Part shown: piece by piece, positions 1 to 64,000 of the stretch
Position numbering within the stretch: position 1 is the first letter of the stretch
Layout: every line of letters begins with the position of its first letter
From: Deltaproteobacteria bacterium
GTDB taxonomy: Bacteria > Myxococcota_A > UBA9160 > SMWR01
Length of the DNA: 64,000 nucleotides
NCBI GenBank assembly: GCA_032128375.1
Contig: JAQBGU010000002.1
Location: 6,400-70,399 of the forward strand
Direction of reading: 5' to 3'
Position numbers and translations under genes: made by a program
The notes under the pieces: generated by a model
The model's database searches: none
What the model was told of the DNA's origin: nothing
Seen by the model: the letters and a program-made list of their open reading frames with translations, nothing else

Positions 1-1107
1 CAACTCGGGCGTGGCGAAATAACCCGCATAGGCGGCGCCCTGGCTGTAGTCGCGCTCGTAACCCGTCGCGATGTCGAGCACGCGCGTCGCTGGGTGTGAG
101 GCCTTCCAATCCTTCCAGCGGGCGACCACGATAGGCACGCGCTCGAGTCGGATATTGCGCTCCACCAACGGACCGACGACCGGTCTGCCGGTGAACTGAT
201 TCCACAACGAATGGGTCTTTCGGTCATACATCAGCTTGTTGCTGCGCATGAGTAGCCCGGACGACCCGAACTCGAACACGGTCCCATCACCGACCTGACC
301 CTTGTACGCGATACCCGAGCCACACAGCGTGCAGTAGGCGAGCGAGATCGGTGTGCCGCCAACAACGTCGTTGGCCATTTCATGCCAGTCGAGAATGCGC
401 AGCGGGTAGGCGCGCGCGTCACCATTGATCTCGATTCCGAAGACCGCCTCGTCGGGTTCGAGGTAGTCGGCGCTGCTTGCGTCGATGAACTTCGGTTGGT
501 CGAGTGCCGGGATTCCGTCGAATGCGACACCGCCCCAGATGATCTCTTCGATGCGAATCGCCGTTGCGACCCCTTCGCGGAGCAACTGATCGAAGGCTGG
601 ATCGAGCCGGCCGAGTAGCTCGCCCTTCCAGCGCATGAATCCGGGAGGCGGCTCGAGGTCGGTGGAGTCATACCACTCGACCCACGAACGCCAGTCTTCG
701 CCATGCAATTCTCCGGTGATCGCTTCGAGGGCGCGTGAATACGCGGTTCTGCCATCGGCGTGCAGAATCTGTAGCTGGCTCGCACGCATCAACTCGATCA
801 ACACCGAAGCGAAACGTTGATCTCCCAGGGAGACAATGGTTTTTACTGCGTTGCGCGCAGGTTCGAGTTCATCGCCAGAGACCGCGCGCAGGATGGCCTC
901 GACCTCGTTTGGCGCCGCGTGTCTCACCTCAGATTGGAGCTGCGGCTGAATCACAGCCATTGGCGGGTCGTTTTCGCTACACGACAGAGCCATGCAACCG
1001 AGACAAACCGCAAGCAGTAATGGCGCAAATCGCCGGCAGTTTGGAACTGTTGGGGCAGCGGGGTGCGATTCGCCCGCCAGCAGGGCGCCTCCAGAAGATT
1101 TGGCCAC
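1..1107 (-). CDS. DUF3179 domain-containing protein; 3' end lies beyond the window edge
   Basis: Absent from the ORF track because it runs off the window. My own minus-strand translation gives ...VFGIEINGDARAYPLRILDWHEMANDVVGGTPISLAYCTLCGSGIAYKGQVGDGTVFEFGSSGLLMRSNKLMYDRKTHSLWNQFTGRPVVGPL..., the DUF3179 core with its CxxC pair. Upstream RRFAPLLLAVCLGC looks like a signal peptide. Start is uncertain (GTG 1107, ATG 993 or ATG 960). Confidence 0.7.
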   Translation of the reverse strand, partial: MAKSSGGALLAGESHPAAPTVPNCRRFAPLLLAVCLGCMALSCSENDPPMAVIQPQLQSEVRHAAPNEVEAILRAVSGDELEPARNAVKTIVSLGDQRFASVLIELMRASQLQILHADGRTAYSRALEAITGELHGEDWRSWVEWYDSTDLEPPPGFMRWKGELLGRLDPAFDQLLREGVATAIRIEEIIWGGVAFDGIPALDQPKFIDASSADYLEPDEAVFGIEINGDARAYPLRILDWHEMANDVVGGTPISLAYCTLCGSGIAYKGQVGDGTVFEFGSSGLLMRSNKLMYDRKTHSLWNQFTGRPVVGPLVERNIRLERVPIVVARWKDWKASHPATRVLDIATGYERDYSQGAAYAGYFATPEL

Positions 1108-1274
1108 GGTCACGCCGCGATTGTACGCCTTCAGGGGGGAGGGTTCGCACCCGATAGGCAATTCCAGCACCGGGCCGAAAACCGTGACTCAAAGGTGGGT
1201 TGCCACTGACGAACACGCGGACGGTTCTGTAGGCTCTGCGCGCCGATTCAGGATTGTTCTGAATCGGGAATGAT

Positions 1275-1302
1275 TGCAACACATTATCGCAGCAACATAA
1301 TG
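1275..1302 (+). promoter_or_regulatory. candidate sigma70-type promoter of the cold-shock gene
   Basis: TTGCAA (1275-1280), 16-nt spacer, CATAAT (1297-1302), about 24 nt upstream of the csp start. A perfect 9-bp-stem hairpin CCGATTCAG-N7-CTGAATCGG lies just upstream at 1244-1268. Confidence 0.35.
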
Positions 1303-1325
1303 CAGCGAGCTAAGGAGTACGACAG

Positions 1326-1529
1326 TTGGCAGTAGGTACCGTGAAGTGGTTCAGCGACGAGAAGGGTTTTGGATTCATTACACCGGATGACGGTGGTGAC
1401 GATCTGTTCGTTCACTTCTCGAATATTGGTGGTGAGGGATTCAAGTCCCTGCAGGACGGCCAAAAGGTCGAGTACGAAGCCGGTCAGGGTCGAAAGGGTC
1501 CCGAGGCGACGAACGTACGCCCCGCGTAG
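1326..1529 (+). CDS. cspA: cold-shock protein, CspA family
   Basis: 67 aa: [34 protein letters not shown]..., with RNP1/RNP2-like motifs KGFGFI and DLFVHF. AAGGAG lies 7 nt upstream of the TTG start. Confidence 0.9.
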
Positions 1530-1556
1530 CTCGAATCACGGCCATTTCGAACGAAG

Positions 1557-1587
1557 CCCCGATCGATAGATCGGGGTTTCGCATTTC
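1557..1587. terminator. rho-independent terminator between convergent csp and selenoprotein genes
   Basis: CCCCGATC-GATA-GATCGGGG stem-loop followed by TTTCGCATTTC on the plus strand, 28 nt after the csp stop. Confidence 0.55.
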
Positions 1588-1668
1588 TAAGCGCTGCCTG
1601 CGCTCGATCGCCTGGTCGCGCATGACTCGTCTGCGAGTCAGGCTCTTCAGCTGGCTCAGCACCCAAGC

Positions 1669-2202
1669 TCAACCCTTTCGGGCCTTCTTCATCATCGCGA
1701 TGATCGGCGACGCCTCGGCCGGGTGCCACTGGGTTTCCTTTGGATCCTGTGGCCAGACGAACGGCAGGTGCACGACCTCGCCCGGTTCGGTCGCAGTCGC
1801 CGCCACCGCGAGCGCGGCCTCTAGCACTGCGCGCTGCGTCTCGACGTCGCCATACGGCCGACCGAAGGGATGTTCGATTGCGGCCACGCGCGGCATTCCC
1901 ACCAGTCGCTGATACGGCCAGATCATGTTCAGCGTCACGGTCGGAATTCCCGCTGCTTCGATCGTGCGTGCGACCAGTCCCACGAGCCGGCAACAATCCG
2001 GTCAGACCGGCGCGAGCAACGCGAGGTCGACCTCCTGGTTTTGCATGCTCCTCGCGATCTGTGGCGCGCTGACGGTTTCCAACTCGCTGGAGTCGTTTCC
2101 CTGGTATCCCATGATCGAGTAGTTGGCGGCTCCACCAGATATCACGGAATCCGTCCAAAGACCTATACTTTCGCCTGCACTCGGACCTGCAGAGTCTCGC
2201 AT
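1669..2202 (-). CDS. short GrdB/PrdB-family (glycine/betaine/proline reductase B-like) protein; TGA at 2002-2004 read as selenocysteine
   Basis: Track ORFs 2002..2202 and 1669..1983 share a frame and are separated only by TGA plus six sense codons. Read-through gives ...LALLAPV-U-PDCCRLVGLVARTIEAAGIPTVTLNMIWPYQRLVGMPRVAAIEHPFGRPYG... The U-x-x-C-x-R ... E-x-AGIP ... HP-x-G-x-P spacing matches GrdB as I recall it. A hairpin lies at 1967-1984, 18 nt after the UGA. Confidence 0.6.
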
Positions 2203-2243
2203 GCGAGTTATCGAGCTGCCCCGGAACCCGGAGGAAGACGGAC

Positions 2244-3176
2244 GTGAAGCGCTTTATCTCACACGACGAACTCGCCCGCGATAGCCGCTTTTCGCGGCTT
2301 CGGTCGCGCAATCAATTGTTCCGATCGCTTCCCGACGATGTGGATGCGATCGTGAAGGTGCTCGAAAAAATCGGCCCAAAAATCCGCAAGCGAGTCGCGG
2401 GAACTCCGCTGGAGAAAGCCTATGACGAACTCGGTCCCGGTTTCACCTTTCTGACCGCAGGAGGTGGGCGCCAATCGAAGGAGCGGCGCAGTGAAGTCCA
2501 GATGCGGGTGCAGCTGCACGGGATCTTCGTCGGCGAATTGCAGGCGCTCGAAGCGGCCGGCCGAACGATCTGGGATTTCCCGGATGCGCCGTGGGAATTC
2601 AAAATGAACATGGCGCGCCAGTGCTGGGACGAGGCCCGCCACGTGCAGATTTTCGAAAAGCTGATTGATCACGTCGGCGGCGAAATCGGCGAGTTTCCCG
2701 AGAGCACCTTCCTGTTCGAGACTTCATGTCACGACGACCCGGTACTGCGCGTGACGGGTGTAAACCGATGCCTCGAAGGCCTGGCCTGCGATGCGTTTCG
2801 ATCGCTCATCGACTACGGGAAGTCGGTCGGCGACGAGGTCATCGCGCAGGCCGTCGACTACGTGTTGGCTGATGAACTCACCCATGTCCGCTTCGGAAGC
2901 GACTGGGTCAAGCAGTTCACCGAGGGAGACCCCGAGCACGCGCGACGAGCCAAGGAGTACCAGAACGAGACCGATCGGAGTTTCTCATTCGGCGGTGGTC
3001 GCCAGATCGCTCGGGAGGAGCGCGTCGAAGCGGGCTTTACCGACGAAGAAGTCGACGAACTCGAGGCCATCGAAAGGGAGGGCCCGAGACGAGAAACGCT
3101 GGTTCGGGCAGCGGAGATCCTTCGCGACCGCCATCAGGCTCGAAACCGGGGCGAACAGGTACCCGAACTCACGTAG
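2244..3176 (+). CDS. ferritin-like di-iron protein, DUF455 family
   Basis: GELQALEAAGRT ... ARQCWDEARHVQIFEKL ... RCLEGLACD ... LADELTHVRFGSDW, i.e. an E / ExxH / E / ExxH carboxylate-bridged di-iron ligand set. GGAGGA lies 8 nt upstream of the GTG start. Confidence 0.8.
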   Translation: MKRFISHDELARDSRFSRLRSRNQLFRSLPDDVDAIVKVLEKIGPKIRKRVAGTPLEKAYDELGPGFTFLTAGGGRQSKERRSEVQMRVQLHGIFVGELQALEAAGRTIWDFPDAPWEFKMNMARQCWDEARHVQIFEKLIDHVGGEIGEFPESTFLFETSCHDDPVLRVTGVNRCLEGLACDAFRSLIDYGKSVGDEVIAQAVDYVLADELTHVRFGSDWVKQFTEGDPEHARRAKEYQNETDRSFSFGGGRQIAREERVEAGFTDEEVDELEAIEREGPRRETLVRAAEILRDRHQARNRGEQVPELT

Positions 3177-3205
3177 TGGGGCCGGGATAGTGGGGCCGGG
3201 ATAGC
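3174..3205. repeat. 14-bp direct tandem duplication (TAGTGGGGCCGGGA x2 plus a partial third copy)
   Basis: Copies at 3174-3187 and 3188-3201 are identical. The first TAG is the stop codon of the DUF455 gene. Confidence 0.9.
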
Positions 3206-3250
3206 CGACTACACGGCCGCGCGTGATCCCAGCACCCTGTTCGACGCGCG

Positions 3251-4366
3251 CTAGATGCGCAGCCCCCGACCGACGCGCTTGCGGGTACCGTTGATCTCGC
3301 GCAGTTCGATGATGGCGTTTTCGGCGACGTCAGTACCGACGACTTCGTCTTCTTCTCCCGCGAGTTCATCCATATCGACCCACGCGCCGTAAATGGAACG
3401 CGTGCGTTCCGTGATGATGCCGGCCTTGAGCAGAGTCTTGATGAGCACACGGAAGATGTTCGTTCCCTCGGTCATCGACTGGCGCCGCTCGCCGTCGGTA
3501 AACGCCTCGAGTACCGCCGCGCGCACCCACTGCCAGTCGAGTCCGAACTCGTGGTAGATCTCCTGCTTCTGCTCGGCGTTGATCAGGTTCAACAGCAGCG
3601 TTTGGAAGCACTGCGCGGCCCATAGCTCGACTTCCTCGTGCTCCTGTTCGGTGAGGTGCGGGACAGTCCTGTCGGCCCAGATTTTTCCGAACTTGTGGTG
3701 GAAGGCCTCGTCGCTCATGACGAATTGGATCATCCGGCGCAACAGCGGGTCGTTGGTTTGCATGTTCAGCGTCGCAAACGCGCCCATCGCCAGGCCCTCG
3801 ATCAGCATTTGCATACCGATCAGCTTCTTGTAGACGATCGGCGACCGCACGATGTCGTCCATCAGGCTCCCGAGCGTTGCGCCGACCTTCAGCGGCTTGC
3901 CCCATCGGGTTTCGATGTACTTCGAAAATGCCGTGACATGGCGGGCTTCTTCGCGCGTCTGGTTGGCCGCGTATTCCTGCGCGCCCGGATCGCGCAGCAC
4001 CTGGCAGAGGCTCGCCGAGAGCGCCAACGCGCCCTGTTCGCCGTGAAGGATACTCGAGAGCATGAACCGCGCGTTCTGGTTCACCATGCGAATCTTCTGG
4101 CCTTCGTCGAGCTTTTCTCCGACGGCGCAATGCAGTTCGACCACCATCTGGGGGGGCAAGATCGTGTCCTGGGTCAGGTCGAACGGAGCGTTTTTGTAGT
4201 CGATGTATCGGGGGTCGAGCGGGTCCCAGAAGTGGTCGACGGTGGAAGAGATGATCGAATCGAATGCATCGCAGCGGTCGGCGTAGCGATCGACTTCGAT
4301 CATCGACATGAAGTCGTCGCGATCGACGGCGTTGTAGGCTTTGTCATAGGTGATGTTTTCGGCCAC
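3251..4366 (-). CDS. ferritin-like di-iron oxygenase (AurF-like family), paralog 1
   Basis: FMLSSILHGEQGAL ... TREEARHVTAF ... QMLIEGLAMG ... MSDEAFHHKFG, a di-iron ligand pattern. AGGAGA lies 8 nt upstream of the GTG start. Confidence 0.8.
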   Translation of the reverse strand: MAENITYDKAYNAVDRDDFMSMIEVDRYADRCDAFDSIISSTVDHFWDPLDPRYIDYKNAPFDLTQDTILPPQMVVELHCAVGEKLDEGQKIRMVNQNARFMLSSILHGEQGALALSASLCQVLRDPGAQEYAANQTREEARHVTAFSKYIETRWGKPLKVGATLGSLMDDIVRSPIVYKKLIGMQMLIEGLAMGAFATLNMQTNDPLLRRMIQFVMSDEAFHHKFGKIWADRTVPHLTEQEHEEVELWAAQCFQTLLLNLINAEQKQEIYHEFGLDWQWVRAAVLEAFTDGERRQSMTEGTNIFRVLIKTLLKAGIITERTRSIYGAWVDMDELAGEEDEVVGTDVAENAIIELREINGTRKRVGRGLRI

Positions 4367-4390
4367 GGGTACTGTCTCCTGGTATGGGCG

Positions 4391-4456
4391 CAGTTGCGAT
4401 TGCGAGCAGTTGTAGTTGCGTGTAGTTGCGTGTAGTTGCGAGTAGTTGCAGTTGAG
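4391..4456. repeat. 10-bp tandem repeat array (TGTAGTTGCG x3 perfect, degenerate flanking copies)
   Basis: Perfect copies at 4411-4440, flanked by CAGTTGCGAT/TGCGAGCAGT and AGTAGTTGCA/GTTGAG. The array starts 25 nt upstream of the di-iron oxygenase start codon. Confidence 0.9.
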
Positions 4457-4463
4457 AGAAGGT

Positions 4464-5144
4464 CTATTTTTCGATTCCGAGCTGGGCGGGATGAGTTCCC
4501 GCTAGTTGAATCCCAGTCAGGGTTTGAATCAATGTGTCACGCGACGCGCGGCTCGGATCTTCGACCCACCACGCGATCACCCGCGCCCACATGCCGACGA
4601 GGGCTTGCGAGAGAATGACCGGGTCCAGTTCGGCAGGCATTTCGCCGCTCGCGATCCGCTGGCGCCTTCCCTGTGCGATACCGGCCGCGAGTGTGCTCAG
4701 CAGATCGGTTTGTACGTCGGCATGCTCGCGGTCGCCGTCAGAGGCCCGATCGACGCTGAAGATGATGCGGACCCGCTCGCGATTTTCCTCGGCATAGCAG
4801 ACGAGCGCCTCGGCGATTCGCGGCACGCTGTCGCGCAGATCGCCGGAATCGGATGCAGCGTCGAGCCGTTGTTGCAGGTCGCCGAGCGCCTCGAACGCGA
4901 TCTCTCGAAACAGCGCGCCCTTGTCCTGGAAGTGCAGGTAGAAGGTGCCGGCTGCCATGCCGGCGTGATGTGCGACGTCATGGCTGGTAACCCGGTGCAG
5001 GCCCTTGGCGGCGAACAACGCGACGCCGCTCGAAAATAACCGTTCGCGGGTCGCAGCCCGGCTGCGTGAGCCAGCCGACCGGCGCTCGCTCGGTTCGGTT
5101 TCGGAAGTTTCCACCGCAGTCGAAGTGACGGACATGTCAGTCAC
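4464..5144 (-). CDS. TetR/AcrR family transcriptional regulator
   Basis: N-terminal HTH: RSRAATRERLFSSGVALFAAKGLHRVTSHDVAHHAGMAAGTFYLHFQDKGALF. Start is GTG 5144 or ATG 5135. Confidence 0.85.
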   Translation of the reverse strand: MTDMSVTSTAVETSETEPSERRSAGSRSRAATRERLFSSGVALFAAKGLHRVTSHDVAHHAGMAAGTFYLHFQDKGALFREIAFEALGDLQQRLDAASDSGDLRDSVPRIAEALVCYAEENRERVRIIFSVDRASDGDREHADVQTDLLSTLAAGIAQGRRQRIASGEMPAELDPVILSQALVGMWARVIAWWVEDPSRASRDTLIQTLTGIQLAGTHPAQLGIEK

Positions 5145-5159
5145 TGACAGTATCGTCAG
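5135..5159. promoter_or_regulatory. candidate TetR operator (overlapping palindromes)
   Basis: TGTCAGT-C-ACTGACA (5135-5149) overlaps CTGAC-AGTATC-GTCAG (5144-5159), giving three GTCAG/CTGAC half-sites. It sits at the TetR start, in the divergent region facing the second di-iron oxygenase. Confidence 0.45.
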
Positions 5160-5231
5160 CCGAACAGATCGGCAACAGCAAAGAGCCCGGCGGCAGTTTC
5201 GCGGACGATCTGCTTGCCCCGGAGATTGCCA

Positions 5232-6389
5232 ATGGGTTACAACCAGTTACGCGATCGTCAACCGCTTACAGAGCCGATACGGGTTCAGCACCCAGACACA
5301 GGATTCCCCATGATCGAGGCACTCCCCGAGCGCCAACCCCTATCCACCGAATCGACAGCGACCGCCATCGACGCGGTCTACAACTGGAACTACGAACCTG
5401 AAATCGACGAACTGAGGACGCTGTACGCGAACGCGCTCGATCGCCAGTGGATCTCAGTGCGCGACCTCGACTGGGAGCGCGGCGTCGACCGGGACGCATT
5501 CGCGCGAAGTTTCTCGCTGGCCGGGTTCCCGATCCAGCAGACGCAGTTCTGGAAGAACCTCGACCCGGATCTGCAGTGGCAGATTTCGCGCCGCACGGCG
5601 GCCTTCATGCTGTCTAATTTTCTGCACGGGGAGCAGGGCGCACTGATGGCTGCGTCTCAGATGGTCTCGGCCGTGCCGCACATGGATGCGAAGTTCTACG
5701 CGGCCACCCAGACGATCGACGAGGCGCGTCACGTTGAAGTGTTCGCGGCGTTCATTCGCCAACTCGACGAAGTCCATCCGATCATGCCGTCTTTGAAAAG
5801 CCTGCTCGACCGCACGCTCTCAACCGATTGTTGGATGCAAAAGGCTGTCGGCATGCAGATCGTCGTGGAGGGTCTGGCGCTGTATGTGTTCCGCGACATG
5901 CGCAACACGACCGAGGAACCGCTTCTCGAACAGCTGCTGACGCTGGTATCCCGCGACGAGGCGCGTCACACCGCGTTCGGCATCAAATACCTGCGCCAAG
6001 TGGTCGGTGATCTGAGCGTCGCAGAGCGCGAGCGGCTCGAAGATTTCGGGTTCGAGGCGGCGCGTATGTTGGTGGACTCGCGAACCGGCGGCTCGATGCG
6101 CCAATCCGCGCTGCAGATCTGGTCCGATGCCGGTATGGATCCGCAGACAGTCTTCGGCGAGTTGCTAAAGGAGCGCGAGATGTTCGCGCAAGTCGGCCAG
6201 GATTCCGCTGGACCGATTCGCGGTTTCGTGATCCCGACGCTGCGCAGCATCGGGTTGTTCAGTGATCGCATGGAGAAGAATTTTCGCGAGATGTTCACCG
6301 CCAACTTTGGCGAAGAGCGCGCGAACAAGATGAATCTGCAAGGCGATCTTCCCGATGACCTCGACGCATGGGTAGAAGCGCGCGTCTGA
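5232..6389 (+). CDS. ferritin-like di-iron oxygenase (AurF-like family), paralog 2
   Basis: FMLSNFLHGEQGAL ... TIDEARHVEVF ... QIVVEGLALY ... SRDEARHTAFG. The ATG at 5232 has GGAGA 6 nt upstream; the track start TTG 5214 is also possible. Confidence 0.8.
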   Translation: MGYNQLRDRQPLTEPIRVQHPDTGFPMIEALPERQPLSTESTATAIDAVYNWNYEPEIDELRTLYANALDRQWISVRDLDWERGVDRDAFARSFSLAGFPIQQTQFWKNLDPDLQWQISRRTAAFMLSNFLHGEQGALMAASQMVSAVPHMDAKFYAATQTIDEARHVEVFAAFIRQLDEVHPIMPSLKSLLDRTLSTDCWMQKAVGMQIVVEGLALYVFRDMRNTTEEPLLEQLLTLVSRDEARHTAFGIKYLRQVVGDLSVAERERLEDFGFEAARMLVDSRTGGSMRQSALQIWSDAGMDPQTVFGELLKEREMFAQVGQDSAGPIRGFVIPTLRSIGLFSDRMEKNFREMFTANFGEERANKMNLQGDLPDDLDAWVEARV

Positions 6390-6422
6390 CTCCACCTCGC
6401 GCCCGGCCAGGAGTGGTGCGCC

Positions 6423-7208
6423 ATGTCGCCCGAATTCGCCGACGAATACGGTCCCGTCACCTCACGCTACTACGATGACACCTACGCGGCGCTCCGCGAT
6501 TCGAGCGGCGATGCGAACTGGTACCTCGGGTTGGCGCGAGCGGCGAAGGGCCCCGTGCTCGAGCTGGGCTGCGGGACCGGCCGTGTGCTGTTGCCGGTCG
6601 CTCGGGAGGGGATTGTCTGCACCGGCCTCGATGCATCGCCTGCGATGCTCGATGTCTTTCGCCAAAAGAACCCGCCGGACAACCTGCGTCTGGTCGAGGG
6701 GGCGCTGCAGAACTTCGATCTGGGCGAGGAGCGCTTCGCGCTGATTTTTTCGGCATTCCGCGTGTTTCAGCACCTCTACACGATCGACGATCAACTCGCC
6801 TGCCTCGCGCGCGTTCGAAGCCACCTCGCGCCCGGTGGCGCTTTGGCTTTCGACGCGTTCGTCCCGCGTCTCGAAAGGATGTGGATCCTGGAAGAGCCGG
6901 AAGCAGAGGACGCGCGCTTCGAACAGCGAGGAGACGAGATCGTCCGCTACGCGTCCGTGCGTCGCGATCTTCTGGAGCAACTGACGAAATTGTGTATGCG
7001 CTACGAACGCCGTCGCGGTGGTCAGGTGGTCGGCAACGAGACCGTCGAGTTCCAGATGCGCCACTTCTACCGCTATGAACTCGAGCACCTGCTGAAACGC
7101 GCAGGATTCGATCAATTCGAGCTGTACGGCGATTTCGACGGAACACCGTTCGGCGCCGAAGCGACTTCGTTCGTCGTCGTCGCGCGCGCGAGTTCTGGCT
7201 CGTCCTGA
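6423..7208 (+). CDS. class I SAM-dependent methyltransferase
   Basis: Motif I VLELGCGTGR, then an acidic loop GLDASPAML. AGGAG lies upstream, and the gene starts 33 nt after the di-iron oxygenase stop, so it is probably co-transcribed. Confidence 0.8.
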   Translation: MSPEFADEYGPVTSRYYDDTYAALRDSSGDANWYLGLARAAKGPVLELGCGTGRVLLPVAREGIVCTGLDASPAMLDVFRQKNPPDNLRLVEGALQNFDLGEERFALIFSAFRVFQHLYTIDDQLACLARVRSHLAPGGALAFDAFVPRLERMWILEEPEAEDARFEQRGDEIVRYASVRRDLLEQLTKLCMRYERRRGGQVVGNETVEFQMRHFYRYELEHLLKRAGFDQFELYGDFDGTPFGAEATSFVVVARASSGSS

Positions 7209-7424
7209 ACCCCCGGCCGCGCCGTGATGGCTGCGGGAACGCGATGAGTTGCGCGTTCGCCGCTGCGGCGAAAGCTTCCCCGTCGTCGCCCGACCCATCT
7301 GGGGCCGGGTAATCTCCAAACCCGTATCCGTCCCGTTACAAGACGACCTTCGCTTCTTCCGACCTCTCAAGCCCGCACCCCCATGGGCTCACCTCACGGT
7401 TCGCTTTCCCTCGCAAGCGGACAC

Positions 7425-8792
7425 TCAGGGAATCCCAGCAGCCCGCCGCACGGTATCGAGCAGTAGTTGCGTCCCGAGCCGGAGGTTCTGTGTCGAAATC
7501 CGCTCGTCGTGGCCATGCACACCACCGACTTCTTCTGTCGTGAGCAGTACCGGCGTGTAGCCGATCGCCGGCACGCCGTGCTTGCGATAGATCCGGCTGT
7601 CGGTGAAGCCGGGAGAGATCATCGGCATCACGACACCGCCGTTCGTCTCGTGGCGAATCGTCGCCTCGATGTGATCGAGCAATTCGGTGCGCACTTCGGA
7701 GACGAGCGGTAGGCAGCGATAGCTGACCTCGATTTCGACCTTCTCGTCATTGATGATGGCGCGCAGATCCTCGAGATATCGATCGACATCCTGAGCCGGA
7801 AGCAGGCGACAATCCAATGTGGCACTGGCTGCAGCCGGAATCACGTTGTGCTTCTTGCCCCCGCCTAGCGTGGTGAGGCTCACGGTATTGCTCACCAACG
7901 CGCGCACCAGATCGCTGGCTGACGCCAGGCCCTTGAGTGCCTGCGGGTCGCGAAAGTCGAGGTCGGCGGGCAGCATCCCATTATCGACCAGCGTCTGCAA
8001 CGTGAGCTCCGTCTCCGGCCGCAACACCACCGAGGTTTCGATATCGGCGATCCTCCCGAGGGCCTGGATCAGCCGAAGTGGCGCATTGTCGCCGTGCGGG
8101 ATCGCGCCGTGACCCGGTCTGCCCTTCGCGGTGAGCCGCAACCACAACGGCGCCTTTTCAGTCGGGGCGACGCCGAAGATCAAGCCGCGCTTGCCGAGCA
8201 ATTCGCCGAAACCGTACGCGCCCTCGTTGATCACGCCGTCCGCCACCAGCAGCTCCGGGTGGTTGACGGCGAGCCAATCCATTCCAAACTGGCTGGCTTC
8301 CTCTTCGTCGGCCACCGCCAGGAACAGGATGTCTCGGCGATGCTCGACCTTCTGGCGCTGCAGCAGCACGAATGCCAGCAGCTCCATGATCCCCATGCCT
8401 TTCATATCCAGTGCACCGCGTCCCCACAGGACGCCGTCTTTGAGCAGACCCGCATACGGATCGACGCTCCAATAGTCGCGTTCGACCGGAACGACGTCGA
8501 TGTGCGACAGCAGCACGAGCGGCTTGGTGCCCGCACTGTTGGTGCCGGGGCGCCGCGCAGAGACCGAAACGCGTCCATCGCCGGCGTCGTAGGTTGTTGG
8601 GTCGAACCCCTCTGATCGCAGGATCTGTGCCAGTAATTCGACGCCGGCCTCCTCACCACCCGGCGGGTTGGTGGTATCGATGCGCAGGTAGCGCTGCAGA
8701 AGGGAGGTAGCCTCGTCTTCGAGTTCATCCCAGTCGATCGGGAGGACGGAAAGTTTTTCGTTCAGGGACGCGTCGTGGGAGTGGTCGGCCAT
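7425..8792 (-). CDS. M20/M25/M40 family metallopeptidase
   Basis: LLSHIDVVPV ... WSVDPYAG ... GVLWGRGALDMKG ... ADEE, the typical M20 metal and catalytic motifs. Confidence 0.8.
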   Translation of the reverse strand: MADHSHDASLNEKLSVLPIDWDELEDEATSLLQRYLRIDTTNPPGGEEAGVELLAQILRSEGFDPTTYDAGDGRVSVSARRPGTNSAGTKPLVLLSHIDVVPVERDYWSVDPYAGLLKDGVLWGRGALDMKGMGIMELLAFVLLQRQKVEHRRDILFLAVADEEEASQFGMDWLAVNHPELLVADGVINEGAYGFGELLGKRGLIFGVAPTEKAPLWLRLTAKGRPGHGAIPHGDNAPLRLIQALGRIADIETSVVLRPETELTLQTLVDNGMLPADLDFRDPQALKGLASASDLVRALVSNTVSLTTLGGGKKHNVIPAAASATLDCRLLPAQDVDRYLEDLRAIINDEKVEIEVSYRCLPLVSEVRTELLDHIEATIRHETNGGVVMPMISPGFTDSRIYRKHGVPAIGYTPVLLTTEEVGGVHGHDERISTQNLRLGTQLLLDTVRRAAGIP

Positions 8793-8870
8793 GAAAGCGA
8801 TCCTATCATCGGAGCCCGGTTCTGCCCCGCCCCCCCGGCGACTCGCGGGTATCCGACAGGAGTAACGACA

Positions 8871-9470
8871 ATGGAACTACTGGTGATCCGGCACGGGCTA
8901 CCGCTGCGAATCGAGCGAGACGACGGCAAACCTGCCGACCCGGCACTCAGTGAGTTGGGTCACCGCCAAGCGCAACGTGTCGCCGACTGGTTGAAGGACG
9001 AGCCGATCGACGCGATCTATGCGAGTCCGCTGATTCGGGCGCAACAGACCGCCATGCCACTCGCGGCCGCGAAGGGGCTACCGATTCAGACGGAGCCTGG
9101 CATCGTAGAGTTCGACCCGGATGCGGAGTCCTATGTTCCTCTCGAAGAGCTCAAGGCCACCGACCCCGAAGCGTGGCGGGCGATGGTACAAGGCGGCCTG
9201 TACGGGGAGATCGATTTTGATCTGTTTCGGCGAACGGTCGTCAGCAGCCTCGAGCGGATCATCGCCGAGAATCCCTCGAAAACGGTTGCCGTCGTATGCC
9301 ACGGCGGCGTGATCAACAGCTGGGCGGCCCACATCCTCGGCATCGACACACCGCTGTTTTTCGAGCCCACCTACACCAGCATCAACCGGTCTCTCGCCGC
9401 GAGCAGCGGTGAACGCATGGTCGTCAGCCTGAACGAATCGGCGCACCTGAGAGGCCTGGCTGGTAGCTGA
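8871..9470 (+). CDS. histidine phosphatase (phosphoglycerate mutase) family protein
   Basis: MELLVIRHGLP (RHG motif) ... LSELGHRQA ... IYASPLIRAQQTA ... VVCHGGVI. AGGAG lies upstream of ATG 8871; the track start at 8775 overlaps the divergent peptidase gene. Confidence 0.8.
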   Translation: MELLVIRHGLPLRIERDDGKPADPALSELGHRQAQRVADWLKDEPIDAIYASPLIRAQQTAMPLAAAKGLPIQTEPGIVEFDPDAESYVPLEELKATDPEAWRAMVQGGLYGEIDFDLFRRTVVSSLERIIAENPSKTVAVVCHGGVINSWAAHILGIDTPLFFEPTYTSINRSLAASSGERMVVSLNESAHLRGLAGS

Positions 9471-9525
9471 AGGTACAGCCGTTGCATTCAGCAACCGAAC
9501 TCGAAGCTCTCGAGCGGTGGCCGTC

Positions 9526-10220
9526 TCAGCTATTTCCCCCGAGGCCGGTCGCGACCGCAGATTCGCGACCGCGCTTGCGCAGTTCGCGCACATACTCGCC
9601 TGGCGCGCGACCCGTCCAGCGCCGCAGTGCTTTGTGAAATGCGGATGCGTCGGAGAAACCGAGCAGAAACGCTATCTCATTGACCGATACTCGCCTACGT
9701 ACTCAGGCTCAGCGTGTGTGAACCACGCCTCCAGTGGAGCGGGCCCACCCATGACGATGGGCGCAGTGCGCACCATCAGCGCGATGCAGTAGTCCGACGA
9801 CGACCGAGTTGCAGGAAACCCGTTTAGTTCGTAGGTGCAGAGCGTGCGCGAACCATCGATGCGAAGCTCGACGGCCAGCGCATCGTCGACCAGACGCAGA
9901 TAGCGGGATGCGCGTTGGTAGGCTTCGCGGGGTGTTGCGCTGGTCGAGGCGAGGTACGTGAACAGGTGCAACATCGCCGGGCTGATGCCTTCTGCGACGT
10001 GCAAGCCAAAGGCCGGATCACCGGACGCCAAGTAGGCGGCCGTCCAGAACGCCTGGGCCTGCTGGTTTGGAATGCGAAGCGTGGGATCGTGCAGCTGAGC
10101 TTCCGACAGCCCGACAGTGGCGAGCGTGGAGGTCGGATCGATTCCGCGCACGCGGAGGGCAAAGATCACCGGCAAGAGCGTCTCGATTGCGCATCGCGAG
10201 GCCTGGATAGACGCGGCCAT
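9526..10220 (-). pseudogene. AraC-family regulator, internally deleted and frameshifted
   Basis: An intact N-terminal ligand-domain-like ORF (10220 to 9672) ends ...WFTHAEPEYVGEYRSMR*. The second AraC HTH, RVSVNEIAFLLGFSDASAFHKALRRWTGRAPGEYVRELR, follows in another frame (9702 to 9526) with no start codon. The first HTH and linker, roughly 100 aa, are missing. Confidence 0.6.
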
Positions 10221-10353
10221 ACCGCAAACGTACCGCCGACATCGTGGACACCGCCAGACAGTTGACCGAAATCGACAAACACGGCATCTGGCTGGGACAA
10301 GCAATCCGCCCGGCTCTCGATCACCCTATGGATCGCGCGCCCCGGAGGAAGCC

Positions 10354-11130
10354 ATGAACACGACAATACCCACGGTCCACGAATCGCACCGTTCGCCGCG
10401 AGTCCGACCTCTCATCGCGCTGAAAGCGTTCGTGCGCTCTGCCCGCAATCCCGAGGACACCGAAAACGGTGCTCGCTTCGTGCTGGCCCTACAGGGGAGT
10501 GCGAGCGAACGCACCTACCAACGCTTCTGCGCCGACCCACGCGGCGCACGCCTGCTCGCTGCGCGGCCCTCGCTGCTAGCAGAGTTGAGCGACCGCGATC
10601 ACCTGGCGACGCTTCCCGCGGGCAGCCTGGGCCAATCCTATCTCGAGTTTGTGACGCGCGAGGGACTCAGCGCCGCAGGGCTCGCGGCCGCGGTTTCGGT
10701 CGTCGAGAACGAACTTGCCGATTCGGATCCCGATCGGCGTTTCGTCGCTGATCGCATTCGCGACATGCACGACCTCTGGCACGTGACGACCGGCTATTGC
10801 CGAGACCTGCTCGGCGAACTGGCACTGATCGCATTCAGTTACACACAGCTGCGCACCCGGGCGTTTGCGCTGATCCTGCCGTTCGCATACGCGTTCAACG
10901 AACGACAAGCTCCCGGTGCGCGCGCACTGCTGCGCGGTGCGTGGCGGCGCGGAAACGCTGCAAAGTGGCTGCCAGTGCAGGACTGGGAGGCGCTACTGGC
11001 GCGACCTCTCGACGAAGTCCGCGATCGATTGCATCTCGGTCCATGCCCGGAATACAACCGCTACTTCCGCAACCCGGATGGATTCGGTCTGCTGGCGGAG
11101 ACGACGGAATCACCTCCCCGCACCGCGTGA
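10354..11130 (+). CDS. Coq4-family protein
   Basis: RDMHDLWHVTTGYCRDLLGE is the Coq4 HDxxH-x11-E metal motif. GGAGGA lies upstream of ATG 10354. Confidence 0.75.
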   Translation: MNTTIPTVHESHRSPRVRPLIALKAFVRSARNPEDTENGARFVLALQGSASERTYQRFCADPRGARLLAARPSLLAELSDRDHLATLPAGSLGQSYLEFVTREGLSAAGLAAAVSVVENELADSDPDRRFVADRIRDMHDLWHVTTGYCRDLLGELALIAFSYTQLRTRAFALILPFAYAFNERQAPGARALLRGAWRRGNAAKWLPVQDWEALLARPLDEVRDRLHLGPCPEYNRYFRNPDGFGLLAETTESPPRTA

Positions 11131-11160
11131 GCACGCGGTTGGCTCGCCGTTCGCGTTCCC

Positions 11161-12351
11161 CTATTCCGACTCCCGACCCCCCGACCCGCCCGATCTGACG
11201 CGAACGCCGCGTCGATCGCGGAGACCAGCGCTCGAGCGCGGCGCGATCGCGCGCAGGATCTGCTGGGCAGCAAGCCGGTGCCCGTCTCGCGTCCAGTGGG
11301 TGTCGTTCTGGTGCAGGCAGCCCGGGTAGGCTCGGAAGGCGGGCAGCAGGTCGAGGGTTTCGATGCCCTGGTTGGCAAAGCGCTCAGCGAGCAGGCGCTG
11401 CGGCTGATCGATATCGATGGGCTCCCCATCGTTGAATAGCAGCCGTTGTAGCGCGGGATTGATCTGGGTCTCGTCCGCGATCAGCACCACGAGCAATGGG
11501 ATCCCGACCTCTCGCGCATGGGTCTCGATGCGAGCAATCTGGCGGGTCAGTCGCGCCAGTTTCACGTCGCGCTGCTGCCAGTCGGTCCGATAGATTTTCG
11601 TCCTGTGGCGTTGAATCTGAATGAACACCGGCGGGAACTCGTCGCAGCGCTCGCGGCGGAAGTCGAGCAGCGGGCGCGCCTGGTGGAGAACGAGTCGCGC
11701 CAGGTGAGACGATTCGTGGAGTGCGACCTTCAGAGAAATGAGAGGGTCACGCGACGCCTTGCGCGAAATGCGGCGCCCCAGGGCTGCAGTGGGCAGCCGC
11801 GCGATCGAGTCCACCGAATCGGTGATGTCGTTTCCCACGAAGAGTCCGACGATCACCATATCCGGATCGAATTCGAGACCGTAGTGGGCGAAGTACTGCG
11901 CATATTGAAAAGGTCCCCACCCGCCCACTGCGGTGTTCATCACCTCGATGCGGCGCCGCGTGCGACGCTGAAGGAGTCGCTGGAGCTGGGCGGGATAACT
12001 GTCGCGCTGCTCGACCGAAGCGCCAACCGTGAAGGAATCCCCCAAGACCAGGATGCGAAATACACCTGGCTCCTTGAACAGCGACACGTCGTCGCTGCGG
12101 TGACCGTGCAGGTTGGCGTTTGCCGGAATGCCACCCGAGAACTGCCCCTTCCCGAATGGGTTGAGTCGGTAGCCCGTGAACGGGTCGGCGATGTAGTACA
12201 TGTTCCTTTCGGTCGCGTAGGGGACCGGGGCGAGCCATCGCAGCGCCAGCTCGATCGCGCCCATCGTCAACAGGATGCTGAATAACGCCAGTGAGAGATT
12301 GGCTAGGGACACAGTCGTCCAGCGACCGCCGAAGGCGCGGGTGTCAAACAA
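11161..12351 (-). CDS. SGNH/GDSL hydrolase family protein with N-terminal membrane anchor
   Basis: FRILVLGDSFTVG (block I), AVGGWGP (block II), GLFVGNDITD (block III), DTHWTRDGH (block V). Start is uncertain (TTG 12351 or GTG 12312); the track start at 12528 overlaps the upstream gene. Confidence 0.7.
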   Translation of the reverse strand: MFDTRAFGGRWTTVSLANLSLALFSILLTMGAIELALRWLAPVPYATERNMYYIADPFTGYRLNPFGKGQFSGGIPANANLHGHRSDDVSLFKEPGVFRILVLGDSFTVGASVEQRDSYPAQLQRLLQRRTRRRIEVMNTAVGGWGPFQYAQYFAHYGLEFDPDMVIVGLFVGNDITDSVDSIARLPTAALGRRISRKASRDPLISLKVALHESSHLARLVLHQARPLLDFRRERCDEFPPVFIQIQRHRTKIYRTDWQQRDVKLARLTRQIARIETHAREVGIPLLVVLIADETQINPALQRLLFNDGEPIDIDQPQRLLAERFANQGIETLDLLPAFRAYPGCLHQNDTHWTRDGHRLAAQQILRAIAPRSSAGLRDRRGVRVRSGGSGGRESE

Positions 12352-12394
12352 GAACCTGTCGAGTTCGAATCCGAGGCGGAAGCCAGCTTGCCCA

Positions 12395-13744
12395 TTACGG
12401 CCTGGCGCTGACGGCTGTCCACGGTAGACCCGAGACCTCGGTCTTCTCGAACGCAAAGTTGAAGGTGGATCCGAGCACCACACAAGCTGCCAGCGCGGTG
12501 AGCACTGCGGTGATGCTGAACGCTGCAACGCGACCGCGTTGCATCCAAATCGCCAGCGTCTCGCTCGCGTAGATGCCGAATGGCAACGAGAGCGACAACA
12601 GTGATGTTCCTTTGACGACCGCGAAGTACGGGTTCACCCAGGTGAAATAGGCATAGCCGGTCAAGGTGAGAGCCGTGTAGATCAACAATGGCGCGTCCGG
12701 GCCGCTCTTGTCGCGCAGCAGGCGGCGCGCCCCGCGCAGCAGGCCCATCGCGAAAGCGCCAGTGGGAAGCAGCGCCAGCAGCAGCGTCGCACAGCCCAGT
12801 GACGTGACAGCCGGGTCGTTGCGCGGCAACAAGAACCGGTGTCCGTCGAACCATGCGGTCGCATAGGTGCTTCCCCAGACCGAGTGGAGCAAGTCGGGGT
12901 GTGTCAACGTCGGGTCGCTAAAAGTCGCGAGCGGAACGTAGAAATAGTCGCGAACCGAGCGTTCACCCGGTGGCATGTCGAACATGGATGCGTGGATGGG
13001 TAGCCTCGCGGGTTGGAAATAGCCGTAAATCAGCCGATTGCGCGCATAGAACCATCCACCGGCGAGTCCGGCGACCAGCAGCGCAACGGCGACTTGCTGA
13101 CTGGCGCGAAGAAAGGTTCGTTCGCGCAGCCCAGCGAGTGCGTAACTGGCCGCCGCGGTAGCTGCGGCCAACACTCCGGGGAGTTTGGTCAGGGTGGCGA
13201 GCCCCGCCGCAAGACCCACACGGGCCGCATTGGCAATCGGGCGCCCATGCCTGGGGAACGCGAGCCAGAACAGTGTGATCGATGCGAGCAGCGAGACCAG
13301 AATTTCCTCGTTGACCATCAGGCTCATGTGGATGTTGGCCGGAAGGAACAGCAGTAGGCCGCCAGCGAGCAGTGCTCGCTCGGGCTGGTCGGGTTCGAGG
13401 CGGTGTACTGCCACCAGTGCGAGGGCCGCACATCCCAACCCGAAAGCGGTGTTCACAAGCGGAATGACTACGAGGTTGCGACCCACTAGCGCCCAGATCG
13501 CCGCAATGATCGTGAAGTAGAGCGGCGGGTCAGACGTCGACCAGCCGACTTCGGGACTGGGCAGTACCCAGTCCTCGCTCATCCGAAGGATGTATCGCAA
13601 GTTGAAACTGGAGTCGAAACCCCAGTCCGGCGGGTACGAGATCGCGTTGAATAGCCGCACGGCGATTGCTATCGCGGTGAAGCCAGCTGCGACGAGTAGG
13701 AGCTGCGTTGACGGGCGGCGAGCCATCGAGGCGAATAGCCTCAC
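12395..13744 (-). CDS. GT-C fold membrane glycosyltransferase-like protein (ArnT/PMT family 39-like)
   Basis: About 12 predicted hydrophobic helices. First-loop acidic motif YPPDWGFDSSF and overall ArnT/PMT_2-like layout. Confidence 0.6.
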   Translation of the reverse strand: MRLFASMARRPSTQLLLVAAGFTAIAIAVRLFNAISYPPDWGFDSSFNLRYILRMSEDWVLPSPEVGWSTSDPPLYFTIIAAIWALVGRNLVVIPLVNTAFGLGCAALALVAVHRLEPDQPERALLAGGLLLFLPANIHMSLMVNEEILVSLLASITLFWLAFPRHGRPIANAARVGLAAGLATLTKLPGVLAAATAAASYALAGLRERTFLRASQQVAVALLVAGLAGGWFYARNRLIYGYFQPARLPIHASMFDMPPGERSVRDYFYVPLATFSDPTLTHPDLLHSVWGSTYATAWFDGHRFLLPRNDPAVTSLGCATLLLALLPTGAFAMGLLRGARRLLRDKSGPDAPLLIYTALTLTGYAYFTWVNPYFAVVKGTSLLSLSLPFGIYASETLAIWMQRGRVAAFSITAVLTALAACVVLGSTFNFAFEKTEVSGLPWTAVSARP

Positions 13745-13817
13745 CCAGTTTCGGGTTTCCTGCTAGTTGCGCGTCTGCCGCCGGTGGCGAAAGCTCGCCG
13801 CGTCGTCGCGTGGATGT

Positions 13818-14708
13818 TCAGGCGATCTTCCCGAGCCATTCGGCAATGGCTTGGCCGATTTCGTCGGGAGAGTCTTCTTGAACAAAGTGACTTCCCTTGA
13901 CGGTCACTTCGGTTTGGTTGGGCCAGCTGCGGCAGAACTCGCGCTGCGGGCCGGTAAGGATGGTTCCGGGTTCTGCGTTGATGAAGAGTTTGGGCAGATC
14001 GGAACGACTCAGCCAATCTGCATATCGTTGCGCGATCTCAACGACATCTGCGGGCTCGCCTGCGAGCGGGATCTGTCGCGGCCATGTCAGTGTGGGGCGC
14101 CGGCTTTCGCCCGCTTCGGTGTAGGGCCGGCCATAAAATTTCTTTTCGGCGTCAGTCAGGCCGCGCAGGATCGACGCGGGCAACACGTTCTCGACGAAAA
14201 TGTTCTTGTCGAGCACCATCGATTCGCCCGCAGCGGACCGAAAATTCTTGAACAGCGAGCGAGCGGCTTCGGGCCACTCGTCCCAACTCATGGGTCGGAC
14301 GATGGCCTCCATGTAAGCGATGCCCTTGACCTGGTCCCGGTGTCGGTTCGCCCAATCGAAACCCAGCGCTGAACCCCAATCGTGGATCACCCATGTGACG
14401 TGGGTCGCGTTCGAATCGACTCCAATCGCATCCAGCAACCCGTCGAGGTACTCCCGGTGTTCGACGAAGCGGTAGCTGTCCGGACCGGAATACTCGAGCT
14501 TTTCGGAATCTCCCATGCCAATCAGGTCCGGGGCAATGCAGCGGCCGAGGCCTTCGAGGTGCGGAATCACGTTGCGCCACAAGTACGAAGATGTCGGGTT
14601 TCCATGCAAGAAGACGATCGGATCGCCGGATCCGACTTCGAGATAGGCCATCGAGCGACCCTTCACGCTGACGCGCTGTTTCGGATAGCGTTCTTCGGCG
14701 GAGATCAT
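13818..14708 (-). CDS. haloalkane dehalogenase (HLD-II-like alpha/beta hydrolase)
   Basis: [32 protein letters not shown] (nucleophile Asp) and [14 protein letters not shown] (catalytic His), closely matching the DhaA/luciferase-type pattern. Confidence 0.85.
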
Positions 14709-14849
14709 TCGAGGCTCCCGGCGTGAAATCGGCGGTGATACCGAATTCGCGCGGATGATGTTGCTCCGCACCGACGCCGCTAGCAACCCAGAAGGTTCGC
14801 CAACGGGCTGCTAGGCTTGGGCCACTCGTGTGTCGAGGAGGCGAAAGCC

Positions 14850-15875
14850 GTGACGGTGACAGGAACGATCGCAGTGAGCCGTCTAGCATCCAGAATGCCA
14901 GCCAGAATGAAGGAGGCGCTGTTGGTCAGCGATGCGGTCGAGCGCCGCTTCGCCGCGCGGCTGGAGCAGGCGGCGCCGGAGATGCCGCGCGTGGTGGTCT
15001 CGCTGGACGGGCACGCAGGCGCGCTCGAAGACGTGACCGTCGCGTATTTTTCCGGCGATGTGTTCCCTGACCGAACTGTCGACTTCTTGCGGACGGTGAT
15101 TCGCGCCAAGCGGCTGCGATGGTTTCACAGTTTCAGCGCCGGCGTCGACAGCCCCTTTTTTCAGGGTCTGCTCGAGCGTGGAATTCGGCTGAGCACCTCG
15201 TCGGGAGCCATGGCCGCACCCATTGCTCACACGGTGTTTCTGTACATCCTGGCTTTTTCGCGGGACCTGCGAGGGTGGTTCAGCGACCAGCACGAGCAGG
15301 TCTGGGCACCGCGCGAGGTTCGTGACTTGCAGGGCCGCCGGCTCGGTGTCTTCGGTCTCGGGCCGATTGGCCTCGAGATCGCCAGGCTGGGTCGTGCGTT
15401 CGGGATGGACGTCGTCGGGTTTCGGCGCAATCCGCGCGGCGACGAACCGTGCGAAACTCGAACCTCCGGCGAACTGGCCGCTGCACTGGGCTCGCTCGAC
15501 TACCTGGTGCTCGCGGCGCCACTTTCCGATGAGACACGGTGTGTGATCGACGCCGCCGCACTGCGGGCGATGAAGAGCGACGCGGTGCTGGTCAACATCG
15601 CGCGCGGCGAGCTCGTCGAACAGACTTCGCTCGTCGAGGCGCTGACGCAGGGCTGGATCGGCGGCGCCGCGCTCGATGTGTTCGAACAAGAGCCGCTTCC
15701 CGAAGGTAACCCGCTTTGGAATCTGCCAAACGTGATCGTGACCCCACACAGTTCCGGCAACAACCCGGGCAATTTCTTCCGCGCCACTGAGATCTTCATC
15801 GACAACCTGGGTCGATATGTCCGGGGCGAACCGTTGCGCAACGAAGTGACACGCGCCGGCGAAGCAATTTCGTAA
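14850..15875 (+). CDS. D-isomer-specific 2-hydroxyacid dehydrogenase family protein
   Basis: NAD fold GVFGLGPIGLEIARLGRAFGMDV; VLVNIARGELV; AALDVFEQEPLP...VIVTPHSSG. GAGGAGG lies 8 nt upstream of GTG 14850. Confidence 0.8.
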   Translation: MTVTGTIAVSRLASRMPARMKEALLVSDAVERRFAARLEQAAPEMPRVVVSLDGHAGALEDVTVAYFSGDVFPDRTVDFLRTVIRAKRLRWFHSFSAGVDSPFFQGLLERGIRLSTSSGAMAAPIAHTVFLYILAFSRDLRGWFSDQHEQVWAPREVRDLQGRRLGVFGLGPIGLEIARLGRAFGMDVVGFRRNPRGDEPCETRTSGELAAALGSLDYLVLAAPLSDETRCVIDAAALRAMKSDAVLVNIARGELVEQTSLVEALTQGWIGGAALDVFEQEPLPEGNPLWNLPNVIVTPHSSGNNPGNFFRATEIFIDNLGRYVRGEPLRNEVTRAGEAIS

Positions 15876-15902
15876 TTCGTCCAAATTTGCGTGGGAGAGC
15901 AC

Positions 15903-16985
15903 ATGACACGAAAACGAGTCGTGGTGATCGAAGGAGAGGACGCCGCCCCCGAAGCGATGCGTCCGTGTGTCGCCCTGCTCGAGAACTGGATCCCCGATAT
16001 CGAGTGGATCCATCCGGCGGTCGGCGAGCGCGGCAAGCAGGTCCACGGCTCGCTGTTTCCAACCCAGGCGCGTGAAGCGATCGATGCCTCCGATGCGACG
16101 TTGTTCGGGTCCACCAGCGGACCGAGCGCGCCGGCGTTGATGTACTTGCGCTGGGGGCGCCAGACCTACGCGAACGTTCGCCCGGCGCGCTATCGACCCG
16201 GCTACAAGAGCCCGCTCGCGCACCCAGAAAATGTCGACCTGGTGATCGTGCGTGAAAACCTGGAAGACATGTACATGGGTATCGAGGGCGATATCGAGGC
16301 TTTGAGCGAACTGAAGCTTCACAGTACGACCGCCAGGAGACCCCTTTCCGATTTCGAACCGGGCCGCTACGCGCTCAAGTTGATTACCGAAGCCGGAACC
16401 GAGCGCGTCGCGCGCTACGCGTTCGAACTCGCGCGGAAGCGTCGCGAGCGCGGCCGGCCGGGCCGTTTGACCTGTGGAACCAAGCACAACATGTTGCCGT
16501 ACAGCGATGGCTATTTCCGGGAGGTGACCGAACGCGTCGCGGCTGACTACCCCGATGTCGAATACAATTGCCTGATCGTCGACGACCTGGCCCACAAGTT
16601 GGTGATCGATTCAGACGCATTCGATGTGATCGTGCTTCCGAACCTCTACGGTGACATTCTTTCCGACGCGGCCGCCGGCCTGATCGGCGGTTTGGGGTTG
16701 GCGGCGAGCGGATGTTATGGCACCCACTACGCGTACTTCGAGTCGGCACACGGAACCGCGCCCGACATCGCCGGCCAGAACATCATCAACCCCACCGCGA
16801 CGCTCCTGTCGGCGGCGATGATGCTCGAGTACCTGGAGTTCGTTGCCGAGGCCGAGCGTCTCGAATCCTCGCTCGCGAAGGTTTACGAGCAGGGAAAGGC
16901 GCTGACCCCGGACCAGGGTGGAGGCGCTACGACGACGGAGTTCTGCGACGCCGTGGCAGCAGAATACGACCGGATGTCCGGTTGA
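15903..16985 (+). CDS. isocitrate/isopropylmalate dehydrogenase family protein
   Basis: VIVRENLEDMYMG ... NLYGDILSDAAAGLIGGLGLAASG, the signature of beta-decarboxylating dehydrogenases. Confidence 0.8.
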   Translation: MTRKRVVVIEGEDAAPEAMRPCVALLENWIPDIEWIHPAVGERGKQVHGSLFPTQAREAIDASDATLFGSTSGPSAPALMYLRWGRQTYANVRPARYRPGYKSPLAHPENVDLVIVRENLEDMYMGIEGDIEALSELKLHSTTARRPLSDFEPGRYALKLITEAGTERVARYAFELARKRRERGRPGRLTCGTKHNMLPYSDGYFREVTERVAADYPDVEYNCLIVDDLAHKLVIDSDAFDVIVLPNLYGDILSDAAAGLIGGLGLAASGCYGTHYAYFESAHGTAPDIAGQNIINPTATLLSAAMMLEYLEFVAEAERLESSLAKVYEQGKALTPDQGGGATTTEFCDAVAAEYDRMSG

Positions 16986-17680
16986 CGTCAGCGATCCGTG
17001 CAGTGGTCTTCGACTTGTTCGGAACGCTCGTGCCGAAATGGTCCAGCGAGCTTGCGGCCGCGCGCAACGCGTCGATTGCAGATGACCTCGGGGTATCGGC
17101 CAAAGACTTCGAAGTCGCCTGGCAGACGACTTTCTCGCATCGTGAGTGCGGCAGGCTTGCCTCGGTGCCCGACGCGATTCGCTCCATGCTTCCGCAGCTG
17201 GGAATCGAAGCCGGCGAAGAGCAATTGCAGGCGGCGGCGGAACGGAGCCTTCTGCTTCATCGCAGCCGGATCGTTCCGCGCGTCGATGTCGAACCTACGC
17301 TGGTGGCGCTGCGCGCGCGCGGGCTGTGTCTGGGGCTACTCAGCAACATCAGCGCGCCTGGACCCGACGTGTTTCGCGCGCTCCCGATCGCCGGACAGTT
17401 TCGGAGCCTGATTTTCTCCAATGAGGTCGGTGTCGAAAAACCCGAACCCACGATCTACGCGAAGTCCACAACCGAGCTCGGCGTACCGGCGGAAAGCTGC
17501 CTCTTTGTCGGCGACGGTGGCAGCCGCGAACTCACGGGCGCGAATCGGGCCGGCATGAAAGCGGTGCTGATTCGGGTCGATTCGGAGATCGAGGAGGAAG
17601 GCTGGTTCGACGATGCGGCCGAATGGCAGGGGCCAACGATCTCGAGCATCCAAGAGGTGCTCGCACTCGTCGACAGCTGA
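16982..17680 (+). CDS. HAD-superfamily hydrolase
   Basis: VVFDLFGTLV (DxDxT-type motif I variant), LLSNIS, EKPEP, FVGDGGSRELTGA. The TTG start overlaps the upstream TGA (TTGA). Confidence 0.7.
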   Translation: MTSAIRAVVFDLFGTLVPKWSSELAAARNASIADDLGVSAKDFEVAWQTTFSHRECGRLASVPDAIRSMLPQLGIEAGEEQLQAAAERSLLLHRSRIVPRVDVEPTLVALRARGLCLGLLSNISAPGPDVFRALPIAGQFRSLIFSNEVGVEKPEPTIYAKSTTELGVPAESCLFVGDGGSRELTGANRAGMKAVLIRVDSEIEEEGWFDDAAEWQGPTISSIQEVLALVDS

Positions 17681-17744
17681 CTCGGTTTCATATGCCGACC
17701 CGCTCCAGCCGACTCTCGTCGGCCGAGCGAGCTACGCTCGGGCA

Positions 17745-18668
17745 ATGTCTGAATCGATTACGTTCTCCGGTAGTACCCTCAACCGCTCTTCGAACCAGCG
17801 CCGCGATGCGGAGTGGATCGCGCGTCACCTCGACGATGACGCCGCCCGCTTTCTGCCGATGTGGAAACTCAACCCATTGGTCAAGCTGGGCGAACAGCGC
17901 TCGCTGGCCTGGGCGAAATTCGAGATGTTCGATGACATCAAGCCCGCGCCGACGCCGATGCTGCTCGGAATCGATGGCGACGTGGCCCATTTCGCGGTCG
18001 ATGTCTCCTCGGTCGAAGACCCAGAGGTTGCCTTTGGAGTCGACGAAGTGGCCAAATTCGAGGAGTTGCGCGGCGTCGTTCCGCAGCTGTCGCATGCAGA
18101 AGCCTCGATTGCCGCCCACGCGCGCTCGCTTACCGATTGGCATGCGCGCCACGGCTATTGCGCGGCGTGTGGTAGCGCGACGGTTCCCGAATCATGCGGT
18201 GCCAACCGGCGCTGTCCCGACTGCTCGGTCGAGCACTTCCCGCGCACCGACCCGGTCGCCATCGCGGTCGTGGGGCGCGGTGACCAGTGTCTGCTCGGCC
18301 GCGGCTCCGGCTGGCCGAACACGATGTATTCGGCGCTTGCCGGCTTCATCGAGCCCGGCGAGACGTTGGAAGAGGCCGTGCGCCGCGAGGTGCAGGAAGA
18401 GAGCGGCATCCGCGTCGGCGATGTGCACTATGTCAAGAGTCAACCGTGGCCGTTTCCGTCTTCTCTGATGATCGGATGCATCGGCGAGGGCGAAAGCGAT
18501 GAGATCAGCGTGGATTTCGGTGAACTCGAAGATGTGAAATGGTTCTCGTTGAAAACGATTCAGGCCGCACTCGATGGCCAATCGAGCGAGTTGTTCATTC
18601 CGCCACCGTTCGCGGTCGCGCATCATCTGGTTCGCGCCTGGGCGCAGCGGCGCTCGGGAAAAGCTTAG
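17745..18668 (+). CDS. nudC: NAD+ diphosphatase (NADH pyrophosphatase)
   Basis: Zinc ribbon CAACGS...CPDC; Nudix box GFIEPGETLEEAVRREVQEESGI; SQPWPFPSSLM. Confidence 0.85.
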   Translation: MSESITFSGSTLNRSSNQRRDAEWIARHLDDDAARFLPMWKLNPLVKLGEQRSLAWAKFEMFDDIKPAPTPMLLGIDGDVAHFAVDVSSVEDPEVAFGVDEVAKFEELRGVVPQLSHAEASIAAHARSLTDWHARHGYCAACGSATVPESCGANRRCPDCSVEHFPRTDPVAIAVVGRGDQCLLGRGSGWPNTMYSALAGFIEPGETLEEAVRREVQEESGIRVGDVHYVKSQPWPFPSSLMIGCIGEGESDEISVDFGELEDVKWFSLKTIQAALDGQSSELFIPPPFAVAHHLVRAWAQRRSGKA

Positions 18669-18776
18669 CGGGAGTTATCGGGCAGCCGGCAAGGAGTTCC
18701 GCGCCGATGAGGTGTTCGAATTCGGCACAACCTGCAGAGGACACGGATTGAATATCGGTCGGGTGGATCCGTTCCG

Positions 18777-19406
18777 CTACTTGCGCGCAAGCGGCACAAT
18801 GTTTCGCAACTGTTCAGCAGGGAACGGCTCGCCTTGTAGGAACGAACCGATTCCCGTGTCGATCAGCGAGAAGAAGCTTTTCAGCGCGTCGAGACGCGCC
18901 TGCAGGATTGCGTTGTTGTCGTTCTTCACAGTGGAGCGACCCGTTGCGCGTCCAGTGCCGCGTTCGCTGGCTTGCTCGGTCTCAGAAACAGCAGACAAGA
19001 CCTGGCGCACGGTCCAACGAAAGCGGCGCTCAAAAATTTCCTGCATCGCACGGAAAAAATCCGTCGCTGCGATGTAGTGATCCTTACGCGAACCCGGCAC
19101 AGGTTTGCGTCGCACCAGGTGCCACTCGACAAGAACGCGGACGTTGATCGAGATATTGCTCTTGCTCTGATCGAGTTGTTCGGCGATATCTTCGAGACTC
19201 AGCGGTTCGAGCTGCAGATACAGCAGCGCGAAGATTCTCGCCTGCTGCTGCGTGAGAATGCCCGAGGTCGCCGCGGCTGCTCCCATCCCGTCTACAAAGC
19301 TGGCGGTCTTGCGGTCCAGTGTGTGCCTCCGTTTCGACTGCGCAGAGAATGCCGGTGTCCGATCGCGTCTTGGTTGCGCTACGTGCCGAGTTCGGTTTTC
19401 GCTCAT
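18777..19406 (-). CDS. GbsR/MarR-type transcriptional regulator
   Basis: ARIFALLYLQLEPLSLEDIAEQLDQSKSNISINVRVLVEWHLVRRKPVPGSRKDHY, a winged-helix pattern of the GbsR family. The 499-aa track ORF is a chimera; ATG 19406 lies 11 nt below the NnrU stop. Confidence 0.7.
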   Translation of the reverse strand: MSENRTRHVAQPRRDRTPAFSAQSKRRHTLDRKTASFVDGMGAAAATSGILTQQQARIFALLYLQLEPLSLEDIAEQLDQSKSNISINVRVLVEWHLVRRKPVPGSRKDHYIAATDFFRAMQEIFERRFRWTVRQVLSAVSETEQASERGTGRATGRSTVKNDNNAILQARLDALKSFFSLIDTGIGSFLQGEPFPAEQLRNIVPLARK

Positions 19407-19417
19407 CTGGAGGGACG

Positions 19418-20209
19418 TCAGGTCCGCGCGGGCACAGACTCGGCCGGGTCGCGGCGCCGGCGACCGACGTACTTCAGCACTTCCACGCCCGCGCCACCCA
19501 CTACCGCTGCGATGAACCAGGCGCCACCATTGCTGAGGATCGAGCCGTGTATAGCGCGCAGAGCGATCGCGATCGCGATACCGGTCGCAAACCCCAACCA
19601 TGGGAGCTCGCGCCAAACGATGTATTGACGCTTGGAATAGACCGCTACGAACGGTACGAAGGATGTGGTCGCAAGGTAGTCGATGTAAGAGCGCCCGTAT
19701 CGGGCCGCGAGCTTCCGATCCTGGTGCAGCGCGCCCAGGATCGAGACGGCAGCGAAACCGCCGAAGAAAACCGCTCCGATCAAGCGGCTGGCCAGCAGCG
19801 CGTGCGCGAGCGCGAACAGGCTGAGTCCGACGAAGAATGCGTGTCGAGAAATGCGAGCCAAGCCTTCTGGCTGACGTACGTCGTTCGATGCCAACGCCAT
19901 CGGAGAGCTGCGGTACGCGACCAGGCTGGCCGCGATCAGCGATACGCCTGTGCCGATGAGCCCGATCCCAATCGGCCGCAGCGAGTCGAATTGGGCGATC
20001 GCGAGTCCGGCCGGCCCTTCGGCTCGGTGTACCGCGTAGTAGGCCACCAATCCACTGAACACAAGCGCAGAGATCAGCGAGAAGAGCAACGTGAAGCCTG
20101 CCTCTCCGAATGTTTCTACTGCCTTTGCACGCAAATGCTTCGTAGTGAGTCCAATGTGCACTGCTCCAAACGAAGTCCACAGTAGGGCCAGAGTGGTTGT
20201 GGGGTCCAC
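19418..20209 (-). CDS. NnrU family membrane protein
   Basis: Multi-pass membrane protein with LARISRHAFFVGLSLFALAHALL ... HQDRKLAARYG ... TSFVPF, NnrU-like motifs. AAGGAG lies upstream. Confidence 0.7.
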   Translation of the reverse strand: MDPTTTLALLWTSFGAVHIGLTTKHLRAKAVETFGEAGFTLLFSLISALVFSGLVAYYAVHRAEGPAGLAIAQFDSLRPIGIGLIGTGVSLIAASLVAYRSSPMALASNDVRQPEGLARISRHAFFVGLSLFALAHALLASRLIGAVFFGGFAAVSILGALHQDRKLAARYGRSYIDYLATTSFVPFVAVYSKRQYIVWRELPWLGFATGIAIAIALRAIHGSILSNGGAWFIAAVVGGAGVEVLKYVGRRRRDPAESVPART

Positions 20210-20243
20210 GATTGATTCTCCTTTCCGAACTGACTGTTTGTTT

Positions 20244-20271
20244 AGAACATTTAATATATCTTGTACGTTCT
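20244..20271. promoter_or_regulatory. inverted repeat in AT-rich promoter region of the NnrU-GbsR operon
   Basis: AGAAC-N18-GTTCT centred on TTAATATAT, in the only strongly AT-rich stretch nearby and about 35-60 nt upstream of the NnrU start. Confidence 0.3.
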
Positions 20272-20414
20272 GTCAATATCGATCGAAAACGGAGATCTGC
20301 AGTCGGCGAACAGGAGACGCAATTCGACCGGGGACGACGTCCAGGCCAACTCCCGGCTGGTCGCCCACGCGACGTCTGGTGCCTGCGCGGAGCGGATGCG
20401 CGACCCGAAGGCGC

Positions 20415-20855
20415 CTAGAAAAGAGCTTTCAATTCGCCGGATTCGTGCATCTCACGAATGATGTCGCAGCCGCCGACGAATTCTCCGCGCACGTAGATCT
20501 GGGGAATCGTCGGCCACCCGGAGAATTCCTGGATGCCCGCGCGAATCTCGGGTGCCTGCATCACATCGACGCTGCCGAAATCGACGCCGTACGATTGGAG
20601 GATGCCTACGACCGTCGCCGAGAAGCCGCACTCCGGTACGGCCGCGGTGCCCTTCATGAACAAGACGACGGGTTGCTCGGCGAGCAACTCACCCATTTGC
20701 GCTCGCACTTCATCGCTGAGGCTGATTCGAGGCTCCTCGTAAATTTCAGAGTTTCGCTTCCAAACAGCGGGTGCCAGCAGCCATGCGAATCGGTCAGCAC
20801 AGAGGCCGGTTCGAGCGAGAAATGCAGCTGGCTCCACGTGCCCTATCATCACCAT
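20415..20855 (-). CDS. grxD: Grx4-type monothiol glutaredoxin
   Basis: VVLFMKGTAAVPECGFS ... WPTIPQIYVRGEFVGGCDI, with a CGFS active site. Start is uncertain: ATG 20855/20849 gives an N-terminal extension of about 40 aa. Confidence 0.8.
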   Translation of the reverse strand: MVMIGHVEPAAFLARTGLCADRFAWLLAPAVWKRNSEIYEEPRISLSDEVRAQMGELLAEQPVVLFMKGTAAVPECGFSATVVGILQSYGVDFGSVDVMQAPEIRAGIQEFSGWPTIPQIYVRGEFVGGCDIIREMHESGELKALF

Positions 20856-20943
20856 TTCGCGATTCTGCAGTGAACAAGACCCCGGGGAAGGGCGCGGTGG
20901 CAAGTCGCGCCCGCTGCACGGGAGGCAGGATACGGTACTGTTT

Positions 20944-22041
20944 TTGGTAGTCAATCAGCCGGCGACCCCATTGTCCCCCTCGAAACTTCCTGATCACAGC
21001 GCGCTCGAGCCTGGACGCGGACCGCTCGACCAACTCGGTCGGCCGCTGCGCGATCTGCGCATCTCGGTGACGGATCGCTGCAATTTTCGCTGTCCGTACT
21101 GCATGCCGGCCGAAGTCTACGGCGATAGCTACCAATTTCTCGCGAAGCCGGAATTGCTTACGTTCGAAGAGATCGAGCGACTGGCGCGCCTATTCGTCGG
21201 AATCGGTGTCGAGAAGTTGCGGATTACCGGTGGCGAACCGCTGCTGCGCCACGAGTTGCCCCAGCTGCTCGAGCGGCTGGTCGCGATCGAAGGGCTCGCG
21301 GATCTGGCGCTGACCACGAACGGATACCTGCTCGGGCGCCAGGCCGATGCAATCGCACAGGCGGGTCTGTCGAGAATCACCGTCAGTCTCGACAGCCATG
21401 ACGAAGAGATTTTCAAGAAGATGAGCGGACGAAATTTCGGCCCACAGCGCGTGCTCGATGGCATCGATGCGGCGGCGCGCGCCGGAATGAGCCCGATCAA
21501 GATCAATTGCGTCGTCCAGCGCGGCGTCAACGACCATACATTGGTGGACCTCGCAGGGTTCTTCCGCGAGCGCGGCCACATCGTTCGCTTCATCGAGTTC
21601 ATGGACGTGGGTACACTGAACGGTTGGGATCTCAGCCAGGTCGTAACCGCCGCCGAGATCGCAGAACGCATCGACGGCGAGTTCCCCATCGAACCCATTG
21701 CGCCCAACTACGCCGGTGAAGTCGCCACCCGCTACCGATACCGAGATGGCGGCGGAGAGATCGGCATCATCCCAAGCGTCAGCACACCGTTTTGTGCCAG
21801 CTGTACCCGCGCCCGACTCACCATCGAGGGCAAGCTGGTGACGTGCCTGTTCGCGGAATCCGGTGTCGACCTGCGCACGCCGCTGCGATCGGGCAACAGC
21901 GACGCGGAGTTGACCGAACAGATCCAAAGCATCTGGTCGGCGCGCAACGACCGCTACTCCGAACTGCGCGCCGGTCTGGCTTCGTCGTCGAGCGGTCGAG
22001 GCACCGGATCGAAGATCGAGATGTACCAGATCGGTGGCTGA
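20944..22041 (+). CDS. moaA: GTP 3',8-cyclase (molybdenum cofactor biosynthesis protein A)
   Basis: LRISVTDRCNFRCPYCMP radical-SAM cluster motif, C-terminal CASCTRARLT second cluster motif, ends in GG. Start is uncertain within the first 25 codons. Confidence 0.9.
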   Translation: MVVNQPATPLSPSKLPDHSALEPGRGPLDQLGRPLRDLRISVTDRCNFRCPYCMPAEVYGDSYQFLAKPELLTFEEIERLARLFVGIGVEKLRITGGEPLLRHELPQLLERLVAIEGLADLALTTNGYLLGRQADAIAQAGLSRITVSLDSHDEEIFKKMSGRNFGPQRVLDGIDAAARAGMSPIKINCVVQRGVNDHTLVDLAGFFRERGHIVRFIEFMDVGTLNGWDLSQVVTAAEIAERIDGEFPIEPIAPNYAGEVATRYRYRDGGGEIGIIPSVSTPFCASCTRARLTIEGKLVTCLFAESGVDLRTPLRSGNSDAELTEQIQSIWSARNDRYSELRAGLASSSSGRGTGSKIEMYQIGG

Positions 22042-22606
22042 GCTGTACGTTATGGATATCGTTGAAAAAAAGTGGTTTCTGCCCACACCCCACGGGTGGC
22101 GGCGTGCCGGTCAAGCGGCCGCAATCTCCATCAACGCGGGCGTCGATCTCGCCGTGCCGTCACGCCCGATTCTTCCTGCAATCACCGGCCGAGCTGACAG
22201 GCTGCTAGAGTTCGGGTCCGCGACTCATTGACTGCCTACGTTCCGGTCCTCGCGGAGTTCCGCTGCAAAGATATGGATCGGCCCATTGGGGAGGGCCGCC
22301 GCGTAGGAATATGGGTTCGCCCATTTGTCAACGATCGATTTCGAGAGGACGCCACCGGGACTGCGATCAGCTGATCGATACAAGGGGATGCGCACGGCGT
22401 CGACATCGACTCGGACGCTGGTGCACCGCCCGCCGCTATTCTCGAATCAATCCCGGAGAGCGATCGTCGCCAAAGGCGATTTTGGTTTCGGAATCGCGAG
22501 GAGTACGAACTCAACCGCCTGAAACCTTCTCAGCTAGCGTCGCTACTCTCGGGCGCCTTCCGTCGGAAAAATCGGGTTACATCAGTATGTACCACCCCAT
22601 CCACGC

Positions 22607-22996
22607 GTGGCGCGAACACTCCCAGTGACCGAACCTGCGTCGGTAGTCCCGGGCGGCCACGAACCCGTTGGCGACTACGCGTACGTCCGGGTCCTTGATT
22701 CCGGCGGTGGTATGGATCCGGAAACCGGGGAGCGCGCTATCGAACCGCTTTTTTCGACGCGAGGAAAGGACCGTGGGGTCGGCCTCCCGACCGCTCTTGG
22801 AATCGCACGAGTTCAGCGCGCGCCGGTTCTGTTCCAAAAACGAACACGGCCGCGCTGCGATTCCCGTTGGACCGTGACGCATTCGACGGCGGCGAGAGAA
22901 TTTTTTCTGAGCATGGATCGTACGCTCGTTCGAGCCGCGGGAGGTTCACTAGCTGAGGTCGGCGTTGTCAACGGTAGGGGCTCACTGGCTTCGTAG
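22607..22996 (+). pseudogene. degenerate histidine-kinase ATPase-domain remnant
   Basis: GDYAYVRVLDSGGGMDPETGERAIEPLFSTRGKDRGVGLPTALGIAR resembles the G1/F/G2 boxes of HATPase_c, but the motifs are eroded and there are no upstream H-box or sensor domains. It lies in a gap of about 1 kb (22042-23035) with no intact ORF. Confidence 0.4.
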
Positions 22997-23035
22997 CCGG
23001 GACCCGATCGCGACCCTCGATAAGGAGAATCCGAC

Positions 23036-24127
23036 ATGTTTCAGAAACACAACCCCGCAGTGGGTTCGCGCCCCGGGACACTCGCAATCCCGCCTGGCTC
23101 CCCGTTTCCGAAGATCAGCGTTGTGCAGTACGACGCTCAGTCAGTCACGCGTCATCAAATTGAGGATGTGGAAGAGCTTCGCGCATTTCGCGAAATGGAG
23201 AGCGTCAGCTGGGTTGATATCCAGGGGCTCGGAGATGAGGCGACGATTCGAGCAGTCGGCGAAATCTTCGGACTTCATCCTGTTGCGCTCGAAAACGCCG
23301 TCAATGTGCCGCAGCGGGCCAAGACGGATCTTCACGAGCACTACCAACTCATCATCGCGCGTACGCCGCAGATCGACGACGACGGAAAGGTGTTGACACC
23401 GCAGGTGTGCTTCATTGTCGGTAAACAGTATTTGCTGACGTTTCAGGAGCGCTACTACGGCTTCTTCGACTCTGTTCGAGAGCGAATCCAGGCCGGTATC
23501 GGTGCGATCCGGAACCAGGGGCCCGACTATCTCGCGTACGCGTTGATCGACGCGATGATCGATCGGTATTACCCCGTCGCACAGCGGCTGGCCGAGAACC
23601 TCGAGGAACTCGAGGACATCATCATCGAGTATCCCCACCCCGAAGTGCTCGCGCGGATCCAGGCTTTGCGCCGCCAGCTGGTAGTTCTCCGACGGATCGG
23701 GTGGCCGCAAAGGGAGGCCATCAGTGCGATGCTCCGCGAACAGACGCCCTTTTTTGGCGACCAGGAGAAAGTCTATCTGCGCGACACATATGATCACATC
23801 GCCCAGATCGTCGAACTCATCGACTCGTCGCGCGAAATGGCTTCGGACCTGTCGGAATCGTATCTATCGAACGTGAGCCATCGTACGAACGAGATCACGA
23901 AAGTGTTGACACTGATGGCGAGCATCTTCATTCCGCTCACGTTCGTTGCAGGAATCTACGGCATGAATTTCGAGAACATGCCGGAACTCCATTCGCGCAA
24001 CGGATACTTTCTTGTCTGGGGCGTGATGATCACGCTCGGTGTCGGAATGACGCTCTACTTTCGGCATAAGGGCTGGATCGGGACACCGCCCCCACCCGAT
24101 TTCAAATCCGGAGGCGAGAAATCGTGA
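23036..24127 (+). CDS. corA: magnesium/cobalt transporter CorA
   Basis: C-terminal two TM helices with the YGMNFENMPEL (GMN) motif. AAGGAG lies 7 nt upstream. Confidence 0.9.
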   Translation: MFQKHNPAVGSRPGTLAIPPGSPFPKISVVQYDAQSVTRHQIEDVEELRAFREMESVSWVDIQGLGDEATIRAVGEIFGLHPVALENAVNVPQRAKTDLHEHYQLIIARTPQIDDDGKVLTPQVCFIVGKQYLLTFQERYYGFFDSVRERIQAGIGAIRNQGPDYLAYALIDAMIDRYYPVAQRLAENLEELEDIIIEYPHPEVLARIQALRRQLVVLRRIGWPQREAISAMLREQTPFFGDQEKVYLRDTYDHIAQIVELIDSSREMASDLSESYLSNVSHRTNEITKVLTLMASIFIPLTFVAGIYGMNFENMPELHSRNGYFLVWGVMITLGVGMTLYFRHKGWIGTPPPPDFKSGGEKS

Positions 24128-24182
24128 AGAACAGAGCCTGGCACGGGTCGATCGGCGCGCAAGGACGTGTTACTTAGCCGCG

Positions 24183-24791
24183 ATGGCACAACTAACCATT
24201 CAGCGTCTTCTGGAAAACAATCGAAGCTGGTCGGCAAGCCGCAGGCAAACGAACCCGGCTTTCTTCGAGCAGCTTTGCGGTCTGCAAAAACCTGAATTCC
24301 TGTGGATTGGTTGCGCCGATAGCCGAGTCCCGGCGAACGAAATCGTGGGGCTTCAACCGGGCGAGTTGTTCGTGCACCGCAATATTGCCAACGTCATGCC
24401 ACCGGGAGACGCGAACAGCTTGTCGGTTCTCCAGTACGCTGTCGATGTCCTCAACGTGCGGCACGTCATCGTCTGCGGCCACTACGGTTGCGGGGGGGTG
24501 GCGGCAGCGATGGAAGACCATCCGAGCGGCGCGCTCGGACACTGGCTGGACAACATCGAGCGGGTCTACGAAGCCAATCGGGTCGAGATCGACCGACTGG
24601 CAAACCCGCAAGCGCGCGTTCGCCACCTTTGTGAGTTGAACGTCCTCGCCCAGGTGCGCAGCGTCACCCAAGCGACGAGCGTGCGTGCAGCTTGGAAACG
24701 CAACCAAGCCCTGTCGATACACGGCTGGATCTACGACCTTCAAGACGGGCTGCTCGAGGAGATCAGCCCTCCGGTTAGCGCGGTCGCTTGA
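24183..24791 (+). CDS. can: beta-class carbonic anhydrase
   Basis: LWIGCADSRVPANEI ... FVHRNIANV ... VIVCGHYGCGGV, the zinc ligands C, H, C with the Asp-Arg dyad. Confidence 0.9.
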   Translation: MAQLTIQRLLENNRSWSASRRQTNPAFFEQLCGLQKPEFLWIGCADSRVPANEIVGLQPGELFVHRNIANVMPPGDANSLSVLQYAVDVLNVRHVIVCGHYGCGGVAAAMEDHPSGALGHWLDNIERVYEANRVEIDRLANPQARVRHLCELNVLAQVRSVTQATSVRAAWKRNQALSIHGWIYDLQDGLLEEISPPVSAVA

Positions 24792-24919
24792 TCGCGCGAG
24801 ACGCACCAAAAGCAATGCGTGGGGCGCGCGGGATGGCACCCGTGTGGCCAGATGCCCGACCCAAGCTGGGTCGCAACCACGATGTGGAAGCGTTCGCCCC
24901 ACAGCGGCGAACGCGCGAC

Positions 24920-26875
24920 CTAGGCCAGCCTTTGGCCCGGCAACAGTGGAGGCATCGGGGCGCCGAGCGAGTCGGCGATGGCGCGCATTAGCTCCCCCTG
25001 TGCCTGGGAGACGATACCGTCCGAAGCGATGGATGCGGCGCACGCGGGCAAGAGCTGCTCGACCGTGCGCGCGTCGGCTCGAGCGAGGACCGTGAGCGCC
25101 TGATCGAGAGCGTCCAGGCCGGAGCGATCCCGCGGCAGGAGCTGCAGTGAAGTCCCGCGGAGCCTTGCCGCGCCCTGACTGAACGACTCCTGCGCTGAAT
25201 CTTCGTCGGCGCTTCCGAAACGCGAGAGCGCTGACAACACGACGCCGCACTCAGGCGCCACCCGCGAGAGCGACAGGTTGCGTCTCGCTCGCGAGCCGGT
25301 GCGCTCGAAGTGGGGCCGCAGGTGAGCGAACAGCATGCGCTGGAGCGTCCACTCGAACAGGTCGATGCGGCCATCCGCCTCGATGAGCGCTGCTACGTTG
25401 GCGTCGAACGCGGCGAACTGCCCCGGCGACAGGCGCTGTAGTGTCGGTAGCGCGATGTCGATCAGCGGAAGACGGAGCCGGGCATCGAGACGTTCGACGT
25501 CTGGCAGCAGCCGAAGCGTCTCTTCCGCGATTCCCGCTTCGCTTGCGCGAGTGAGCCGTTCGAGCTGCCGCCGCCGCACTTCATCGTCGCGCCCGATCAG
25601 CAACGCATACAGGATCGCACGCGCACCGTGGGGTTCGTGGCAGGCCGTGACGACCGACTCGGGCAGACTCGCGACCAGGCTGGCCGCATACGCGAGGTGC
25701 GCAGCCGTGGGCAAGCCGACCTGATCGATCGCCGACCCTGTGGGCTGCGCTGGGAGAGTCCGGGTCGGCGCGACCGTGCCGCTCGCCGCGAATCCGGCTG
25801 CGCGCGCGGGTTGCATCCCGCCGCCTTCGGCCGGCGCTCTGCTGCCGCCTTGGAAGGACGGGTCGAGCCGCCGGATGCGCTCTTCGAGGGGCGGATGCGT
25901 TGCGAACAGCGATTGCAGCCCGCCGCGCAGTCCCTGGCTGAACAAGAGGTGACTCGCCGCTGGAGCCGACGGGCTCATCAGAATCGATCCCGCATCGAAG
26001 CCTGCGATCTTCTTGAGCGCACCAGCGATGCCGTCGGGGTTGCGGGTGAATTGTACCGCCGAAGCGTCGGCCAGGAACTCGCGTTGGCGGCTGACGGAAG
26101 CCTTGATGAGGTTGCCGAAGAACGTCCCCAAGAAGCCGACGATCATCAACCCGAAGCCTGCCGCCAGCATCACCGCGCCGTTGTTGTCCCGGCCGCCGCG
26201 CCGGCCACCACCGAACATCGACGATCGCAGCAGGAAGTAGCCGATGAGTCCGATCAGCAGGATTCCGTGGATGGCGCCCATCAGCCGAATGTTCAAGCGC
26301 ATGTCGCCGCTCAAGATGTGGCTGAATTCATGTGCGATCACACCCTGCAGCTCGTCGCGGCTGAGGCGATGGACGCATCCGCGTGTAACGCCGATGACGG
26401 CATCGCTCGTCGTGAAGCCGGCGGCGAATGCATTGATAGCGTCTTCATCCGCCATCAGGTACACCGGCGGCGTCGGCGTTCCGCTGGCAATCGCCATCTC
26501 CTCGACGACGTTGAGAAGCTTTCGGGCATCGGGGTCTCGCGTGTCGGTGGGTACGAGCTGGCCGCCCAGCGATTCCGCGACAACTACACCACCGCCGCGT
26601 AGCTGCGCGATCTTGTAGAGGCTGCCGGCCGAAACGACCGCAAGCGTCGCCAGGCCGACCTGGATGAGAAGATCGGGTTGCCAGAACTCCGGGTGCATTC
26701 CGACGATGCGACCATACTCGTCGGTCGCCGGCTGTCCAGTGATTGCCACGGCCAGCGCGTACAGCAGCGCGACGATTCCCACCACCGCGCACCCGAATAG
26801 GAAGACGAGCCACGACGTCTGACGGCGAGCCGCTTCCTGGTTCTCGAAAAAATTCGTCGACACCGGCTTCGTCAA
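24920..26875 (-). CDS. M48 family metallopeptidase with long C-terminal helical (TerB-like) extension
   Basis: N-terminal TM helices and the HEFSHI zinc motif (GVIAHEFSHILSGD). The C-terminal ~300 aa contain EADGRIDLFEW and ASDGIVSQAQGELMRAIADSLG repeats. Confidence 0.8.
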   Translation of the reverse strand: MTKPVSTNFFENQEAARRQTSWLVFLFGCAVVGIVALLYALAVAITGQPATDEYGRIVGMHPEFWQPDLLIQVGLATLAVVSAGSLYKIAQLRGGGVVVAESLGGQLVPTDTRDPDARKLLNVVEEMAIASGTPTPPVYLMADEDAINAFAAGFTTSDAVIGVTRGCVHRLSRDELQGVIAHEFSHILSGDMRLNIRLMGAIHGILLIGLIGYFLLRSSMFGGGRRGGRDNNGAVMLAAGFGLMIVGFLGTFFGNLIKASVSRQREFLADASAVQFTRNPDGIAGALKKIAGFDAGSILMSPSAPAASHLLFSQGLRGGLQSLFATHPPLEERIRRLDPSFQGGSRAPAEGGGMQPARAAGFAASGTVAPTRTLPAQPTGSAIDQVGLPTAAHLAYAASLVASLPESVVTACHEPHGARAILYALLIGRDDEVRRRQLERLTRASEAGIAEETLRLLPDVERLDARLRLPLIDIALPTLQRLSPGQFAAFDANVAALIEADGRIDLFEWTLQRMLFAHLRPHFERTGSRARRNLSLSRVAPECGVVLSALSRFGSADEDSAQESFSQGAARLRGTSLQLLPRDRSGLDALDQALTVLARADARTVEQLLPACAASIASDGIVSQAQGELMRAIADSLGAPMPPLLPGQRLA

Positions 26876-26878
26876 CCG

Positions 26879-27472
26879 CTAAGAGAACGAGACCTTGGGA
26901 GCTTCGGCAATCGCCTGGCTGTCGAATTCGAGCAGCGATGCGTTGGTCGGGTGACCGAACGCCGCGGCGAACAGCACCGCCGGGAAGCTCTGGCGGTAAG
27001 TGTTGTAGGCGGTCACTCCGTCGTTGAACGCTTGCCGGGCGAAGGAGACCTTGTTCTCCGTCGAGGTCAGCTCCTCGGTGAGCTGCTGCATGTTCTGGCT
27101 GGCCTTCAGATCCGGGTAGGCCTCCGACAGCGCCAACAGGCGACCCACGGCACCGCCAAGCACGCCTTCAGCTGCGCCGAGTTGCTTCATCGCGTCGGGG
27201 TTTCCCGGGTCACCGGCTGCGGCGGCCAACCCCGAGGCAGCCTGGTTGCGGGCCTCGACGACGGCCTCGAGGGTCTCCCGCTCGTGGGACATGTAGCCCT
27301 TGACGGTCTCGACCAGGTTCGGGATCAGGTCGTAGCGTCGCTTGAGCTGCACCTCGATCTGTGCGAAGCCGTTTTGGTAGCGGTTCTTCAGCGCAACGAG
27401 GCGGTTGTAGATCCCGACGACGACGACAGCCAGTACGACGACGATGCCGATGAGCACGAACAGAGTGGTCAT
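26879..27472 (-). CDS. lemA: LemA family protein
   Basis: MTTLFVLIGIVVVLAVVVVGIYNRLVALKNRYQNGFAQIEVQLKRRYDLIPNLVETVKGY... AAGGAGG lies upstream, and the stop is 4 nt from the M48 start. Confidence 0.9.
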   Translation of the reverse strand: MTTLFVLIGIVVVLAVVVVGIYNRLVALKNRYQNGFAQIEVQLKRRYDLIPNLVETVKGYMSHERETLEAVVEARNQAASGLAAAAGDPGNPDAMKQLGAAEGVLGGAVGRLLALSEAYPDLKASQNMQQLTEELTSTENKVSFARQAFNDGVTAYNTYRQSFPAVLFAAAFGHPTNASLLEFDSQAIAEAPKVSFS

Positions 27473-27645
27473 GTTGCCTCCTTGCCGAGGGTCCCGACTG
27501 AGGGCCGGGGCCGGCCGCCGAAGCATAGGGCAGCTGATCGGATGATCTCCAGGCGCGGTCCTGATGGGGCTTCGCAACGCCGAGGCACGATCAAACCACC
27601 TGGAGCCAGAAAACGGACAAGCGGCTCCCGAAGGAGGCTTGGGTT

Positions 27646-27852
27646 CCTACAGTCCGCCCGTTGCATACAGACACTGACCGGTGATCCAGCTTGCGGCCGG
27701 TGAGGCCATGAAGACGACGGCGGCTCCGATGTCGGCTGGAATACCGATCGCCTCTTCCATCGCGCCGATCTGGGAGGGGTCGACGTTCGTGCAGTCGAGA
27801 AAGTTCTGCGTCGGAATCGGGCCCGGCGCCCGGCCTGGGAGGCCGCTCGCTA
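27646..27852 (-). pseudogene. C-terminal remnant of a short-chain dehydrogenase/reductase
   Basis: A frame open for only 68 codons after an in-frame TGA, with no start codon: ...GPIPTQNF...IPADIGAAVVFMASPAASWITGQCLYATGGL*, the characteristic SDR C-terminus. The N-terminal Rossmann and catalytic part is absent. It begins 25 nt after the MaoC stop. Confidence 0.55.
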
Positions 27853-27876
27853 CTCAGCGGGTCGTAGCGCCTTGCG

Positions 27877-28959
27877 TTAGCGCCGCTTTGGCATCAGCAC
27901 GGTGTAGTCGAGATCCAGTACGACATTGTCGCGGTAGCGCTCCTTGCCGTCCTGCGCCGTTTTGGGCTCGAAGTCGGGACCGGAAGGGTCCTCGTTCTTG
28001 ACGCCGATCAGGCGCAGACGCAGCGCGCCGAGATCGTCGCGTCCCAGATCGATGCGTTCGATGACTTCGGTGAGTGCGTACAGGGTATCGCCGGCGACGG
28101 TTGGGTTCGCATGTGTTCCGGCGTTGAAGGCCAGCACCCTCAGCGCGTTTTCGAGGCCGTCATAAGAGATCGCGTGGGCCAATGAAATGATGTGCCCGCC
28201 GTAGACAATGCGTTTGCCGAGGCGCGCGTCTTTCTGGGTGTGATGGTTGAAGTGCACGCGCGCGTTGTTCTGGTACAGGCGCGTGGCCATCTGGTGCTCG
28301 GCGTCCTCGATCGTGATGCCCTGCGGGTGCGCGATCCTTTCTCCCGGTTCGTAATCTTGCCAGAAGAACGCACCGCCGGTTGCAATCGGGTCGAAATTCG
28401 AAACATCGAGTTCGTCCGGCACGTGCAGGTTCGCGGCCGTGACGCGGTCGGGCAGATCGGGCGAGTCACTGGCTCCGGTCTTCACGTCGGGCTTGCGCTT
28501 GTTCACCATCGCCCAGCGATAAAAATGCAGCACCCTTTCGTCACGCTGGTTGAAACCCTCTGTGCGAACCCAGACGATGCCGACATCGCCGCGTGACGTT
28601 TCGCGTTTGCCGAGGACTTCGGTGCGCGCGTGCAATGTGTCGCCCGGCAGAACCGGAACACCGAAGCGCACATCGGCGTAGCCGAGATTGGCGGGCGAGT
28701 TCAGCGAGACGTCGGGCACCGCGCGACCGAACACGATGTGGAAGACCAGCAGGTCGTGGGCGATCTCTCGGCGAAAGCCCAGCGTTCGAGCCAGTTCCGT
28801 CGAACAGTGTAGGGGTCGCCGGTCGCCGGTCAGCGCGATGTAGAGCGCGATATCCCCTTCGCTGATTGTGCGTGGAATCGCGTTGCGGAAGAGTTGGCCG
28901 GGGGTGAAATCTTCGAAGAAGTTCCCATCAGTGATCTTGGAGGAGGTCTGCTGGCTCAT
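27877..28959 (-). CDS. double-hotdog MaoC-family (R)-specific enoyl-CoA/mesaconyl-CoA hydratase-like protein
   Basis: 360 aa. The N-terminal half carries FEDFTPGQLF...GDRRPLHCS..., and there is a second hotdog-like half. Size and layout resemble two-domain MaoC hydratases. Confidence 0.65.
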   Translation of the reverse strand: MSQQTSSKITDGNFFEDFTPGQLFRNAIPRTISEGDIALYIALTGDRRPLHCSTELARTLGFRREIAHDLLVFHIVFGRAVPDVSLNSPANLGYADVRFGVPVLPGDTLHARTEVLGKRETSRGDVGIVWVRTEGFNQRDERVLHFYRWAMVNKRKPDVKTGASDSPDLPDRVTAANLHVPDELDVSNFDPIATGGAFFWQDYEPGERIAHPQGITIEDAEHQMATRLYQNNARVHFNHHTQKDARLGKRIVYGGHIISLAHAISYDGLENALRVLAFNAGTHANPTVAGDTLYALTEVIERIDLGRDDLGALRLRLIGVKNEDPSGPDFEPKTAQDGKERYRDNVVLDLDYTVLMPKRR

Positions 28960-29062
28960 GGTCGCCGTACCTTCTTGGGAGAGCTTTGTTCCAGAGCGCT
29001 CGATGAGGAGTGCCGTGTCAAAAGCTGATTTGGGTGCGCGTGAGGAGGTGTGCGAGGCATCG

Positions 29063-29109
29063 ATATATATATCTACAGAGAGAGAGCTAGAGAGTTAGAG
29101 AGTTAGAGG
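29063..29109. repeat. simple-sequence block: (AT)5, (GA)n, then 8-bp GAGAGTTA x2.5
   Basis: ATATATATAT CTACAGAGAGAGAG CTA GAGAGTTA GAGAGTTA GAGG, in the divergent region between MaoC (start 28959) and dcd (start 29229). Low complexity like this is atypical in this GC-rich window. Confidence 0.85.
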
Positions 29110-29228
29110 CAATCGAGGAAGCGGAGCTTACCTGACGAAATCCGCGGGAGGAACACCATCCCCGTGGTAACCTGCTCTTTCTACCGCAAAGCGACAGCGA
29201 AGCGAAACGGGAACAGCGAAGTGGTGGC

Positions 29229-29786
29229 ATGAGTATCCAGAGCGACAGGTGGATTCGTCAGATGGCGCAGCAGAATGGGATGATCGAACCGTTCTGCGAG
29301 CGCAGCGATGGTAACGGCGTGATCAGCTTCGGGCTTTCGAGCTACGGCTACGACGTGCGGGTGAGCAACGAATTCAAGGTCTTCACCAACGTCTACAATT
29401 CGATTGTCGACCCCAAGGCGTTCCGCGACGATGCGTTCGTCGATGTCAAAGGCGATGTCTGCGTTGTACCGCCCAACTCATTCGCGCTGGCGCGCACGAT
29501 TGAATACTTCCGGATCCCCGAAGACGTGCTCACCATTTGCGTCGGCAAGAGCACCTACGCGCGCTGTGGAATCATCGTCAACGTCACGCCGTTCGAGCCG
29601 GGCTGGCAGGGCACGGTGACGCTCGAGATCTCGAATACCACCCCGCTTCCGGCAAAGATCTACGCCGGCGAAGGCATCGCACAGGTGTTGTTCTTCCGGG
29701 GCGAGGAGCGCTGCGAAACGAGCTACGCCGATCGCGCGGGCCAGTACCAGAGCCAGACCGGGATCACCCTGCCGCGAGTGCGCTAG
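29229..29786 (+). CDS. dcd: dCTP deaminase
   Basis: [13 protein letters not shown]...IEPF...SYGYDVRV...[22 protein letters not shown]...[29 protein letters not shown]. Confidence 0.9.
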
Positions 29787-30004
29787 AGCAACCGATCGCG
29801 CGATATCCAGGCGTTGCGGCGGGGCCTTCTACGTTTCGGACGATGGGCTGAGCTGCGCTCGTACTTCGCGGATGTGGAACAGGCCAAACGTCATCGTCTT
29901 GGCGAAGTGGACACCGAGGCTGTCGCCGGATTCCCGAAACAGCCCAAAAAACATCGCGAACTCGGCGACATGCGCGATGGCTGTCGCGAAGAGGGGGCCA
30001 GCGA

Positions 30005-30637
30005 TTATCCAACCGCGGTACTGGCCAGAACCAACTGCGCCACAAAGTACATTGGCAATCCCCACGCGCTGTTGACGAAGCTGGCTTCGATGAAGCGATT
30101 TCGCGCAACCGAAAGATCCGATACCGCAAACAACAGCGCACCGGCTGCGATCGCGGCCGATCCGGTTTCGATCGAGGCAGATCCGGCGAAGCTGAGCATC
30201 GCAGCGATCGCAATGATGTAGGCCGGTACGGCGTTGCGAAACAACCCGGTCAAATGGGGCCGGAGCCACCGGTGTAGCAGCACACCTGCAGCGGCGGTGA
30301 TCGTCGCGCAAAGGGCCAATGCGCGCCATGACACGCCCAGGTTCGAGAACGCCACGGCGAAAGCGAGATGTCCCAGAAAAAATCCCCCAATCCCGAACAG
30401 AAAGCAGGTGGGACGTCTCTCGGGGATCAACAGCACATCTCCAAGCCAGCACAAACACAGTGCCGCGACGACCAGACGGCCGTAATCGGACTCGAGCGCT
30501 CCACCCGCGACGGCCGCTGCGATGTACGCACTGGCAGCAGTCGTCTTGCACACCCAGATCCCCGCCCGATGGTTCGTGCGTTCTGCAGCCACCAGTCCGC
30601 CACACGCGAGTAAGCACAGCAGTGCGAAGGCAATCAC
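30005..30637 (-). CDS. YhhN/lysoplasmalogenase family membrane protein
   Basis: Seven to eight hydrophobic helices with LCWLGDVLLI and LLFAVSDLSVARNRF motifs. Its GTG start overlaps the amrA stop (GTGA). Confidence 0.7.
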   Translation of the reverse strand: MIAFALLCLLACGGLVAAERTNHRAGIWVCKTTAASAYIAAAVAGGALESDYGRLVVAALCLCWLGDVLLIPERRPTCFLFGIGGFFLGHLAFAVAFSNLGVSWRALALCATITAAAGVLLHRWLRPHLTGLFRNAVPAYIIAIAAMLSFAGSASIETGSAAIAAGALLFAVSDLSVARNRFIEASFVNSAWGLPMYFVAQLVLASTAVG

Positions 30638-31254
30638 GATCGGCTCACCGTGTCAGCCACTCGGTCGCCGCCGCCGTCAGATGCATCACCTGGCTCCTGC
30701 GGAATCGAATCGACGGTATACCGGAGCACTTCCCAGTCACGCGACCAGCTGTCCGGCGGCAGACCGGCCTTGCGCTTGAGCTGCCGAACGAATTCGGCCG
30801 GCTCGGCGAGACTCTCCCAGACGCAAGGCAGAAAAGTTCCGCCGTGAGTTCTGTCGCGGAGAACCAACCCATCGATTCCGGGTCGCAATTGGCGCAACAG
30901 GTCCGATTCGTCTGCGACTGGAAGCGGCTCGAGCGGGCTGAGGATCGACACGTGGATCTCGAGATGGATCAGTTCCGCGTTGGATAGAGGGGCAAAGCGC
31001 GGGTCGCGAAACGCCGCGGCGTGGGCGTTGTGTGCGACGTCGGATACCAGCGGGCGGCTGGCTTCGAGCGCACCCATGCAGCCGCGCAGTTCGCCTTCGC
31101 GGTGCAGCGTGACGAAAGTGGCACGCCGCTCCCTCAGGGGGGCAGGGAAATCTTTCACGTCCAACCGGAGCAAATCGCGCGTCGCGACACCGTGTTCGAT
31201 CGATCGTCTGGCGATTTCGAGCAGAGAGTGTTCAGCAGAAGACGTAGGATCCAT
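30634..31254 (-). CDS. amrA: AmmeMemoRadiSam system protein A (AMMECR1 domain)
   Basis: RATFVTLHREGELRGCMGALEASRPL...AFRDPRFAPL...HLEIHVSILSPLEP...GLVLR...GTFLPCVWE. Start ATG 31254 overlaps the amrB 3' end by 23 nt. Confidence 0.85.
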   Translation of the reverse strand: MDPTSSAEHSLLEIARRSIEHGVATRDLLRLDVKDFPAPLRERRATFVTLHREGELRGCMGALEASRPLVSDVAHNAHAAAFRDPRFAPLSNAELIHLEIHVSILSPLEPLPVADESDLLRQLRPGIDGLVLRDRTHGGTFLPCVWESLAEPAEFVRQLKRKAGLPPDSWSRDWEVLRYTVDSIPQEPGDASDGGGDRVADTVSRS

Positions 31255-32023
31255 ACCCGACGACCTCCCGCTTGCCGCCCGCTGTGTCGCCCGAGTTGCG
31301 CAGGTCGACCGTCTTCGCGCTGAGTCCATGGCGTTTGGCCGCCAGCAGCAAGCCGCGGGTCGGAACGCGCCCGCAGGCAGATTCGGCATCGAGTCCGCGC
31401 TCGTCGAGTGCTTCGATCGCTCGACTGGTGGCGGCATCGCGAGTCCGCGCGATTTCATAGGGGTAGTAGTGGCTCAAATCCGAACTCACCACGATTTGTG
31501 TTTCCGCAGTACCCCAGAGTGCTTCGAGCACTTCGCTGACCTGTTCGGGCGCGCTATCGCCGACCGACAGAGGGACGAGAAGAAAATCGCCGAGGAGATA
31601 CTGCAGGAACGGCAACTGGACTTCGAGGCTGTGCTCGGCCTCGTGCGCGGCGTCGAAGATGCGAACTTGCGGGAACGCGAGAATCCGATCGATCGCGTCG
31701 CGATCCAGCCGCACTTCGCCGAGTGGCGTTTCGAATGCGTCGGCGCTCGAAGCCGCGAGCCCGCGCAGCGGGACCCGATGAGAGGGGCCCAGCAAGACGA
31801 CTCGGGTGACGATGCCACGCAACCGCGCGATGCGCGCGTATGCGGTCGCCGCAACCGGTCCCGAGTACACGAACCCGGCGTGCGGCACGATCAGCGCCTT
31901 GGGAGCTGGGATGCCAGGTGGATCGATCGGCGCGCCGGCCAGATATCCCGCAAGCGAGCGTTCGAGTTCGGCGCGATCTTCGGGATAGAAGAGGCCGGCG
32001 ACGGCGGAACGGCGGATTTTCAT
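31232..32023 (-). CDS. amrB: AmmeMemoRadiSam system protein B (MEMO1 family)
   Basis: RSAVAGLFYPED...ALIVPHAGFVYSG...LLGPSH...EHSLEVQLPFLQ...VVSSDLSHY... AGGAGA lies upstream of the ATG. Confidence 0.9.
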   Translation of the reverse strand: MKIRRSAVAGLFYPEDRAELERSLAGYLAGAPIDPPGIPAPKALIVPHAGFVYSGPVAATAYARIARLRGIVTRVVLLGPSHRVPLRGLAASSADAFETPLGEVRLDRDAIDRILAFPQVRIFDAAHEAEHSLEVQLPFLQYLLGDFLLVPLSVGDSAPEQVSEVLEALWGTAETQIVVSSDLSHYYPYEIARTRDAATSRAIEALDERGLDAESACGRVPTRGLLLAAKRHGLSAKTVDLRNSGDTAGGKREVVGYGSYVFC

Positions 32024-32040
32024 GGCGGACGTTTCTCCTG

Positions 32041-32130
32041 GGCGTCGCTGGGTGCCGCTGGGTGTCGCTGGGTGTCGCTGGGCGTCGCTGGGCGTCGCTG
32101 GGTGTCGCTGGGTGTCGCTGGGTGTCGCAC
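32041..32130. repeat. nine tandem copies of a 10-bp unit (GGYGYCGCTG)
   Basis: GGCGTCGCTG GGTGCCGCTG GGTGTCGCTG x2 GGCGTCGCTG x2 GGTGTCGCTG x2 GGTGTCGCAC. The array ends 17 nt upstream of the amrB start, with only the SD between, and lies about 120 nt upstream of the divergent amrS start. Confidence 0.95.
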
Positions 32131-32252
32131 AGTGCCTGAAGGTACCGATTTGACAGGTTCTGGTCGCGCTGCATCCTTATCACAGAGCATTCATCAGCGA
32201 ACTGGCGTGTGGCATTCGCGCCGCTTCCCACTGTTCCACCGAAGGAGGGCTT

Positions 32253-33371
32253 GTGGCCGCATTCCCCGACGACAGCGGACAGGTTTCTGGGCGTTACTTC
32301 CACGCTCTCGACGACGGGCGGCTGCAGTGTGATCTGTGCCCGCGCGAGTGCCGGCTGAACGATGGCCAACGTGGCCTGTGTTTCGTAAGGGCTCGCGCGG
32401 GCGACGAGATGGTGCTGACGACATACGGGCGATCGAGCGGCTACTGCGTGGACCCGATCGAGAAGAAACCGCTGAATCATTTCCTTCCGGGTACGCCGGT
32501 GTTGTCGTTCGGAACGGCCGGTTGCAACCTGTCGTGTCGGTTCTGCCAGAACTGGGACATCAGCAAGTCGAGAGAGTTCGACACATTGTCCGACGCCGCT
32601 TCTCCGACCCAGATCGCGAGCGCTGCGCGAGAACTCGGCTGCCGCAGTGTCGCGTTTACCTACAACGACCCGGTGATCTTTCTCGAGTACGCGGTCGACA
32701 CCGCCGAGGCCTGCCGCGAAGCGGGCATTCGATCGGTCGCAGTGACGGCCGGCTATGTCAATGACGCGCCCCGCCGCGAATTCTTTGCGCAGATGGATGC
32801 GGCCAATGTCGACCTGAAGGCGTTTACCGATGCGTTCTATCGCAAGGTCTGCGGTGGCCGCCTGGCACCGGTTTTGGAAACCCTGTGTTATTTGAAACGG
32901 GAGACCGCGGTCTGGTTCGAGATCACGACGCTGCTCATCCCGGGCGAAAACGACTCGGACGCGGAGTTGCACGCGGCCAGCCAGTGGGTGGCCGAGCAGC
33001 TGGGACCGGACGTTCCATGGCACTTTACCGCCTTCCACCCCGACTACCGGATGCTCGACAAAGCGCGAACGCCGGCCGCGACGCTGACACGTGCGCGAAA
33101 CATCGCGCGAAGCTACGGGCTCCACTACGTCTACACAGGAAACGTCCGAGACGAACGCGGTGGGAGCACACTGTGTCACGCGTGCGGCGAGATTGCGATC
33201 GGTCGAGACCAGTACGTGTTGACGCGCTGGACGCTGACTGACGACGGGTGTTGCCAAGCTTGCGGCGAACGCTGCGCCGGCATATTCGACGGACCGCCCG
33301 GGGAGTGGGGCGCTCGCAGGCTCCCCGTGCGTCTCGCGGATTTCGCGGGGCCTGGGCGAGAAGACCGCTAA
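32253..33371 (+). CDS. amrS: AmmeMemoRadiSam system radical SAM enzyme
   Basis: LQCDLCPRECRL..GQRGLC ... SFGTAGCNLSCRFCQNWDIS (CxxxCxxC radical SAM cluster). AAGGAGG lies upstream of the GTG start. Confidence 0.9.
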   Translation: MAAFPDDSGQVSGRYFHALDDGRLQCDLCPRECRLNDGQRGLCFVRARAGDEMVLTTYGRSSGYCVDPIEKKPLNHFLPGTPVLSFGTAGCNLSCRFCQNWDISKSREFDTLSDAASPTQIASAARELGCRSVAFTYNDPVIFLEYAVDTAEACREAGIRSVAVTAGYVNDAPRREFFAQMDAANVDLKAFTDAFYRKVCGGRLAPVLETLCYLKRETAVWFEITTLLIPGENDSDAELHAASQWVAEQLGPDVPWHFTAFHPDYRMLDKARTPAATLTRARNIARSYGLHYVYTGNVRDERGGSTLCHACGEIAIGRDQYVLTRWTLTDDGCCQACGERCAGIFDGPPGEWGARRLPVRLADFAGPGREDR

Positions 33372-34615
33372 ATCGCGCCCTCCTCTCGAAGGCGGGCAAT
33401 CTGTTCGTCGCTCAGCTCCAGTGTCGTTCGCAACACGGCGTCGGTGTGTTCTCCGAGTCGCGGAAAGCTCGAGATCGGTCCTTCAGACAGGCGAGACATC
33501 TTGATGGGGTTTCCCACGACGATCATCGGGTCGGGTGCGTCGCTGCGGGGGACTTCGATGAGCATGTCGTGCAGCGCAACGTGCGGGTCGCGAAAAAGAT
33601 CTTGCGCCACGTTGCTCGGACCGGCCGCAATGCCGTGCTCGCACAATTCGCGTGCCGCTTCGAGCTTGCTCTTGTTTCGCGCCCAGTTCTCGAGCGCGGG
33701 ACGAATCACAGGTTCGATCTGCTGTGCCCAGCCTGCTCGCGTCGCAAAGCGTTCGTCGCCGACCCAGTCGGCGTGGCCCACGAGCGTCGCGAGACGTTCG
33801 AAGTGGTGCTCCCGAAACACTGCGACGACGAAGTAGCCGTCCGAAGCGGCAAAGGCGCCGACGATGGCAGTCGTACCGGCGGTCGCCAATTGGATCGGTT
33901 CCCCGAGACTCTCGAGTTGGGGAATCATGTCAGCCATTGCAAGCATCGCATCGAACATCGAGATGTCGACGTGTTGCCCGAGTCCAGTTCGCTCGCGTTG
34001 GTGGAGTGCCGCGAGGGTGCCGATGATCGCGAACAGCGCGCTCCCGTTGTCGCCCAGTGCACCCGCCACCACCACCGGCGGCGGTTGGCCGGATTTTCGG
34101 GTCGGTTCGTAGATTCCCGCCATGGCTTCGACGATCGGCGCATAGGCGGGCCAACTGCGGTACGGCGTCTCCGTGAGGCTGCCGAAACCGGAAAGCGACA
34201 GGTAGATGGCCCGTGTGTTGAGCTTCGAGACGACCTCGTAACCGAGTCCCAACCGGTCCATTGTGCCCGGCTTGAAATTTTCGGCGACGACATCGAAGTG
34301 GGGAACGAGCTGCTCGAACAACTCACGGCCCGATGCGCGCTTGAGATCGATGCCGATGCTCTTCTTGTTCAAGTTGTTGCGCAGATAGGTGGCGCCGACT
34401 TCACGCCCATCGGCATCGGTAATGCGTGGTAGCGCGCCGCGGCCCGACTCTCCGTGAATCGGGTGTTCGACCTTGACGACTTCGGCACCCAGATGAGCCA
34501 TCAACTGGGTCGCGTAGGGCAACGCCTGCATCTGTTCGGCGGCGAGCACGCGGACCCCTTCCAGCGGTTTACCCCACTTTCCCCGCTCCTCGTGTTTCGA
34601 TTCGCCGATTCGCAT
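33368..34615 (-). CDS. CaiB/BaiF family III CoA-transferase
   Basis: PLEGVRVLAAEQMQALPYATQLMAHLGAEVVKVEHP..GESGR, the typical N-terminal signature. Confidence 0.8.
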   Translation of the reverse strand: MRIGESKHEERGKWGKPLEGVRVLAAEQMQALPYATQLMAHLGAEVVKVEHPIHGESGRGALPRITDADGREVGATYLRNNLNKKSIGIDLKRASGRELFEQLVPHFDVVAENFKPGTMDRLGLGYEVVSKLNTRAIYLSLSGFGSLTETPYRSWPAYAPIVEAMAGIYEPTRKSGQPPPVVVAGALGDNGSALFAIIGTLAALHQRERTGLGQHVDISMFDAMLAMADMIPQLESLGEPIQLATAGTTAIVGAFAASDGYFVVAVFREHHFERLATLVGHADWVGDERFATRAGWAQQIEPVIRPALENWARNKSKLEAARELCEHGIAAGPSNVAQDLFRDPHVALHDMLIEVPRSDAPDPMIVVGNPIKMSRLSEGPISSFPRLGEHTDAVLRTTLELSDEQIARLREEGAI

Positions 34616-34742
34616 GCGGGCAGTATACCCACCCGCCACCCGGCGTTGGTCCAGCTCCGGGGCCAGCGATGGCGGGCCCTCGCGGTTCGCTATCGTGGCG
34701 CGCGGCGAGAATCGAACGGACGAGAAGTGATGAGGAGCGGAA

Positions 34743-35072
34743 ATGAGCCTATTGGAAACCTACGTCGAAGGGCTGCGCGAGGGAGACGCGGCGAAGGTTG
34801 GATCGGTGTTCTCGGACGCAGCGTTGTTCCACGACGATGCTCCGCGCACCGTTGGAATGGACCCGATCATCCTGAGGGGGCGCGCCGCGATCGTGGACAA
34901 CTTCGCGAAGCTCATGGTCCGCGGTGGGTTGACGATCGACAACGTCGCGTTCAACGACAACGCGATGCGCTACGACATCGTCATGAGTCCCGAATTATCG
35001 ATCTGCTGTCTCGGTGTCTACCAGGAAAAAGACGGCAAGATCGTCGAATACTTCGTTACCTCGATCAGCTGA
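34743..35072 (+). CDS. NTF2-like (SnoaL-type) small protein
   Basis: 109 aa. MSLLETYVEGLREGDAAKVGSVFSDAALFHD... is the typical opening of SnoaL-like cone-fold proteins. The assignment is by pattern only. Confidence 0.55.
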   Translation: MSLLETYVEGLREGDAAKVGSVFSDAALFHDDAPRTVGMDPIILRGRAAIVDNFAKLMVRGGLTIDNVAFNDNAMRYDIVMSPELSICCLGVYQEKDGKIVEYFVTSIS

Positions 35073-35164
35073 TCGAAACCGATGGCTGCGGTTTTTGATG
35101 TCGACAAGGGGCACTGTTCAAAGACCGGGTGCATGAACGGGGAGGATGAACCATTGCGAACGAA

Positions 35165-35455
35165 ATGGCGAACGAAATGGCGAACGAAATGGCGGACGAA
35201 ATGACGGACGAAATGACGGACGAACAGATGAAGGCCGAGCTCGAGCGGCTTCGCGCCGAGAATGCTTCGCTCAAGACCCGCAGCGAGAAGGGCTTGAGTT
35301 TGAAGGTGAGCCAGAAGGGGGGGGTGTCGGTGTACGGGCTCGGGCGTTTTCCGGTCACGCTCTACAAGGAGCAGTGGACCCGGCTGCTCGACATGAGCGA
35401 CGAGATTCGGACGTTCATGGAACAGAACGAAGGCGAGCTCAAGACCAAGGATTGA
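35165..35455 (+). CDS. small hypothetical protein with N-terminal (A/T)(N/D)EM tetrapeptide repeats and coiled-coil
   Basis: MANEMANEMADEMTDEMTDEQMKAELERLRAENASLKTRSEKGLSLKVSQKGGVSVYGLGRFPVTLYKEQWTRLLD... Codon usage is coding-like. The repeat is 12 bp x6 (35155-35226), and which ATG is used is unclear. Confidence 0.55.
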   Translation: MANEMANEMADEMTDEMTDEQMKAELERLRAENASLKTRSEKGLSLKVSQKGGVSVYGLGRFPVTLYKEQWTRLLDMSDEIRTFMEQNEGELKTKD

Positions 35456-35508
35456 GCCGGCCTGGCGGGCAACGCTGCGCGCATCAGCCGAGTGTCAGTA
35501 CAGCGAAC

Positions 35509-35709
35509 ATGGACGAAGACAGCAATCGACTGGACCGCCTTGGCAATTTCGGGCACGCTGAAACCGAGCCCAGCGCAGAGGCGGCCGGCCAGCGGGAAGT
35601 GGCAGCCCAGCTGCGGGCGCTTTCTAATGGGCTCGGAAGCAGCAGCGCTTCGGTATCGGAATTGACGCAAGTCGCCGCGCAGCCGTTTTCCACGATCGCA
35701 GGTCTCTGA
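35509..35709 (+). CDS. possible small hypothetical protein (66 aa)
   Basis: MDEDSNRLDRLGNFGHAETEPSAEAAGQREVAAQLRALSNGLGSSSASVSELTQVAAQPFSTIAGL. The composition is plausible, but there is no clear SD and no recognisable family. Confidence 0.25.
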   Translation: MDEDSNRLDRLGNFGHAETEPSAEAAGQREVAAQLRALSNGLGSSSASVSELTQVAAQPFSTIAGL

Positions 35710-35926
35710 AATAGTAGCAGGCTTCGCAAGCGCATCGTGACCGTAGGCGACAGTTGCAGGACTGCTTGCCAACTTCTCTGTCGATCGACTTCACGCCTGG
35801 CAAGGCACCGACCCGCGCCGAACGGGTCGAGACAACTGCGCGCACAACGTGAAGTTCTCACGGCCGTGAACAGCAAGCCCACCGCTAGAGTGCACGATCG
35901 GTCGCAATGAGTAGAATGAAGCGGGG

Positions 35927-36013
35927 CCTGTAGAGGGCGTGTAGAGGGCCTGTTGAGTACCTGTTGAGTACCTGTTGAAGAACCTGTCGAGAACCTGTTG
36001 AGAGCCTGTCGAA
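35927..36013. repeat. about eight tandem copies of an 11-12 bp unit (CCTGTTGAGTA-like)
   Basis: GCCTGTAGAGGG CGTGTAGAGGG CCTGTTGAGTA CCTGTTGAGTA CCTGTTGAAGAA CCTGTCGAGAA CCTGTTGAGAG CCTGTCGAACG, ending about 70 nt upstream of the GNAT gene start. Confidence 0.9.
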
Positions 36014-36083
36014 CGCGTCGACTCCACGGCGGAACCGTCGGCCGATACCGATCGCCGCACATCGAACCGGAGAGATCGCGGAA

Positions 36084-36887
36084 ATGGAAGTGCTCGCAAC
36101 ACGGAGGTGGCAAGAGCTGCGCGACTGGCTGGTTCCGGAGCAGCCTTGCTCGTTGATTGCGTGGCATACGCTGACAACGGAGATCGGTCGATGCTGGGTG
36201 GACCGCCTCGCGCAGCCGCGTTGTGCGATCGCGTTCGCGGGTGGGAACCTCACGCTCGTCGGCGATGCCGCAGCGCTTTCGCGTGACGGGTTCGCCGCGG
36301 TCATCGAAACGCTGCTCGCCGATTGGGAGCGCGTCTTCATCGCCGCGCCCGACGCGTTCGTGCCCGCGGTCGTCGAGGCACTGGTTGGCCCAGCCCGCTG
36401 GCCTCGAGTCATCTTCACCACGGACGCGGCAGTCGCGCCCGAGGTTGCGTCTGCGCCGGGGGAGATTCGGCGACTCGGCGCACAAGACGCAGCGGCCGTC
36501 GAGGCGCTCGATGATGACATCGAGTGGATCTCCGATACGCTCGACGGCCCGCGTAGGCTCGCCGAGTTCAACACCGCATTCGGGGGGTTCGTCGCGGGTC
36601 GCCTGGTTTCCGTCGCGGTCCCATTTTACGTCGGTGAGCGCTTCGAGGAACTCGGTGTGGTCACCGCGGAGGCCCACCGCGCTGTGGGCTGGAGTTCGGC
36701 GTGCTCGGCCGCCGTGATCGCAGATATTCATTGCCGCGGTCGAATGCCGTGCTGGTCGACGACGCCCGACAACCTCGCGAGCATCCGGGTCGCGATAAAG
36801 CTCGGCTTTCGCCAGACGCGCGAAGAGATGCATTTCATCGCCGGCGAGCCGACACCAGGCTCTCTGCCCCCCGGACCCCCGGAATAG
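36084..36887 (+). CDS. GNAT-family N-acetyltransferase-like protein
   Basis: The C-terminal half (...VSVAVPFYVGERFEELGVVTAEAHRAVGWSSACSAAVIADIHCRGRMPCWSTTPDNLASIRVAIKLGFRQTRE) looks like an acetyl-CoA-binding GNAT fold. The assignment is by pattern only. Confidence 0.6.
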   Translation: MEVLATRRWQELRDWLVPEQPCSLIAWHTLTTEIGRCWVDRLAQPRCAIAFAGGNLTLVGDAAALSRDGFAAVIETLLADWERVFIAAPDAFVPAVVEALVGPARWPRVIFTTDAAVAPEVASAPGEIRRLGAQDAAAVEALDDDIEWISDTLDGPRRLAEFNTAFGGFVAGRLVSVAVPFYVGERFEELGVVTAEAHRAVGWSSACSAAVIADIHCRGRMPCWSTTPDNLASIRVAIKLGFRQTREEMHFIAGEPTPGSLPPGPPE

Positions 36888-36921
36888 AAGCGCGGTCGCC
36901 GCTGCTGTCACCACTGACGAG

Positions 36922-37310
36922 ATGCTGTCACCCAAGGTCGCGCCCCCGCCAGGCGAACTGCGGCGACTCGGCGCAGCGGACCGCGCAGCCGTCGAAGCGC
37001 TAGACGAGGACATCCAGTGGATCTCGGGCGCCCTCGACGGCCCGCGCGCGCTCGCCGAGATGAACACCGCCTTCGGAGGCTTCGGCTCGGGTCGCCTGGC
37101 CTCCGTTGCAGTCCCGTTCTACGTCGGGGAGCGCTTACTGGAGCCCGGTCTGCTCGGCGGCGGTGATCGCCGACATCCAATCCCGCGGTCGATCGCCGTG
37201 CGGGTCGACAACACCGAACAACACCGCGAGCCTGCAGCTCGCATCGAAACTCGGCTTTCGCCAGACGCGCGAAGAGATGCACTTCATGGCCTGTGAGCCG
37301 ACCGAGGGCT
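36922..37310 (+). pseudogene. tandem partial duplicate of the GNAT gene 3' half, with a 44-nt deletion and frameshift
   Basis: 36937-37310 aligns base for base with 36432-36860 (offset 505 bp): PPGELRRLGAADRAAVEALDEDIQWISGALDGPRALAEMNTAFGGF versus APGEIRRLGAQDAAAVEALDDDIEWISDTLDGPRRLAEFNTAFGGF. Copy 2 lacks 44 nt after GAGCGCTT (junction about 37137) and continues in another frame (...VCSAAVIADIQSRGRSPCGSTTPNNTASLQLASKLGFRQTREEMHF). Confidence 0.7.
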
Positions 37311-37450
37311 CTGCCGCCGGAGTGATCACAGATTCTCCGTCTTGTGTGGCGGCTGCTCGCGAGCCGTATCGCGACGGTGTCGAGCGAGCGACGTCTCGTT
37401 CGAAGACGTATCCTTGCCGGGGTTCGGGCGAATCGGATCGCTCTGGCGGA

Positions 37451-38092
37451 ATGCCAATGAAAGGTGCAGTCCAGGTCATCACCCTCTTTCTCCTTGCAGC
37501 GCTGTCTAACGCTTGTGCTGGGAACGTCGACCTCGTGTTCGTCGCGGGCGAGGACCTCTCGAAGTGCCAAACCTGGAATTGGCTGCCTCGGAGAGGCTCC
37601 AACATCGATGTGACTCAGGGCGACCCCGCGTTGATCGGAGCCAAGCTTTCGCGGCTCATCGAGCGGAAGCTGATTGACAACGGCTTCCGGCGCGCTTTCA
37701 CCGATCCGGACTTCCACGTCACCTACCAGCTCGCTCAGCGTCGACATCTCGTCGAGGAGAACGAGCCGAGCGCGATCTATGAGCTTTCGAGCTTGGACTC
37801 GTCGCCATCGTATTCCATTGAGCGCTCCGACAGGGTGACGCATCGCTATCAAGAAATGCGGCTCGGAATCGCGGCGATCCGACCCGGCGGAGGAACGCTC
37901 TGGCATGCCACGTTTACCCAGTACGAGCGGGAGCATCACGCCGTGAAACTCGATGACGCCGTGGCCATGTTGCTCGCGCGCCTTCCCCGCCCGGCACCCG
38001 ATGAACGTTCACCACCAGAATTCAGCGGGCGACCTGCGCGTGCGGCAGTTCCAGCGACCGCGGAATCACGACGCGGTCAAGCGCTGGAATGA
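37451..38092 (+). CDS. DUF4136-like secreted/lipoprotein
   Basis: MPMKGAVQVITLFLLAALSNACAG signal peptide, then ...CQTWNWLPRRG...LIGAKLSRLIERKLIDNGFRRAFTDPDFHVTYQL..., the DUF4136 pattern. The longer track ORF (37106) is a fusion with the GNAT remnant frame. Confidence 0.6.
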   Translation: MPMKGAVQVITLFLLAALSNACAGNVDLVFVAGEDLSKCQTWNWLPRRGSNIDVTQGDPALIGAKLSRLIERKLIDNGFRRAFTDPDFHVTYQLAQRRHLVEENEPSAIYELSSLDSSPSYSIERSDRVTHRYQEMRLGIAAIRPGGGTLWHATFTQYEREHHAVKLDDAVAMLLARLPRPAPDERSPPEFSGRPARAAVPATAESRRGQALE

Positions 38093-38105
38093 ACCCGTGG
38101 TGCGC

Positions 38106-41100
38106 CTAATGACCAGACCGGGCTGCGCGCGAGCGGCGCGATTGCAGAAGCACGCGCAGGTCCCGATCGCGGTCTTCTGGCAACGCCTCCGCGATCTCCA
38201 GCGCGCGCGCGTAGACCACAACCGGCAGGTTCGCAGTGTCGGCGATCCGGCGCAGTGATCCCCAGACAACGCTCGGTTGATCGGTGGCGAGAGCCGCGGT
38301 TGCCCGCAACAGCGAATCGCCCGCCTCCCATTTCCGCGACAGCAGAGTCTCCGCGATTACCAGGGCTTCGGCGCCCGCCGTCGGGTCGCCCGCCGTGAGC
38401 CGCCAGCGAGCACGCAGCCGGGACGCCTCCACGAACAATGCTTCCCCCGGCAGAATGCGTCCGAGTTCAGCGTCGAGCGTGGCGACCGAGTCCCAATCAC
38501 CCGACACCTCATGGCGCCGGCCTGAGATCAACGCGGCGAGCTGTTCGTCGAGATCCTGCTGCGAGATTCCCGCGGCCGCGCTCGCTTGCGCGATCGTGAG
38601 CGGGAGACTCGCCACCAGCCCCACCACCGCGTCACTCATGTCGGGCGCCAGCTCGAGGGCCCGTTCGAAGTGCCGTGCCGCCCGGCCTGGCCGGGCGAGT
38701 CCGAGTTCGACCCAACCGAGCCCGGCCTCGTCGAGCGCGGGTTCTTGGGACATGGCCAGCGCGAAAGCGCGCTCTTCGAAGCCTGTCGCGACGAGCTTGC
38801 GGAGCAGCGCGGACTGGTCGAGTCCGTCGATCCCAGTGAGCAACGGGTCGAGATCGTCCCACAACCGACGGACGGAATTGACGTTGAGAGCAGAGTTTCC
38901 GAGGCGCGACGCGCGCGAGGCGAGCAGGTTGTGATCGTCCGTGATCAGTGATCCGCCCTCGCTCAGCGCCCGAGTCCCCACGGAATCGAGCACCCGCACC
39001 GCGGCGAAGTCCTCGACGCGATGAATTCCGAAGCGGCCGTAGTCTTCTGGGGTGGCTTGCAATGCCCGGCGTGCGCTCTCGAGAGACGCGAACGGCTCGA
39101 CCGATGCCGCGAAGAGTAGGCCCGAGCTGCCGGCCGGCTGGTAGACCTCCACGTTCCCAAACACATCGACTAGCGTCGCCGCGAGCGATCGCAGCAGCGC
39201 AGCGTCGACGAAACTGAGCCCGATCCATTGCGCGAACACCCCGTCGGGCTGCAGGCGTGAGCGCACCAGCGCAAAGAATTCCCGCGTATAAAGATGGGAG
39301 GCGCCGGCCGTCCAAGGGTGTGACGGCTGGGAGACGACAGCGTCGAAGCGCCGCTCCGTCAGTTGCAGCAGTCCGCGTGCGTCTCCGATATGTACTCGAA
39401 CACGTGAATCCTCGAGTGGATCGATGTTGCGCTCAGGGGCGGCTCGCTGATTGGCCGTCAGGATCTCGCGCTCGATTTCGATCACGTCGATCGACGCGAT
39501 CGACGATGGAATCGGCTCGAGCGCTCTGCCACCACCGAGCCCGATCACCAGCAGGTCGCGCGCGTCGGGGCGCAGGAGTGATGGGAGCAGGCCCATCCAG
39601 TACCCGATGGAGGGTTGGGGCAGCATTCCGGCGCGCTCGATGATCGACTCGGGCAATCCGTTGGAGGTGAGGCGGAATTGAGTCGTTTGATCGAATAGCA
39701 TCACAGTGCTCGAACGCCCGACGGCGGCGTAGACGATTTCGCCCTGGGAACGCTGACGCGAGAGAGGCGACGAGCTCAATAGCGCCCACGGTGTGTGTGG
39801 GGGTCGTGCGATCAAGACCAGCGCCGCTGTTGCAGTGGCGATGGCGAGTGCCGTACGTCTGGGGCGAATCGACACCGCCGCGATCGCCCCGAGTCCGAGG
39901 TTCGCAATGGCTCCGCCGGCAATCGTTCCCGCAAAGCCCAGACCCGGGAGTAACACGAACCCCGCACCCAGCGCGCCGGCAATCGCGCCCAGCGTGTTCC
40001 ACGCGTACACGCGCGCGGTCGCTCCGGCGGCCTGCTCGGGAGACAGCGCGAGTACGCGTACAGCGAACGGGAACGTGGCACCGATACACAGTGTGATTGG
40101 CAGCAGTACCGCGCCTGCGACCGCCGCACTGGCGAGGGGAGCCCCGGCTCCGGCCCCGACCACAAGCGAAAGCTCCGGAAGCCAGTCGGCGAAGGCGAAG
40201 CCCAAGTAGGAGGTCAACGCGATCCCGAGCTGCGCCACCCCAAAGCCGACCGCGGCGCGTTCGCGGCTCGTCGCCAGACGCGACGCGAACGCACTGCCCA
40301 GCGCGATGCCCAGCAGAAAGCTCGCGAGCATGGTGGCGAAAGCGTCGAGACTCGCACCCAGCAGTTGCCCGAGCAGCCGAGTCCACAGCACCTCGTAAGC
40401 AAAGGAAACAGCTCCCGATACTGCGACGGCCGGCAGGATCCAAGCGGCGCCGCCAGCGACAGGTTTCGGCGCCGGTCGCATCCGATTCGCGGTCTCCGGC
40501 TTCATCGTACCCGGTGCCAGGCAGGCGGCCAGCGCAAAAACGAGCCCGTTCAGCGCCACACCGACCCAGACCGTGTGGCGCAACCCGAGCTCGGGCATCA
40601 GCCAAAAGGCTGCACACAGGGTGCCGACGATCGCACCCGCTGTGTTCACCGCGTACAGCACACCGACCCGTCGGCCGATCTCCGCCTCGTTGCGCACGGC
40701 GTAGTGCGCGAGCACGGGTAGCGTTGCCCCCATGAAGGCGGTCGGGGGCAGCAGGACCGCAAAGGCGGTCCCGAGCTGGAACAGCGCGGCGGCCGTGGCT
40801 TCGGCTTCCGGCAGTTCGTCGCCGCCTCGGAGCAGTCCGACGTATACCGAGTTGGTCAGCCGGATCCCAACGGGGACCAACAACGCAGAGACGGCGGTCG
40901 CCAGTTCGAGCACGCCGTAGGCCAGAACCGGCCGGCGCATCCGCGTCACGTATCGCGCCGCTGCCGCAGCGCCGAGCGCGAGCCCGCCCATGTAGGCCGC
41001 GAGGACTGCCGCGATGGCGAGTTCGGAAGTTCCGAACACGAAGCTCAGCTCACGCGTCCACACCGTCTGGTAGAGGAGTGCCGCGAAACCGGACAAGAAG

Positions 41101-41138
41101 AAGCAGGCGAGCAGCAGCGCGAATCGGGTGTCCATCAT
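38106..41138 (-). CDS. fused MFS-like membrane domain / spermidine-synthase-like / TPR-like protein
   Basis: N-terminus MMDTRFALLLACFFLSGFAALLYQTVWTRELSFVFG plus 12 or more hydrophobic helices. The central domain is LLVIGLGGGRA...IDVIEIEREI...VHIGDARG...FDAVVSQPSHPWTAGASHLYTREFF. The tail is helical and repeat-like. Confidence 0.8.
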   Translation of the reverse strand: MMDTRFALLLACFFLSGFAALLYQTVWTRELSFVFGTSELAIAAVLAAYMGGLALGAAAAARYVTRMRRPVLAYGVLELATAVSALLVPVGIRLTNSVYVGLLRGGDELPEAEATAAALFQLGTAFAVLLPPTAFMGATLPVLAHYAVRNEAEIGRRVGVLYAVNTAGAIVGTLCAAFWLMPELGLRHTVWVGVALNGLVFALAACLAPGTMKPETANRMRPAPKPVAGGAAWILPAVAVSGAVSFAYEVLWTRLLGQLLGASLDAFATMLASFLLGIALGSAFASRLATSRERAAVGFGVAQLGIALTSYLGFAFADWLPELSLVVGAGAGAPLASAAVAGAVLLPITLCIGATFPFAVRVLALSPEQAAGATARVYAWNTLGAIAGALGAGFVLLPGLGFAGTIAGGAIANLGLGAIAAVSIRPRRTALAIATATAALVLIARPPHTPWALLSSSPLSRQRSQGEIVYAAVGRSSTVMLFDQTTQFRLTSNGLPESIIERAGMLPQPSIGYWMGLLPSLLRPDARDLLVIGLGGGRALEPIPSSIASIDVIEIEREILTANQRAAPERNIDPLEDSRVRVHIGDARGLLQLTERRFDAVVSQPSHPWTAGASHLYTREFFALVRSRLQPDGVFAQWIGLSFVDAALLRSLAATLVDVFGNVEVYQPAGSSGLLFAASVEPFASLESARRALQATPEDYGRFGIHRVEDFAAVRVLDSVGTRALSEGGSLITDDHNLLASRASRLGNSALNVNSVRRLWDDLDPLLTGIDGLDQSALLRKLVATGFEERAFALAMSQEPALDEAGLGWVELGLARPGRAARHFERALELAPDMSDAVVGLVASLPLTIAQASAAAGISQQDLDEQLAALISGRRHEVSGDWDSVATLDAELGRILPGEALFVEASRLRARWRLTAGDPTAGAEALVIAETLLSRKWEAGDSLLRATAALATDQPSVVWGSLRRIADTANLPVVVYARALEIAEALPEDRDRDLRVLLQSRRSRAARSGH

Positions 41139-41139
41139 G

Positions 41140-41650
41140 GGCTCCGTACCTGGGTTAGGCCGCGGTGCACTGTATCTTGCCTCACCTGCCTTCGCGGGCC
41201 CCCCTCGTTCCACGCCCTCATGAACGACGCCAGCGCTTGACTTTGCGGAACGCTCTGAGAAAGGCCCTTCGGGCCAGGCAGGCCGTCGATGATGCCGAGC
41301 TCGATCGACAGCGCGCCGAGTCCGCGCACGACCAGCTCATGGAACACGCTGGCCCAAGCTTTCGAAGACCTCCTTGTCCCCGGCTTGGAGCATGATCACC
41401 CCCGTGTCGGCGGCTCGTCGTCACGCCGCTCACCACCAGCATGCATTGCTTCCCGATCTCCTTGCCCCTCCGCATCGAAAGTCGGATCGACCGCCATCTC
41501 GCGGATCGCAGCGGCGGCATTGGAAGCGAGCGCCGTCTTCGAGCTCTGGTGGGTTCATGACCTGGGCTACGGACTCCGATCGCGCCTGTGCGCGTAGGTC
41601 AAAGAGCGCGACAAGGCTCTGCTGGTCGCACGCTTTGACCTATCCTCGAA
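41140..41650 (-). pseudogene. multiply frameshifted remainder of a DUF2461 (TIGR02453-like) gene
   Basis: Downstream of the sulfatase stop, three frames carry protein-like pieces (SLVALFDLRAQARSESVAQVMNPPELEDGARF / AAAAIREMAVDPTFDAEG / IMLQAGDKEVFESLGQR / VFHELVVRGLGALSIELGIIDGLPGPKGLSQSVPQSQAL). Stops and frameshifts interrupt them, and none is an intact ORF with a start codon. Confidence 0.35.
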
Positions 41651-43276
41651 TTATCCTGCACCTTCTCGCCCCATATTCTCGCTGAACATCAGGTGCAAGC
41701 CGTCTTTGTAGGGCCGTTTGTCCTTGGAATAGCGCACGTCGCGATCGATGCGCATGATCGCGCCGTTGATGCGCGGCGCTGCGAGGACCGGTGCGAGTTT
41801 CTGCAACTCGGTGCCAATCGCCGAAACGAATTTTTTCGTTCCGGAATTTGTTGGCCCGGAATCGCCAGTCAACAAGGCGTCGAGCAGCGTGTTCAATCGC
41901 TCTACTGTGTCGCGATTCTCAGGGTCATAGGCCACGTTTTGATATTCGCGCGGATCGTTCTGGTGGTCGTAGAGTTCGGCTCCCAGCAACTCCCATTCAC
42001 CGCCGCGGCGGCCTCCCCAGCGAACGTAGCGATACCTCTGTGTGCGCACGGTCTGGCCGATCGAATTGGCCCGATACGCCCAGCCAAGAGCTGCTTCCTC
42101 CCACGGCCGATCGGGATCGTTCAGCAGCGCGACGAAACTCACGCCTTCGCCCTGGCGGGGATCGGGAATCCCCGTCAGTTCGCACAAGGTTGGCAGAATG
42201 TCGGCCGATTCCACCAGCCCGCTCGAAGACTGTCCACCCAAGACGCCTGGCACACGCAGGATCAACGGAATGCGAAGCGATTGTTCCAGAGCGGTGTTCT
42301 TGCCCCAGATTCCGTGCTCGCCCAGATGCCAGCCGTGGTCCCCCCAGAGCACGACTACGGTTCGATCGGCGAGCCCTTGCCGCGCGAGCTCGGCGAGCAA
42401 TCTCCCTATCTGTGCGTCGACGTAGCTGACGCAGGCGCGATAGCCGTGGATCAACCGTTTGGCCGTGTCGGCGTCGATCGATCCGCCACCGTCGTAGACG
42501 CGCGGCTCATAGTTGCCATGAAACTGCTGATTGGCAACGCGATACATACCCTCTCGATCGGGGACCTCGATCTGATCGCGATCGTAGAGATCCCAATACC
42601 TGGCAGGACAATTGAACGGAAGGTGTGGACGAACGAAACCGACCGCCAGGAAGAAGTCGCGGTCTTCCATCCTCCGCAGCTCTTCGATTGCCCTTGTCGC
42701 GATCTTTCCGTCTACGTACGCGTCGTCCGGGACATCGGGTGCTTCGGATATGGGCCCGCGTCGGGAGGTTTGAATTCCCGACATGTGGACGTTTTCGGTC
42801 GCCAGATATTGGGGGTGAACCCATTCGGGCGGTAGCCAACTCTCGCGGCTCCAAGCCTCCGGCGCGTCTTTTGCGGTGTGCAGGAACTTTCCCACCTCGA
42901 CGGTTTCATAGCCCGCATCCTTGAATAGGCGCGGGAGCGGGATCAAGCGCGGGTTGCCCTCAGACAACGCCGGAGCCATGAAGATTACCCCCGTGGTCTG
43001 CGGATACGCTCCACTCAGCATCGAAGCGCGTGACGCAGCGCAAGCCGCTACGGCGGCGTAGGCTCGATCGAATCGCACACCTTGCGCTGAAAGTCGGTCG
43101 ATGTTGGGTGTAATCGCTGGTGCGCCGTACGCACCGAGTTCCGGGCGGAGGTCATCGACGGAAATGAAAAGTACGCTCAACCGCGACCGCTTCGGCTGGA
43201 TTCGCTCGGACGGACATCCGAATGAAAACAGCAGAGCAAGAAGCATCGCTATCCGAATCAATCGGTACACAGTCAT
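41651..43276 (-). CDS. formylglycine-type sulfatase (lipoprotein) with foreign DUF2461-like C-terminal tail
   Basis: MTVYRLIRIAMLLALLFSFGC signal; VLFISVDDLRPELG; AACAASRASMLSG (C-x-A-x-R variant of CxPxR); WGDHGWHLGEHG. The last ~60 aa, KKFVSAIGTELQKLAPVLAAPRINGAIMRIDRDVRYSKDKRPYKDGLHLMF, match the DUF2461 RxxRDxRFSxDKxPYK motif. Confidence 0.8.
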   Translation of the reverse strand: MTVYRLIRIAMLLALLFSFGCPSERIQPKRSRLSVLFISVDDLRPELGAYGAPAITPNIDRLSAQGVRFDRAYAAVAACAASRASMLSGAYPQTTGVIFMAPALSEGNPRLIPLPRLFKDAGYETVEVGKFLHTAKDAPEAWSRESWLPPEWVHPQYLATENVHMSGIQTSRRGPISEAPDVPDDAYVDGKIATRAIEELRRMEDRDFFLAVGFVRPHLPFNCPARYWDLYDRDQIEVPDREGMYRVANQQFHGNYEPRVYDGGGSIDADTAKRLIHGYRACVSYVDAQIGRLLAELARQGLADRTVVVLWGDHGWHLGEHGIWGKNTALEQSLRIPLILRVPGVLGGQSSSGLVESADILPTLCELTGIPDPRQGEGVSFVALLNDPDRPWEEAALGWAYRANSIGQTVRTQRYRYVRWGGRRGGEWELLGAELYDHQNDPREYQNVAYDPENRDTVERLNTLLDALLTGDSGPTNSGTKKFVSAIGTELQKLAPVLAAPRINGAIMRIDRDVRYSKDKRPYKDGLHLMFSENMGREGAG

Positions 43277-43451
43277 CGCTCCACTTCGCATCATGCAGTC
43301 GGCGATGTGTTCGTTCTCAGATAGCATCCCCGAGTTCGAAGGAACGTTCACTGGTGATCCCTCTGTCAGGGAGCCAGGAGAATACTCTGAATTCGCACGA
43401 AAACGTCGATCGCCGGATCAGGTCGTGCCAGCCATATCTCGTTGGCAACCC

Positions 43452-44774
43452 ATGAACCGCACAGCTCGGATGTCGCTCCTGATCGCTCTCACGCTTCTCG
43501 CGTTGGGGATCCGGGCAGCGTACGTGGCCACGGCTGTCGTCGACAATCCCATCCGCGCAGATGCGGCGCAATACGTGAGATACGGCTACAACCTCGCGTT
43601 CCATGGCGTCTACTCATCTGCGCAGGCGCCCGATGTCCTCGAGCCCGATTCTTTTCGCTCGCCTGGTTATCCGCTTCAGCTGGCCGCTCTCCTCGCGCTA
43701 GTCGACAACCCGGCTGCCTTCTACCGCACGCAGCTCGTCATCCAGGCTTTTCTGTCTGCGCTCGTGGTTCCGATCGTGATCCTACTGGCAAGACGGACCA
43801 TGCGGGAATCATACGCGCTCGCGGTGGGATTGATGACCGCGCTGATGCCGCACCAGGTCACGTCGAGCGGCTACTTGCTCACCGAGACACTCCAGTCGTT
43901 CCTATTCGCGGCCAGTATTCTCGGGTTCGTGACTTCACTCGCAAGACACAGAATCAGTACTTCTGTGCTTGCGGGGATCTTGTTCGGTCTGCTGTACATG
44001 ACCAACGAGGCTACGCTGCTGCTTGCGCCGCTGTTGGTCGCTCTGGTCTTGCTGGGGAGTCATACGGCGCGCCATCCCCGGTCCCGACGCGGGCTGATCG
44101 TCCTTCTAGGCTCGTTCGCGGTGTTTCCTGTGGCTTGGCAGCTCCGTGGCATCGTCAGCATTCCCGCCGAATCGAAGAACCTGGGCTCCGGAAGGGCTTG
44201 GTCTGCGGCTGTGGAGGGCAGCTATCCGGGCTTTCGGTTCGGTGAGCACTCCACATACGGATATGCATATCGAGCGGATTCCGAGTTTCGCGACATGCAA
44301 ACGTCGGCGCACCGGTTCTTTGAAGTGATGAGGTCGCGTGTTGCCGACGACCCGACTCGGTACCTCGCGTGGTACTCCTTCCAGAAACCACTGGCTCTGT
44401 GGAAGTGGGGGTTCGTGCAGGGTGCGGGCGACATCTACATCTACGGAGTCGACAAATCGATCTATGAATCGCAAGGTTGGGCTCGCCTAACGCGTGAGTT
44501 GATTCGCTCTCTGCACCCATTTGCGCTGTGTCTTGCTGCCTTCGCCATCATCCACGCCGCGTTCGGGATCTACCGAAAGGGCCTTGCGTCTGATTTGATT
44601 GTCCCCGCCGTGCTCTCCGTGACGATTGTGTACTGGACCGCGGTTCATACGGTCCTCCTGGCACTGCCGCGATACGGCATCGCGTTGCGTCCTGAAGTCT
44701 ATCTACTCGCAGCATGGGCTCTGGTCGAAAGCGCGCCATGGCCGCGGAGGATCATCGCACTTCTGCGACAATAG
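43452..44774 (+). CDS. GT-C fold membrane glycosyltransferase-like protein (family 39/PMT_2-like)
   Basis: MNRTARMSLLIALTLLALGIRAAYV..., first-loop IRADAAQYVRYGYNLAFHG, then 10 or more hydrophobic helices. The track start at 43101 overlaps the divergent sulfatase. Confidence 0.6.
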   Translation: MNRTARMSLLIALTLLALGIRAAYVATAVVDNPIRADAAQYVRYGYNLAFHGVYSSAQAPDVLEPDSFRSPGYPLQLAALLALVDNPAAFYRTQLVIQAFLSALVVPIVILLARRTMRESYALAVGLMTALMPHQVTSSGYLLTETLQSFLFAASILGFVTSLARHRISTSVLAGILFGLLYMTNEATLLLAPLLVALVLLGSHTARHPRSRRGLIVLLGSFAVFPVAWQLRGIVSIPAESKNLGSGRAWSAAVEGSYPGFRFGEHSTYGYAYRADSEFRDMQTSAHRFFEVMRSRVADDPTRYLAWYSFQKPLALWKWGFVQGAGDIYIYGVDKSIYESQGWARLTRELIRSLHPFALCLAAFAIIHAAFGIYRKGLASDLIVPAVLSVTIVYWTAVHTVLLALPRYGIALRPEVYLLAAWALVESAPWPRRIIALLRQ

Positions 44775-44894
44775 ACGGCCCGATTCCCGCGGACCGAGCG
44801 CGTCACCACGCGCTTCGCGGTGGACCGCGCTGGGTGCGTCGCCCGGGGTCGAAGTCATCGACCGCGTTCATCCTCAGGCCAATACCAGTTGGCA

Positions 44895-46871
44895 TCACTG
44901 TAGAGCGGCTTTTCTCGGCCTATCCTCCAGAAGTACACCCAGGTTGTACTGGGCCTCTGCGTAGTCCGGCCTGATCCGTAAGGCCTCTTGGTAGTGCGTC
45001 ATCGCCTCTGCGAGGCGTCCCAGGTCCTGGACGGCGAGGGCCCAGTTGTAGTGAGCCTCGGCCAGGTTCGTCTTGTTCCGCAAGGCATCTCGGTAGTGCG
45101 CGATCGCCTCCTCAGAACGGCCGAGGTTCGCCAACGCGGTTCCCCAGTTGTAATGGGCATCGGCGTAGTCCGGCTCGATCCGCAATGCGTGTTCGTAATG
45201 CGCAACTGACTCCTCGAAGCGCCCCAACAGCTGCAGGGCGGTGCCCCAGCCGTCATGGGCCTTGGCGTGATCCGGCTCCAACCGCAAGGCCTTTTGGTAA
45301 TGCGCCACCGCCTCTTCAGGACGGCCAAGACCCGCCAGGGCAACGCCCCAGTTGTAGTGGGCCTCCGCGTAGTCCGGCTCGATCTGCAACGCTTCTTGAA
45401 CTTGGGTCAGCGCCGCATCAAAGCGTCCGACCCTTCCCAGAGCGGCGCCCAGGTTGTTGTGGGCTCTGGCGTGCTGGGGGCTCTTCGAGACCACATCGCT
45501 CCAGAGCGTGATCTCGTCCTGCCAGACCTGGTTTCGGTGGTACGAACCTACTGCCAGTAGCAGACAGATGGCCGCGGGCACGGCGACCGCCCAGCCCGAC
45601 GGGGCCCCCGTTCCAGCGAACAGCAGCCAGGCCAGCAACAGTGAAAAGCCGACCATTGGCAGATACAACCGGTGCTCGAAAACCATCTCCAGCCCGATCA
45701 CACTCGATTCGATCACCAGGTGCAGGAAAAACCATAACAAGCAGAAGGAAGCAATCCGATGTCGGTGCGCCAGATAGAGGGTCAGGCCCAACAGGCCAGA
45801 GATACCCACCATCGAGAGCAACGTGGTGATCGGTTCGATCGGAGATTGCGAAGGGACGACTTGATGAATCAGGTTCAGTCGCGACGGATGTGGCACCGCC
45901 AGCAGGCTGAGATAGAACATGACGACGCGAAATTGTGTCATTAGCCGCTGGCCCAACGTGAAGTCACGATGGGCGTAGCTCGCCAACAACCTGTCGAGTG
46001 GCTCACTGCCCAGGTAGAGCCACGCCAGCAACCCCAGCAACCCCAGCAGCGCCAACGCCAGCAATCCGAACTTTGTGTTCTTCTTGGCACCAGCAACGCC
46101 CGAGTCCTGAAAGAAGTACCACTCGAACCACAGGATGGTCACCGGCAGGGTGACGGAGATCTGCTTGCTGCCCAAAGCCAATAGCCAACAGACAACGCTG
46201 CTTGCCCAAAGTGTCCAGCGACGACGGGGCGCCTGTGCAGTGCGTCCGTAGATATAGAGCAACAGCGCCGCCAGGTAGAAAAATGCGCACAGGCTGGTCA
46301 TCCGCTGGACGATGTACGTCACCGCCTGAGTTTGGATCGGATGACTGGCGAAGATCAGGGCAGCTGTCAGCGCGATCCAATGCGAAACGGAAGGCCGCAA
46401 CAGGCGGTCCTCGCGCGGCGGGACCCGCCGGAGCACGGCCAGCGCCAGCAGGTACACGAGCAAGGCAGTGAGCAGGTGGATGCCGATGTTGACGACATGG
46501 TATCCCCTGACGTTGTGCTGGCCGAAGTAGTAGTTCAGCGCGAAGGAAAGGTTCGCCACCGGCCGACTCGGACTGGGGCTCTCGCGCACGGCTCCTTGCA
46601 CGCCCGACCAGCTGAAGTCCGTCCAGCGTAGGCTCCGGTTGTCTTGGATGTTGGGAACGTCATCAAAGACAAACGGCCCGGAAAGGCTGTTCGAATAAGC
46701 GGCCAGACAGAGAACAGCGATAGATGACATCGCGAACACGTGAAATGCGCCGTGTCGGCCGGGGACTGAATCAACGGCGTTTTGCGACGCCGCTTTTCGC
46801 GGATTGGATTTTCGGCTGAAGCTCTTTCGACGGCCCACGCGTGCGATTGTAACCCGACCCGGGACTTGCAT
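44895..46871 (-). CDS. TMTC-like protein: GT-C-type membrane domain plus C-terminal TPR array
   Basis: N-terminal helices with FVFDDVPNIQDN (a DD loop-1 motif as in PMT/TMTC). The C-terminus has about 8 TPRs (repeated AHYNWGxAL...GRxEEAxxHYxxALRxxPDxAxA). Confidence 0.75.
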   Translation of the reverse strand: MQVPGRVTIARVGRRKSFSRKSNPRKAASQNAVDSVPGRHGAFHVFAMSSIAVLCLAAYSNSLSGPFVFDDVPNIQDNRSLRWTDFSWSGVQGAVRESPSPSRPVANLSFALNYYFGQHNVRGYHVVNIGIHLLTALLVYLLALAVLRRVPPREDRLLRPSVSHWIALTAALIFASHPIQTQAVTYIVQRMTSLCAFFYLAALLLYIYGRTAQAPRRRWTLWASSVVCWLLALGSKQISVTLPVTILWFEWYFFQDSGVAGAKKNTKFGLLALALLGLLGLLAWLYLGSEPLDRLLASYAHRDFTLGQRLMTQFRVVMFYLSLLAVPHPSRLNLIHQVVPSQSPIEPITTLLSMVGISGLLGLTLYLAHRHRIASFCLLWFFLHLVIESSVIGLEMVFEHRLYLPMVGFSLLLAWLLFAGTGAPSGWAVAVPAAICLLLAVGSYHRNQVWQDEITLWSDVVSKSPQHARAHNNLGAALGRVGRFDAALTQVQEALQIEPDYAEAHYNWGVALAGLGRPEEAVAHYQKALRLEPDHAKAHDGWGTALQLLGRFEESVAHYEHALRIEPDYADAHYNWGTALANLGRSEEAIAHYRDALRNKTNLAEAHYNWALAVQDLGRLAEAMTHYQEALRIRPDYAEAQYNLGVLLEDRPRKAALQ

Positions 46872-47056
46872 ACCTCGCTGGTCTCGTGCTCCACGGGCTT
46901 CTGAACGCCTCGGTCACGCGTTGCCGCCCCGGGTCGCGCATTTCGCCCGTGCATTCGGCCGCCTTGCCATTTCTGCTACTTGGCTGGGTACCCCTCCGAG
47001 TCGGCCTGCTAGAATTCTTGGAGCACAGTCACGGGCTCGGCTATGTTCGCGGCGTG

Positions 47057-48370
47057 ATGAAAAATATCTCGCGCACCATACTCGCTGCGATCGTGGGGGG
47101 TGTCGGGCTTACTGCATGTGACCCGGCAGAATCTCCCGAACCCGTCAAGTCGCTGCCGGTCGAGTCCGAGGCGGTCGATCGCGTCGCACCGGCCCACGCG
47201 CCAGAAATGACCAGCGCCGACGACACGGTAACGGCTGAGATCCGCAAATCCCTCGCAGAGGTCATGCGGGACCCAGATGCCTTCTCGAGGGCCCGAAAGC
47301 TCGGGGCCCTGCTTCCCACGTTGGGCCCAGAGGGTGTTGAGGCGGCCGCACAAACGCTCAAGGATGAAGCGCTCAATAAGGGACCCTCTGATCGCGAGTT
47401 GCTGGTGCGGTACTGGGCGACCCATCAACCGGAGAACGTGGCGAATTGGTCCCGTTTCTCGCCACCGCTCTTTCGTATGAGCACAATCATCGTCGCGCTC
47501 GCGATGTGGGCAGAGGCGGATCCGGCGGCTGCGCTCAGTGCCTCCGAGCAATGGATGAGAGAGGACCCTACGCTCTCGAATGTCGTGCCGATCGCTCTGG
47601 TGACCGGGTGGTACGCGAACGGGGACTCTCCCGAGCTCGGGCAATGGATCCAAGGCCTCGGAGCGAGCTTCACCCAGCAGCGCGCGATCGCCACCTACGT
47701 GCGCGTCCTCATCCAGTCTCACGGGCGCGGAAAGGCGGAGCACTGGGCCCAGTCGCTTTCCGACGACGACGGACAATTCAAGCTGGCCGCCTACCGCCAG
47801 GTGGCCTCTGCGCTGCCGCTATTCGATCACGACTCCGGTATCGCGTGGTGCGAAGCACACTGCGAAGGACCCTACGGCAAGAACCTGCGAAGCCTGATCG
47901 CCAGACAATGGGCCTATGAGGACGGAGAGGCCGCGGTCGATTGGATCCTGAGTGCGCCCCAAAACAAGGACAACGACTTGGCTCTGCGCGCCACCTACGC
48001 GCTCTGGGGCCGGTCCTCCGATCGACAGGCAGCGTTGCACTGGATGGCTAGTCGGATTGCCGGACAGCGGCTGGACCCCAGGCTCGCCCCGATTCTGCCT
48101 GTCTATGCGCTGTTGGTCACAGAGGATTCACCCAGCGATGCGATCGAGTTTGCGATGCGGATCGAAGACGAAGTCGATCGTGCGAATGTGCTCGTCTTGA
48201 TCGTTCGAGAGTGGCGCAATACCGACCCGGACGCGTCCGAGGCTTGGCTCCTCCAATCGCCGCTCACGCCGGAGGAACGGGACAGAGCGCGCAGTAGAAG
48301 CGGTCAGCTAAACCAGCCGGAGCAGACGGGCGAGGAAGACACGACGGAGACGCCGCCCGAAGATTCGTAA
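47057..48370 (+). CDS. lipoprotein of unknown function, helical-repeat rich
   Basis: MKNISRTILAAIVGGVGLTAC lipobox, followed by repeated W/A-rich helical hairpins and an acidic C-terminal tail. Confidence 0.6.
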   Translation: MKNISRTILAAIVGGVGLTACDPAESPEPVKSLPVESEAVDRVAPAHAPEMTSADDTVTAEIRKSLAEVMRDPDAFSRARKLGALLPTLGPEGVEAAAQTLKDEALNKGPSDRELLVRYWATHQPENVANWSRFSPPLFRMSTIIVALAMWAEADPAAALSASEQWMREDPTLSNVVPIALVTGWYANGDSPELGQWIQGLGASFTQQRAIATYVRVLIQSHGRGKAEHWAQSLSDDDGQFKLAAYRQVASALPLFDHDSGIAWCEAHCEGPYGKNLRSLIARQWAYEDGEAAVDWILSAPQNKDNDLALRATYALWGRSSDRQAALHWMASRIAGQRLDPRLAPILPVYALLVTEDSPSDAIEFAMRIEDEVDRANVLVLIVREWRNTDPDASEAWLLQSPLTPEERDRARSRSGQLNQPEQTGEEDTTETPPEDS

Positions 48371-48501
48371 GAGTCGTGGATTGAACTGCGCGGCGCATGC
48401 ATTGGAATACGCGGTCTAAGAACGGGCCTGGAAGCTTGGGTACGGCGGTAAGCGATCAGAGAGACCCAAATCTTCGGACCACAGTGCGGACCACAACGTG
48501 G

Positions 48502-48795
48502 TTATCTGCCGCGCCAAACGATCTCTTCGCCCACAGCATAAAGCACGCATTCCGCCCGCATCCGCTGGATTTCGCGGCGGATGCGACATTGGGCGAGCGC
48601 CTCGGCGCTGGCCTCATCGAGCGTAAGGTAGCCGCTCGCTGCCGCCGTGACCCACCGAACTCGTCGAGGGTCTCCAGCGATCGCCAGCGCACGTTCCACC
48701 GGTAATTCGAGGAAATGCCGCCAGATCGAGACGAGATTCGGGTGCGGTGAGGCACCCTTCGATGCACAGGCCGATGCACCGGCGATGTGCATCAC
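48502..48795 (-). CDS. possible small hypothetical protein
   Basis: ...NLVSIWRHFLELPVERALAIAGDPRRVRWVTAAASGYLTLDEASAEALAQCRIRREIQRMRAECVLYAVGEE... has protein-like composition. No family is recognised and the start is unclear. Confidence 0.25.
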   Translation of the reverse strand: MMHIAGASACASKGASPHPNLVSIWRHFLELPVERALAIAGDPRRVRWVTAAASGYLTLDEASAEALAQCRIRREIQRMRAECVLYAVGEEIVWRGR

Positions 48796-48824
48796 GGCCC
48801 AAAGGATGGCGGCGGTGCGTCCGA

Positions 48825-48872
48825 CCGAAACAATACGAAACGGGGCGGATCGATCGAAATCAATCCGCCCCG
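48825..48872 (-). terminator. rho-independent terminator of the IPTL-CTERM protein gene
   Basis: Perfect 10-bp stem CGGGGCGGAT / ATCCGCCCCG with a 12-nt loop (48841-48872). On the minus strand it is followed by TTTCGTATTGTTTCGG, 50 nt after the stop at 48923. Confidence 0.7.
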
Positions 48873-48922
48873 TCCATTCTGCCAGAGCGTGTTTCAGAGA
48901 GGCTCTAAGCGTCGACTTACCC

Positions 48923-50077
48923 TTACGACGCCGTAGCCCACCGTGCTCGCTTCGCGTAGCCGAGTGCGACCAGCGCGATGAACCCGGCTGCAGTTACGCG
49001 TCCCCATGTGGACAATGCGGGAACGAAAGTTTCGTTGCCAATCACGAGCTTGAGCCAACCACGATTCGCGTTCGGGCCCGACAGGGTTCGGTCGCTCAAA
49101 GAGCCGGCGACCATCGAGATCATCCCGTTGCCGTTCGCATTTCGCATGTCCGTGCCTGAGAGCGTGAAGTGCTCCATCGGCGATGCGCTGGGTACGTCAA
49201 TTGTAATTCTGCCCGCGGTCCAAGGGTAACCCACGGAGGTCGCGGCGTTGACCAGAGCAGGACCAGCCGCAATGATGACGCCTGGCTTCATCAAGAGCGT
49301 TCCTGGGGGAGCAAGGCCAACACTGAGAGCAACTACCGCGGCGAGCGGGGGAAGGCCAAAATCCATCACTGTGACACCCGGCGTGGCGCCGATGGCTCCG
49401 AGTCCGCTGGGATATGCGCCGACCATGAGGGCTCGGCAGGCAGCGCTAGCAGTGGATAGCGGAGGGTAAATGGTGTGGTGGCACGCCGGAGGCGCACCGC
49501 CGCCAACCAGATAAACACTCACCGGCGCTCCGGGGAACAGGCCCTTCCCACCCGGGTAGCTGAGTTTTCCCCGGGCCGCGCCGCCGAAGGCTTTCGCCAG
49601 GTTTCCCGGCGAATACCGAATACTTTTCGCACCCACCAGGTAGGTGTGCGTCTGGTCCCCAACCGATCGGACTCCCGTCGAGAACATCCTCCCGCCCGAA
49701 GCTCCAGCGGGAAATTCGTAAGTCAAGGCAGTCCCGACCGCGTAGACGGCCGTGTTCGATGTGTACACACCCACCGTCGTCAGCGTAGAGTCCTTCCTGA
49801 GCACGCCAACCGGAAGGGTGATCTTCGCCTGTGCGGCCATCGCGGTCACATAGACCGGCCTGTCGACACCACCCTTGCGCGGAATCAGAAGCGTTGGCTG
49901 CTGCGAACCCGTGCCAACAAACGCGGCCTGGATCGGTAGTGCCAAGCCGTTGCCGATGTGGAACTGCGCGCCGGACCCGGCGAGCAGAGACTTCAGCTGT
50001 CCGACCGCCTGAGCACTGGTCGCTAAGACCAGGCTCAGCAAAATCGCAGTGAATAACATGGTGCATTTTTGCAACAT
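48923..50077 (-). CDS. secreted Gly/Ala/Pro-rich protein with IPTL-CTERM-like sorting signal
   Basis: Signal peptide MLQKCTMLFTAILLSLVLATSAQA. The C-terminus ...FVPALSTWGRVTAAGFIALVALGYAKRARWATAS is [IV]P[TA]LSxWG plus a TM helix plus a basic tail, like the IPTLSEWG sorting domain. GGGGAGA lies upstream of ATG 50077. Confidence 0.65.
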   Translation of the reverse strand: MLQKCTMLFTAILLSLVLATSAQAVGQLKSLLAGSGAQFHIGNGLALPIQAAFVGTGSQQPTLLIPRKGGVDRPVYVTAMAAQAKITLPVGVLRKDSTLTTVGVYTSNTAVYAVGTALTYEFPAGASGGRMFSTGVRSVGDQTHTYLVGAKSIRYSPGNLAKAFGGAARGKLSYPGGKGLFPGAPVSVYLVGGGAPPACHHTIYPPLSTASAACRALMVGAYPSGLGAIGATPGVTVMDFGLPPLAAVVALSVGLAPPGTLLMKPGVIIAAGPALVNAATSVGYPWTAGRITIDVPSASPMEHFTLSGTDMRNANGNGMISMVAGSLSDRTLSGPNANRGWLKLVIGNETFVPALSTWGRVTAAGFIALVALGYAKRARWATAS

Positions 50078-50103
50078 CAAAATATCTCCCCTTGTTGGTA
50101 AGC

Positions 50104-50125
50104 GATCTCCGGCGTTCCGGAGATC
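50104..50125 (-). other. perfect 9-bp-stem hairpin in the 5' leader of the IPTL-CTERM protein gene
   Basis: GATCTCCGG-CGTT-CCGGAGATC, 27 nt upstream of the start codon. It is not followed by a T-tract on either strand, so it is not a terminator. Confidence 0.6.
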
Positions 50126-50414
50126 CGACCTAACCGGATCAGAACATGCCCTTCGTTATGGAATGAGCGTCATCGCACAGAACGTACCCGATGCAATCTC
50201 TGTGCCTAGAAGTGACGACCTTTTGATCCGAAATTTTTACTAGAAAAATCAAATATTTATGGACGATTCGCGGTTCGTCAGGTGAACTGGTTGGCGGCGT
50301 TTCTGATGGAGAGAGGAAATGTCTTTCCACGCATGTGGAACACGCTTTCCGAGTTTGTCATCCCGCGGGGATCGGGCTGCGCGCTACAGGCACCAGGCGG
50401 TGACCGTAGAAGAG

Positions 50415-52745
50415 CTAGCCTTGCGAAACTGCAGCCGCGGAAGCAGCCTCGCGAAGCTTCTGAGCGCGCTCGGCCGCCTGTGCGGCGGGCTCTGGCTCGC
50501 CCCGCTGGAGGTGGACCCGGCTGAGCAGCTCGAGTGTATCGGGGCCGTGGCGCAGGTTCACGGCTCGGCGGGCTCGCTCGAGCGTCCGATCGGTCGCGGC
50601 CCCGCGCTCGAGGTCCAGTCGAGCGCGTTCAGAAGCTGCCTCGGCGTCGAAGGGGTGCTCCACCAGCAGCCTGTCGAGCCGCTCGGCCGCCAGCTCGGGT
50701 TTTCCCGCGGCGACGAGTGCTCTCGCTGACAGAAGCTGCAGGTTGGGATCGGAGGGGTCCGCTGATGCGGCGCGGTCGAACAAGACCAGGGCTGCCTCGG
50801 CGTCGTCGGCCAGGGCCAGCCGACCCAATCCCGCTAGCGCCTGCGCGTTGCCTGGCTCGATCTCCAGCGCGCGCGTGTAGGCCGCGCGTACGGCGTCTCC
50901 CGGGGCTCCAGACAGCTCGAGGTTCAATCCTCTGATCTCCTGGAATGCGCTCGAATCGGGGTACGCGGCGAGAATCCTCGTGAGGCTTGCCGCCTGCTCC
51001 GCAGCCTTCCCCTCCACCAGATGCGAAATGCGCACACGCGCTCGCAAAACAGCGGAGAAGCGCGGATCTTCGAAGTCGAGCGCCGGTAGGCTCGCCAGCA
51101 TCTTCAGCGCCTTGGCTGGGCCGGCCAGCCAGGATACGTCCTCGGCAGCATCAGCCACCACCGGCACAGCCAGATCCGTCCCGAACCTCGTGAGCGCGTC
51201 GGTCACAGCAGCCGTCTGGCCCAGAATCGCCCACAAGCGCAATTGCATCAGCTGCCCCTCGATCGGCAGAGGCGCCTCGTCCGCAGCGGTCTGGAGCATC
51301 TGCAATGCGGATCTTGGCTGCCCCAGCGCGAGCAGCAGATCTGCGCCACGCGTGCGAGCATCGGTCGAGCCTGCGTCGATGCGCACCGCATAGCGGTATT
51401 CTGCCAGCGCGCGCTCGAAGTCGCCGAACTCTTCGGCCGCGAGTGCTGCGTAGTAGCGGCCCCAGGGGTTGTCGGGCCAGAGCTTGAGGGCCCCATCGAA
51501 TTCTCTCAGTGCCTGGGCAGGTTGCCGACGCTCCTGTGCGACGCGCGCGCGGATCAGCTGGCGTTGCGCAGGATTGGAGAGGCGCGCCGCAACGTCGAAG
51601 GCCTCATCGAGCCGGCCGGCCAGCACCAGCACATCAGCGTATCCGAACAGCAGTGGCGCCTCGGGTGAGCCCGTTTCGCGAGCCAGCCCGATGCCTCGCT
51701 CGATCGCGTCGGCCGCGGCAGCGAACTCTCCCTGTGCGCGGCGGAGTTCGCCGAGATCCAACCAAGCGGTGGCAGCTACCAGCGGGTTCTCCGATTGCGT
51801 GGGCTCGCGTAGTACGGCGTCGGCCTCGGCGGTGTTGCCCGAACCGCTCAGTCGCAGGGCGAGTGCCAGCCTGAACGCCCGCGAGGTTGGAGACGCCGCC
51901 AGCGCCGATCTCAGTACCTCGAGCGCGCGTTCAGGTTCGCCCATCTCGTCGTAGAAGGTCGCCGCGTTCGTCACCACCTCCGAGTTGCTCGGATGCGCAT
52001 CGAGACACCTGATCCAGGTCTCGCGCGCCTGCTCGAGTTTTTCGCTCTCCCGCTCGAATGCCGCCGTCGTGGAACAGTGCCATGCGAGTACAGCCTGTTT
52101 GGTCGGATTGTCCTGATCTCCGCTCTCCTGCAGCCGGCGACCCGCCTCCGCGAGCGCCTCGCTCGCTTCGTCGAGCCGATCGAGGCTGAGGAGTGCGAGG
52201 ATTTTCGGTTCGTAGGCATCGAGGGCGTCGGGATTGAGTTCGAGCAATCGCTCTGCGTCGGCCAACGCGAGCTCGGGGTCCTTCCTCCAGTGGGCATAGG
52301 CATTCCCACGCATCATCAGCGCGGACTCATTATCTGGCTCGACTTCCAGCACGCGCCCACTGACCTCGACGACCTCGTTGAAGTCATTGGAAACGAGCGC
52401 CCCATAGGCGAGAGACAAGCCGGCCCGCACGAGCCACTCGGGGTCGTTCATCGCCTTGCGAAACGACCAGACCGCCAGGTTCCCCTGGTTGGTGGAAGTG
52501 AGCGCCGTCCCGTAGAGATAGTTCGCTTCCGAGTCATCCGGGTTCGCCTCCAGATATTCCCGAAGCGGCTCGATAGATCCCAGATAATCTCCGATCAATT
52601 GTTGCTGGCGGATGGCTTCGAGCGGGTCGGCCTGCTCGCAAGCGCTGAGTGCGCTGAGTGCGCTGAGTGTTAGGCAGCTGAGTAACCCGATTCTGATCGC
52701 GTGACGCAGGTTCCCGCACGGAATGGCTCGGAGGGCCTGATGCAT
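50415..52745 (-). CDS. large TPR-repeat lipoprotein
   Basis: MHQALRAIPCGNLRHAIRIGLLSCLTLSALSALSAC lipobox, then about 750 aa of TPR-like helical repeats. The start is chosen to clear the divergent gene at 52806. Confidence 0.7.
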   Translation of the reverse strand: MHQALRAIPCGNLRHAIRIGLLSCLTLSALSALSACEQADPLEAIRQQQLIGDYLGSIEPLREYLEANPDDSEANYLYGTALTSTNQGNLAVWSFRKAMNDPEWLVRAGLSLAYGALVSNDFNEVVEVSGRVLEVEPDNESALMMRGNAYAHWRKDPELALADAERLLELNPDALDAYEPKILALLSLDRLDEASEALAEAGRRLQESGDQDNPTKQAVLAWHCSTTAAFERESEKLEQARETWIRCLDAHPSNSEVVTNAATFYDEMGEPERALEVLRSALAASPTSRAFRLALALRLSGSGNTAEADAVLREPTQSENPLVAATAWLDLGELRRAQGEFAAAADAIERGIGLARETGSPEAPLLFGYADVLVLAGRLDEAFDVAARLSNPAQRQLIRARVAQERRQPAQALREFDGALKLWPDNPWGRYYAALAAEEFGDFERALAEYRYAVRIDAGSTDARTRGADLLLALGQPRSALQMLQTAADEAPLPIEGQLMQLRLWAILGQTAAVTDALTRFGTDLAVPVVADAAEDVSWLAGPAKALKMLASLPALDFEDPRFSAVLRARVRISHLVEGKAAEQAASLTRILAAYPDSSAFQEIRGLNLELSGAPGDAVRAAYTRALEIEPGNAQALAGLGRLALADDAEAALVLFDRAASADPSDPNLQLLSARALVAAGKPELAAERLDRLLVEHPFDAEAASERARLDLERGAATDRTLERARRAVNLRHGPDTLELLSRVHLQRGEPEPAAQAAERAQKLREAASAAAVSQG
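52642..52683. repeat. 9-bp in-frame tandem repeat (GCGCTGAGT x3 plus a degenerate copy) inside the signal-peptide coding region
   Basis: Copies at 52642-50, 52651-59 and 52660-68 are identical. They encode LSALSALSA immediately before the lipobox Cys. Confidence 0.9.
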
Positions 52746-52805
52746 TGTCGGACTGTAGACGATGCCTGCGGTCCTGAACCAGGGTCGCTTCGCTACATTG
52801 CGCGC

Positions 52806-54209
52806 ATGCATAAGCGAATACTCGAGCGGCGCTGGCCTTGGCTTACCGCAGGAGGGCTTGGCGTAGCCGTGTTCCTGTTGACATTCGTCCAGATCGGAGA
52901 CTGGGATCGGCGCCCGAGCGGTTCCGTCGATGACATCGCTCGGCTCAAGGACCGCAGCGACGTGAACGTGCTGTTCCTCCTGATCGATACGCTGCGCGCC
53001 GAACACCTCGGCAGTTACGGCTACGAGCGCGACACCAGCCCACTGCTCGATCGTCTCGCGCGTTCGGGTGTTCGTTTCGATCGCCATCTGGCTCAATCCA
53101 CCTGGACCAAATCCTCGATGGCCTCGCTGTGGACCGGGCTCTACCCCGCGCGTACCGGAATCACGCGATTCGATGACGTGATTCCCGACGTCGCGGTGAT
53201 GGCTCCGGAGCGGCTGCGCGAGGCGGGTTTCCAGAGTGTTGGGTTGTATCGCAACGGCTGGGTCGCTCCGACGTTCGGCTTCGATCAGGGATTCGAGGTG
53301 TACGAAAAACCCACACCGTCACCGCTTCCTACGCATGTTCGGCGCGAGAATCCGACGGTCAGCGACAAGGGCACCGACCAGGCGGTGATCGAGGCCGCGC
53401 AAGAGTTTCTTCGCGTCAACGGCCGCGAGCGCTGGTTCCTCTATCTACACCTGATGGACCTCCACGAGTACATCTACAGCCAGGAGACCGCGCTGTTTGG
53501 CAACGCCTACGAGGACATTTACGACAACTCGATCCGCTGGACGGACGACTCGATCGGGTTCCTGATCGAGACGCTCGCCCATCTCGAACTGCTCGAAAAC
53601 ACGCTCGTCGTCGTTGCAGCGGACCATGGCGAGGCATTCCTCGAGCGGGGTTTCGAGGGTCATGCGCGCGAGGTCTACCGGGAGACGACGGACGTTCCGC
53701 TACTGATCTCGTTTCCCTTCCGCCTCGATCCCGGCATCGTCGTCAATACGCGCACCCAAAACGTGGACGTCTGGCCCACGCTTCTCGACTTGCTCGGTCT
53801 CGAGCCGCTCGCGGGGGTCGACGGCCGCTCGCGGGTGCCCGACATCCTGTCGAGCGCGTCTGGGCAAGAAATCGATCCCGTTGGGCAGATTGCGATCACG
53901 TCTCTGGACCAGAATTGGGCTCGGCGCGACAGCCAACCCTTGGAGACGATCGCGGTCCTAGACGGCCCATTGCGCTACGTCCGTAGAGAGCATCCCGGGG
54001 GTACCACCCGCGAGGAACTGTTCGACGCCTCCGACGATCCGCTCGAGCTTCGCGATCGCCTTGCCGAGAATGCGCAGGACGTCGCGCGGCTCAGCGCGAT
54101 GGCGGAAGAATACTACGAGGCGAAACCCAGCTGGGGCGAGTCGCCGACGCGAGAAATCGGCGAACTCGAACTCAACCTGCTGAGGGCCCTGGGCTACCAG
54201 ATCGACTGA
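52806..54209 (+). CDS. sulfatase-like hydrolase/transferase (alkaline phosphatase superfamily) with Thr in the nucleophile position
   Basis: N-terminal TM helix; LFLLIDTLRAEHLG; QSTWTKSSMASLWTGLYP aligns T-K-S-S-M where sulfatases have C-x-P-S-R; AADHGEAF. Confidence 0.75.
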   Translation: MHKRILERRWPWLTAGGLGVAVFLLTFVQIGDWDRRPSGSVDDIARLKDRSDVNVLFLLIDTLRAEHLGSYGYERDTSPLLDRLARSGVRFDRHLAQSTWTKSSMASLWTGLYPARTGITRFDDVIPDVAVMAPERLREAGFQSVGLYRNGWVAPTFGFDQGFEVYEKPTPSPLPTHVRRENPTVSDKGTDQAVIEAAQEFLRVNGRERWFLYLHLMDLHEYIYSQETALFGNAYEDIYDNSIRWTDDSIGFLIETLAHLELLENTLVVVAADHGEAFLERGFEGHAREVYRETTDVPLLISFPFRLDPGIVVNTRTQNVDVWPTLLDLLGLEPLAGVDGRSRVPDILSSASGQEIDPVGQIAITSLDQNWARRDSQPLETIAVLDGPLRYVRREHPGGTTREELFDASDDPLELRDRLAENAQDVARLSAMAEEYYEAKPSWGESPTREIGELELNLLRALGYQID

Positions 54210-54286
54210 GTCCCGCCGAGGCCCATGATCTGATCCCGCGATCGCAGCCGCTTCGCGAGAACGGGTCGTCGGGCTTGATTACTGGA

Positions 54287-57172
54287 TCAGAAGTTGAAGA
54301 TCACGCTGCCGCCGACCGTTCGGGGATCCCCCACGAAATAGATGCTGGTGTTGGTGAAGGTGCTGCCGTCGAAGGCAAAGGTCTTGTACGCCTCATTGGT
54401 CAGGTTGCGCACCCATCCCGCGACTTCGAACCGGCCGCCGGGCGCTCTGTAGGACAGTCTCAAGTTGTGCAACCAGAACGGTGTCTGTGAGGTGGTGTGG
54501 TCTGGGAGAAACTCGATGTTCTGGTTGTTCGGGATCCCTCGGCCCTCCGTCGCATCGAAAAAGGTCTCGTCGGTCCAGACCCCGTCGTAGCGCAATGTCA
54601 ACGAGCCGTACGACCACAGCGGAAGCGTCTGCTCACCGGTCATACTGATCTTGAACCTGGGAGAATTGAGCAGCGAGTTACCGGTGTTCTGGAGTTCGCG
54701 GTTGACGACGACCTTGGCGCCTGAAATGACCGTTGTGTCCTGCTGGATCTGAACGAAGTCGAGAAACTCGCTTTCGATCCAACCGACCCGGAGATTGGCG
54801 AACGCCCCGTACCAGGGCCGGATCACCGCGTCGAGTTCCGCGCCGTACACCTCGGCCGCATCCGCATTGATGATCACGAACTCCGGCTGGCCACCGACGA
54901 ACTGCTGGGCGGTGAACAGCTGGTAGTCGGAATAGGAGTAGTAGAACACCGAGAAGTCGACGCTCAGGCGCCCATCGAGCCAGCTTCCGCTCACCCCGGT
55001 TTCGAACGAGTCGATTGTCTCGGGCCGCGCGACCGAGACCCCCTGTCCCGGCGAGCTGGTGGCATTGTAGGTCCCGGGCTTGAAGCCGCGCGTGTACTTC
55101 CAGAAGGCGTGCGTGTCCTCGCGGAAGCGGTAGGTCAGACGAATCGTACCGGTAGGGTCCTGCCAGATATCGTTGAGCAACTCCGGGCAGATCCCATCCG
55201 GACCACACTGAGTTCCTGAGAAGAGCTCGTAGTCGAGCTTCTTTTGTTCCCAGTTGTATCGGATGCCACCGTCGAGCGTGAAATCGTCCCAGAAGTCGAA
55301 GGCCAGGCTCAGGTAGCCCGCTGCGCTATAGACGTCCTGGGTGTAAACGCGCTTGCCAACTCCGAAAGTACCCGCCACCCCTGGACCCAGATCGTTCGTG
55401 ACCTCGACGTCGAGATTCTCACGCAGAAACCAACCGCCGACCTCCCAGCGGGCACGCCCTTCGCGGAACTGGCCATCGAGTTTGATGTCCTGTGTGAACT
55501 GCCAGCCCTCGTCGTCCGTCTCGATCTGGAACAAGGTCTCTGGCGAAAAGTCGAGGTCGATATCGAGGAAGCGGTCGTAGGTGTCGTAGCCGCTGATCGT
55601 GGCGAGCTGCATTCCCAGCGGCAGCGCGATGTCGCCCTTGAGATAGCCCCCCCAGGTGTCGTTTATCGTTTTTCCGGCATTCTTCTTACACTGCGTTCCG
55701 GGTGCTCCTCCGATGAACACGCCGTTTTCATCAAAAGATGGATCAGTATCGCTTTTTGCGCCGCAGATGTTGAAGTCGCCTACCCACGGCTTGGAGTCGA
55801 GATCCGTGAGTTCCTTGGCCAATATGACCTTCGCCGTGTCCAATTCCTGCCCTCTGAAAGCCTGGGGAACACAGCGGCTCCCTTCCGGGCTGCCAGGTAC
55901 AGAAATGTTCCCCGGTACTGCCGGGTAGCAGTTGGGGGCCAGCTCTCTCAGTCGCTGCCGGATCTCGGGTGCGCGATACCCGGGACTCGTCAGCACCCCT
56001 TGGGTCCCCCCCAACGTGCCGCCGATAAACGCTGTCCCGGGTCGATTTTCGATGCAATTGGAGACGTCGCCGTTCGCACAGGTGTTCCCAAACGTTCCAA
56101 TGGATTGGCCGAGGCGGGTCAACTCGTCCCGCCGTGAGCCGTGTGCATTCACCAGAAAGCTCGCATCCAGCGTGGGTTGGAATAGAAAGGTTCCGCGTGC
56201 CGCCCAGTTGTTGGTGTCGTTTACGTGATCGGGGAGCCCCGGAGGGACTTGCCCGGACATGTACTGCGGAATTCCTCCCCCGGGATTGGCCAGGTTTTCG
56301 TTGACGTTGAGTCTGACCGGTTCGCCACAGACCGACCAGGGTCGGTCTGTGTTCAGAAGACCTGATCGTTGGAGTACCGCGTTCGATGGGACCGCAGCGC
56401 GTTCGGAGTAGGGTTTGGCGCCTCCGCAGCGGTTCTTCATGGTCCCATCGCGCTCGGTCAAACGGAAGGCGAATCGAGCCGAAAGGATGTCCTCGAAAAG
56501 CGGAGTTTCGACGGCGCCCTCGTAGTCACGAAACCCAAAGTCGCCAAGGTCGCTGCGAAGGAAACCACCGAATTCGCCCGTAGGCTTGCGGGAGTAGATC
56601 TTGATCGCCCCCGCCGACGCATTGCGCGCGAGGCCGGTGCCCTGGGGTCCACGCAGGACGTTGACAGCCTCGATGTCGAAGAGCGTGTCGAGTTGCAGCG
56701 CTGGGGCGTTTCTGACCACGTCGTCTTGATAGATGGCGACAGCACCGGTTGAATTGGAGTTGAAGTCGTTGAGGCCGACGCCGCGGATGAAAAAGGTCGG
56801 CGAGGTCGCACCGTAGGACACGATTTCGAGATTGGGGGTAAACGCCGCGATGTCGGCGATGTTCTGGGCACCCAGTGCCGCCAGGTCCTCGGCGCCGAAG
56901 CCCGTCACCGAGTCGGCGACACTGAAATCACGCGCGGCATCCGATTCGCCGCCCCGCACCAGGAACTCCTCGATTCCGGGCCGGGACGGCGGTTCCCGAT
57001 CGAAACCGGGCGATGCCTCGTCGTCGGAATCCGGCAGGGGCTCTTGTGCCCGTGCCGGCGGCGCAGCGACGATCGCCAGCGCGTACCCGACCGCGATTGC
57101 AACGGCGACCCAGGAATTTCCGCATTGGGTGTGGGGCAGCCCGTGGCCCCGTCGCTCGACTCGACTCTGCAT
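54287..57172 (-). CDS. TonB-dependent receptor
   Basis: Signal peptide ...WVAVAIAVGYALAIVAAPPARAQ; plug motifs IEEFLVRGG, NIADIAAFTPN, FIRGVG, AVAIYQDDV; long beta-barrel ending ...GGSVIFNF. AAGGA lies upstream of ATG 57172 (alternative 57193). Confidence 0.9.
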   Translation of the reverse strand: MQSRVERRGHGLPHTQCGNSWVAVAIAVGYALAIVAAPPARAQEPLPDSDDEASPGFDREPPSRPGIEEFLVRGGESDAARDFSVADSVTGFGAEDLAALGAQNIADIAAFTPNLEIVSYGATSPTFFIRGVGLNDFNSNSTGAVAIYQDDVVRNAPALQLDTLFDIEAVNVLRGPQGTGLARNASAGAIKIYSRKPTGEFGGFLRSDLGDFGFRDYEGAVETPLFEDILSARFAFRLTERDGTMKNRCGGAKPYSERAAVPSNAVLQRSGLLNTDRPWSVCGEPVRLNVNENLANPGGGIPQYMSGQVPPGLPDHVNDTNNWAARGTFLFQPTLDASFLVNAHGSRRDELTRLGQSIGTFGNTCANGDVSNCIENRPGTAFIGGTLGGTQGVLTSPGYRAPEIRQRLRELAPNCYPAVPGNISVPGSPEGSRCVPQAFRGQELDTAKVILAKELTDLDSKPWVGDFNICGAKSDTDPSFDENGVFIGGAPGTQCKKNAGKTINDTWGGYLKGDIALPLGMQLATISGYDTYDRFLDIDLDFSPETLFQIETDDEGWQFTQDIKLDGQFREGRARWEVGGWFLRENLDVEVTNDLGPGVAGTFGVGKRVYTQDVYSAAGYLSLAFDFWDDFTLDGGIRYNWEQKKLDYELFSGTQCGPDGICPELLNDIWQDPTGTIRLTYRFREDTHAFWKYTRGFKPGTYNATSSPGQGVSVARPETIDSFETGVSGSWLDGRLSVDFSVFYYSYSDYQLFTAQQFVGGQPEFVIINADAAEVYGAELDAVIRPWYGAFANLRVGWIESEFLDFVQIQQDTTVISGAKVVVNRELQNTGNSLLNSPRFKISMTGEQTLPLWSYGSLTLRYDGVWTDETFFDATEGRGIPNNQNIEFLPDHTTSQTPFWLHNLRLSYRAPGGRFEVAGWVRNLTNEAYKTFAFDGSTFTNTSIYFVGDPRTVGGSVIFNF

Positions 57173-57198
57173 CCGATTCCTTCCGGCCATCATCCACT

Positions 57199-57249
57199 CA
57201 CTACCGGTTTGACTACCAGTTCGACTACCAGTCTCGTCCAGTCTCGTCT
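57199..57249. repeat. two adjoining short tandem repeats (12-bp GACTACCAGTTC-like x3; 10-bp CAGTCTCGTC x2)
   Basis: CACTACCGGTTT GACTACCAGTTC GACTACCAGTCT CGTCCAGTCT CGTCTCG, in the 134-bp divergent region between the TonB-dependent receptor and the 57328 gene. Confidence 0.85.
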
Positions 57250-57327
57250 CGCGGGTGCGAGGATCGAAATCCCCGTTCGATTGGGAGCATATCCCGGAGC
57301 ATTCAACTGTGATAATACTATGCGGCC

Positions 57328-58392
57328 ATGAGAAGAAATAGTGTATTCCTGACGGTTGGCGCAATCGTTGCTCTCCAATTGCCAGCTGCGAATGTGTCTG
57401 GTGCCGAGGCAAGCGGCGATCCGGACGTGTCGTCCCAGCAGACTGGACAGTCGGGAGAGGAACGCTGGGTGCCCTCGCTGGCGATCATCAGCGGCGTGGT
57501 CTTCTCCGAGCAGAAGGGATCTGGGGATTTTTCCCTGATCCAGGGCATGAGCAGTCCCGTACCCCCTTGCGCCGCGAACGACACAAGATCCGAGTGCCGT
57601 ACGCTGTCTCCTCAAACCCCGATCGATGGGGATGACCGGGCCGTCGTTCCCTTCGTCGGCGGAACGCTGGAGCTGATGACACCGGCGCTCCCGATCCCGA
57701 CGAGGCCGAGGTTGTTTCTGAGTGCAGAATTGGTCGCCGCGTTTGCCTCGCAGCGCGAGGTCGCTCTGGATGGGAATACGGGCTGTATCAGGGGGCCGGA
57801 ACCCGACGCCCCGTGTGCGGTCGACGCGAACCCGCGCGACAACCCCTACCCGGAGGATTCCCTCAATGGCACCGGCGCGCGCACCACAGCAGAGATCGGC
57901 AACTACATGTACGGTGTGAATCTGGGCGCCGCTTTCCCTGTCCAGTTTGGAAAGCGCCAACTCCGAATCAAGCCCTCGGTGGGATGGTTCAATTACAAGA
58001 TCGAGGCCAAAGGAACGTTGGTGACGGGTTTCTGCCAAGACGCATTTCCCGATTGTGTGGACTTCACCGACAACCAAGGCAATATGAGCTTCGGCTTCTT
58101 GCGCGACATCACGCAAAGCGGCACGGATTCCCGTAGGTTCAACGGAATCGGCCCGGGCCTCGACATCGAATTGGATACGGGTCGCTACGGTCCGATCGGT
58201 TCGGCGATCTTCATCGGTGCTCGTGCCTATCACATCCTGGGCAACCGAAAGATCTCCTTCAGCTCCAGCCAGAGCTTCGACGACCAGTTCGGGATGGACA
58301 CCTCCATCGCCGACTTCGAGGTCGAAGTCGACCCGTGGATGTTCCGAGTCCACCTGGGGATCCGTTTCCAGTGGTTGGGAAGCGCGATCTAG
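57328..58392 (+). CDS. secreted hypothetical protein, probable outer-membrane beta-barrel
   Basis: Signal peptide MRRNSVFLTVGAIVALQLPAANVSGAEA. Alternating beta-strand-like segments and an aromatic C-terminus ...VHLGIRFQWLGSAI. Confidence 0.6.
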   Translation: MRRNSVFLTVGAIVALQLPAANVSGAEASGDPDVSSQQTGQSGEERWVPSLAIISGVVFSEQKGSGDFSLIQGMSSPVPPCAANDTRSECRTLSPQTPIDGDDRAVVPFVGGTLELMTPALPIPTRPRLFLSAELVAAFASQREVALDGNTGCIRGPEPDAPCAVDANPRDNPYPEDSLNGTGARTTAEIGNYMYGVNLGAAFPVQFGKRQLRIKPSVGWFNYKIEAKGTLVTGFCQDAFPDCVDFTDNQGNMSFGFLRDITQSGTDSRRFNGIGPGLDIELDTGRYGPIGSAIFIGARAYHILGNRKISFSSSQSFDDQFGMDTSIADFEVEVDPWMFRVHLGIRFQWLGSAI

Positions 58393-58587
58393 GCGCACCG
58401 ACGATGGGGTAGCGCTCAGGAGCTGAGAGCAGCCCCTTTGTCCCTAGTCGCCTGCGATCGCACCTCCGATGTGCAGCCAACCGGGGGCTTTTCGGTCCGC
58501 GAACAGGTTTCTTGACTTTCGGCAGCGGATTTGTGGTTAAATCTCGGACCCCTGCGTGGGGTGTGATTCGATTCTTTGGAGGTCTGC

Positions 58588-59418
58588 ATGGGATATTCAA
58601 TTGGTGGATGGTCGAGGCTCGCGAGCGCTGGTGCACTCGGGGCCTTGGCCATTCTCGTTGGTGCGACAGCGGTCGCCCAGGACGTGTTCCCCGATGCCGA
58701 CATGCAGGCCGAGAAAGCCGCGCTCGACAAGCTGTTCGATGAACGCTTGGTCGCCAACGACGAGTCGGCGGCCGTACAGAGGCGCATCGAAGCTACGAGC
58801 GATGCAACCGACGAACTACTCGCGAAATATCGGACGGCGTTGAAGCAGACGGACGCGATCCGCGTTTACAACAGCCAGATGCGCGATCTGATCGCATCGC
58901 AGGAAGACGAACTGGCCTCGCTCCAGAGCCAGCTCGACCAGGTCGAGGTCGTCGGACGAAACGTGATGCCGCTGATGTCGAAGATGGTCGACGCCTACGA
59001 ATCTCTGGTCGGGCTCGACCTGCCGTTTCTGATCGACGAACGCAACAAGCGCGTGATGGAGCTGCGCACGATGATGAAGCGTTCGGATGTCACCAGTGCG
59101 GAGAAGTACCGGCGCGTCATGGAAGCATACCAGATCGAGAACGAGTACGGCCGCACGATCGAGGCGTACCGTTCGACGCTCGATCTCGGCGGTCGCGAAG
59201 TCACGGTCGACTTCCTGCGCTTCGGCCGGATCGCGCTCGTCTATCAGACTCCAGATGGTACCGAGTCTGGTGTATGGAACCAGGAAACCAGGTCCTGGGA
59301 CCCGCTGGACGCGGGCTATCGCGGAGCGCTCCGCGACGGGCTTCGAATCGCGCGCAAACAGGCGGCTCCGGATCTGATCCGGCTGCCGCTGCCCGCGCCC
59401 GAAGCGGGAGCGAGCTGA
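58588..59418 (+). CDS. DUF3450 protein (TtpB-like component of TonB2-type systems)
   Basis: Signal peptide, coiled coil, then ...MPLMSKMVDAYESLVGLDLPFLIDERNKRVMELRTMMKRSDVTSAEKYRRVMEAYQIENEYGRTIEAY...FLRFGRIALVYQT. GGAGG lies 5 nt upstream. Confidence 0.8.
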   Translation: MGYSIGGWSRLASAGALGALAILVGATAVAQDVFPDADMQAEKAALDKLFDERLVANDESAAVQRRIEATSDATDELLAKYRTALKQTDAIRVYNSQMRDLIASQEDELASLQSQLDQVEVVGRNVMPLMSKMVDAYESLVGLDLPFLIDERNKRVMELRTMMKRSDVTSAEKYRRVMEAYQIENEYGRTIEAYRSTLDLGGREVTVDFLRFGRIALVYQTPDGTESGVWNQETRSWDPLDAGYRGALRDGLRIARKQAAPDLIRLPLPAPEAGAS

Positions 59419-60884
59419 TGAGTGCGTTCACCAACATGCGAATCGTGATTCTTCTCGCTTTCGCTGTGGCGTTATCGGCCACATCGGCGTCGGCCCAGAA
59501 CGCGGCCAATTCGGAAACTGCTCCGAAGCCCAGGACGGAAGTTCCGGCGCAGACCGACGCCGAAAAGATGCAGGCGAAGGCCGCTGCCGAAGCCCCGAAA
59601 CCGGCGTCCCTGAAGGATCTGCTCGATTTGGTGAAGGGCGGCTTCACCGTCGAGCGCACGGAGAACCGGGAACGCGAGGCCGCGTTCGTTCGCGCGAAAG
59701 AGCAGCAGCAGGCTTTGCTCGATCAGGCGCACGCCGAACTGACAAGCCAGGAGAGCCTCAGCGAAAAGCTCGAGCGGCGTTACAACGAAAACGAACCCGT
59801 GATTGCGGAATCCGAAGCGCGACTCACCCTGCGGCTCGGCGAACTCGGCGAACTCTTCGGTGTCGTGCGCCAGGTCGCAACCGACCTGTCGGGACAGACC
59901 TGGGAATCGGTCACGAGTTCGCAGCTGAGCGGACGAGGCGAACTCCTCGACCGTCTCGGCCGCAGCAAGGAACTCCCGAGTACGGACGACCTCGAGAGGC
60001 TCTGGTACGAACTCAATCGAGAGATCATCGAGCAAGGCAAGATCGTCCGGTACGAAGCCGAAGTGCTCACGCTCGAGGGGAAGAAGGAGCCGCAAGAAGT
60101 CGTCCGGGCCGGGCCGTTCAGTGTCGTCGCCAACGGCAAGTACCTGCTGTGGGAATCCGCGGACCAGATTCTGGTGGAGATGAAACGTCAACCGCCGAGC
60201 AAGTACGTCGACACCGTGTCCGATTTCGCGAACGCAACGAGCGGTTACGTCCAATTCGCGCTCGATCCCTCGCAAGGTTCGCTGTTGAACATGCTGGTCG
60301 AAACTCCCAGCCGCACCGAACGGGTGCAGCAGGGCGGCGCGGTGGGTGCTGTAATCATTGTTCTCGGGGTCATCGGTGGGCTCATCGGACTCTGGCGCTG
60401 GATCGCGATATCCGTCACGAGCCGCAGGGTAAATGCACAGCGGAAAGTGTCACGAGCCGATGACCGCAACCCGCTGGGTCGGATCCTCAAGATTTCCGAG
60501 GACGACCGCAGCGCCGATACCGAGACGCTCGAACTCAAGCTCGATGAAGTGGTTTTGCGCGAGACGTCGAGACTCGAGCGCTTTCTGTGGTTGGTGAAGA
60601 CGGTTTCCGTCGTGGCCCCGCTGCTCGGATTGCTGGGCACGGTGACCGGAATGATCCAGACGTTCCAGGCGATCACGTTGTTCGGCGCCGGCGATCCCAA
60701 GATGATGGCGGGCGGCATCTCCGAGGCACTCGTCACGACCATGCTCGGACTCACCGTCGCGATCCCGATGGTGCTCCTCTACGAGACGCTCGCGAACAGC
60801 ACGCGCCGCGTGACCGACATCCTCGACGAACAGAGTGCCGGACTGATCGCGCAACGTGCTGAGGACAGTCATGTGGGAGATTGA
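59418..60884 (+). CDS. large MotA/TolQ/ExbB proton-channel family protein (TtpC-like)
   Basis: Signal peptide, long coiled-coil periplasmic region, and a C-terminal channel domain ...VSVVAPLLGLLGTVTGMIQTFQAI...GGISEALVTTMLGLTVAIP. The ATG overlaps the upstream TGA (ATGA). Confidence 0.85.
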   Translation: MSAFTNMRIVILLAFAVALSATSASAQNAANSETAPKPRTEVPAQTDAEKMQAKAAAEAPKPASLKDLLDLVKGGFTVERTENREREAAFVRAKEQQQALLDQAHAELTSQESLSEKLERRYNENEPVIAESEARLTLRLGELGELFGVVRQVATDLSGQTWESVTSSQLSGRGELLDRLGRSKELPSTDDLERLWYELNREIIEQGKIVRYEAEVLTLEGKKEPQEVVRAGPFSVVANGKYLLWESADQILVEMKRQPPSKYVDTVSDFANATSGYVQFALDPSQGSLLNMLVETPSRTERVQQGGAVGAVIIVLGVIGGLIGLWRWIAISVTSRRVNAQRKVSRADDRNPLGRILKISEDDRSADTETLELKLDEVVLRETSRLERFLWLVKTVSVVAPLLGLLGTVTGMIQTFQAITLFGAGDPKMMAGGISEALVTTMLGLTVAIPMVLLYETLANSTRRVTDILDEQSAGLIAQRAEDSHVGD

Positions 60885-61392
60885 GATCGTCGCATCGGTT
60901 CGCGAATTCGTAGAGCGTGGCGGCGACGTTCTGCTGGTCATCGCTTTCACGACGTCGGTGATGTGGACGCTGATGATCGAGCGCTTCTGGTATTTCAGGA
61001 TCGGGCACCGGCGCGAGAAGGCGCGGGTGCAGGCCAGCTGGGAGGATCGCGTCGATCGTTCGTCGTGGAACGCGCACCAGATCCGGCGGCTCATGATCTC
61101 ACAGGTTTCCGCAAAATTGAATGCCGGTCTGGGGATGATCAACACGACCGTCGCGATATGTCCGATGCTCGGCCTGCTCGGCACGGTCACAGGCATGATC
61201 GAGGTCTTCGATGTGATGGCAGCGGGTGCCGGCAACACACGGGGAATGGCGGGCGGCGTCTCGAAGGCGACATTGCCGACGATGGCCGGAATGGTGGCCG
61301 CGCTCTCCGGCATGCTGTTCAGCATCCAGTTGCAACGTTTCGCACAAGACGAAGCGCAGCGCGTCGCCGAACGGCTGGAAATCGCACGATAA
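60871..61392 (+). CDS. exbB: MotA/TolQ/ExbB proton-channel protein
   Basis: ...TVAICPMLGLLGTVTGMIEVFDVM...GGVSKATLPTMAGMVAALSG. The start overlaps the upstream gene by 14 nt. Confidence 0.85.
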   Translation: MWEIEIVASVREFVERGGDVLLVIAFTTSVMWTLMIERFWYFRIGHRREKARVQASWEDRVDRSSWNAHQIRRLMISQVSAKLNAGLGMINTTVAICPMLGLLGTVTGMIEVFDVMAAGAGNTRGMAGGVSKATLPTMAGMVAALSGMLFSIQLQRFAQDEAQRVAERLEIAR

Positions 61393-61420
61393 CGCAAAAG
61401 CGAGCAGGACAGAGGAAAGC

Positions 61421-61825
61421 ATGCGCCGACGACGACAAAGGGCCAACGTATCCAGTGAAGTGAACCTGACGCCGATGCTCGACGTCGTGTTCATCATGTT
61501 GATTTTCTTCATCGTGACCGCCTCGTTCGTGAAGGAATCAGGTATCGACGTGACGCGTCCACCCGCAGCCACCGCAACCCGAAAGGAGCGTGGCAACATC
61601 CTGATCGCAATCACCGCAAACGATCAGGTCTGGATGGATCGGCGCCAGGTCGATCCGCGCGCGCTGCGAGCGAACATCGAACGCATGCACGCCGAAAACC
61701 CGCAAGGCAGCGTGGTGATCCAGGCCGACACGAAATCGACCAATGGTCTGCTCGTCAAGGTGATGGATGCCGCCCGCTCGTCGGGTGTATCGAGCGTTTC
61801 GCTGGCCGCCGAGGTCGTCAACTAG
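61421..61825 (+). CDS. exbD: biopolymer transport protein ExbD/TolR
   Basis: MRRRRQRANVSSEVNLTPMLDVVFIMLIFFIVTASF... Confidence 0.9.
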   Translation: MRRRRQRANVSSEVNLTPMLDVVFIMLIFFIVTASFVKESGIDVTRPPAATATRKERGNILIAITANDQVWMDRRQVDPRALRANIERMHAENPQGSVVIQADTKSTNGLLVKVMDAARSSGVSSVSLAAEVVN

Positions 61826-62436
61826 TGACCTCCAGGCTGCCGGTCGCGACGGCGCTCGCGCTGCTGGTTACCTTCGGTCTGTTCTGGACCATGCAGGCGC
61901 TGATCGGGGCGACGGGCGAACTCAAGGAGGGCCTGCGTTCCCCGACGATCGACTTCGTGCGGCTCAAGCGTGATACGCGGCCCATTGAAAAGGAACGCGA
62001 GCCTCCCAAACGCGAAAAACCCGACCAGCCGCCGCCGCCGCCCGAGATGAACCTCGCGAAGAACATGAACCCCGGTGATGCGGTCGGCGAAATCATCCCG
62101 ATGACCGATATCGACGTGGAACTCGGGAAGGCCACGAAGCTCGGCGCCGGTGGTGGCGACAGCGATGTCGTGCCGCTGGTCCGGGTCGACCCCGAATACC
62201 CGCCGCGGGCGAGGCAGCGTCGGATCGAGGGCTGGGTGGACATCGAATTCACGATCGGCACAGCGGGGACTGTCCACGACGCCAAGGTGATCGGGGCGCA
62301 TCCGAGCACCGTATTCGAGCAGTCGGCCTTGCGCGCGGTCCGCCGCTGGCGGTACAACCCCAAGGTCGTCGACGGTCGCGCCGTGGCGCAACCTGGCGTC
62401 CAGGTGCGTATTCGCTTCGATCTGAGTGGAGCCTGA
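61825..62436 (+). CDS. tonB: energy transducer TonB
   Basis: N-terminal anchor helix; Pro-rich spacer REPPKREKPDQPPPPPE; C-terminal domain PEYPPRARQRRIEGWVDIEFTI...G.V.DAKV...FEQSALRAVRRWRY. The GTG start overlaps the exbD TAG. Confidence 0.9.
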   Translation: MTSRLPVATALALLVTFGLFWTMQALIGATGELKEGLRSPTIDFVRLKRDTRPIEKEREPPKREKPDQPPPPPEMNLAKNMNPGDAVGEIIPMTDIDVELGKATKLGAGGGDSDVVPLVRVDPEYPPRARQRRIEGWVDIEFTIGTAGTVHDAKVIGAHPSTVFEQSALRAVRRWRYNPKVVDGRAVAQPGVQVRIRFDLSGA

Positions 62437-62440
62437 TGCC

Positions 62441-63742
62441 ATGCTGGGTTGTAAACACCGAATCGCACTGCTCGCGGTAGCCGTCGTTCTGCTGATCCAA
62501 CCACCGCTTCTGGCAGCCACCGCAGCGGAGCCCGAGGGGGAAGCGATCGACTTGAAGGCGCTGGAGAAGGATCGCACGGAAAAAGCCGTTCGAAACGCTG
62601 TCAAACCTCGCACCAAGCGCTACCTGGCTGCCGCTGCCGAAAAAGTCGACGAAGGCGAACCAGCCGAAGCCATGCGGCTGCTGAACAAGCTCACCAGAAG
62701 CAGAATCAACTCCAGGGAGCTGGCGGTCGTGAACCGAATGCTCGCCTACGTCGCGTACGGTCAGGACGAATCGGAAGCAGCGATCCAGTACTTCAAATTG
62801 GCATTGGACGCGGAGATGATGTCGATCAGGGATGAGACCAACATCCGCTTCTACATCGCGCAGCTCTACGCGTCGCTCCAGCAGTGGGCCGAAGTCGTTT
62901 CGTGGTTGAATAGCTGGCTACTCTACGTCGAAGAGGTCGATCCACTCGGCCATTACCTGTTGGGGATCGCCCACTATCAGCTGGAGGACTTCGACTCGGC
63001 GATCGCCCATTCGAAGACCGCAATCGAACTGAGCGACGAGCCGCGTGAGGCCTGGCTGCGACTGCTCGCCGCTCTGTACTCCCGCATTCAGGACCACGAC
63101 AACGCCGCACCTGTGCTCGAGGAACTCGTGCTGCGCTTCCCGAAGAAGCAGTACTGGGTTCAACTCTCGTTGATCTACGGTGCCAACGAGAACTATCGGC
63201 GATCGCTGGCTGTGCAGCAGGTCGCGTATTCGCAGAAACTGCTGAGCGGGGACAATGAGCTGCGGCGATTGGCGCGCTCCTACCTGTATCACGATCTACC
63301 CTATCCGGCCGCGAAAGTGCTGGAGGAGGGGCTCGAATCGGGCGCGATCTCGCGAGACTCCGAGGCCTATGAACTGCTTTCGAACAGTTGGATCTCAGCC
63401 CGCGAGTACGAACGATCGATTGGGCCGCTTCGGAAGGCGGCCGCGCTGGCAGAGGACGGCAACCTTTATGTGCGGCTGGGTCAGGTCTACATGCAGGGCG
63501 AGTCGTGGACCGAGGCTTCGGAACTGCTGTCGAAAGCCATCGAAAAGGGCAGCCTGAAGGACCCGGGCAACGCGGCCCTCTTGCTGGGCATCGCCTACTA
63601 CAACGACTCGCGCATCGGCCCCGCTCGCAGCTCCTTCCTGCGCGCGCGAAATCACGATTCGACCCGCGGTGTGGCGGATCGTTGGCTCACCCACCTGGCT
63701 ACCGAAGAAGAGGGCACTGGGGACAACGCCGCCACGGGCTGA
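62441..63742 (+). CDS. TPR-repeat protein (TtpD-like last gene of the TonB2-type cluster)
   Basis: Signal peptide MLGCKHRIALLAVAVVLLIQPPLLAATA, followed by TPR-like repeats. Confidence 0.75.
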   Translation: MLGCKHRIALLAVAVVLLIQPPLLAATAAEPEGEAIDLKALEKDRTEKAVRNAVKPRTKRYLAAAAEKVDEGEPAEAMRLLNKLTRSRINSRELAVVNRMLAYVAYGQDESEAAIQYFKLALDAEMMSIRDETNIRFYIAQLYASLQQWAEVVSWLNSWLLYVEEVDPLGHYLLGIAHYQLEDFDSAIAHSKTAIELSDEPREAWLRLLAALYSRIQDHDNAAPVLEELVLRFPKKQYWVQLSLIYGANENYRRSLAVQQVAYSQKLLSGDNELRRLARSYLYHDLPYPAAKVLEEGLESGAISRDSEAYELLSNSWISAREYERSIGPLRKAAALAEDGNLYVRLGQVYMQGESWTEASELLSKAIEKGSLKDPGNAALLLGIAYYNDSRIGPARSSFLRARNHDSTRGVADRWLTHLATEEEGTGDNAATG

Positions 63743-63813
63743 GGGTCTCGCAGGACTGTCTCACGGCTCGCGTCGTGGTAAGGTGGTGGTGCTCAGTGCT
63801 CGGGGGATTCTCA

Positions 63814-64000
63814 ATGCGTTCGGTCTCATGCACACAACGGAAGCGATGCTTGCCGGTGCTACTCGCTCTAGCGCTGTTCGCTGGGCCGGCCGCAGCACAA
63901 GAGGCTGCGGAACCCGGCGCCAACGAATCCGGATGTATCGCGTTCTGCTCCAATCCTTCGGCTTCAAATTTTGACGTTGCCTTCGATCTGATCGTGCTGC
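63814..64000 (+). CDS. 5' end of a secreted protein gene (continues beyond window)
   Basis: My own translation: MRSVSCTQRKRCLPVLLALALFAGPAAAQEAAEPGANESGCIAFCSNPSASNFDVAFDLIVL..., a signal peptide with an AAA-QE cleavage-like site. The frame stays open to the window end, so it is not in the ORF track. Confidence 0.45.
   Translation, partial: MRSVSCTQRKRCLPVLLALALFAGPAAAQEAAEPGANESGCIAFCSNPSASNFDVAFDLIVL

Follow-up and report, generated by a model that had tools for sequence, protein, structure and literature searches.

A probable 5'-deleted remnant of a known PrdB-like selenoprotein gene in the genome of a Deltaproteobacteria bacterium

In a 64,000-nt stretch of DNA from a Deltaproteobacteria bacterium (the window in what follows), two predicted ORFs of the minus strand lie on either side of a TGA codon, which raises the question of whether they form a single selenoprotein gene and, if so, whether this gene is complete. 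A preliminary description of the locus had proposed that reading through the TGA yields a short GrdB-family selenoprotein of 177 aa carrying a U-x-x-C motif. The layout it gave was borne out. The minus strand from 2202 to 1669 is a single frame whose sole interruption is the TGA at 2004-2002; the two ORFs (2002..2202 and 1669..1983) share this frame and are separated by the TGA and the six codons CCG GAT TGT TGC CGG CTC (PDCCRL). Read-through gives 177 codons and the peptide quoted there, ...EVDLALLAPV-U-PDCCRLVGLVARTIEAAGIPTV..., in which the motif is found as U-P-D-C. The features of the locus are collected in Table 1.

Table 1. Features of the PrdB-like locus and its immediate surroundings, in window coordinates.
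Feature	Position	Strand	Basis or remark
Retained gene part, codons 139-292 of the 292-aa relative (NYSIMGYQG...KKARKG; stop TGA 1671-1669; internal TGA read through)	1669..2124	-	
In-frame TGA, predicted Sec codon of the PrdB-like family	2002..2004	-	TGA in the aligned column of 44/44 Sec-type loci; Cys there in full-length Cys homologs
Redox motif U-P-D-C-C (UxxC of the PrdB/GrdB family)	1990..2004	-	PDCCRSVGLV directly after the TGA in 42/44 loci
SECIS-type family hairpin, window form UGU.U.GCCGGCUC[GUG]GGACUGGU.C.GCA	1969..1995	-	Recurrent MFE hairpin, weakened in the window copy
Hairpin of the preliminary description, CGUGGG-ACUGG-UCGCACG	1967..1984	-	-2.8 to -3.0 kcal/mol
Private TC>CT change	1985..1986	-	Unique among 44 loci; derived on the window branch
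Private in-frame 9-nt loss, one GDV of the tandem GDVGDV gone (YGDV---ETQ)	1843..1852	-	Loop length comparison
Junction of the 440-nt deletion, GGAGCCGCC/AA/CTACTCG	2122..2125	-	Alignments with syntenic L024, L026 and L027
Sequence across the deletion junction, GGAGCCGCCAACTACTCG			
Former 5'UTR/intergenic DNA, now in frame with the remnant, including a fortuitous ATG (2202-2200)	2125..2243	-	In L024, L026 and L027 the matching DNA is non-coding and precedes the RBS/ATG
Predicted N-terminus of the 177-aa product from ATG 2202, MRDSAGPS...			
DUF455 (ferritin-like) gene, divergent neighbour, synteny anchor	2244..3176	+	Pfam lists of L002, L026 and L027
Cold-shock-domain (CSD) gene, convergent neighbour, synteny anchor	1341..1529	+	Pfam lists of L002 and L024-L027

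The nature of the TGA was addressed by comparison with homologous loci. Both of its flanks are conserved in one frame in the 44 Sec-type loci, with the codons beside it varying synonymously, and the column aligned with it holds TGA in every one of these loci and Cys in the full-length Cys homologs, the pattern that the preliminary description had suggested looking for. The Cys homologs comprise 16 full-length clusters (P0142, P0157 and P0241-P0254; 287-299 aa) that, P0252 excepted, read TP[AG]-C-P[LF]CC[RQ][ST]VG, and L045 and L046 are further Cys forms. Judged by these alignments, the arrangement at 2004-2002 is not a product of chance, since the same column is used, with coding conservation on both sides, in 44 independent loci. 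The family is moreover on record: a 'Proline reductase PrdB' with pfam07355 and a UxxC motif was listed by Zhang & Gladyshev, in 2005 with 42 Sec genes from the Sargasso Sea (PMC1088965, Table 3) and in 2008 for GOS with 235 forms carrying Sec and 110 carrying Cys (PMC2398784, Table 2), and a 2026 review enters D-proline reductase/TIGR04483 with the UxxC motif. Under the name 'PrdB-like', the literature gave no match. On sequence grounds, the TGA at 2004-2002 is thus the selenocysteine codon of an already published and widespread PrdB-like selenoprotein family. Separately, the full-length homolog P0252 carries Trp at the Sec/Cys column (LSPA-W-PFCC), consistent with a TGA>TGG change.

Profile searches supported the homology to selenoprotein B/PrdB that had been claimed. 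Among NCBIfam profiles, TIGR04483 (PrdB) matched the 177-aa window product with E=4e-18 (65.7 bits; equivalog cutoff, 300 bits) and the full-length relative L024 (292 aa) with E=1e-44 over profile positions 17-234 of 238 (152.5 bits, again under the 300-bit cutoff). The GrdB, GrdF and GrdH models matched the window product more weakly than TIGR04483 and all far under their cutoffs; for TIGR01918, the selenoprotein B subfamily model, the window scored 28.2 and L024 53.8 bits, both below its cutoff of 65.45 bits. PF07355 (GRDB), against which a search had been suggested, did not recognize the product: neither the 177-aa product nor either of its halves gave a Pfam match at E<=1, while the intact relative L024 passes the PF07355 gathering threshold of 22 bits with 36 bits. 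The window retains only ~40 residues of the region spanned by that model. A sequence search of the PDB gave no match.

That gene callers would miss or truncate this gene, as also foreseen, held well beyond the window, entries across databases stopping or starting at the UGA. Among 5.8 billion proteins searched, 779 matched, and the best 120 of these are all 104-120 aa long and cover the post-TGA part only, indicating that the family is cut short by gene callers everywhere. Intact members have 287-305 aa with the UGA at codon ~179; on a 3-Mb MAG contig, the 173-aa ORF before the TGA matches PF07355, and read-through gives 286 aa with U at 174. The 19/19 loci from named genomes match over essentially their whole length (L017 and L021 being frameshifted), and metagenome loci that include upstream DNA are nearly all full length too. 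The hosts are MAGs of Myxococcota/'Deltaproteobacteria', Binatia, Thermoanaerobaculia, Spirochaetes and Sumerlaeota.

Components of the selenocysteine machinery were not detected at the loci searched. A tRNA scan of the 64-kb window gave no hits, tRNA-Sec was likewise absent from the 24 loci searched, and SelA, SelB or SelD domains were found neither in 30 large window ORFs beyond 11 kb nor in the Pfam annotations of L002 (first 12 kb). A scan of the window for other TGA-split coding frames gave shadow frames only.

The extent of the gene turned out to differ from what had been proposed. With the full-length L001 and L024 proteins as tblastn queries, the window gave a single match region (72% and ~95% identity, respectively), at 2124..1678, which covers L001 residues 134-285 (in L024 numbering, 139-292); the N-terminal part of the protein was found by these searches nowhere in the 64 kb. 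The closest relatives, L024 (95% identical), L026 and L027, have the gene order of the window, with the DUF455 gene divergent upstream and the CSD, DUF3179 and further genes downstream, and each of them encodes a 178-aa ORF before the TGA. Alignment of the window DNA with these three loci revealed a clean gap of 440 nt, made up of 24 nt of leader, in which the GGAGG ribosome-binding site lies, together with the ATG and codons 1-138. The GGAGG-N-ATG of all three relatives falls within this absent segment, so that the native start and RBS are gone from the window. The 'short GrdB-family protein' of the preliminary description is therefore what a 440-nt deletion has left of a protein whose intact members are 287-305 aa long.

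In L024 the lost segment is flanked by a short GCCG..CGA microhomology of about 4-7 nt, and the junction recurs identically in L002, L003 and L004. Comparison of the window with the NCBI MAG contig and with two Logan assemblies (runs ERR5010711 and ERR5010722) gave 0 mismatches over 1152-1163 nt across the junction; since the same sequence was obtained in the MAG contig and in assemblies of different runs, the deletion is very probably real. Among JGI metagenome contigs, the exact junction had zero matches.

The DNA upstream of the junction (2125..2243) has no protein homology, and a scan for sigma-70-like promoters gave no match in it. As the alignment with the relatives indicates, the first 26 codons of the proposed product (2202-2125) correspond to former non-coding leader, and in DNA of 61% G+C the frame over this segment is open by chance alone.

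Several further elements were noticed around the remnant. Upstream of the deletion, at 2135-2168 on the minus strand, survives a leader element, GTATA(C)GG.CTTTGGACGG.ATCCGTGATATCTG, with a small ACGG-N3-CCGT palindrome; it is kept in L024, L026 and L027 and partly in L042 and L051, a TetR gene lies nearby, and the element could act as an operator or a promoter. Between the convergent remnant and cold-shock gene, a perfect 8-bp hairpin (CCCCGATC-TATC-GATCGGGG, 1557-1576) with a T-rich plus-strand side is probably the terminator of the CSD gene, and was left unflagged by the terminator scan. On the other side, at 2244-8792, the remnant is adjoined by DUF455 and AurF-like di-iron oxygenase genes, a TetR regulator, a SAM methyltransferase and an M20 peptidase, a cluster kept in L026 and L027. 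Farther away, a 3.7-kb stretch (41213-44895) lacks any ORF >=150 aa with high third-position G+C, and genes for a TonB-dependent receptor, DUF3450, ExbB, ExbD and TPR proteins, an ordinary uptake machinery, are clustered at 54287-63742.

We then considered what the deletion would mean for the protein. Across 20 full-length members, 36 of the 133 aligned columns that make up the absent N-terminal part are invariant. The AlphaFold model of the Cys homolog P0142 (pLDDT 90.9, pTM 0.90) is one compact alpha/beta unit, of which the deletion takes out four of the nine predicted strands plus four helices. The half that is retained appears in this model as a complete b-a-b-a-b-a-b-a-b-a unit, with the Sec column after a strand and at a helix N-terminus. 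A Foldseek search of the model against the PDB returned nothing significant (best E=0.016, TM<=0.36). In a library of 1.84 billion proteins, the best 150 of 1290 representatives included none made up solely of the C-terminal half.

Downstream of the UGA, the family loci share a hairpin with the consensus UGY.U.GCCGGUCC[GUG]GGACUGGU.C.GCR, whose lower stem and 8-bp upper stem begin 6 nt and 10 nt after the UGA, respectively, and which is capped by an apical G-U-G loop (G-G-U-C-G in three loci). It is the MFE structure in nearly all homologs, at -10.6 to -17.4 kcal/mol (median -14.3). The strongest support for a candidate role as the family SECIS comes from frozen synonymous sites: the Arg codon is CGG in 20/20 homologs (25% background), the Leu codon CUG in 20/20 and the Gly codon GGA in 18/20 (16% background), and codon entropy falls to 0.23 of background in codons +5..+10 against 0.84 elsewhere (Mann-Whitney p=5e-5), the codons for Arg at +12 and Gly at +18 varying freely. 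Compensatory double changes in the stem were not found among the homologs, all variation being wobble-compatible, because the stem encodes the invariant peptide CCRSVGLV; shuffle controls for covariation were uninformative. Thermodynamic z-scores, which are weak in this G+C-rich context, were -1.7 for L024 and +0.15 for the window, and Rfam gave no match in the whole window.

A different hairpin, at 1967-1984, had been put forward as the SECIS. It folds at only -2.8 kcal/mol and is mutually exclusive with the recurrent family hairpin at 1995-1969, and across the homologs it shows more broken cells, so that we discarded it as a weak fold competing with a conserved one. In E. coli fdhF, the SECIS is a hairpin just 3' of the UGA with the upper stem ~11 nt away and an apical-loop G and U that are bound by SelB. 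The family hairpin resembles it in lying inside the coding region, in its upper stem 10 nt after the UGA and in its G-U-G loop; it differs in sequence and lack of an Rfam match, in the C.A mismatch of the window upper stem, and in that SelB binding is here only putative. Decoding of the family UGA would be directed by this SECIS-type hairpin, and its SelB dependence would follow from established bacterial Sec insertion. As a separate observation, one metagenome locus among L028-L050 has, after CC, a CAG (Gln) codon where all others have CGG (Arg), a variant that converts the G17.U29 wobble of the hairpin to A-U and keeps the pairing.

The window copy has also acquired changes of its own. In the family hairpin, the TC>CT change leaves C.A in place of U19-A27 and U.G in place of C20-G26, and at the same time it replaces the otherwise invariant Ser of CCR-S-VG by Leu. 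The window hairpin, at -9.1 kcal/mol, is the weakest of the 44, about 5-6 kcal/mol having been lost relative to L024. Owing to the loss of one GDV, the loop between GRP and Q has 6 residues in the window and 9 in all 42 other loci; the columns hit by the Ser>Leu change and the GDV loss are invariant in 42-43 other loci. A third private change in the remnant is E>Q. When changes were polarised with outgroups, the window branch showed 5 synonymous and 3 nonsynonymous changes and the L024 branch 6 and 0, a contrast that is suggestive of relaxed selection on the window branch and is not significant. Between the window and L024, dN/dS is 0.17 including the junction, with 14 synonymous and ~3 real nonsynonymous differences, and as dS is only 0.135 the truncation would be recent. 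The retained 154 codons contain no frameshift and no stop except the Sec TGA.

Decaying copies were encountered in other lineages as well. In L051 (1001-1464), AGGAG-N7-ATG GCG AAG ACG CAC TAT TCG encodes MAKTHYS..., the TGA and SECIS that come after it are intact, and taken alone this locus could pass for a natural short form. This candidate was rejected: in L052 and L042 the native gene starts MAKDSIDRDG...EVDPWRF, with ...IGSMAKTHYS internal, and the comparison shows that in L051 two 10-nt direct repeats (GATGGCGAAG) gave rise to a deletion that removed codons 4-137; L051 has in addition a 13-nt frameshifting loss in the GDVGD loop. L052 (1001-1506) carries three other lesions; it has lost ~90 nt after DPWRF, has frameshifts and lacks a further 181 nt that took the SECIS and about 60 codons with it. 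L051 and L052 are near-identical alleles of one population with different large deletions, their relative L042 looking intact. Elsewhere, L021 (6001-6706) lacks residues ~94-133 and has a frameshift and a 151-codon C-terminal reading, and L017 (5951-6004) is frameshifted near codon 22; the lesions of these two loci may represent genuine decay or indel errors of long reads. The deletions in the window and in L051 are independent and end within four codons of each other at the THYS boundary, near which the contigs L025, L047 and L050 also start (query residues 141, 138 and 130); such contig ends may reflect structural polymorphism that breaks assemblies. The presence of decaying copies in several lineages fits gene loss and not a maintained short isoform.

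How the locus should be read was weighed on these data. We consider it highly probable that it is a recently inactivated remnant, the 3' half (154 of ~292 codons), of a known PrdB-like selenoprotein gene and not a new short selenoprotein. That the TGA is an ordinary stop between two unrelated small ORFs adjacent by chance has a negligible probability: gene callers do annotate two ORFs, but the coding conservation across the stop in 44 loci, the Cys at the stop position in full-length homologs and the published selenoprotein family speak against it, and the Cys homologs and the conservation rule it out at the family level. An intact 177-aa GrdB-family selenoprotein starting at ATG 2202 with a SECIS at 1967-1984, as first proposed, draws on the frame being open from 2202 to 1669 save for the TGA and on the homology of the product to selenoprotein B. 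It is extremely unlikely, given that codons 1-26 align to non-coding leader DNA of the relatives, no Shine-Dalgarno precedes 2202, no short-form family occurs among the loci or in the best 150 of 1290 representatives, the product fails PF07355, and the hairpin it requires (-2.8 kcal/mol) competes with a conserved one. What stands of that interpretation is the Sec codon and the family; the gene extent, its integrity and the SECIS position do not. It is also very unlikely that the 440-nt gap was misassembled in a genome that really carries the full gene. Assemblies of MAGs and metagenomes can collapse sequence, and the exact junction is missing from JGI metagenome contigs, yet the MAG contig and the Logan assemblies of ERR5010711 and ERR5010722 are identical over 1152-1163 nt, and a microhomology of about 4-7 nt is far under assembler k-mer sizes.

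Somewhat less improbable, though still unlikely, is a truncated yet functional mini-selenoprotein, in which the C-terminal Rossmann-like U-x-x-C half would use a new start under the control of the old promoter and work either by itself or together with a partner, deletions at this boundary being tolerated or selected. The predicted completeness of the retained b-a-b-a-b-a-b-a-b-a unit, with Sec at a helix N-terminus, would be compatible with it, as are the retained codons, which show a low dN/dS and lack disabling mutations, the in-frame ATG (2202) and GTG upstream, and the apparently retained former promoter region. So are the independent L051 deletion, which joins the native SD/ATG in frame to T-H-Y-S, and the L025, L047 and L050 contigs, which end at the same boundary. 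L051, however, also bears the 13-nt frameshift, and the SECIS and about 60 codons are absent from its sister allele L052, which marks this lineage as decaying; in the window itself the SECIS is weakened, the invariant Ser replaced, the constant-length loop shortened and the native RBS and start gone, and intact short-form proteins are missing from the best 150 of 1290 representatives. We regard as decidedly improbable the fuller version of this idea, in which the C-terminal U-x-x-C half is autonomous, N-terminal deletions recur since a short isoform can be tolerated or even confers an advantage, the window gene being a living mini-selenoprotein with a new start.

Under the preferred reading, that of an inactivated remnant, the UGA at ~179 of intact members would be read as selenocysteine in U-P-D-C-C by means of the hairpin with the G-U-G loop. 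In the window lineage, a 440-nt deletion between short GCCG-type microhomologies would have removed the Shine-Dalgarno, the ATG and codons 1-138 and joined former leader DNA to codon 139, and the remnant would later have gained the TC>CT change (affecting SECIS stem and Ser), E>Q and the GDV loss. It is most likely non-functional, and would give rise to no functional selenoprotein or at most to a non-functional fragment stopping at the UGA.

The family was finally set against known systems. With the marine 'Proline reductase PrdB' family (PMC1088965, PMC2398784) it shares the Pfam family, the UxxC motif and the coexistence of Sec and Cys forms; the public annotation of that family stops at the UGA, its fragments bearing the JGI label 'D-proline reductase (dithiol) PrdB'. 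The window copy departs from an intact member in that codons 1-138 are missing along with the RBS and start, and in its damaged SECIS. Intact relatives are homologous end to end to clostridial PrdB (TIGR04483), with Sec in UxxC at the corresponding region, but are about 50 residues longer and, at 152.5 bits, far under the 300-bit equivalog cutoff, and their hosts are not Stickland-fermenting clostridia. GrdB/GrdF/GrdH (TIGR01917/TIGR01918) are homologous over the C-terminal ~200 residues including the Sec region (E about 1e-14), but GrdB has about 430 aa, and no grdA or grdE lies near the family loci. In the Pfam lists of six annotated neighbourhoods, no PrdA, PrdC or GrdA/GrdE-type genes were found, and across about 20 loci there was no conserved neighbour, clustering giving an antisense shadow ORF and clade-specific neighbours only. 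By homology, the family is PrdB-like, with a D-proline reductase role that is putative, as it scores under the equivalog cutoff and lies outside a prd operon context; a thiol/selenol redox function at the U-x-x-C centre is a reasonable inference.

The family and its Sec codon are already known, and the remnant makes no long-standing question newly testable. It does draw attention to a known family that is systematically mis-annotated, with >1000 database entries broken up into pieces of about 175 and 107 aa, and to 'PrdB' proteins that occur without PrdA in non-clostridial phyla, where a D-proline reductase role is only putative. It also illustrates that read-through alone is insufficient to call a new selenoprotein, for it was synteny with close relatives that exposed the 5'-deleted remnant. 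For the family itself, repeated deletional decay across lineages fits the known pattern of bacterial selenoprotein loss.

Follow-up and report, generated by a model that had tools for sequence, protein, structure and literature searches.

Tandem arrays of 7-14 bp units in an uncultured Myxococcota are probably VNTR-like repeats enriched in its lineage

Long-unit repeats in bacteria and the arrays of the window

Long simple sequence repeats with units of 5-11 bp were reportedly surveyed in large GC-rich genomes of non-pathogens by Mrazek, Guo and Shah (PNAS, 2007). The arrays described here, which come from an uncultured Myxococcota of Baltic Sea sediment near the GTDB genus JAJDAM01, are comparable with those repeats as far as the survey is summarised: in both cases the units exceed those of classical microsatellites and lie mostly in intergenic DNA, the host is a GC-rich environmental bacterium, slippage has been proposed, and a link to host interaction is lacking. 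The differences are that the units here reach up to 14 bp, that the Myxococcota clade stands outside that survey, and that the enrichment here is known from ~72 kb alone. In general, according to the summary in PMC4692102, reports of long-unit repeats come mostly from non-pathogens with large genomes of more than 60% GC.

Two other classes of repeats merit comparison. The VNTR/MLVA loci, for example those of Burkholderia mallei and pseudomallei (PMC1574311), share with the present arrays the head-to-tail copies, the conserved flanks, the copy-number differences between close relatives and the frame-preserving units inside genes, while the variation here is seen at 0.5-5% divergence and is known from assemblies, not isolates. 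GGGAATC of Xanthomonas and GGGGAYT of Nostoc are single-motif intergenic repeats spread over the whole genome, such repeats occurring in 117 intergenic regions in X. campestris (PMC4692102), and TAACTGA of Beggiatoaceae is another of this type with 169 repeat sets in the draft genome (PMC4679880). These are like the present arrays in their intergenic site, often near ORF ends, and in their length variation between close relatives, and two arrays here are possible G-quadruplexes; but in those genomes one motif occupies about a hundred or more sites, whereas here each array has a unit of its own.

The contingency loci of Neisseria, Haemophilus and Campylobacter are alike in their nearness to gene 5' ends and in slipped-strand mispairing. 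Such loci have units of 1-7 bp in many copies and switch by frameshift or by promoter spacing; they lie in surface-protein or restriction-modification genes and vary within clonal populations. In unit length, in gene class and, for the coding arrays, in switching, the arrays of the window do not match these loci of pathogens.

The arrays and their neighbouring genes

The window is the whole stretch of 64 kb that was analysed, and arrays in it were located with Tandem Repeats Finder (TRF). Each of the eight arrays listed in the initial annotation was recovered, at most 3 nt from where it had been placed, and the units are indeed mutually unrelated, with a mean best cyclic match of 0.559 against 0.544 for shuffled units. 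All sequences compared are short-read metagenome assemblies, that is, consensus sequences; they include a sister species with 95-97% identity to the window.

Six arrays are intergenic and have no strand assigned. Array 1 (3174..3204; TAGTGGGGCCGGGA x2.2, 14 bp unit) begins on the TAG stop codon of a DUF455 gene (2244-3176, plus strand) and lies between the 3' ends of convergent genes, at no gene 5' end; it is the same in L087, L088 and L089 and is missing in JAJDAM01, which has a 29-bp spacer there. Array 2 (4390..4449; TGTAGTTGCG x3.9, 10 bp unit, with degenerate GCAGTTGCGA units; TRF also gives a 16-bp row) is flanked by the stop of a TetR gene (4464) and the start of an AurF-like gene (4366, minus strand), a spacer that is probably intercistronic within an operon. 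A variant array, CAACTACTCA, of at least 3.6-4.7 units occupies this site in the sister species, whose contigs end inside it, and JAJDAM01 has a spacer of 47 bp without the array. Array 3 (29063..29108), composed of (TA)5, (GA)n and AGAGAGTT x3.5, is located in the divergent spacer between a MaoC/mesaconyl-CoA hydratase gene (minus strand) and a dCTP deaminase gene (plus strand), 103-120 nt from either start; the sister species bears (AGAGAT)x8.8 across 60 bp at this site, with a 13-bp indel, and L082 carries a C>T SNP at 29087 within the array.

Array 4 (32038..32128; CTGGGTGTCG x9.1, 10 bp unit with T/C unit variants; TRF score 154) is upstream of two genes: one edge is 14 nt from the start codon of Memo (32023, minus strand), the other 124 nt from a radical SAM gene (32253, plus strand). 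It contains nine GGG tracts with loops of 7 nt, and it is the same in L081, L082 and L083. Array 6 (35924..36013) has about nine degenerate 11-bp units (CCTGTWGAGNR), given by TRF as 11 bp x7.7, and lies 70 nt upstream of a GNAT acetyltransferase gene (36084, plus strand); it is the same in L081/L085 and L086. By alignment to L170, it belongs to an insertion of ~125 bp missing from the sister species, and since ~35 bp of non-repeat sequence arrived together with it, this array is not a simple local duplication. Array 8 (57200..57248; ACTACCAGTTCG x2.8 with a 12 bp unit, then CCAGTCTCGT x2.1 with a 10 bp unit) occupies the divergent spacer between a TonB-dependent receptor gene (54287-57172, minus strand) and an unannotated gene (57328-58392, plus strand), and is the same in L181.

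The remaining two arrays are coding and, as the initial annotation held, frame-preserving, with units of 12 and 9 bp. Array 5 (35153..35224, plus strand; GCGAACGAAATG x5.8, 12 bp unit; 35156-35224 in TRF) codes for the N-terminal (M-A/T-N/D-E)n of a small conserved protein (35165-35455), which has 96 aa against a family norm of 84 aa. Every unit presents an in-frame ATG, and the ancestral start codon reads ATT here (35153), while the sister species keeps an intact ATG. Array 7 (52642..52669, minus strand; ACTCAGCGC x3.1 on the coding strand, 9 bp unit), in the gene of a TPR protein (50415-52745), codes for LSA-LSA-LSA inside the hydrophobic core of a lipoprotein signal peptide that ends in the lipobox LSAC. 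It spans codons 27-35 as counted from the likeliest reading-frame start and is the same in L181; the signal peptide has 36 aa against 30 aa in the JAJDAM01 orthologue, that is, two units more. Both arrays sit in length-tolerant N-terminal segments, one a disordered N-terminus and the other a signal-peptide hydrophobic core. Moreover, within the genes of our gene model, every array with a TRF score of at least 40 has a unit length divisible by 3, and the frame-preserving coding arrays of weaker score are spread all along the genes.

Density, placement and copy number

The density was assessed in ~72 kb of the host genome and ~58 kb of relatives, with a control set of 160 loci (1.8 Mb) from other bacteria, these being the surroundings of one conserved gene pair in draft assemblies. 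Arrays with a score of at least 50 number 10, against 0.74 in third-order Markov shuffles; against real genomes the same total is not unusual (6.6 expected, P=0.13). Short-unit arrays are enriched about 3-fold (8-9 observed, 2.65 expected in 72.4 kb, P=0.006), and strong short-unit arrays, defined by a TRF score of at least 90 and units of 4-17 bp, about 35-fold (4-5 in 72.4 kb against 0.12 expected, P ~8e-6 to 2e-7). A further 8.4 kb of this genome adjoins the window and was unseen by the initial annotation; there L181 has (GAAAGCC)x13.3 and (AGTGCCGTGGAG)x4.4, two strong arrays where 0.014 are expected (P=1e-4). This heptamer beyond the window is the one exception to the difference in unit length from contingency loci. 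Relatives also bear non-orthologous arrays of their own (L170 at 12134 and 13447; L178 at 9565). Repeats with units of 1-4 bp occur at control density, with 7 against 8.5, 24 against 24.8, 3 against 3.6 and 1 against 2.0 from mono- to tetranucleotides, and the excess is confined to long units. The density had initially been called atypical for a GC-rich free-living bacterium, and this holds for multi-copy arrays of 7-14 bp units but not for arrays in total.

As for placement, six of the eight arrays fall in intergenic DNA, which makes up 13.7% of the window (P=1.4e-4). A special placement at gene 5' ends had also been proposed, and it finds no support: five of the six intergenic arrays adjoin a gene start, where 78% would be expected to do so (P=0.60), and the distances to start codons are consistent with uniform placement inside the intergenic region (P=0.08 and 0.57), the P=0.08 belonging to a weak, non-significant lean toward the start in tandem spacers. 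The accompanying statement that all arrays but one lie within about 100 nt of a start or in the first 25 codons is correct only when arrays 1 (convergent), 3 (103-120 nt) and 7 (codons 27-35) are set apart. The apparent 5'-end placement comes mainly from the fact that intergenic DNA in bacteria mostly has a gene start beside it, and would be a by-product with no design. According to the summary in PMC4692102, repeats of E. coli cluster upstream of start codons, at distances of up to 200 nt. A search for promoters at the intergenic arrays located none.

The copy number varies among close relatives that have conserved flanks; in this the arrays behave as slippage products, which supports the slippage side of the initial suggestion. 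For example, where array 4 has 9 units, the sister species has 3, with an exact 60-bp gap between flanks that are ~95% identical, and array 5 counts 6 units here, 3 in the sister species and 2 in the wider protein family. L170 and L171, which are 99.5% identical, are exactly one 12-bp unit apart (4.2 and 3.2), and against L173 the heptamer array has 13 units to 2 and the 12-mer array 4.4 units to ~1. More distant relatives have 0-2 units at the sites of the window arrays and own arrays elsewhere, and proto-arrays of 1-3 units are seen at the same sites in relatives. By a rough estimate, one unit change occurs per array per 0.5-1% divergence, about 50-100 times the substitution rate per site.

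Origin of the arrays and its alternatives

Taken as VNTRs, the arrays consist of head-to-tail copies (units of 7-14 bp, 2.1-13.3 copies, 85-100% matches), differ in copy number between related genomes with conserved flanks, and are either non-coding (6/8) or frame-preserving (2/8). We consider it probable that they are VNTR-like long-unit repeats, enriched in the lineage, which slippage has produced and selection has filtered. Arrays of 7-14 bp units would arise where short proto-repeats undergo local tandem duplication and replication slippage, and such expansions would be unusually frequent in this Myxococcota lineage. Selection would then set where arrays persist: units that are not a multiple of 3 would survive only in non-coding DNA, and those of 9 and 12 bp would survive in genes only within length-tolerant N-terminal segments. 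The pattern points to slippage as the mechanism, and suggests that the arrays may be neutral or nearly so.

A functional role in cis, with the arrays acting as spacing rheostats in whole helical turns, as G-quadruplexes, as phased binding sites or as curved DNA, is unlikely, though several observations speak for it. Many intergenic units measure 10-13 bp, close to the helical repeat; several arrays lie only 0-24 nt from a start codon (arrays 2 and 4, and those at L170-9940, L170-12134 and L178-9565); and the G4 pattern (at least four G3+ tracts, loops of 1-7 nt) matches arrays 1 and 4 and none of the others, the window having only four canonical G4 motifs in all, these two included. G-rich heptamer repeats near ORFs are known in Xanthomonas and Nostoc (PMC4692102). 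Moreover, L007, another Myxococcota MAG, has an independent array (12 bp x6.5) in the same Memo/radical SAM spacer, which could hint at selection at this site; but a strong array in this spacer is found in only 1 of 42 other genomes with the gene pair. Since the units are mutually unrelated, no single factor can read the arrays; and at the same sites in relatives, where the flanking regulatory sequence is conserved, they are missing or have 1-3 units, while the placement within spacers is, as given above, consistent with a uniform one. The curvature elements proposed in the initial annotation find no A4/T4 tract in any array unit of the window. Curved DNA from A-tracts phased at ~10.5 bp was rejected as a candidate, the sole T4-bearing unit, in the relative L178, having a period of 13 bp, out of helical phase; arrays of iterons or protein-binding sites were rejected likewise, the arrays being missing or proto-repeats in JAJDAM01 and L173 and the units unrelated.

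A mixed reading is rather improbable: a mutational process peculiar to this Myxococcota_A clade, or relaxed suppression of repeat expansion, might repeatedly seed tandem duplications of 7-14 bp in promoters and 5' UTRs and expand them, with some retained as expression tuners of the neighbouring gene, each step being about one helical turn. The candidate tuners, no less doubtful, would be arrays 1 and 4 as G4-capable elements, the C/A-rich leader that lies 14 nt from the start codon of Memo, and the spacer array of L007.

Contingency (phase-variation) loci are hypermutable repeats favoured by selection for stochastic switching or tuning of adjacent genes within a population, and it is very unlikely that the arrays belong to them. 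The arrays do occupy promoters, 5' UTRs or N-terminal coding segments, and array 8 adjoins a gene of the TonB-dependent receptors, which are phase-variable in some pathogens. Independent contigs end at array edges (L084, stopping inside array 4, L088, L089, L172, L179 and L180), as mixtures of alleles could make them do; but k-mer assembly by itself is expected to end contigs at repeats. In the window the units are 8-14 bp in 2-9 copies, against 1-7 bp in many copies, the only short-unit tracts, (TA)5 and (GA)5, being under the usual thresholds, and the coding arrays cannot switch a gene on or off because they preserve the frame. By Pfam annotation, the flanking genes are metabolic or housekeeping (Memo/radical SAM, dCTP deaminase, hydratase, GNAT, diiron oxygenases), with the TonB-dependent receptor as the sole exception. 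Among consensus assemblies of 99.9-100% identity from three runs, ~16 array-by-assembly comparisons gave no copy-number change, and the estimated rate of unit change is orders of magnitude under the rates of contingency loci. On these grounds the contingency-type elements offered initially are not upheld.

A mismatch-repair-deficient (mutator) genome has an equally slim chance. Slippage products are enriched in the lineage, and no mutS or mutL gene lies within the window, which implies nothing for the rest of the genome. MutS handles loops of ~1-4 nt, loops of more than ~4 nt being poor substrates, and how stable repeats with longer units are depends more on the fidelity of replication and on single-strand exonucleases. 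The control density of repeats with 1-4 bp units argues against such a defect as the cause, and so does the ordinary coding divergence of ~3% from the sister species, with three 1-bp gaps inside genes in ~15 kb of alignment.

That the arrays are assembly artefacts is scarcely credible: although only short-read metagenome assemblies are at hand and contigs often break at arrays, the arrays are at most 93 bp, under read length, most of their k-mers are unique because of internal unit variants, the sister species holds orthologous arrays, and assemblies from different pipelines and three sequencing runs (the NCBI MAG GCA_032128195.1 and Logan contigs) are base-for-base identical in them.

To sum up, the arrays, which we read as slippage-made VNTR-like repeats, are known in kind, as VNTRs or long-unit repeats, and reveal no new regulatory system. 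They explain why MAG contigs break at particular intergenic sites, and they are ready strain markers for populations of Baltic Sea sediment. The expansion of long-unit repeats is much less studied than the phase variation of microsatellites; if the enrichment extends over the whole genome, this lineage would provide a natural case for asking which factors govern how long-unit tandem repeats emerge and lengthen in bacteria, and how far leaders and promoters of housekeeping genes tolerate a change of spacer length.

Array detection and excess over control genomes

The tandem arrays at 3174, 4390, 29063, 32038, 35153, 35924, 52642 and 57200 (arrays 1-8) are each matched by Tandem Repeats Finder (TRF) to within 3 nt of where the initial annotation had placed them. 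The strongest is array 4 (32038-32128, CTGGGTGTCG repeated 9.1 times, TRF score 154), in the spacer between the Memo gene on the minus strand and the radical SAM gene on the plus strand; array 5 (35156-35224, GCGAACGAAATG repeated 5.8 times) scores 103, and array 6 (35924-36013, about nine 11-bp units), upstream of the GNAT gene, scores 95. Their units are indeed unrelated between arrays, with a mean best cyclic match of 0.559 against 0.544 +/- 0.007 for shuffled units, which rules out a common motif. Assembly artefact, which had been named as a possible refutation, is excluded by the agreement of independent assemblies. Contigs of GCA_032128195.1 match the window at 99.9-100% identity, and Logan contigs from runs ERR5010711, ERR5010721 and ERR5010722 are equally near; JAQBGZ010000105.1 differs by 9 SNPs over 27636-42023 and is 100% identical over 51825-64000, so that the window represents a separate assembly from the same population. 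Logan contigs from several runs stop at or inside arrays (window 3175, 4440 and 32123, and the ends of L172, L179 and L180); k-mer assembly of repeats would give such ends, and mixed copy-number alleles would do so likewise.

A published survey lists ERR5010722 as a Baltic Sea metagenome and also names benthic MAGs 'JAJDAM01 sp., Myxococcota_A, SMWR01'. The proteins of the closest relatives carry the label Myxococcota, and GCA_029261905.1 (contig prefix JAJDAM01) is a more distant, syntenic relative. By Pfam the region is ordinary chromosomal DNA. Metabolic and housekeeping genes occur there together with two sulfatases, and a TonB-dependent receptor adjoins an ExbB/ExbD/TonB cluster; the same annotation gives no mismatch-repair gene in the window. 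Rfam and tRNA scans of the whole window returned no match, and promoter and terminator scans found neither in the spacers that contain arrays 1, 2 and 4.

As controls we used 80 loci, 1.13 Mb mostly from GC-rich bacteria, obtained by searching genome contigs with the radical SAM protein, which is too conserved to single out a close relative (best match 76%). Loci on metagenome contigs matched by the Memo protein, only one of them at 75% and that on a truncated contig, brought the control DNA to 1.80 Mb. Third-order Markov shuffles give 0.74 arrays at a score of at least 50 against 10 observed in the window, and real genomes are the fairer control. Against the 80 loci an overall excess of tandem repeats is ruled out (10 arrays versus 6.6 per 64 kb, P=0.13), and the excess is confined to short-unit, multi-copy arrays: for units of 4-17 bp, 8-9 arrays score at least 50 versus 2.65 expected per 72.4 kb from the 1.80 Mb (P=0.006), and 4-5 score at least 90 versus 0.12 (P=8e-6 to 2e-7). 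The density described as atypical is therefore so for these units, but not for arrays in total. Out of sample, the 8.4-kb stretch that follows the window in this genome (contig L181) carries (GAAAGCC)x13.3 and (AGTGCCGTGGAG)x4.4, both intergenic, which is 2 arrays versus 0.014 expected (P=1e-4) and agrees with the enrichment in the window.

Other repeats were also seen. At L181 16140-16149, in a genome of 62% GC, a run of ten As precedes the start codon of an acyl-CoA dehydrogenase gene by about 25 nt, and the orthologous spacer of the relative L173 holds a 17 bp x3.1 array. The 102-bp TRF period at 44938-45398 corresponds to the 34-residue repeats in a TPR protein encoded at 44895-46739 on the minus strand and is ordinary repetition at the protein level.

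Copy number among relatives

Among assemblies of the same population, which differ by 0-0.08% SNPs, copy number is unchanged in all eight arrays, with one SNP inside array 3. In the sister species GCA_032125315.1, which shares 95-97% identity, none of the four orthologous arrays is the same as in the window: array 4 counts 3 units against 9, as an exact 60-bp gap between conserved flanks, array 3 is (AGAGAT)x8.8, array 5 has 3 units, and array 2 has a different unit variant. Array 6, which in the window forms part of a roughly 125-bp insertion, is missing there. Other arrays are peculiar to the sister species; in one of them, two 99.5%-identical assemblies are exactly one 12-bp unit apart. Moreover, JAJDAM01 is without arrays 1 and 2 and carries, 16 nt in front of another gene, an array with a 13-bp unit in 4.4 copies, and L173 has only 1-2 units at sites with 13 and 4.4 units in the window species. 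The pattern is one of birth from proto-repeats, then lineage-specific expansion. By a rough inference, about one unit changes per array per 0.5-1% divergence, or 50-100 times the per-site substitution rate; this is far below the rates of contingency loci.

Changes of other kinds are found in the neighbourhood. In the sister species a gene for a 232-aa 4HBT thioesterase lies between the small-protein gene of array 5 and the GNAT gene; at 35509-36054 the window keeps only about its first 175 bp (a 66-aa ORF, 35509-35709) followed by unrelated sequence, which is gene loss or replacement beside array 6. The next ORF (36922-37296, 124 aa, no family) contains at 37138-37321 a copy, about 80% identical, of the 3' portion of GNAT (36689-36875), apparently through partial duplication of that gene. 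Compared with the sister species, the window also has a 144-bp non-repeat deletion at 29986, cutting an 88-aa ORF to 41 aa, and a 112-bp non-repeat insertion in the spacer at 7310.

Placement relative to genes and the two coding arrays

Six of the eight arrays lie in intergenic DNA, which makes up 13.7% of the window by our own gene model (P=1.4e-4). Array 1 is flanked on both sides by the stop codons of convergent genes. Array 2 has a TetR stop on one side and on the other the start of the gene that follows in the same direction, in a spacer that is probably intercistronic because its JAJDAM01 counterpart is only 47 bp. The special placement at gene 5' ends proposed at first does not hold: spacers that border a gene start make up about 78% of the intergenic DNA, and 5 of 6 arrays near a start is what this predicts (P=0.60). 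Since, in addition, positions within the spacer fit a uniform distribution for all arrays of the clade (P=0.08 in stop-to-start and P=0.57 in divergent spacers), and weaker frame-preserving arrays fall at codons 50-763 of various genes, the apparent 5'-end architecture is a by-product of intergenic location. The arrays at window 3174 and L181 20210 both begin exactly on the TAG stop of the upstream gene, with units opening with TAGTG, a coincidence that is probably due to chance.

The two coding arrays, 5 and 7, both occupy length-tolerant segments. In array 5 the units are translated as M-A-N-E / M-T-D-E and lie at the N-terminal end of a small protein (35165-35455) of a very conserved, unnamed family, with more than 8000 homologues at 74-96% identity, almost all of 84 aa; neither Pfam nor NCBIfam gave a family for it, nor did NCBIfam for the other unannotated genes tested. 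The protein has 96 aa in the window, 88 aa in the sister species and 84-93 aa in other clade members. In the sister species (L170) its start codon is ATG; the window has ATT at this place (35153), and there the first usable in-frame ATG comes 12 nt, or one unit, downstream within the array, so that array 5 supplies spare start codons; with the shifted start the Shine-Dalgarno spacing goes from 6 nt to 18 nt. Array 7 encodes LSA three times, ending in LSAC, in the hydrophobic core of a lipoprotein signal peptide, and the JAJDAM01 orthologue is two units shorter.

Origin of the arrays

We think it likely that these are slippage-driven arrays resembling variable-number tandem repeats (VNTRs), filtered by selection in a repeat-prone lineage. 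Proto-repeats would give rise to them, slippage would expand them lineage by lineage, and selection would confine them to non-coding DNA and tolerant N-terminal segments. A less likely possibility is that some arrays also tune expression: several lie 0-24 nt from a start codon, and arrays 1 (3178-3200) and 4 (32040-32122), both G-rich on the plus strand, account for 2 of the 4 canonical G-quadruplex motifs in the 64 kb. Moreover, in an unrelated Myxococcota MAG (L007, JBNLVL010000002.1, 9755-9829) the orthologous spacer of the Memo and radical SAM genes contains an independent 12-bp array, TCGGCTGTCCGT x6.5; among 42 genomes with this divergent pair (median spacer 106 bp) no other has a strong array there.

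Of the slippage-prone replication or repair background suggested initially, the slippage-like arrays and the prone lineage stand, but a mismatch-repair defect as their cause is unsupported, as repeats with 1-4 bp units occur at control density. The reading as arrays of binding sites fails on units that are mutually unrelated and unconserved. The contingency-type elements of the initial annotation fail on unit size, on the reading frame kept by the coding arrays, on the class of neighbouring genes, and on the stable copy number among near-identical genomes. Its curvature elements fail likewise, with no A4/T4 tract in any array unit of the window and a 13-bp period for the sole relative unit that has one.

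In Xanthomonas, Nostoc and Beggiatoaceae single-motif heptamer systems are found, whereas in the window each array has a separate unit. The arrays fit the class of long-unit simple sequence repeats reported from large, GC-rich genomes of non-pathogens (PMC4692102), and they agree with the known tendency of bacterial repeats to cluster upstream of start codons (PMC4692102); the arrays are a further case of this known repeat class.

Follow-up and report, generated by a model that had tools for sequence, protein, structure and literature searches.

A probable lineage-specific VNTR in the amrB leader of an uncultured Myxococcota lineage

Between the divergent genes amrB and amrS of the Myxococcota genome considered here, a 10-bp sequence is repeated nine times from head to tail. 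An earlier note on this DNA placed the repeats in a control region, where they might bind proteins cooperatively, bend the DNA or tune both transcription units by slippage. The question is whether the array is such a control element of the AmmeMemoRadiSam genes or a leader sequence that has expanded recently. The analysis covered the window, that is, the whole 64-kb stretch of DNA in which the array lies, together with related loci from other genomes and metagenomes.

The array and its genes

The gene amrB encodes AmmeMemoRadiSam system protein B of the Memo family (31232..32023, minus strand; TIGR04336, 4e-79) and is the first gene of an amrB-amrA-yhhN operon. Downstream, amrA of the AMMECR1 family (30634..31254, minus) overlaps the end of amrB and is in turn overlapped at its end by the gene of a YhhN-family membrane protein (30005..30637, minus; PF07947), which probably belongs to the same operon. 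On the other side lies amrS, the AmmeMemoRadiSam radical SAM enzyme gene (32253..33371, plus; TIGR04337, 2e-191), with a GTG start preceded by the Shine-Dalgarno (SD) sequence GAAGGAGG at 32241-32248. The two TIGRFAM matches confirm the identity of the flanking genes given earlier. The closest named homologues are found in Myxococcota MAGs. No regulator gene adjoins the array locus, a scan for tRNA and tmRNA genes found none, and none of the papers found to mention AmmeMemoRadiSam seems, judged by title or abstract, to deal with the regulation of these genes.

The intergenic region measures 229 bp (32024-32252), as the earlier note had it, of which the array takes up 90 bp or 39% and not most, as the note also had it. 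The array spans 32040-32129 and is made up of eight exact GGGYGYCGCT units (plus strand) followed by a ninth that ends in A (GGGTGTCGCA, 32120-32129) and has one mismatch to the pattern. On the plus strand the order of the units is GGGCGTCGCT GGGTGCCGCT GGGTGTCGCT GGGTGTCGCT GGGCGTCGCT GGGCGTCGCT GGGTGTCGCT GGGTGTCGCT GGGTGTCGCA; in the sense of amrB it reads TGCGACACCC, two copies of AGCGACACCC, two of AGCGACGCCC, two of AGCGACACCC, AGCGGCACCC and AGCGACGCCC. The register proposed before, GGYGYCGCTG at 32041-32130, describes the same array shifted by one base, but its last unit then deviates at two bases. The distance of 17 nt to the amrB start codon is correct in that register and becomes 16 nt for 32040-32129. 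The SD of amrB, AGGAGA (32034..32039, minus), abuts the last unit, lies 10 nt from the ATG and is kept as AGGRGA/AGGGGA among relatives.

Tandem Repeats Finder reports period 10, 9.1 copies, 93% matches and a score of 154 at 32038-32128, the top score of any short-period array in the window. The pattern GGGYGYCGCT has eight in-phase matches at 32040-32119 and two others in the 64 kb; shuffled sequences are expected to contain 1.29 +/- 1.16 matches and none of 100 shuffles reaches 10. The nine-copy 10-bp tandem array is thereby confirmed. It is not a CRISPR, as had been recognised, for the copies are contiguous and have no unique spacers between them. The same nine units in the same variant order occur in MAG contig JAQBGZ010000105.1 (GCA_032128195.1) and in separate Logan assemblies of the runs ERR5010722 and ERR5010721, while in a third assembly, of run ERR5010711, the contig breaks at the edge of the array. 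The runs that carry the nine-unit array are Baltic Sea metagenomes. Since the order is found in separate assemblies, the array is not an assembly artefact.

Copy number among relatives and arrays elsewhere

The copy number at this site falls with growing distance from the window genome, from nine to three to one. The closest relative, a sister MAG (GCA_032125315.1) whose AmrB is 98% identical and whose DNA is about 95% identical to the window, has three units at the orthologous site, as do two further assemblies. Its units are TGCGACACCC AGCGGCACTC AGCGACACCC, followed by AGGAGA, and a global alignment of the two genomes shows at the array a single clean gap of 60 bp. Relatives with 84-87% identity in AmrB (the loci L011, L112/L111 and L009 and the translated upstream region of P0005) have one GCGACACCC-like unit before AGGGGA. 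Locus L110 (AmrB 82%) has no array of the amrB unit, and two loci with AmrS at 82-86% (L113 and L114) have no unit at all. In the alignment of the region among relatives (A1), the variable array stands between conserved flanks, namely a promoter-like block on one side and the SD on the other. Copy-number variation, a check that the earlier note had proposed, is thus observed among relatives, and the slippage-type change of copy number suggested there does occur at the amrB locus.

The units themselves record part of this history. The middle unit of the sister, AGCGGCACTC, and unit 8 of the window have a GGC variant in common, which implies an ancestor with at least three units, and the extra units of the window array lie in its interior. 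Because relatives carry three, one or no units, the array is best regarded as a recent, lineage-specific expansion of leader sequence. It would have started from a single pre-existing GCGACACCC motif immediately 5' of the amrB SD and grown by replication slippage or unequal recombination. In the common ancestor of two Baltic Sea Myxococcota populations the one copy would have become three or more, and these populations now carry nine (window) and three (sister). The locus combines a short head-to-tail unit, conserved flanks and 9, 3, 1 or 0 copies at the orthologous site, and the array is quite likely a lineage-specific VNTR (a 10-bp minisatellite) in the amrB leader, near-neutral and not a conserved control element. 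Its near-neutrality is argued from poor conservation and small predicted effects. Against this account speaks the agreement in copy number among all assemblies of one population: no instability within populations is seen, although consensus short-read assemblies would hide it.

Arrays of the same 10-mer also occur in distant genomes. When 185,579 species genomes were scanned for 2.7 or more units, 17 independent cases of 3-6 homogeneous units turned up, all in high-GC genomes that are unrelated; the species of the window was not among the matches. Almost all of the cases fall outside what is likely to be coding sequence, and their direction relative to the next gene is not biased (8 have the C-rich strand as sense, 6 the G-rich strand and 3 are unclear). 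It follows that the amrB 10-mer is not a shared functional element, and the cases match what would be expected of slippage in GC-rich non-coding DNA.

Within the lineage itself short arrays are dense. The window contains nine, versus 3 in 249 kb of eighty other amr loci, a background on repeat density taken from an AmrB metagenome scan that yielded mostly distant relatives (at most 61% identity, with one partial match at 75%). The four window arrays whose period is not a multiple of three are all non-coding and upstream of gene starts, and every non-coding array of the window for which the sister has comparable sequence differs between the two genomes.

Several tandem arrays of the window and the sister are worth describing individually. 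At 4390-4449 a 10-bp-type array (TGTAGTTGCG x3.9 and related units) repeats the layout seen at amrB: a 372-aa gene (start 4366, minus) begins 24 nt downstream of it, with the SD AGGAG in between, and the sense strand of the array is rich in C and A. The N-terminus MANEMANEMADEMTDEMTDE of a 96-aa protein is encoded by a 12-bp array (x5.8) at 35156-35224; in the sister (L109 3460-3600) it has only about 2-3 units, and a different 12-bp array (x4) stands instead just upstream of the SD of that gene. An 11-bp array (x7.7, CCTGTTGAGTA-like) at 35924-36013 precedes a GNAT acetyltransferase gene (start 36084, plus) by about 70 nt; the segment around it (35683-36048) has no homologous counterpart in the sister, where a 4HBT thioesterase gene is found in its place. 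Upstream of dcd, the CT-rich arrays of the divergent region are built from different units in the window and the sister, AACTCTCT x3.5 in one and TCTCTA x8.8 in the other (window 29081-29108; L109 9705-9764). In the sister only, a 13-bp array (x3.5; L109 1355-1400) runs right up to the start codon of the gene for an acyl-CoA dehydrogenase, and each of its units contains an SD-like GAGG. A 102-bp repeat (x4.5) at 44938-45398 is part of a minus-strand ORF of 659 aa that probably encodes a repeat-domain protein, TPR-like by its periodicity.

The amr genes of more distant relatives have arrays of their own. L110 has an independent, perfect 15-bp x2 duplication (1459-1488) 14 nt upstream of the amrB ATG, and 12-bp arrays stand at the amrA start in L110 (2276-2321) and L011 (1563-1601). 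These arrays indicate that the leader and N-terminal regions of amr genes have been hit repeatedly by tandem duplication in the clade. Among the 80 other loci the only comparable case is an unrelated metagenomic amr locus (L045 1403-1436) with TATTGCG x4.9 about 65 nt upstream of amrB.

Promoter candidates and the amrB leader

The place of the array relative to the promoters can be deduced from conservation and composition. Beyond the array, a block at 32139..32179, in amrB sense TAAGGATGCAGCGCGACCAGAACCTGTCAAATCGGTACCTT, is conserved in alignment A1 and also occurs in L113 and L114. Across relatives it consists of TTGACA-N16-CATCYT towards amrS and TAnnnT towards amrB, and it is probably the core of two back-to-back promoters, candidates put forward on the grounds of conservation. 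In the direction of amrS, the candidate promoter would comprise TTGACA (32150-32155), a 16-nt spacer and CATCCT (32172-32177) on the plus strand. Its hexamers are conserved among relatives and its spacer is variable. Conserved hexamers with a variable spacer are the usual signature of a promoter. A scan with a strict sigma-70 consensus gave no match, the amrS candidate falling narrowly below it. In the direction of amrB, a candidate -10 element, TACCTT (32139..32144, minus; TATTCT or TAACCT in relatives, that is, TAnnnT), lies 9 nt before the array and is accompanied by a weak -35; it would put the start of transcription 1-3 nt before the array. Visual inspection of the array and of the block for sigma-54 and ECF-type motifs gave no candidate with a fitting spacing. 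The outer parts of the block also form an imperfect inverted repeat (TTGACAGG ... CCTTATCA), which could be an operator.

The plus strand of the array is free of A, and its minus strand is free of T from the second base on, which rules out a sigma-70 -10 element within it. With no -10 possible inside and the conserved promoter-like block on its far side, the array is assigned to the 5'UTR of amrB; most likely it is transcribed and makes up nearly all of this UTR in the amrB-amrA-yhhN mRNA. In that case the leader would be about 108 nt long in the window genome, compared with about 48 nt for the sister and about 28 nt for the single-copy relatives, and the array RNA would be a C-rich, G-poor and T-free stretch without stable predicted structure. 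Relative to the candidate amrS promoter, the array would lie upstream of about -55, and an effect on amrS is unlikely for this reason.

Predictions of how the array might act on amrB are modest. The RNA leader folds no better than its shuffles (z = +1.2) and its centroid structure is almost unpaired, the DNA strand folds worse than shuffles (z = +2.35), and no relevant inverted repeats or hairpins were found in or around the array. Rfam returned no match at the gathering score and, in a permissive search, one chance-level match outside the array (E = 0.05). In isogenic models with 0-9 units, the energy predicted for opening the ribosome binding site (from the SD to +13) is 6.3 kcal/mol with one unit versus 8.0 kcal/mol with nine, a result that is the same whichever transcription start is assumed. 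The predicted effect on the accessibility of the amrB ribosome binding site is thus small, a rise of 1-2 kcal/mol. Composition alone hints that there might be an effect. Measured over 78 nt, the C/G ratio of the RNA strand is about 2.0-2.2, a rut-like value that ranks among the top 1.2% of windows. A rut site is a stretch of some 80 nt of untranslated RNA that is rich in C, poor in G and unstructured; the leader fits in composition and in its lack of structure, would presumably be transcribed and untranslated, and is a putative target of Rho at most. The array would probably be neutral or would change amrB translation or mRNA fate modestly, and the tuning of expression for which the earlier note allowed remains putative in the case of amrB.

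Alternative readings and known systems

A reading that goes further takes the leader for a tunable, contingency-type locus, in which changes of copy number are selected and the length or composition of the leader sets the expression of amrBA. Two opposite routes can be imagined: a tract of about 90 nt that is C-rich, G-poor and unstructured may load Rho and attenuate transcription when translation is poor, or the same tract may serve as a standby platform for ribosomes. The position directly 5' of the SD within the inferred 5'UTR, the C/G ratio together with the absence of stable predicted structure, and the difference in copy number between sister populations all agree with such a role. There is also a precedent in Moraxella catarrhalis, where repeats upstream of genes or in the 5'UTR grade expression (PMC7302503, PMC4679880). 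We nevertheless consider this reading unlikely. Each population is uniform in copy number, with nine units in three assemblies and three units in three, although these are consensus short-read assemblies that would hide variation and the MAGs may share runs; a search with AmrS for further strains found only two MAG lineages in the collection. The predicted shift in ribosome binding site accessibility is small, the same 10-mer elsewhere has no preferred orientation, and arrays of unrelated units near many genes of the lineage fit a mutational bias better than selection on amrB. A phase-variable, SSR-mediated contingency locus is expected to have its repeat within the -35/-10 spacer or an ORF; the array lies outside the ORF and downstream of the promoter-like block, and we do not count it among such loci. 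Extended to the whole lineage, the idea would be that the Baltic Myxococcota have unusually active tandem duplication of 10-15 bp beside translation starts and exploit it as contingency loci, with the amrB leader length (28, 48 or 108 nt) setting the expression of the operon through a rut- or standby-like C-rich tract. This broader version is speculative, and we give it little credence.

The control element envisaged by the earlier note would be an array of nine phased protein-binding sites, or a segment of curved DNA, that governs both divergent promoters. A period of 10 bp, approximately one helical turn, and the location between divergent genes speak in its favour, but it has become very improbable. 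Against cooperative binding stand close relatives in which the gene pair and the promoter-like block are the same but the unit is single or absent, the lack of enrichment of the unit elsewhere in the window and the absence of an adjacent regulator gene. An operator or iteron-type array is likewise not supported, as relatives at 82-87% identity that share the genes have one or no unit. Nor does the array contain the A-tracts expected of curved DNA. In a wedge model, whose bend and twist values are approximate, the bend amounts to 27 degrees per 90 bp. Tiles of the window average 21 +/- 11 degrees, and 28% of them bend as much; permuted units give a mean of 43.5 degrees, whereas phased A-tract controls reach about 135-140. 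Such a bend is ordinary, and intrinsic curvature is not supported. The placement of all units on one face of the helix is not supported either, for in the same approximate model the summed twist of 339.5 degrees per unit makes the phase drift by about 20 degrees per unit, or about 180 degrees across the array.

The nine GGG tracts of the plus strand, which is the template strand of amrB, are separated by 7-nt loops and could alternatively act as a G-quadruplex / i-motif element that folds under negative supercoiling and so blocks or modulates transcription. The canonical G3N1-7 pattern is present (regular expression, 32040-32122) as one of four such sites in the 64 kb. The commonly used G4Hunter cut-off is about 1.2. 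The array remains below it, with a mean of 0.83 and a maximum of 1.12, every loop is at the 7-nt limit, and relatives with three copies or one cannot form a quadruplex, so that the property is not conserved; the idea has very little chance of being right. With G-quadruplex motifs and rut sites the array shares G3N7 nine times over on the plus strand and, in the RNA, a C-rich, G-poor and unstructured stretch of more than 78 nt, but this is a resemblance of composition, sub-threshold in G4Hunter, and neither property is found in the one- and three-copy relatives.

It is scarcely credible that the array is an assembly artefact, given its recurrence in the same unit order in separate assemblies, or part of a 56-aa upstream ORF (32190-32020, minus) that contains it and whose stop overlaps the amrB ATG (ATGA). 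The ORF does exist and its frame is kept in the sister, where 60 bp correspond to 20 codons, but it has no SD and no family match, it is not conserved in L011 (with an 83-bp intergenic region and no ATGA overlap), all three substitutions between window and sister are non-synonymous, and open frames are common at 62% GC. A leader peptide was rejected on these grounds.

Among known systems, a probable VNTR in the amrB leader has familiar counterparts. Strain-variable short intergenic minisatellites with conserved flanks are used as VNTR/MLVA loci in Xanthomonas, Mycobacterium and Burkholderia, and from these high-GC loci the array does not differ in any essential respect. The nearest precedents with a function are tracts of Moraxella catarrhalis that lie between promoter and start codon and vary in copy number from strain to strain: AGAT(n) at uspA2 has 6-23 units and GACTGTTT(n), 25 bp upstream of a glutathione reductase gene, has 2-17 units (PMC4679880, PMC7302503); the copy number changes mRNA levels and the loci are classed as phase-variable (PMC7302503, PMC4679880). 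The amrB array is similarly upstream of a start, probably in the 5'UTR, and differs in copy number between relatives, but its unit is longer (10 bp), its host is a free-living sediment bacterium and any effect of its copy number on expression, or any switching within a population, would be putative. The TAACTGA heptamer arrays of marine Beggiatoaceae lie just upstream of start codons and differ between close strains by insertions or deletions of whole units (PMC4679880). They too are short direct repeats upstream of starts that change in whole-unit steps. The heptamer, however, recurs at about 169 sites and so points to a shared binding factor (PMC4679880), whereas in the window each array is built on a different unit and that of amrB is not used again.

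The array is thus a new locus of the known VNTR kind, in an uncultured Myxococcota lineage. It illustrates how a comparison of close relatives can both date and explain a striking periodic array in a "control region". The AmmeMemoRadiSam system itself is still uncharacterised, and the array is not its conserved regulatory device. The excess of short arrays near gene starts is a sign that the lineage is prone to tandem duplication. For these Baltic Myxococcota populations the array may serve as a strain marker, and its one, three and nine copies offer a natural allelic series for the effects of leader length and of a C-rich leader on expression.
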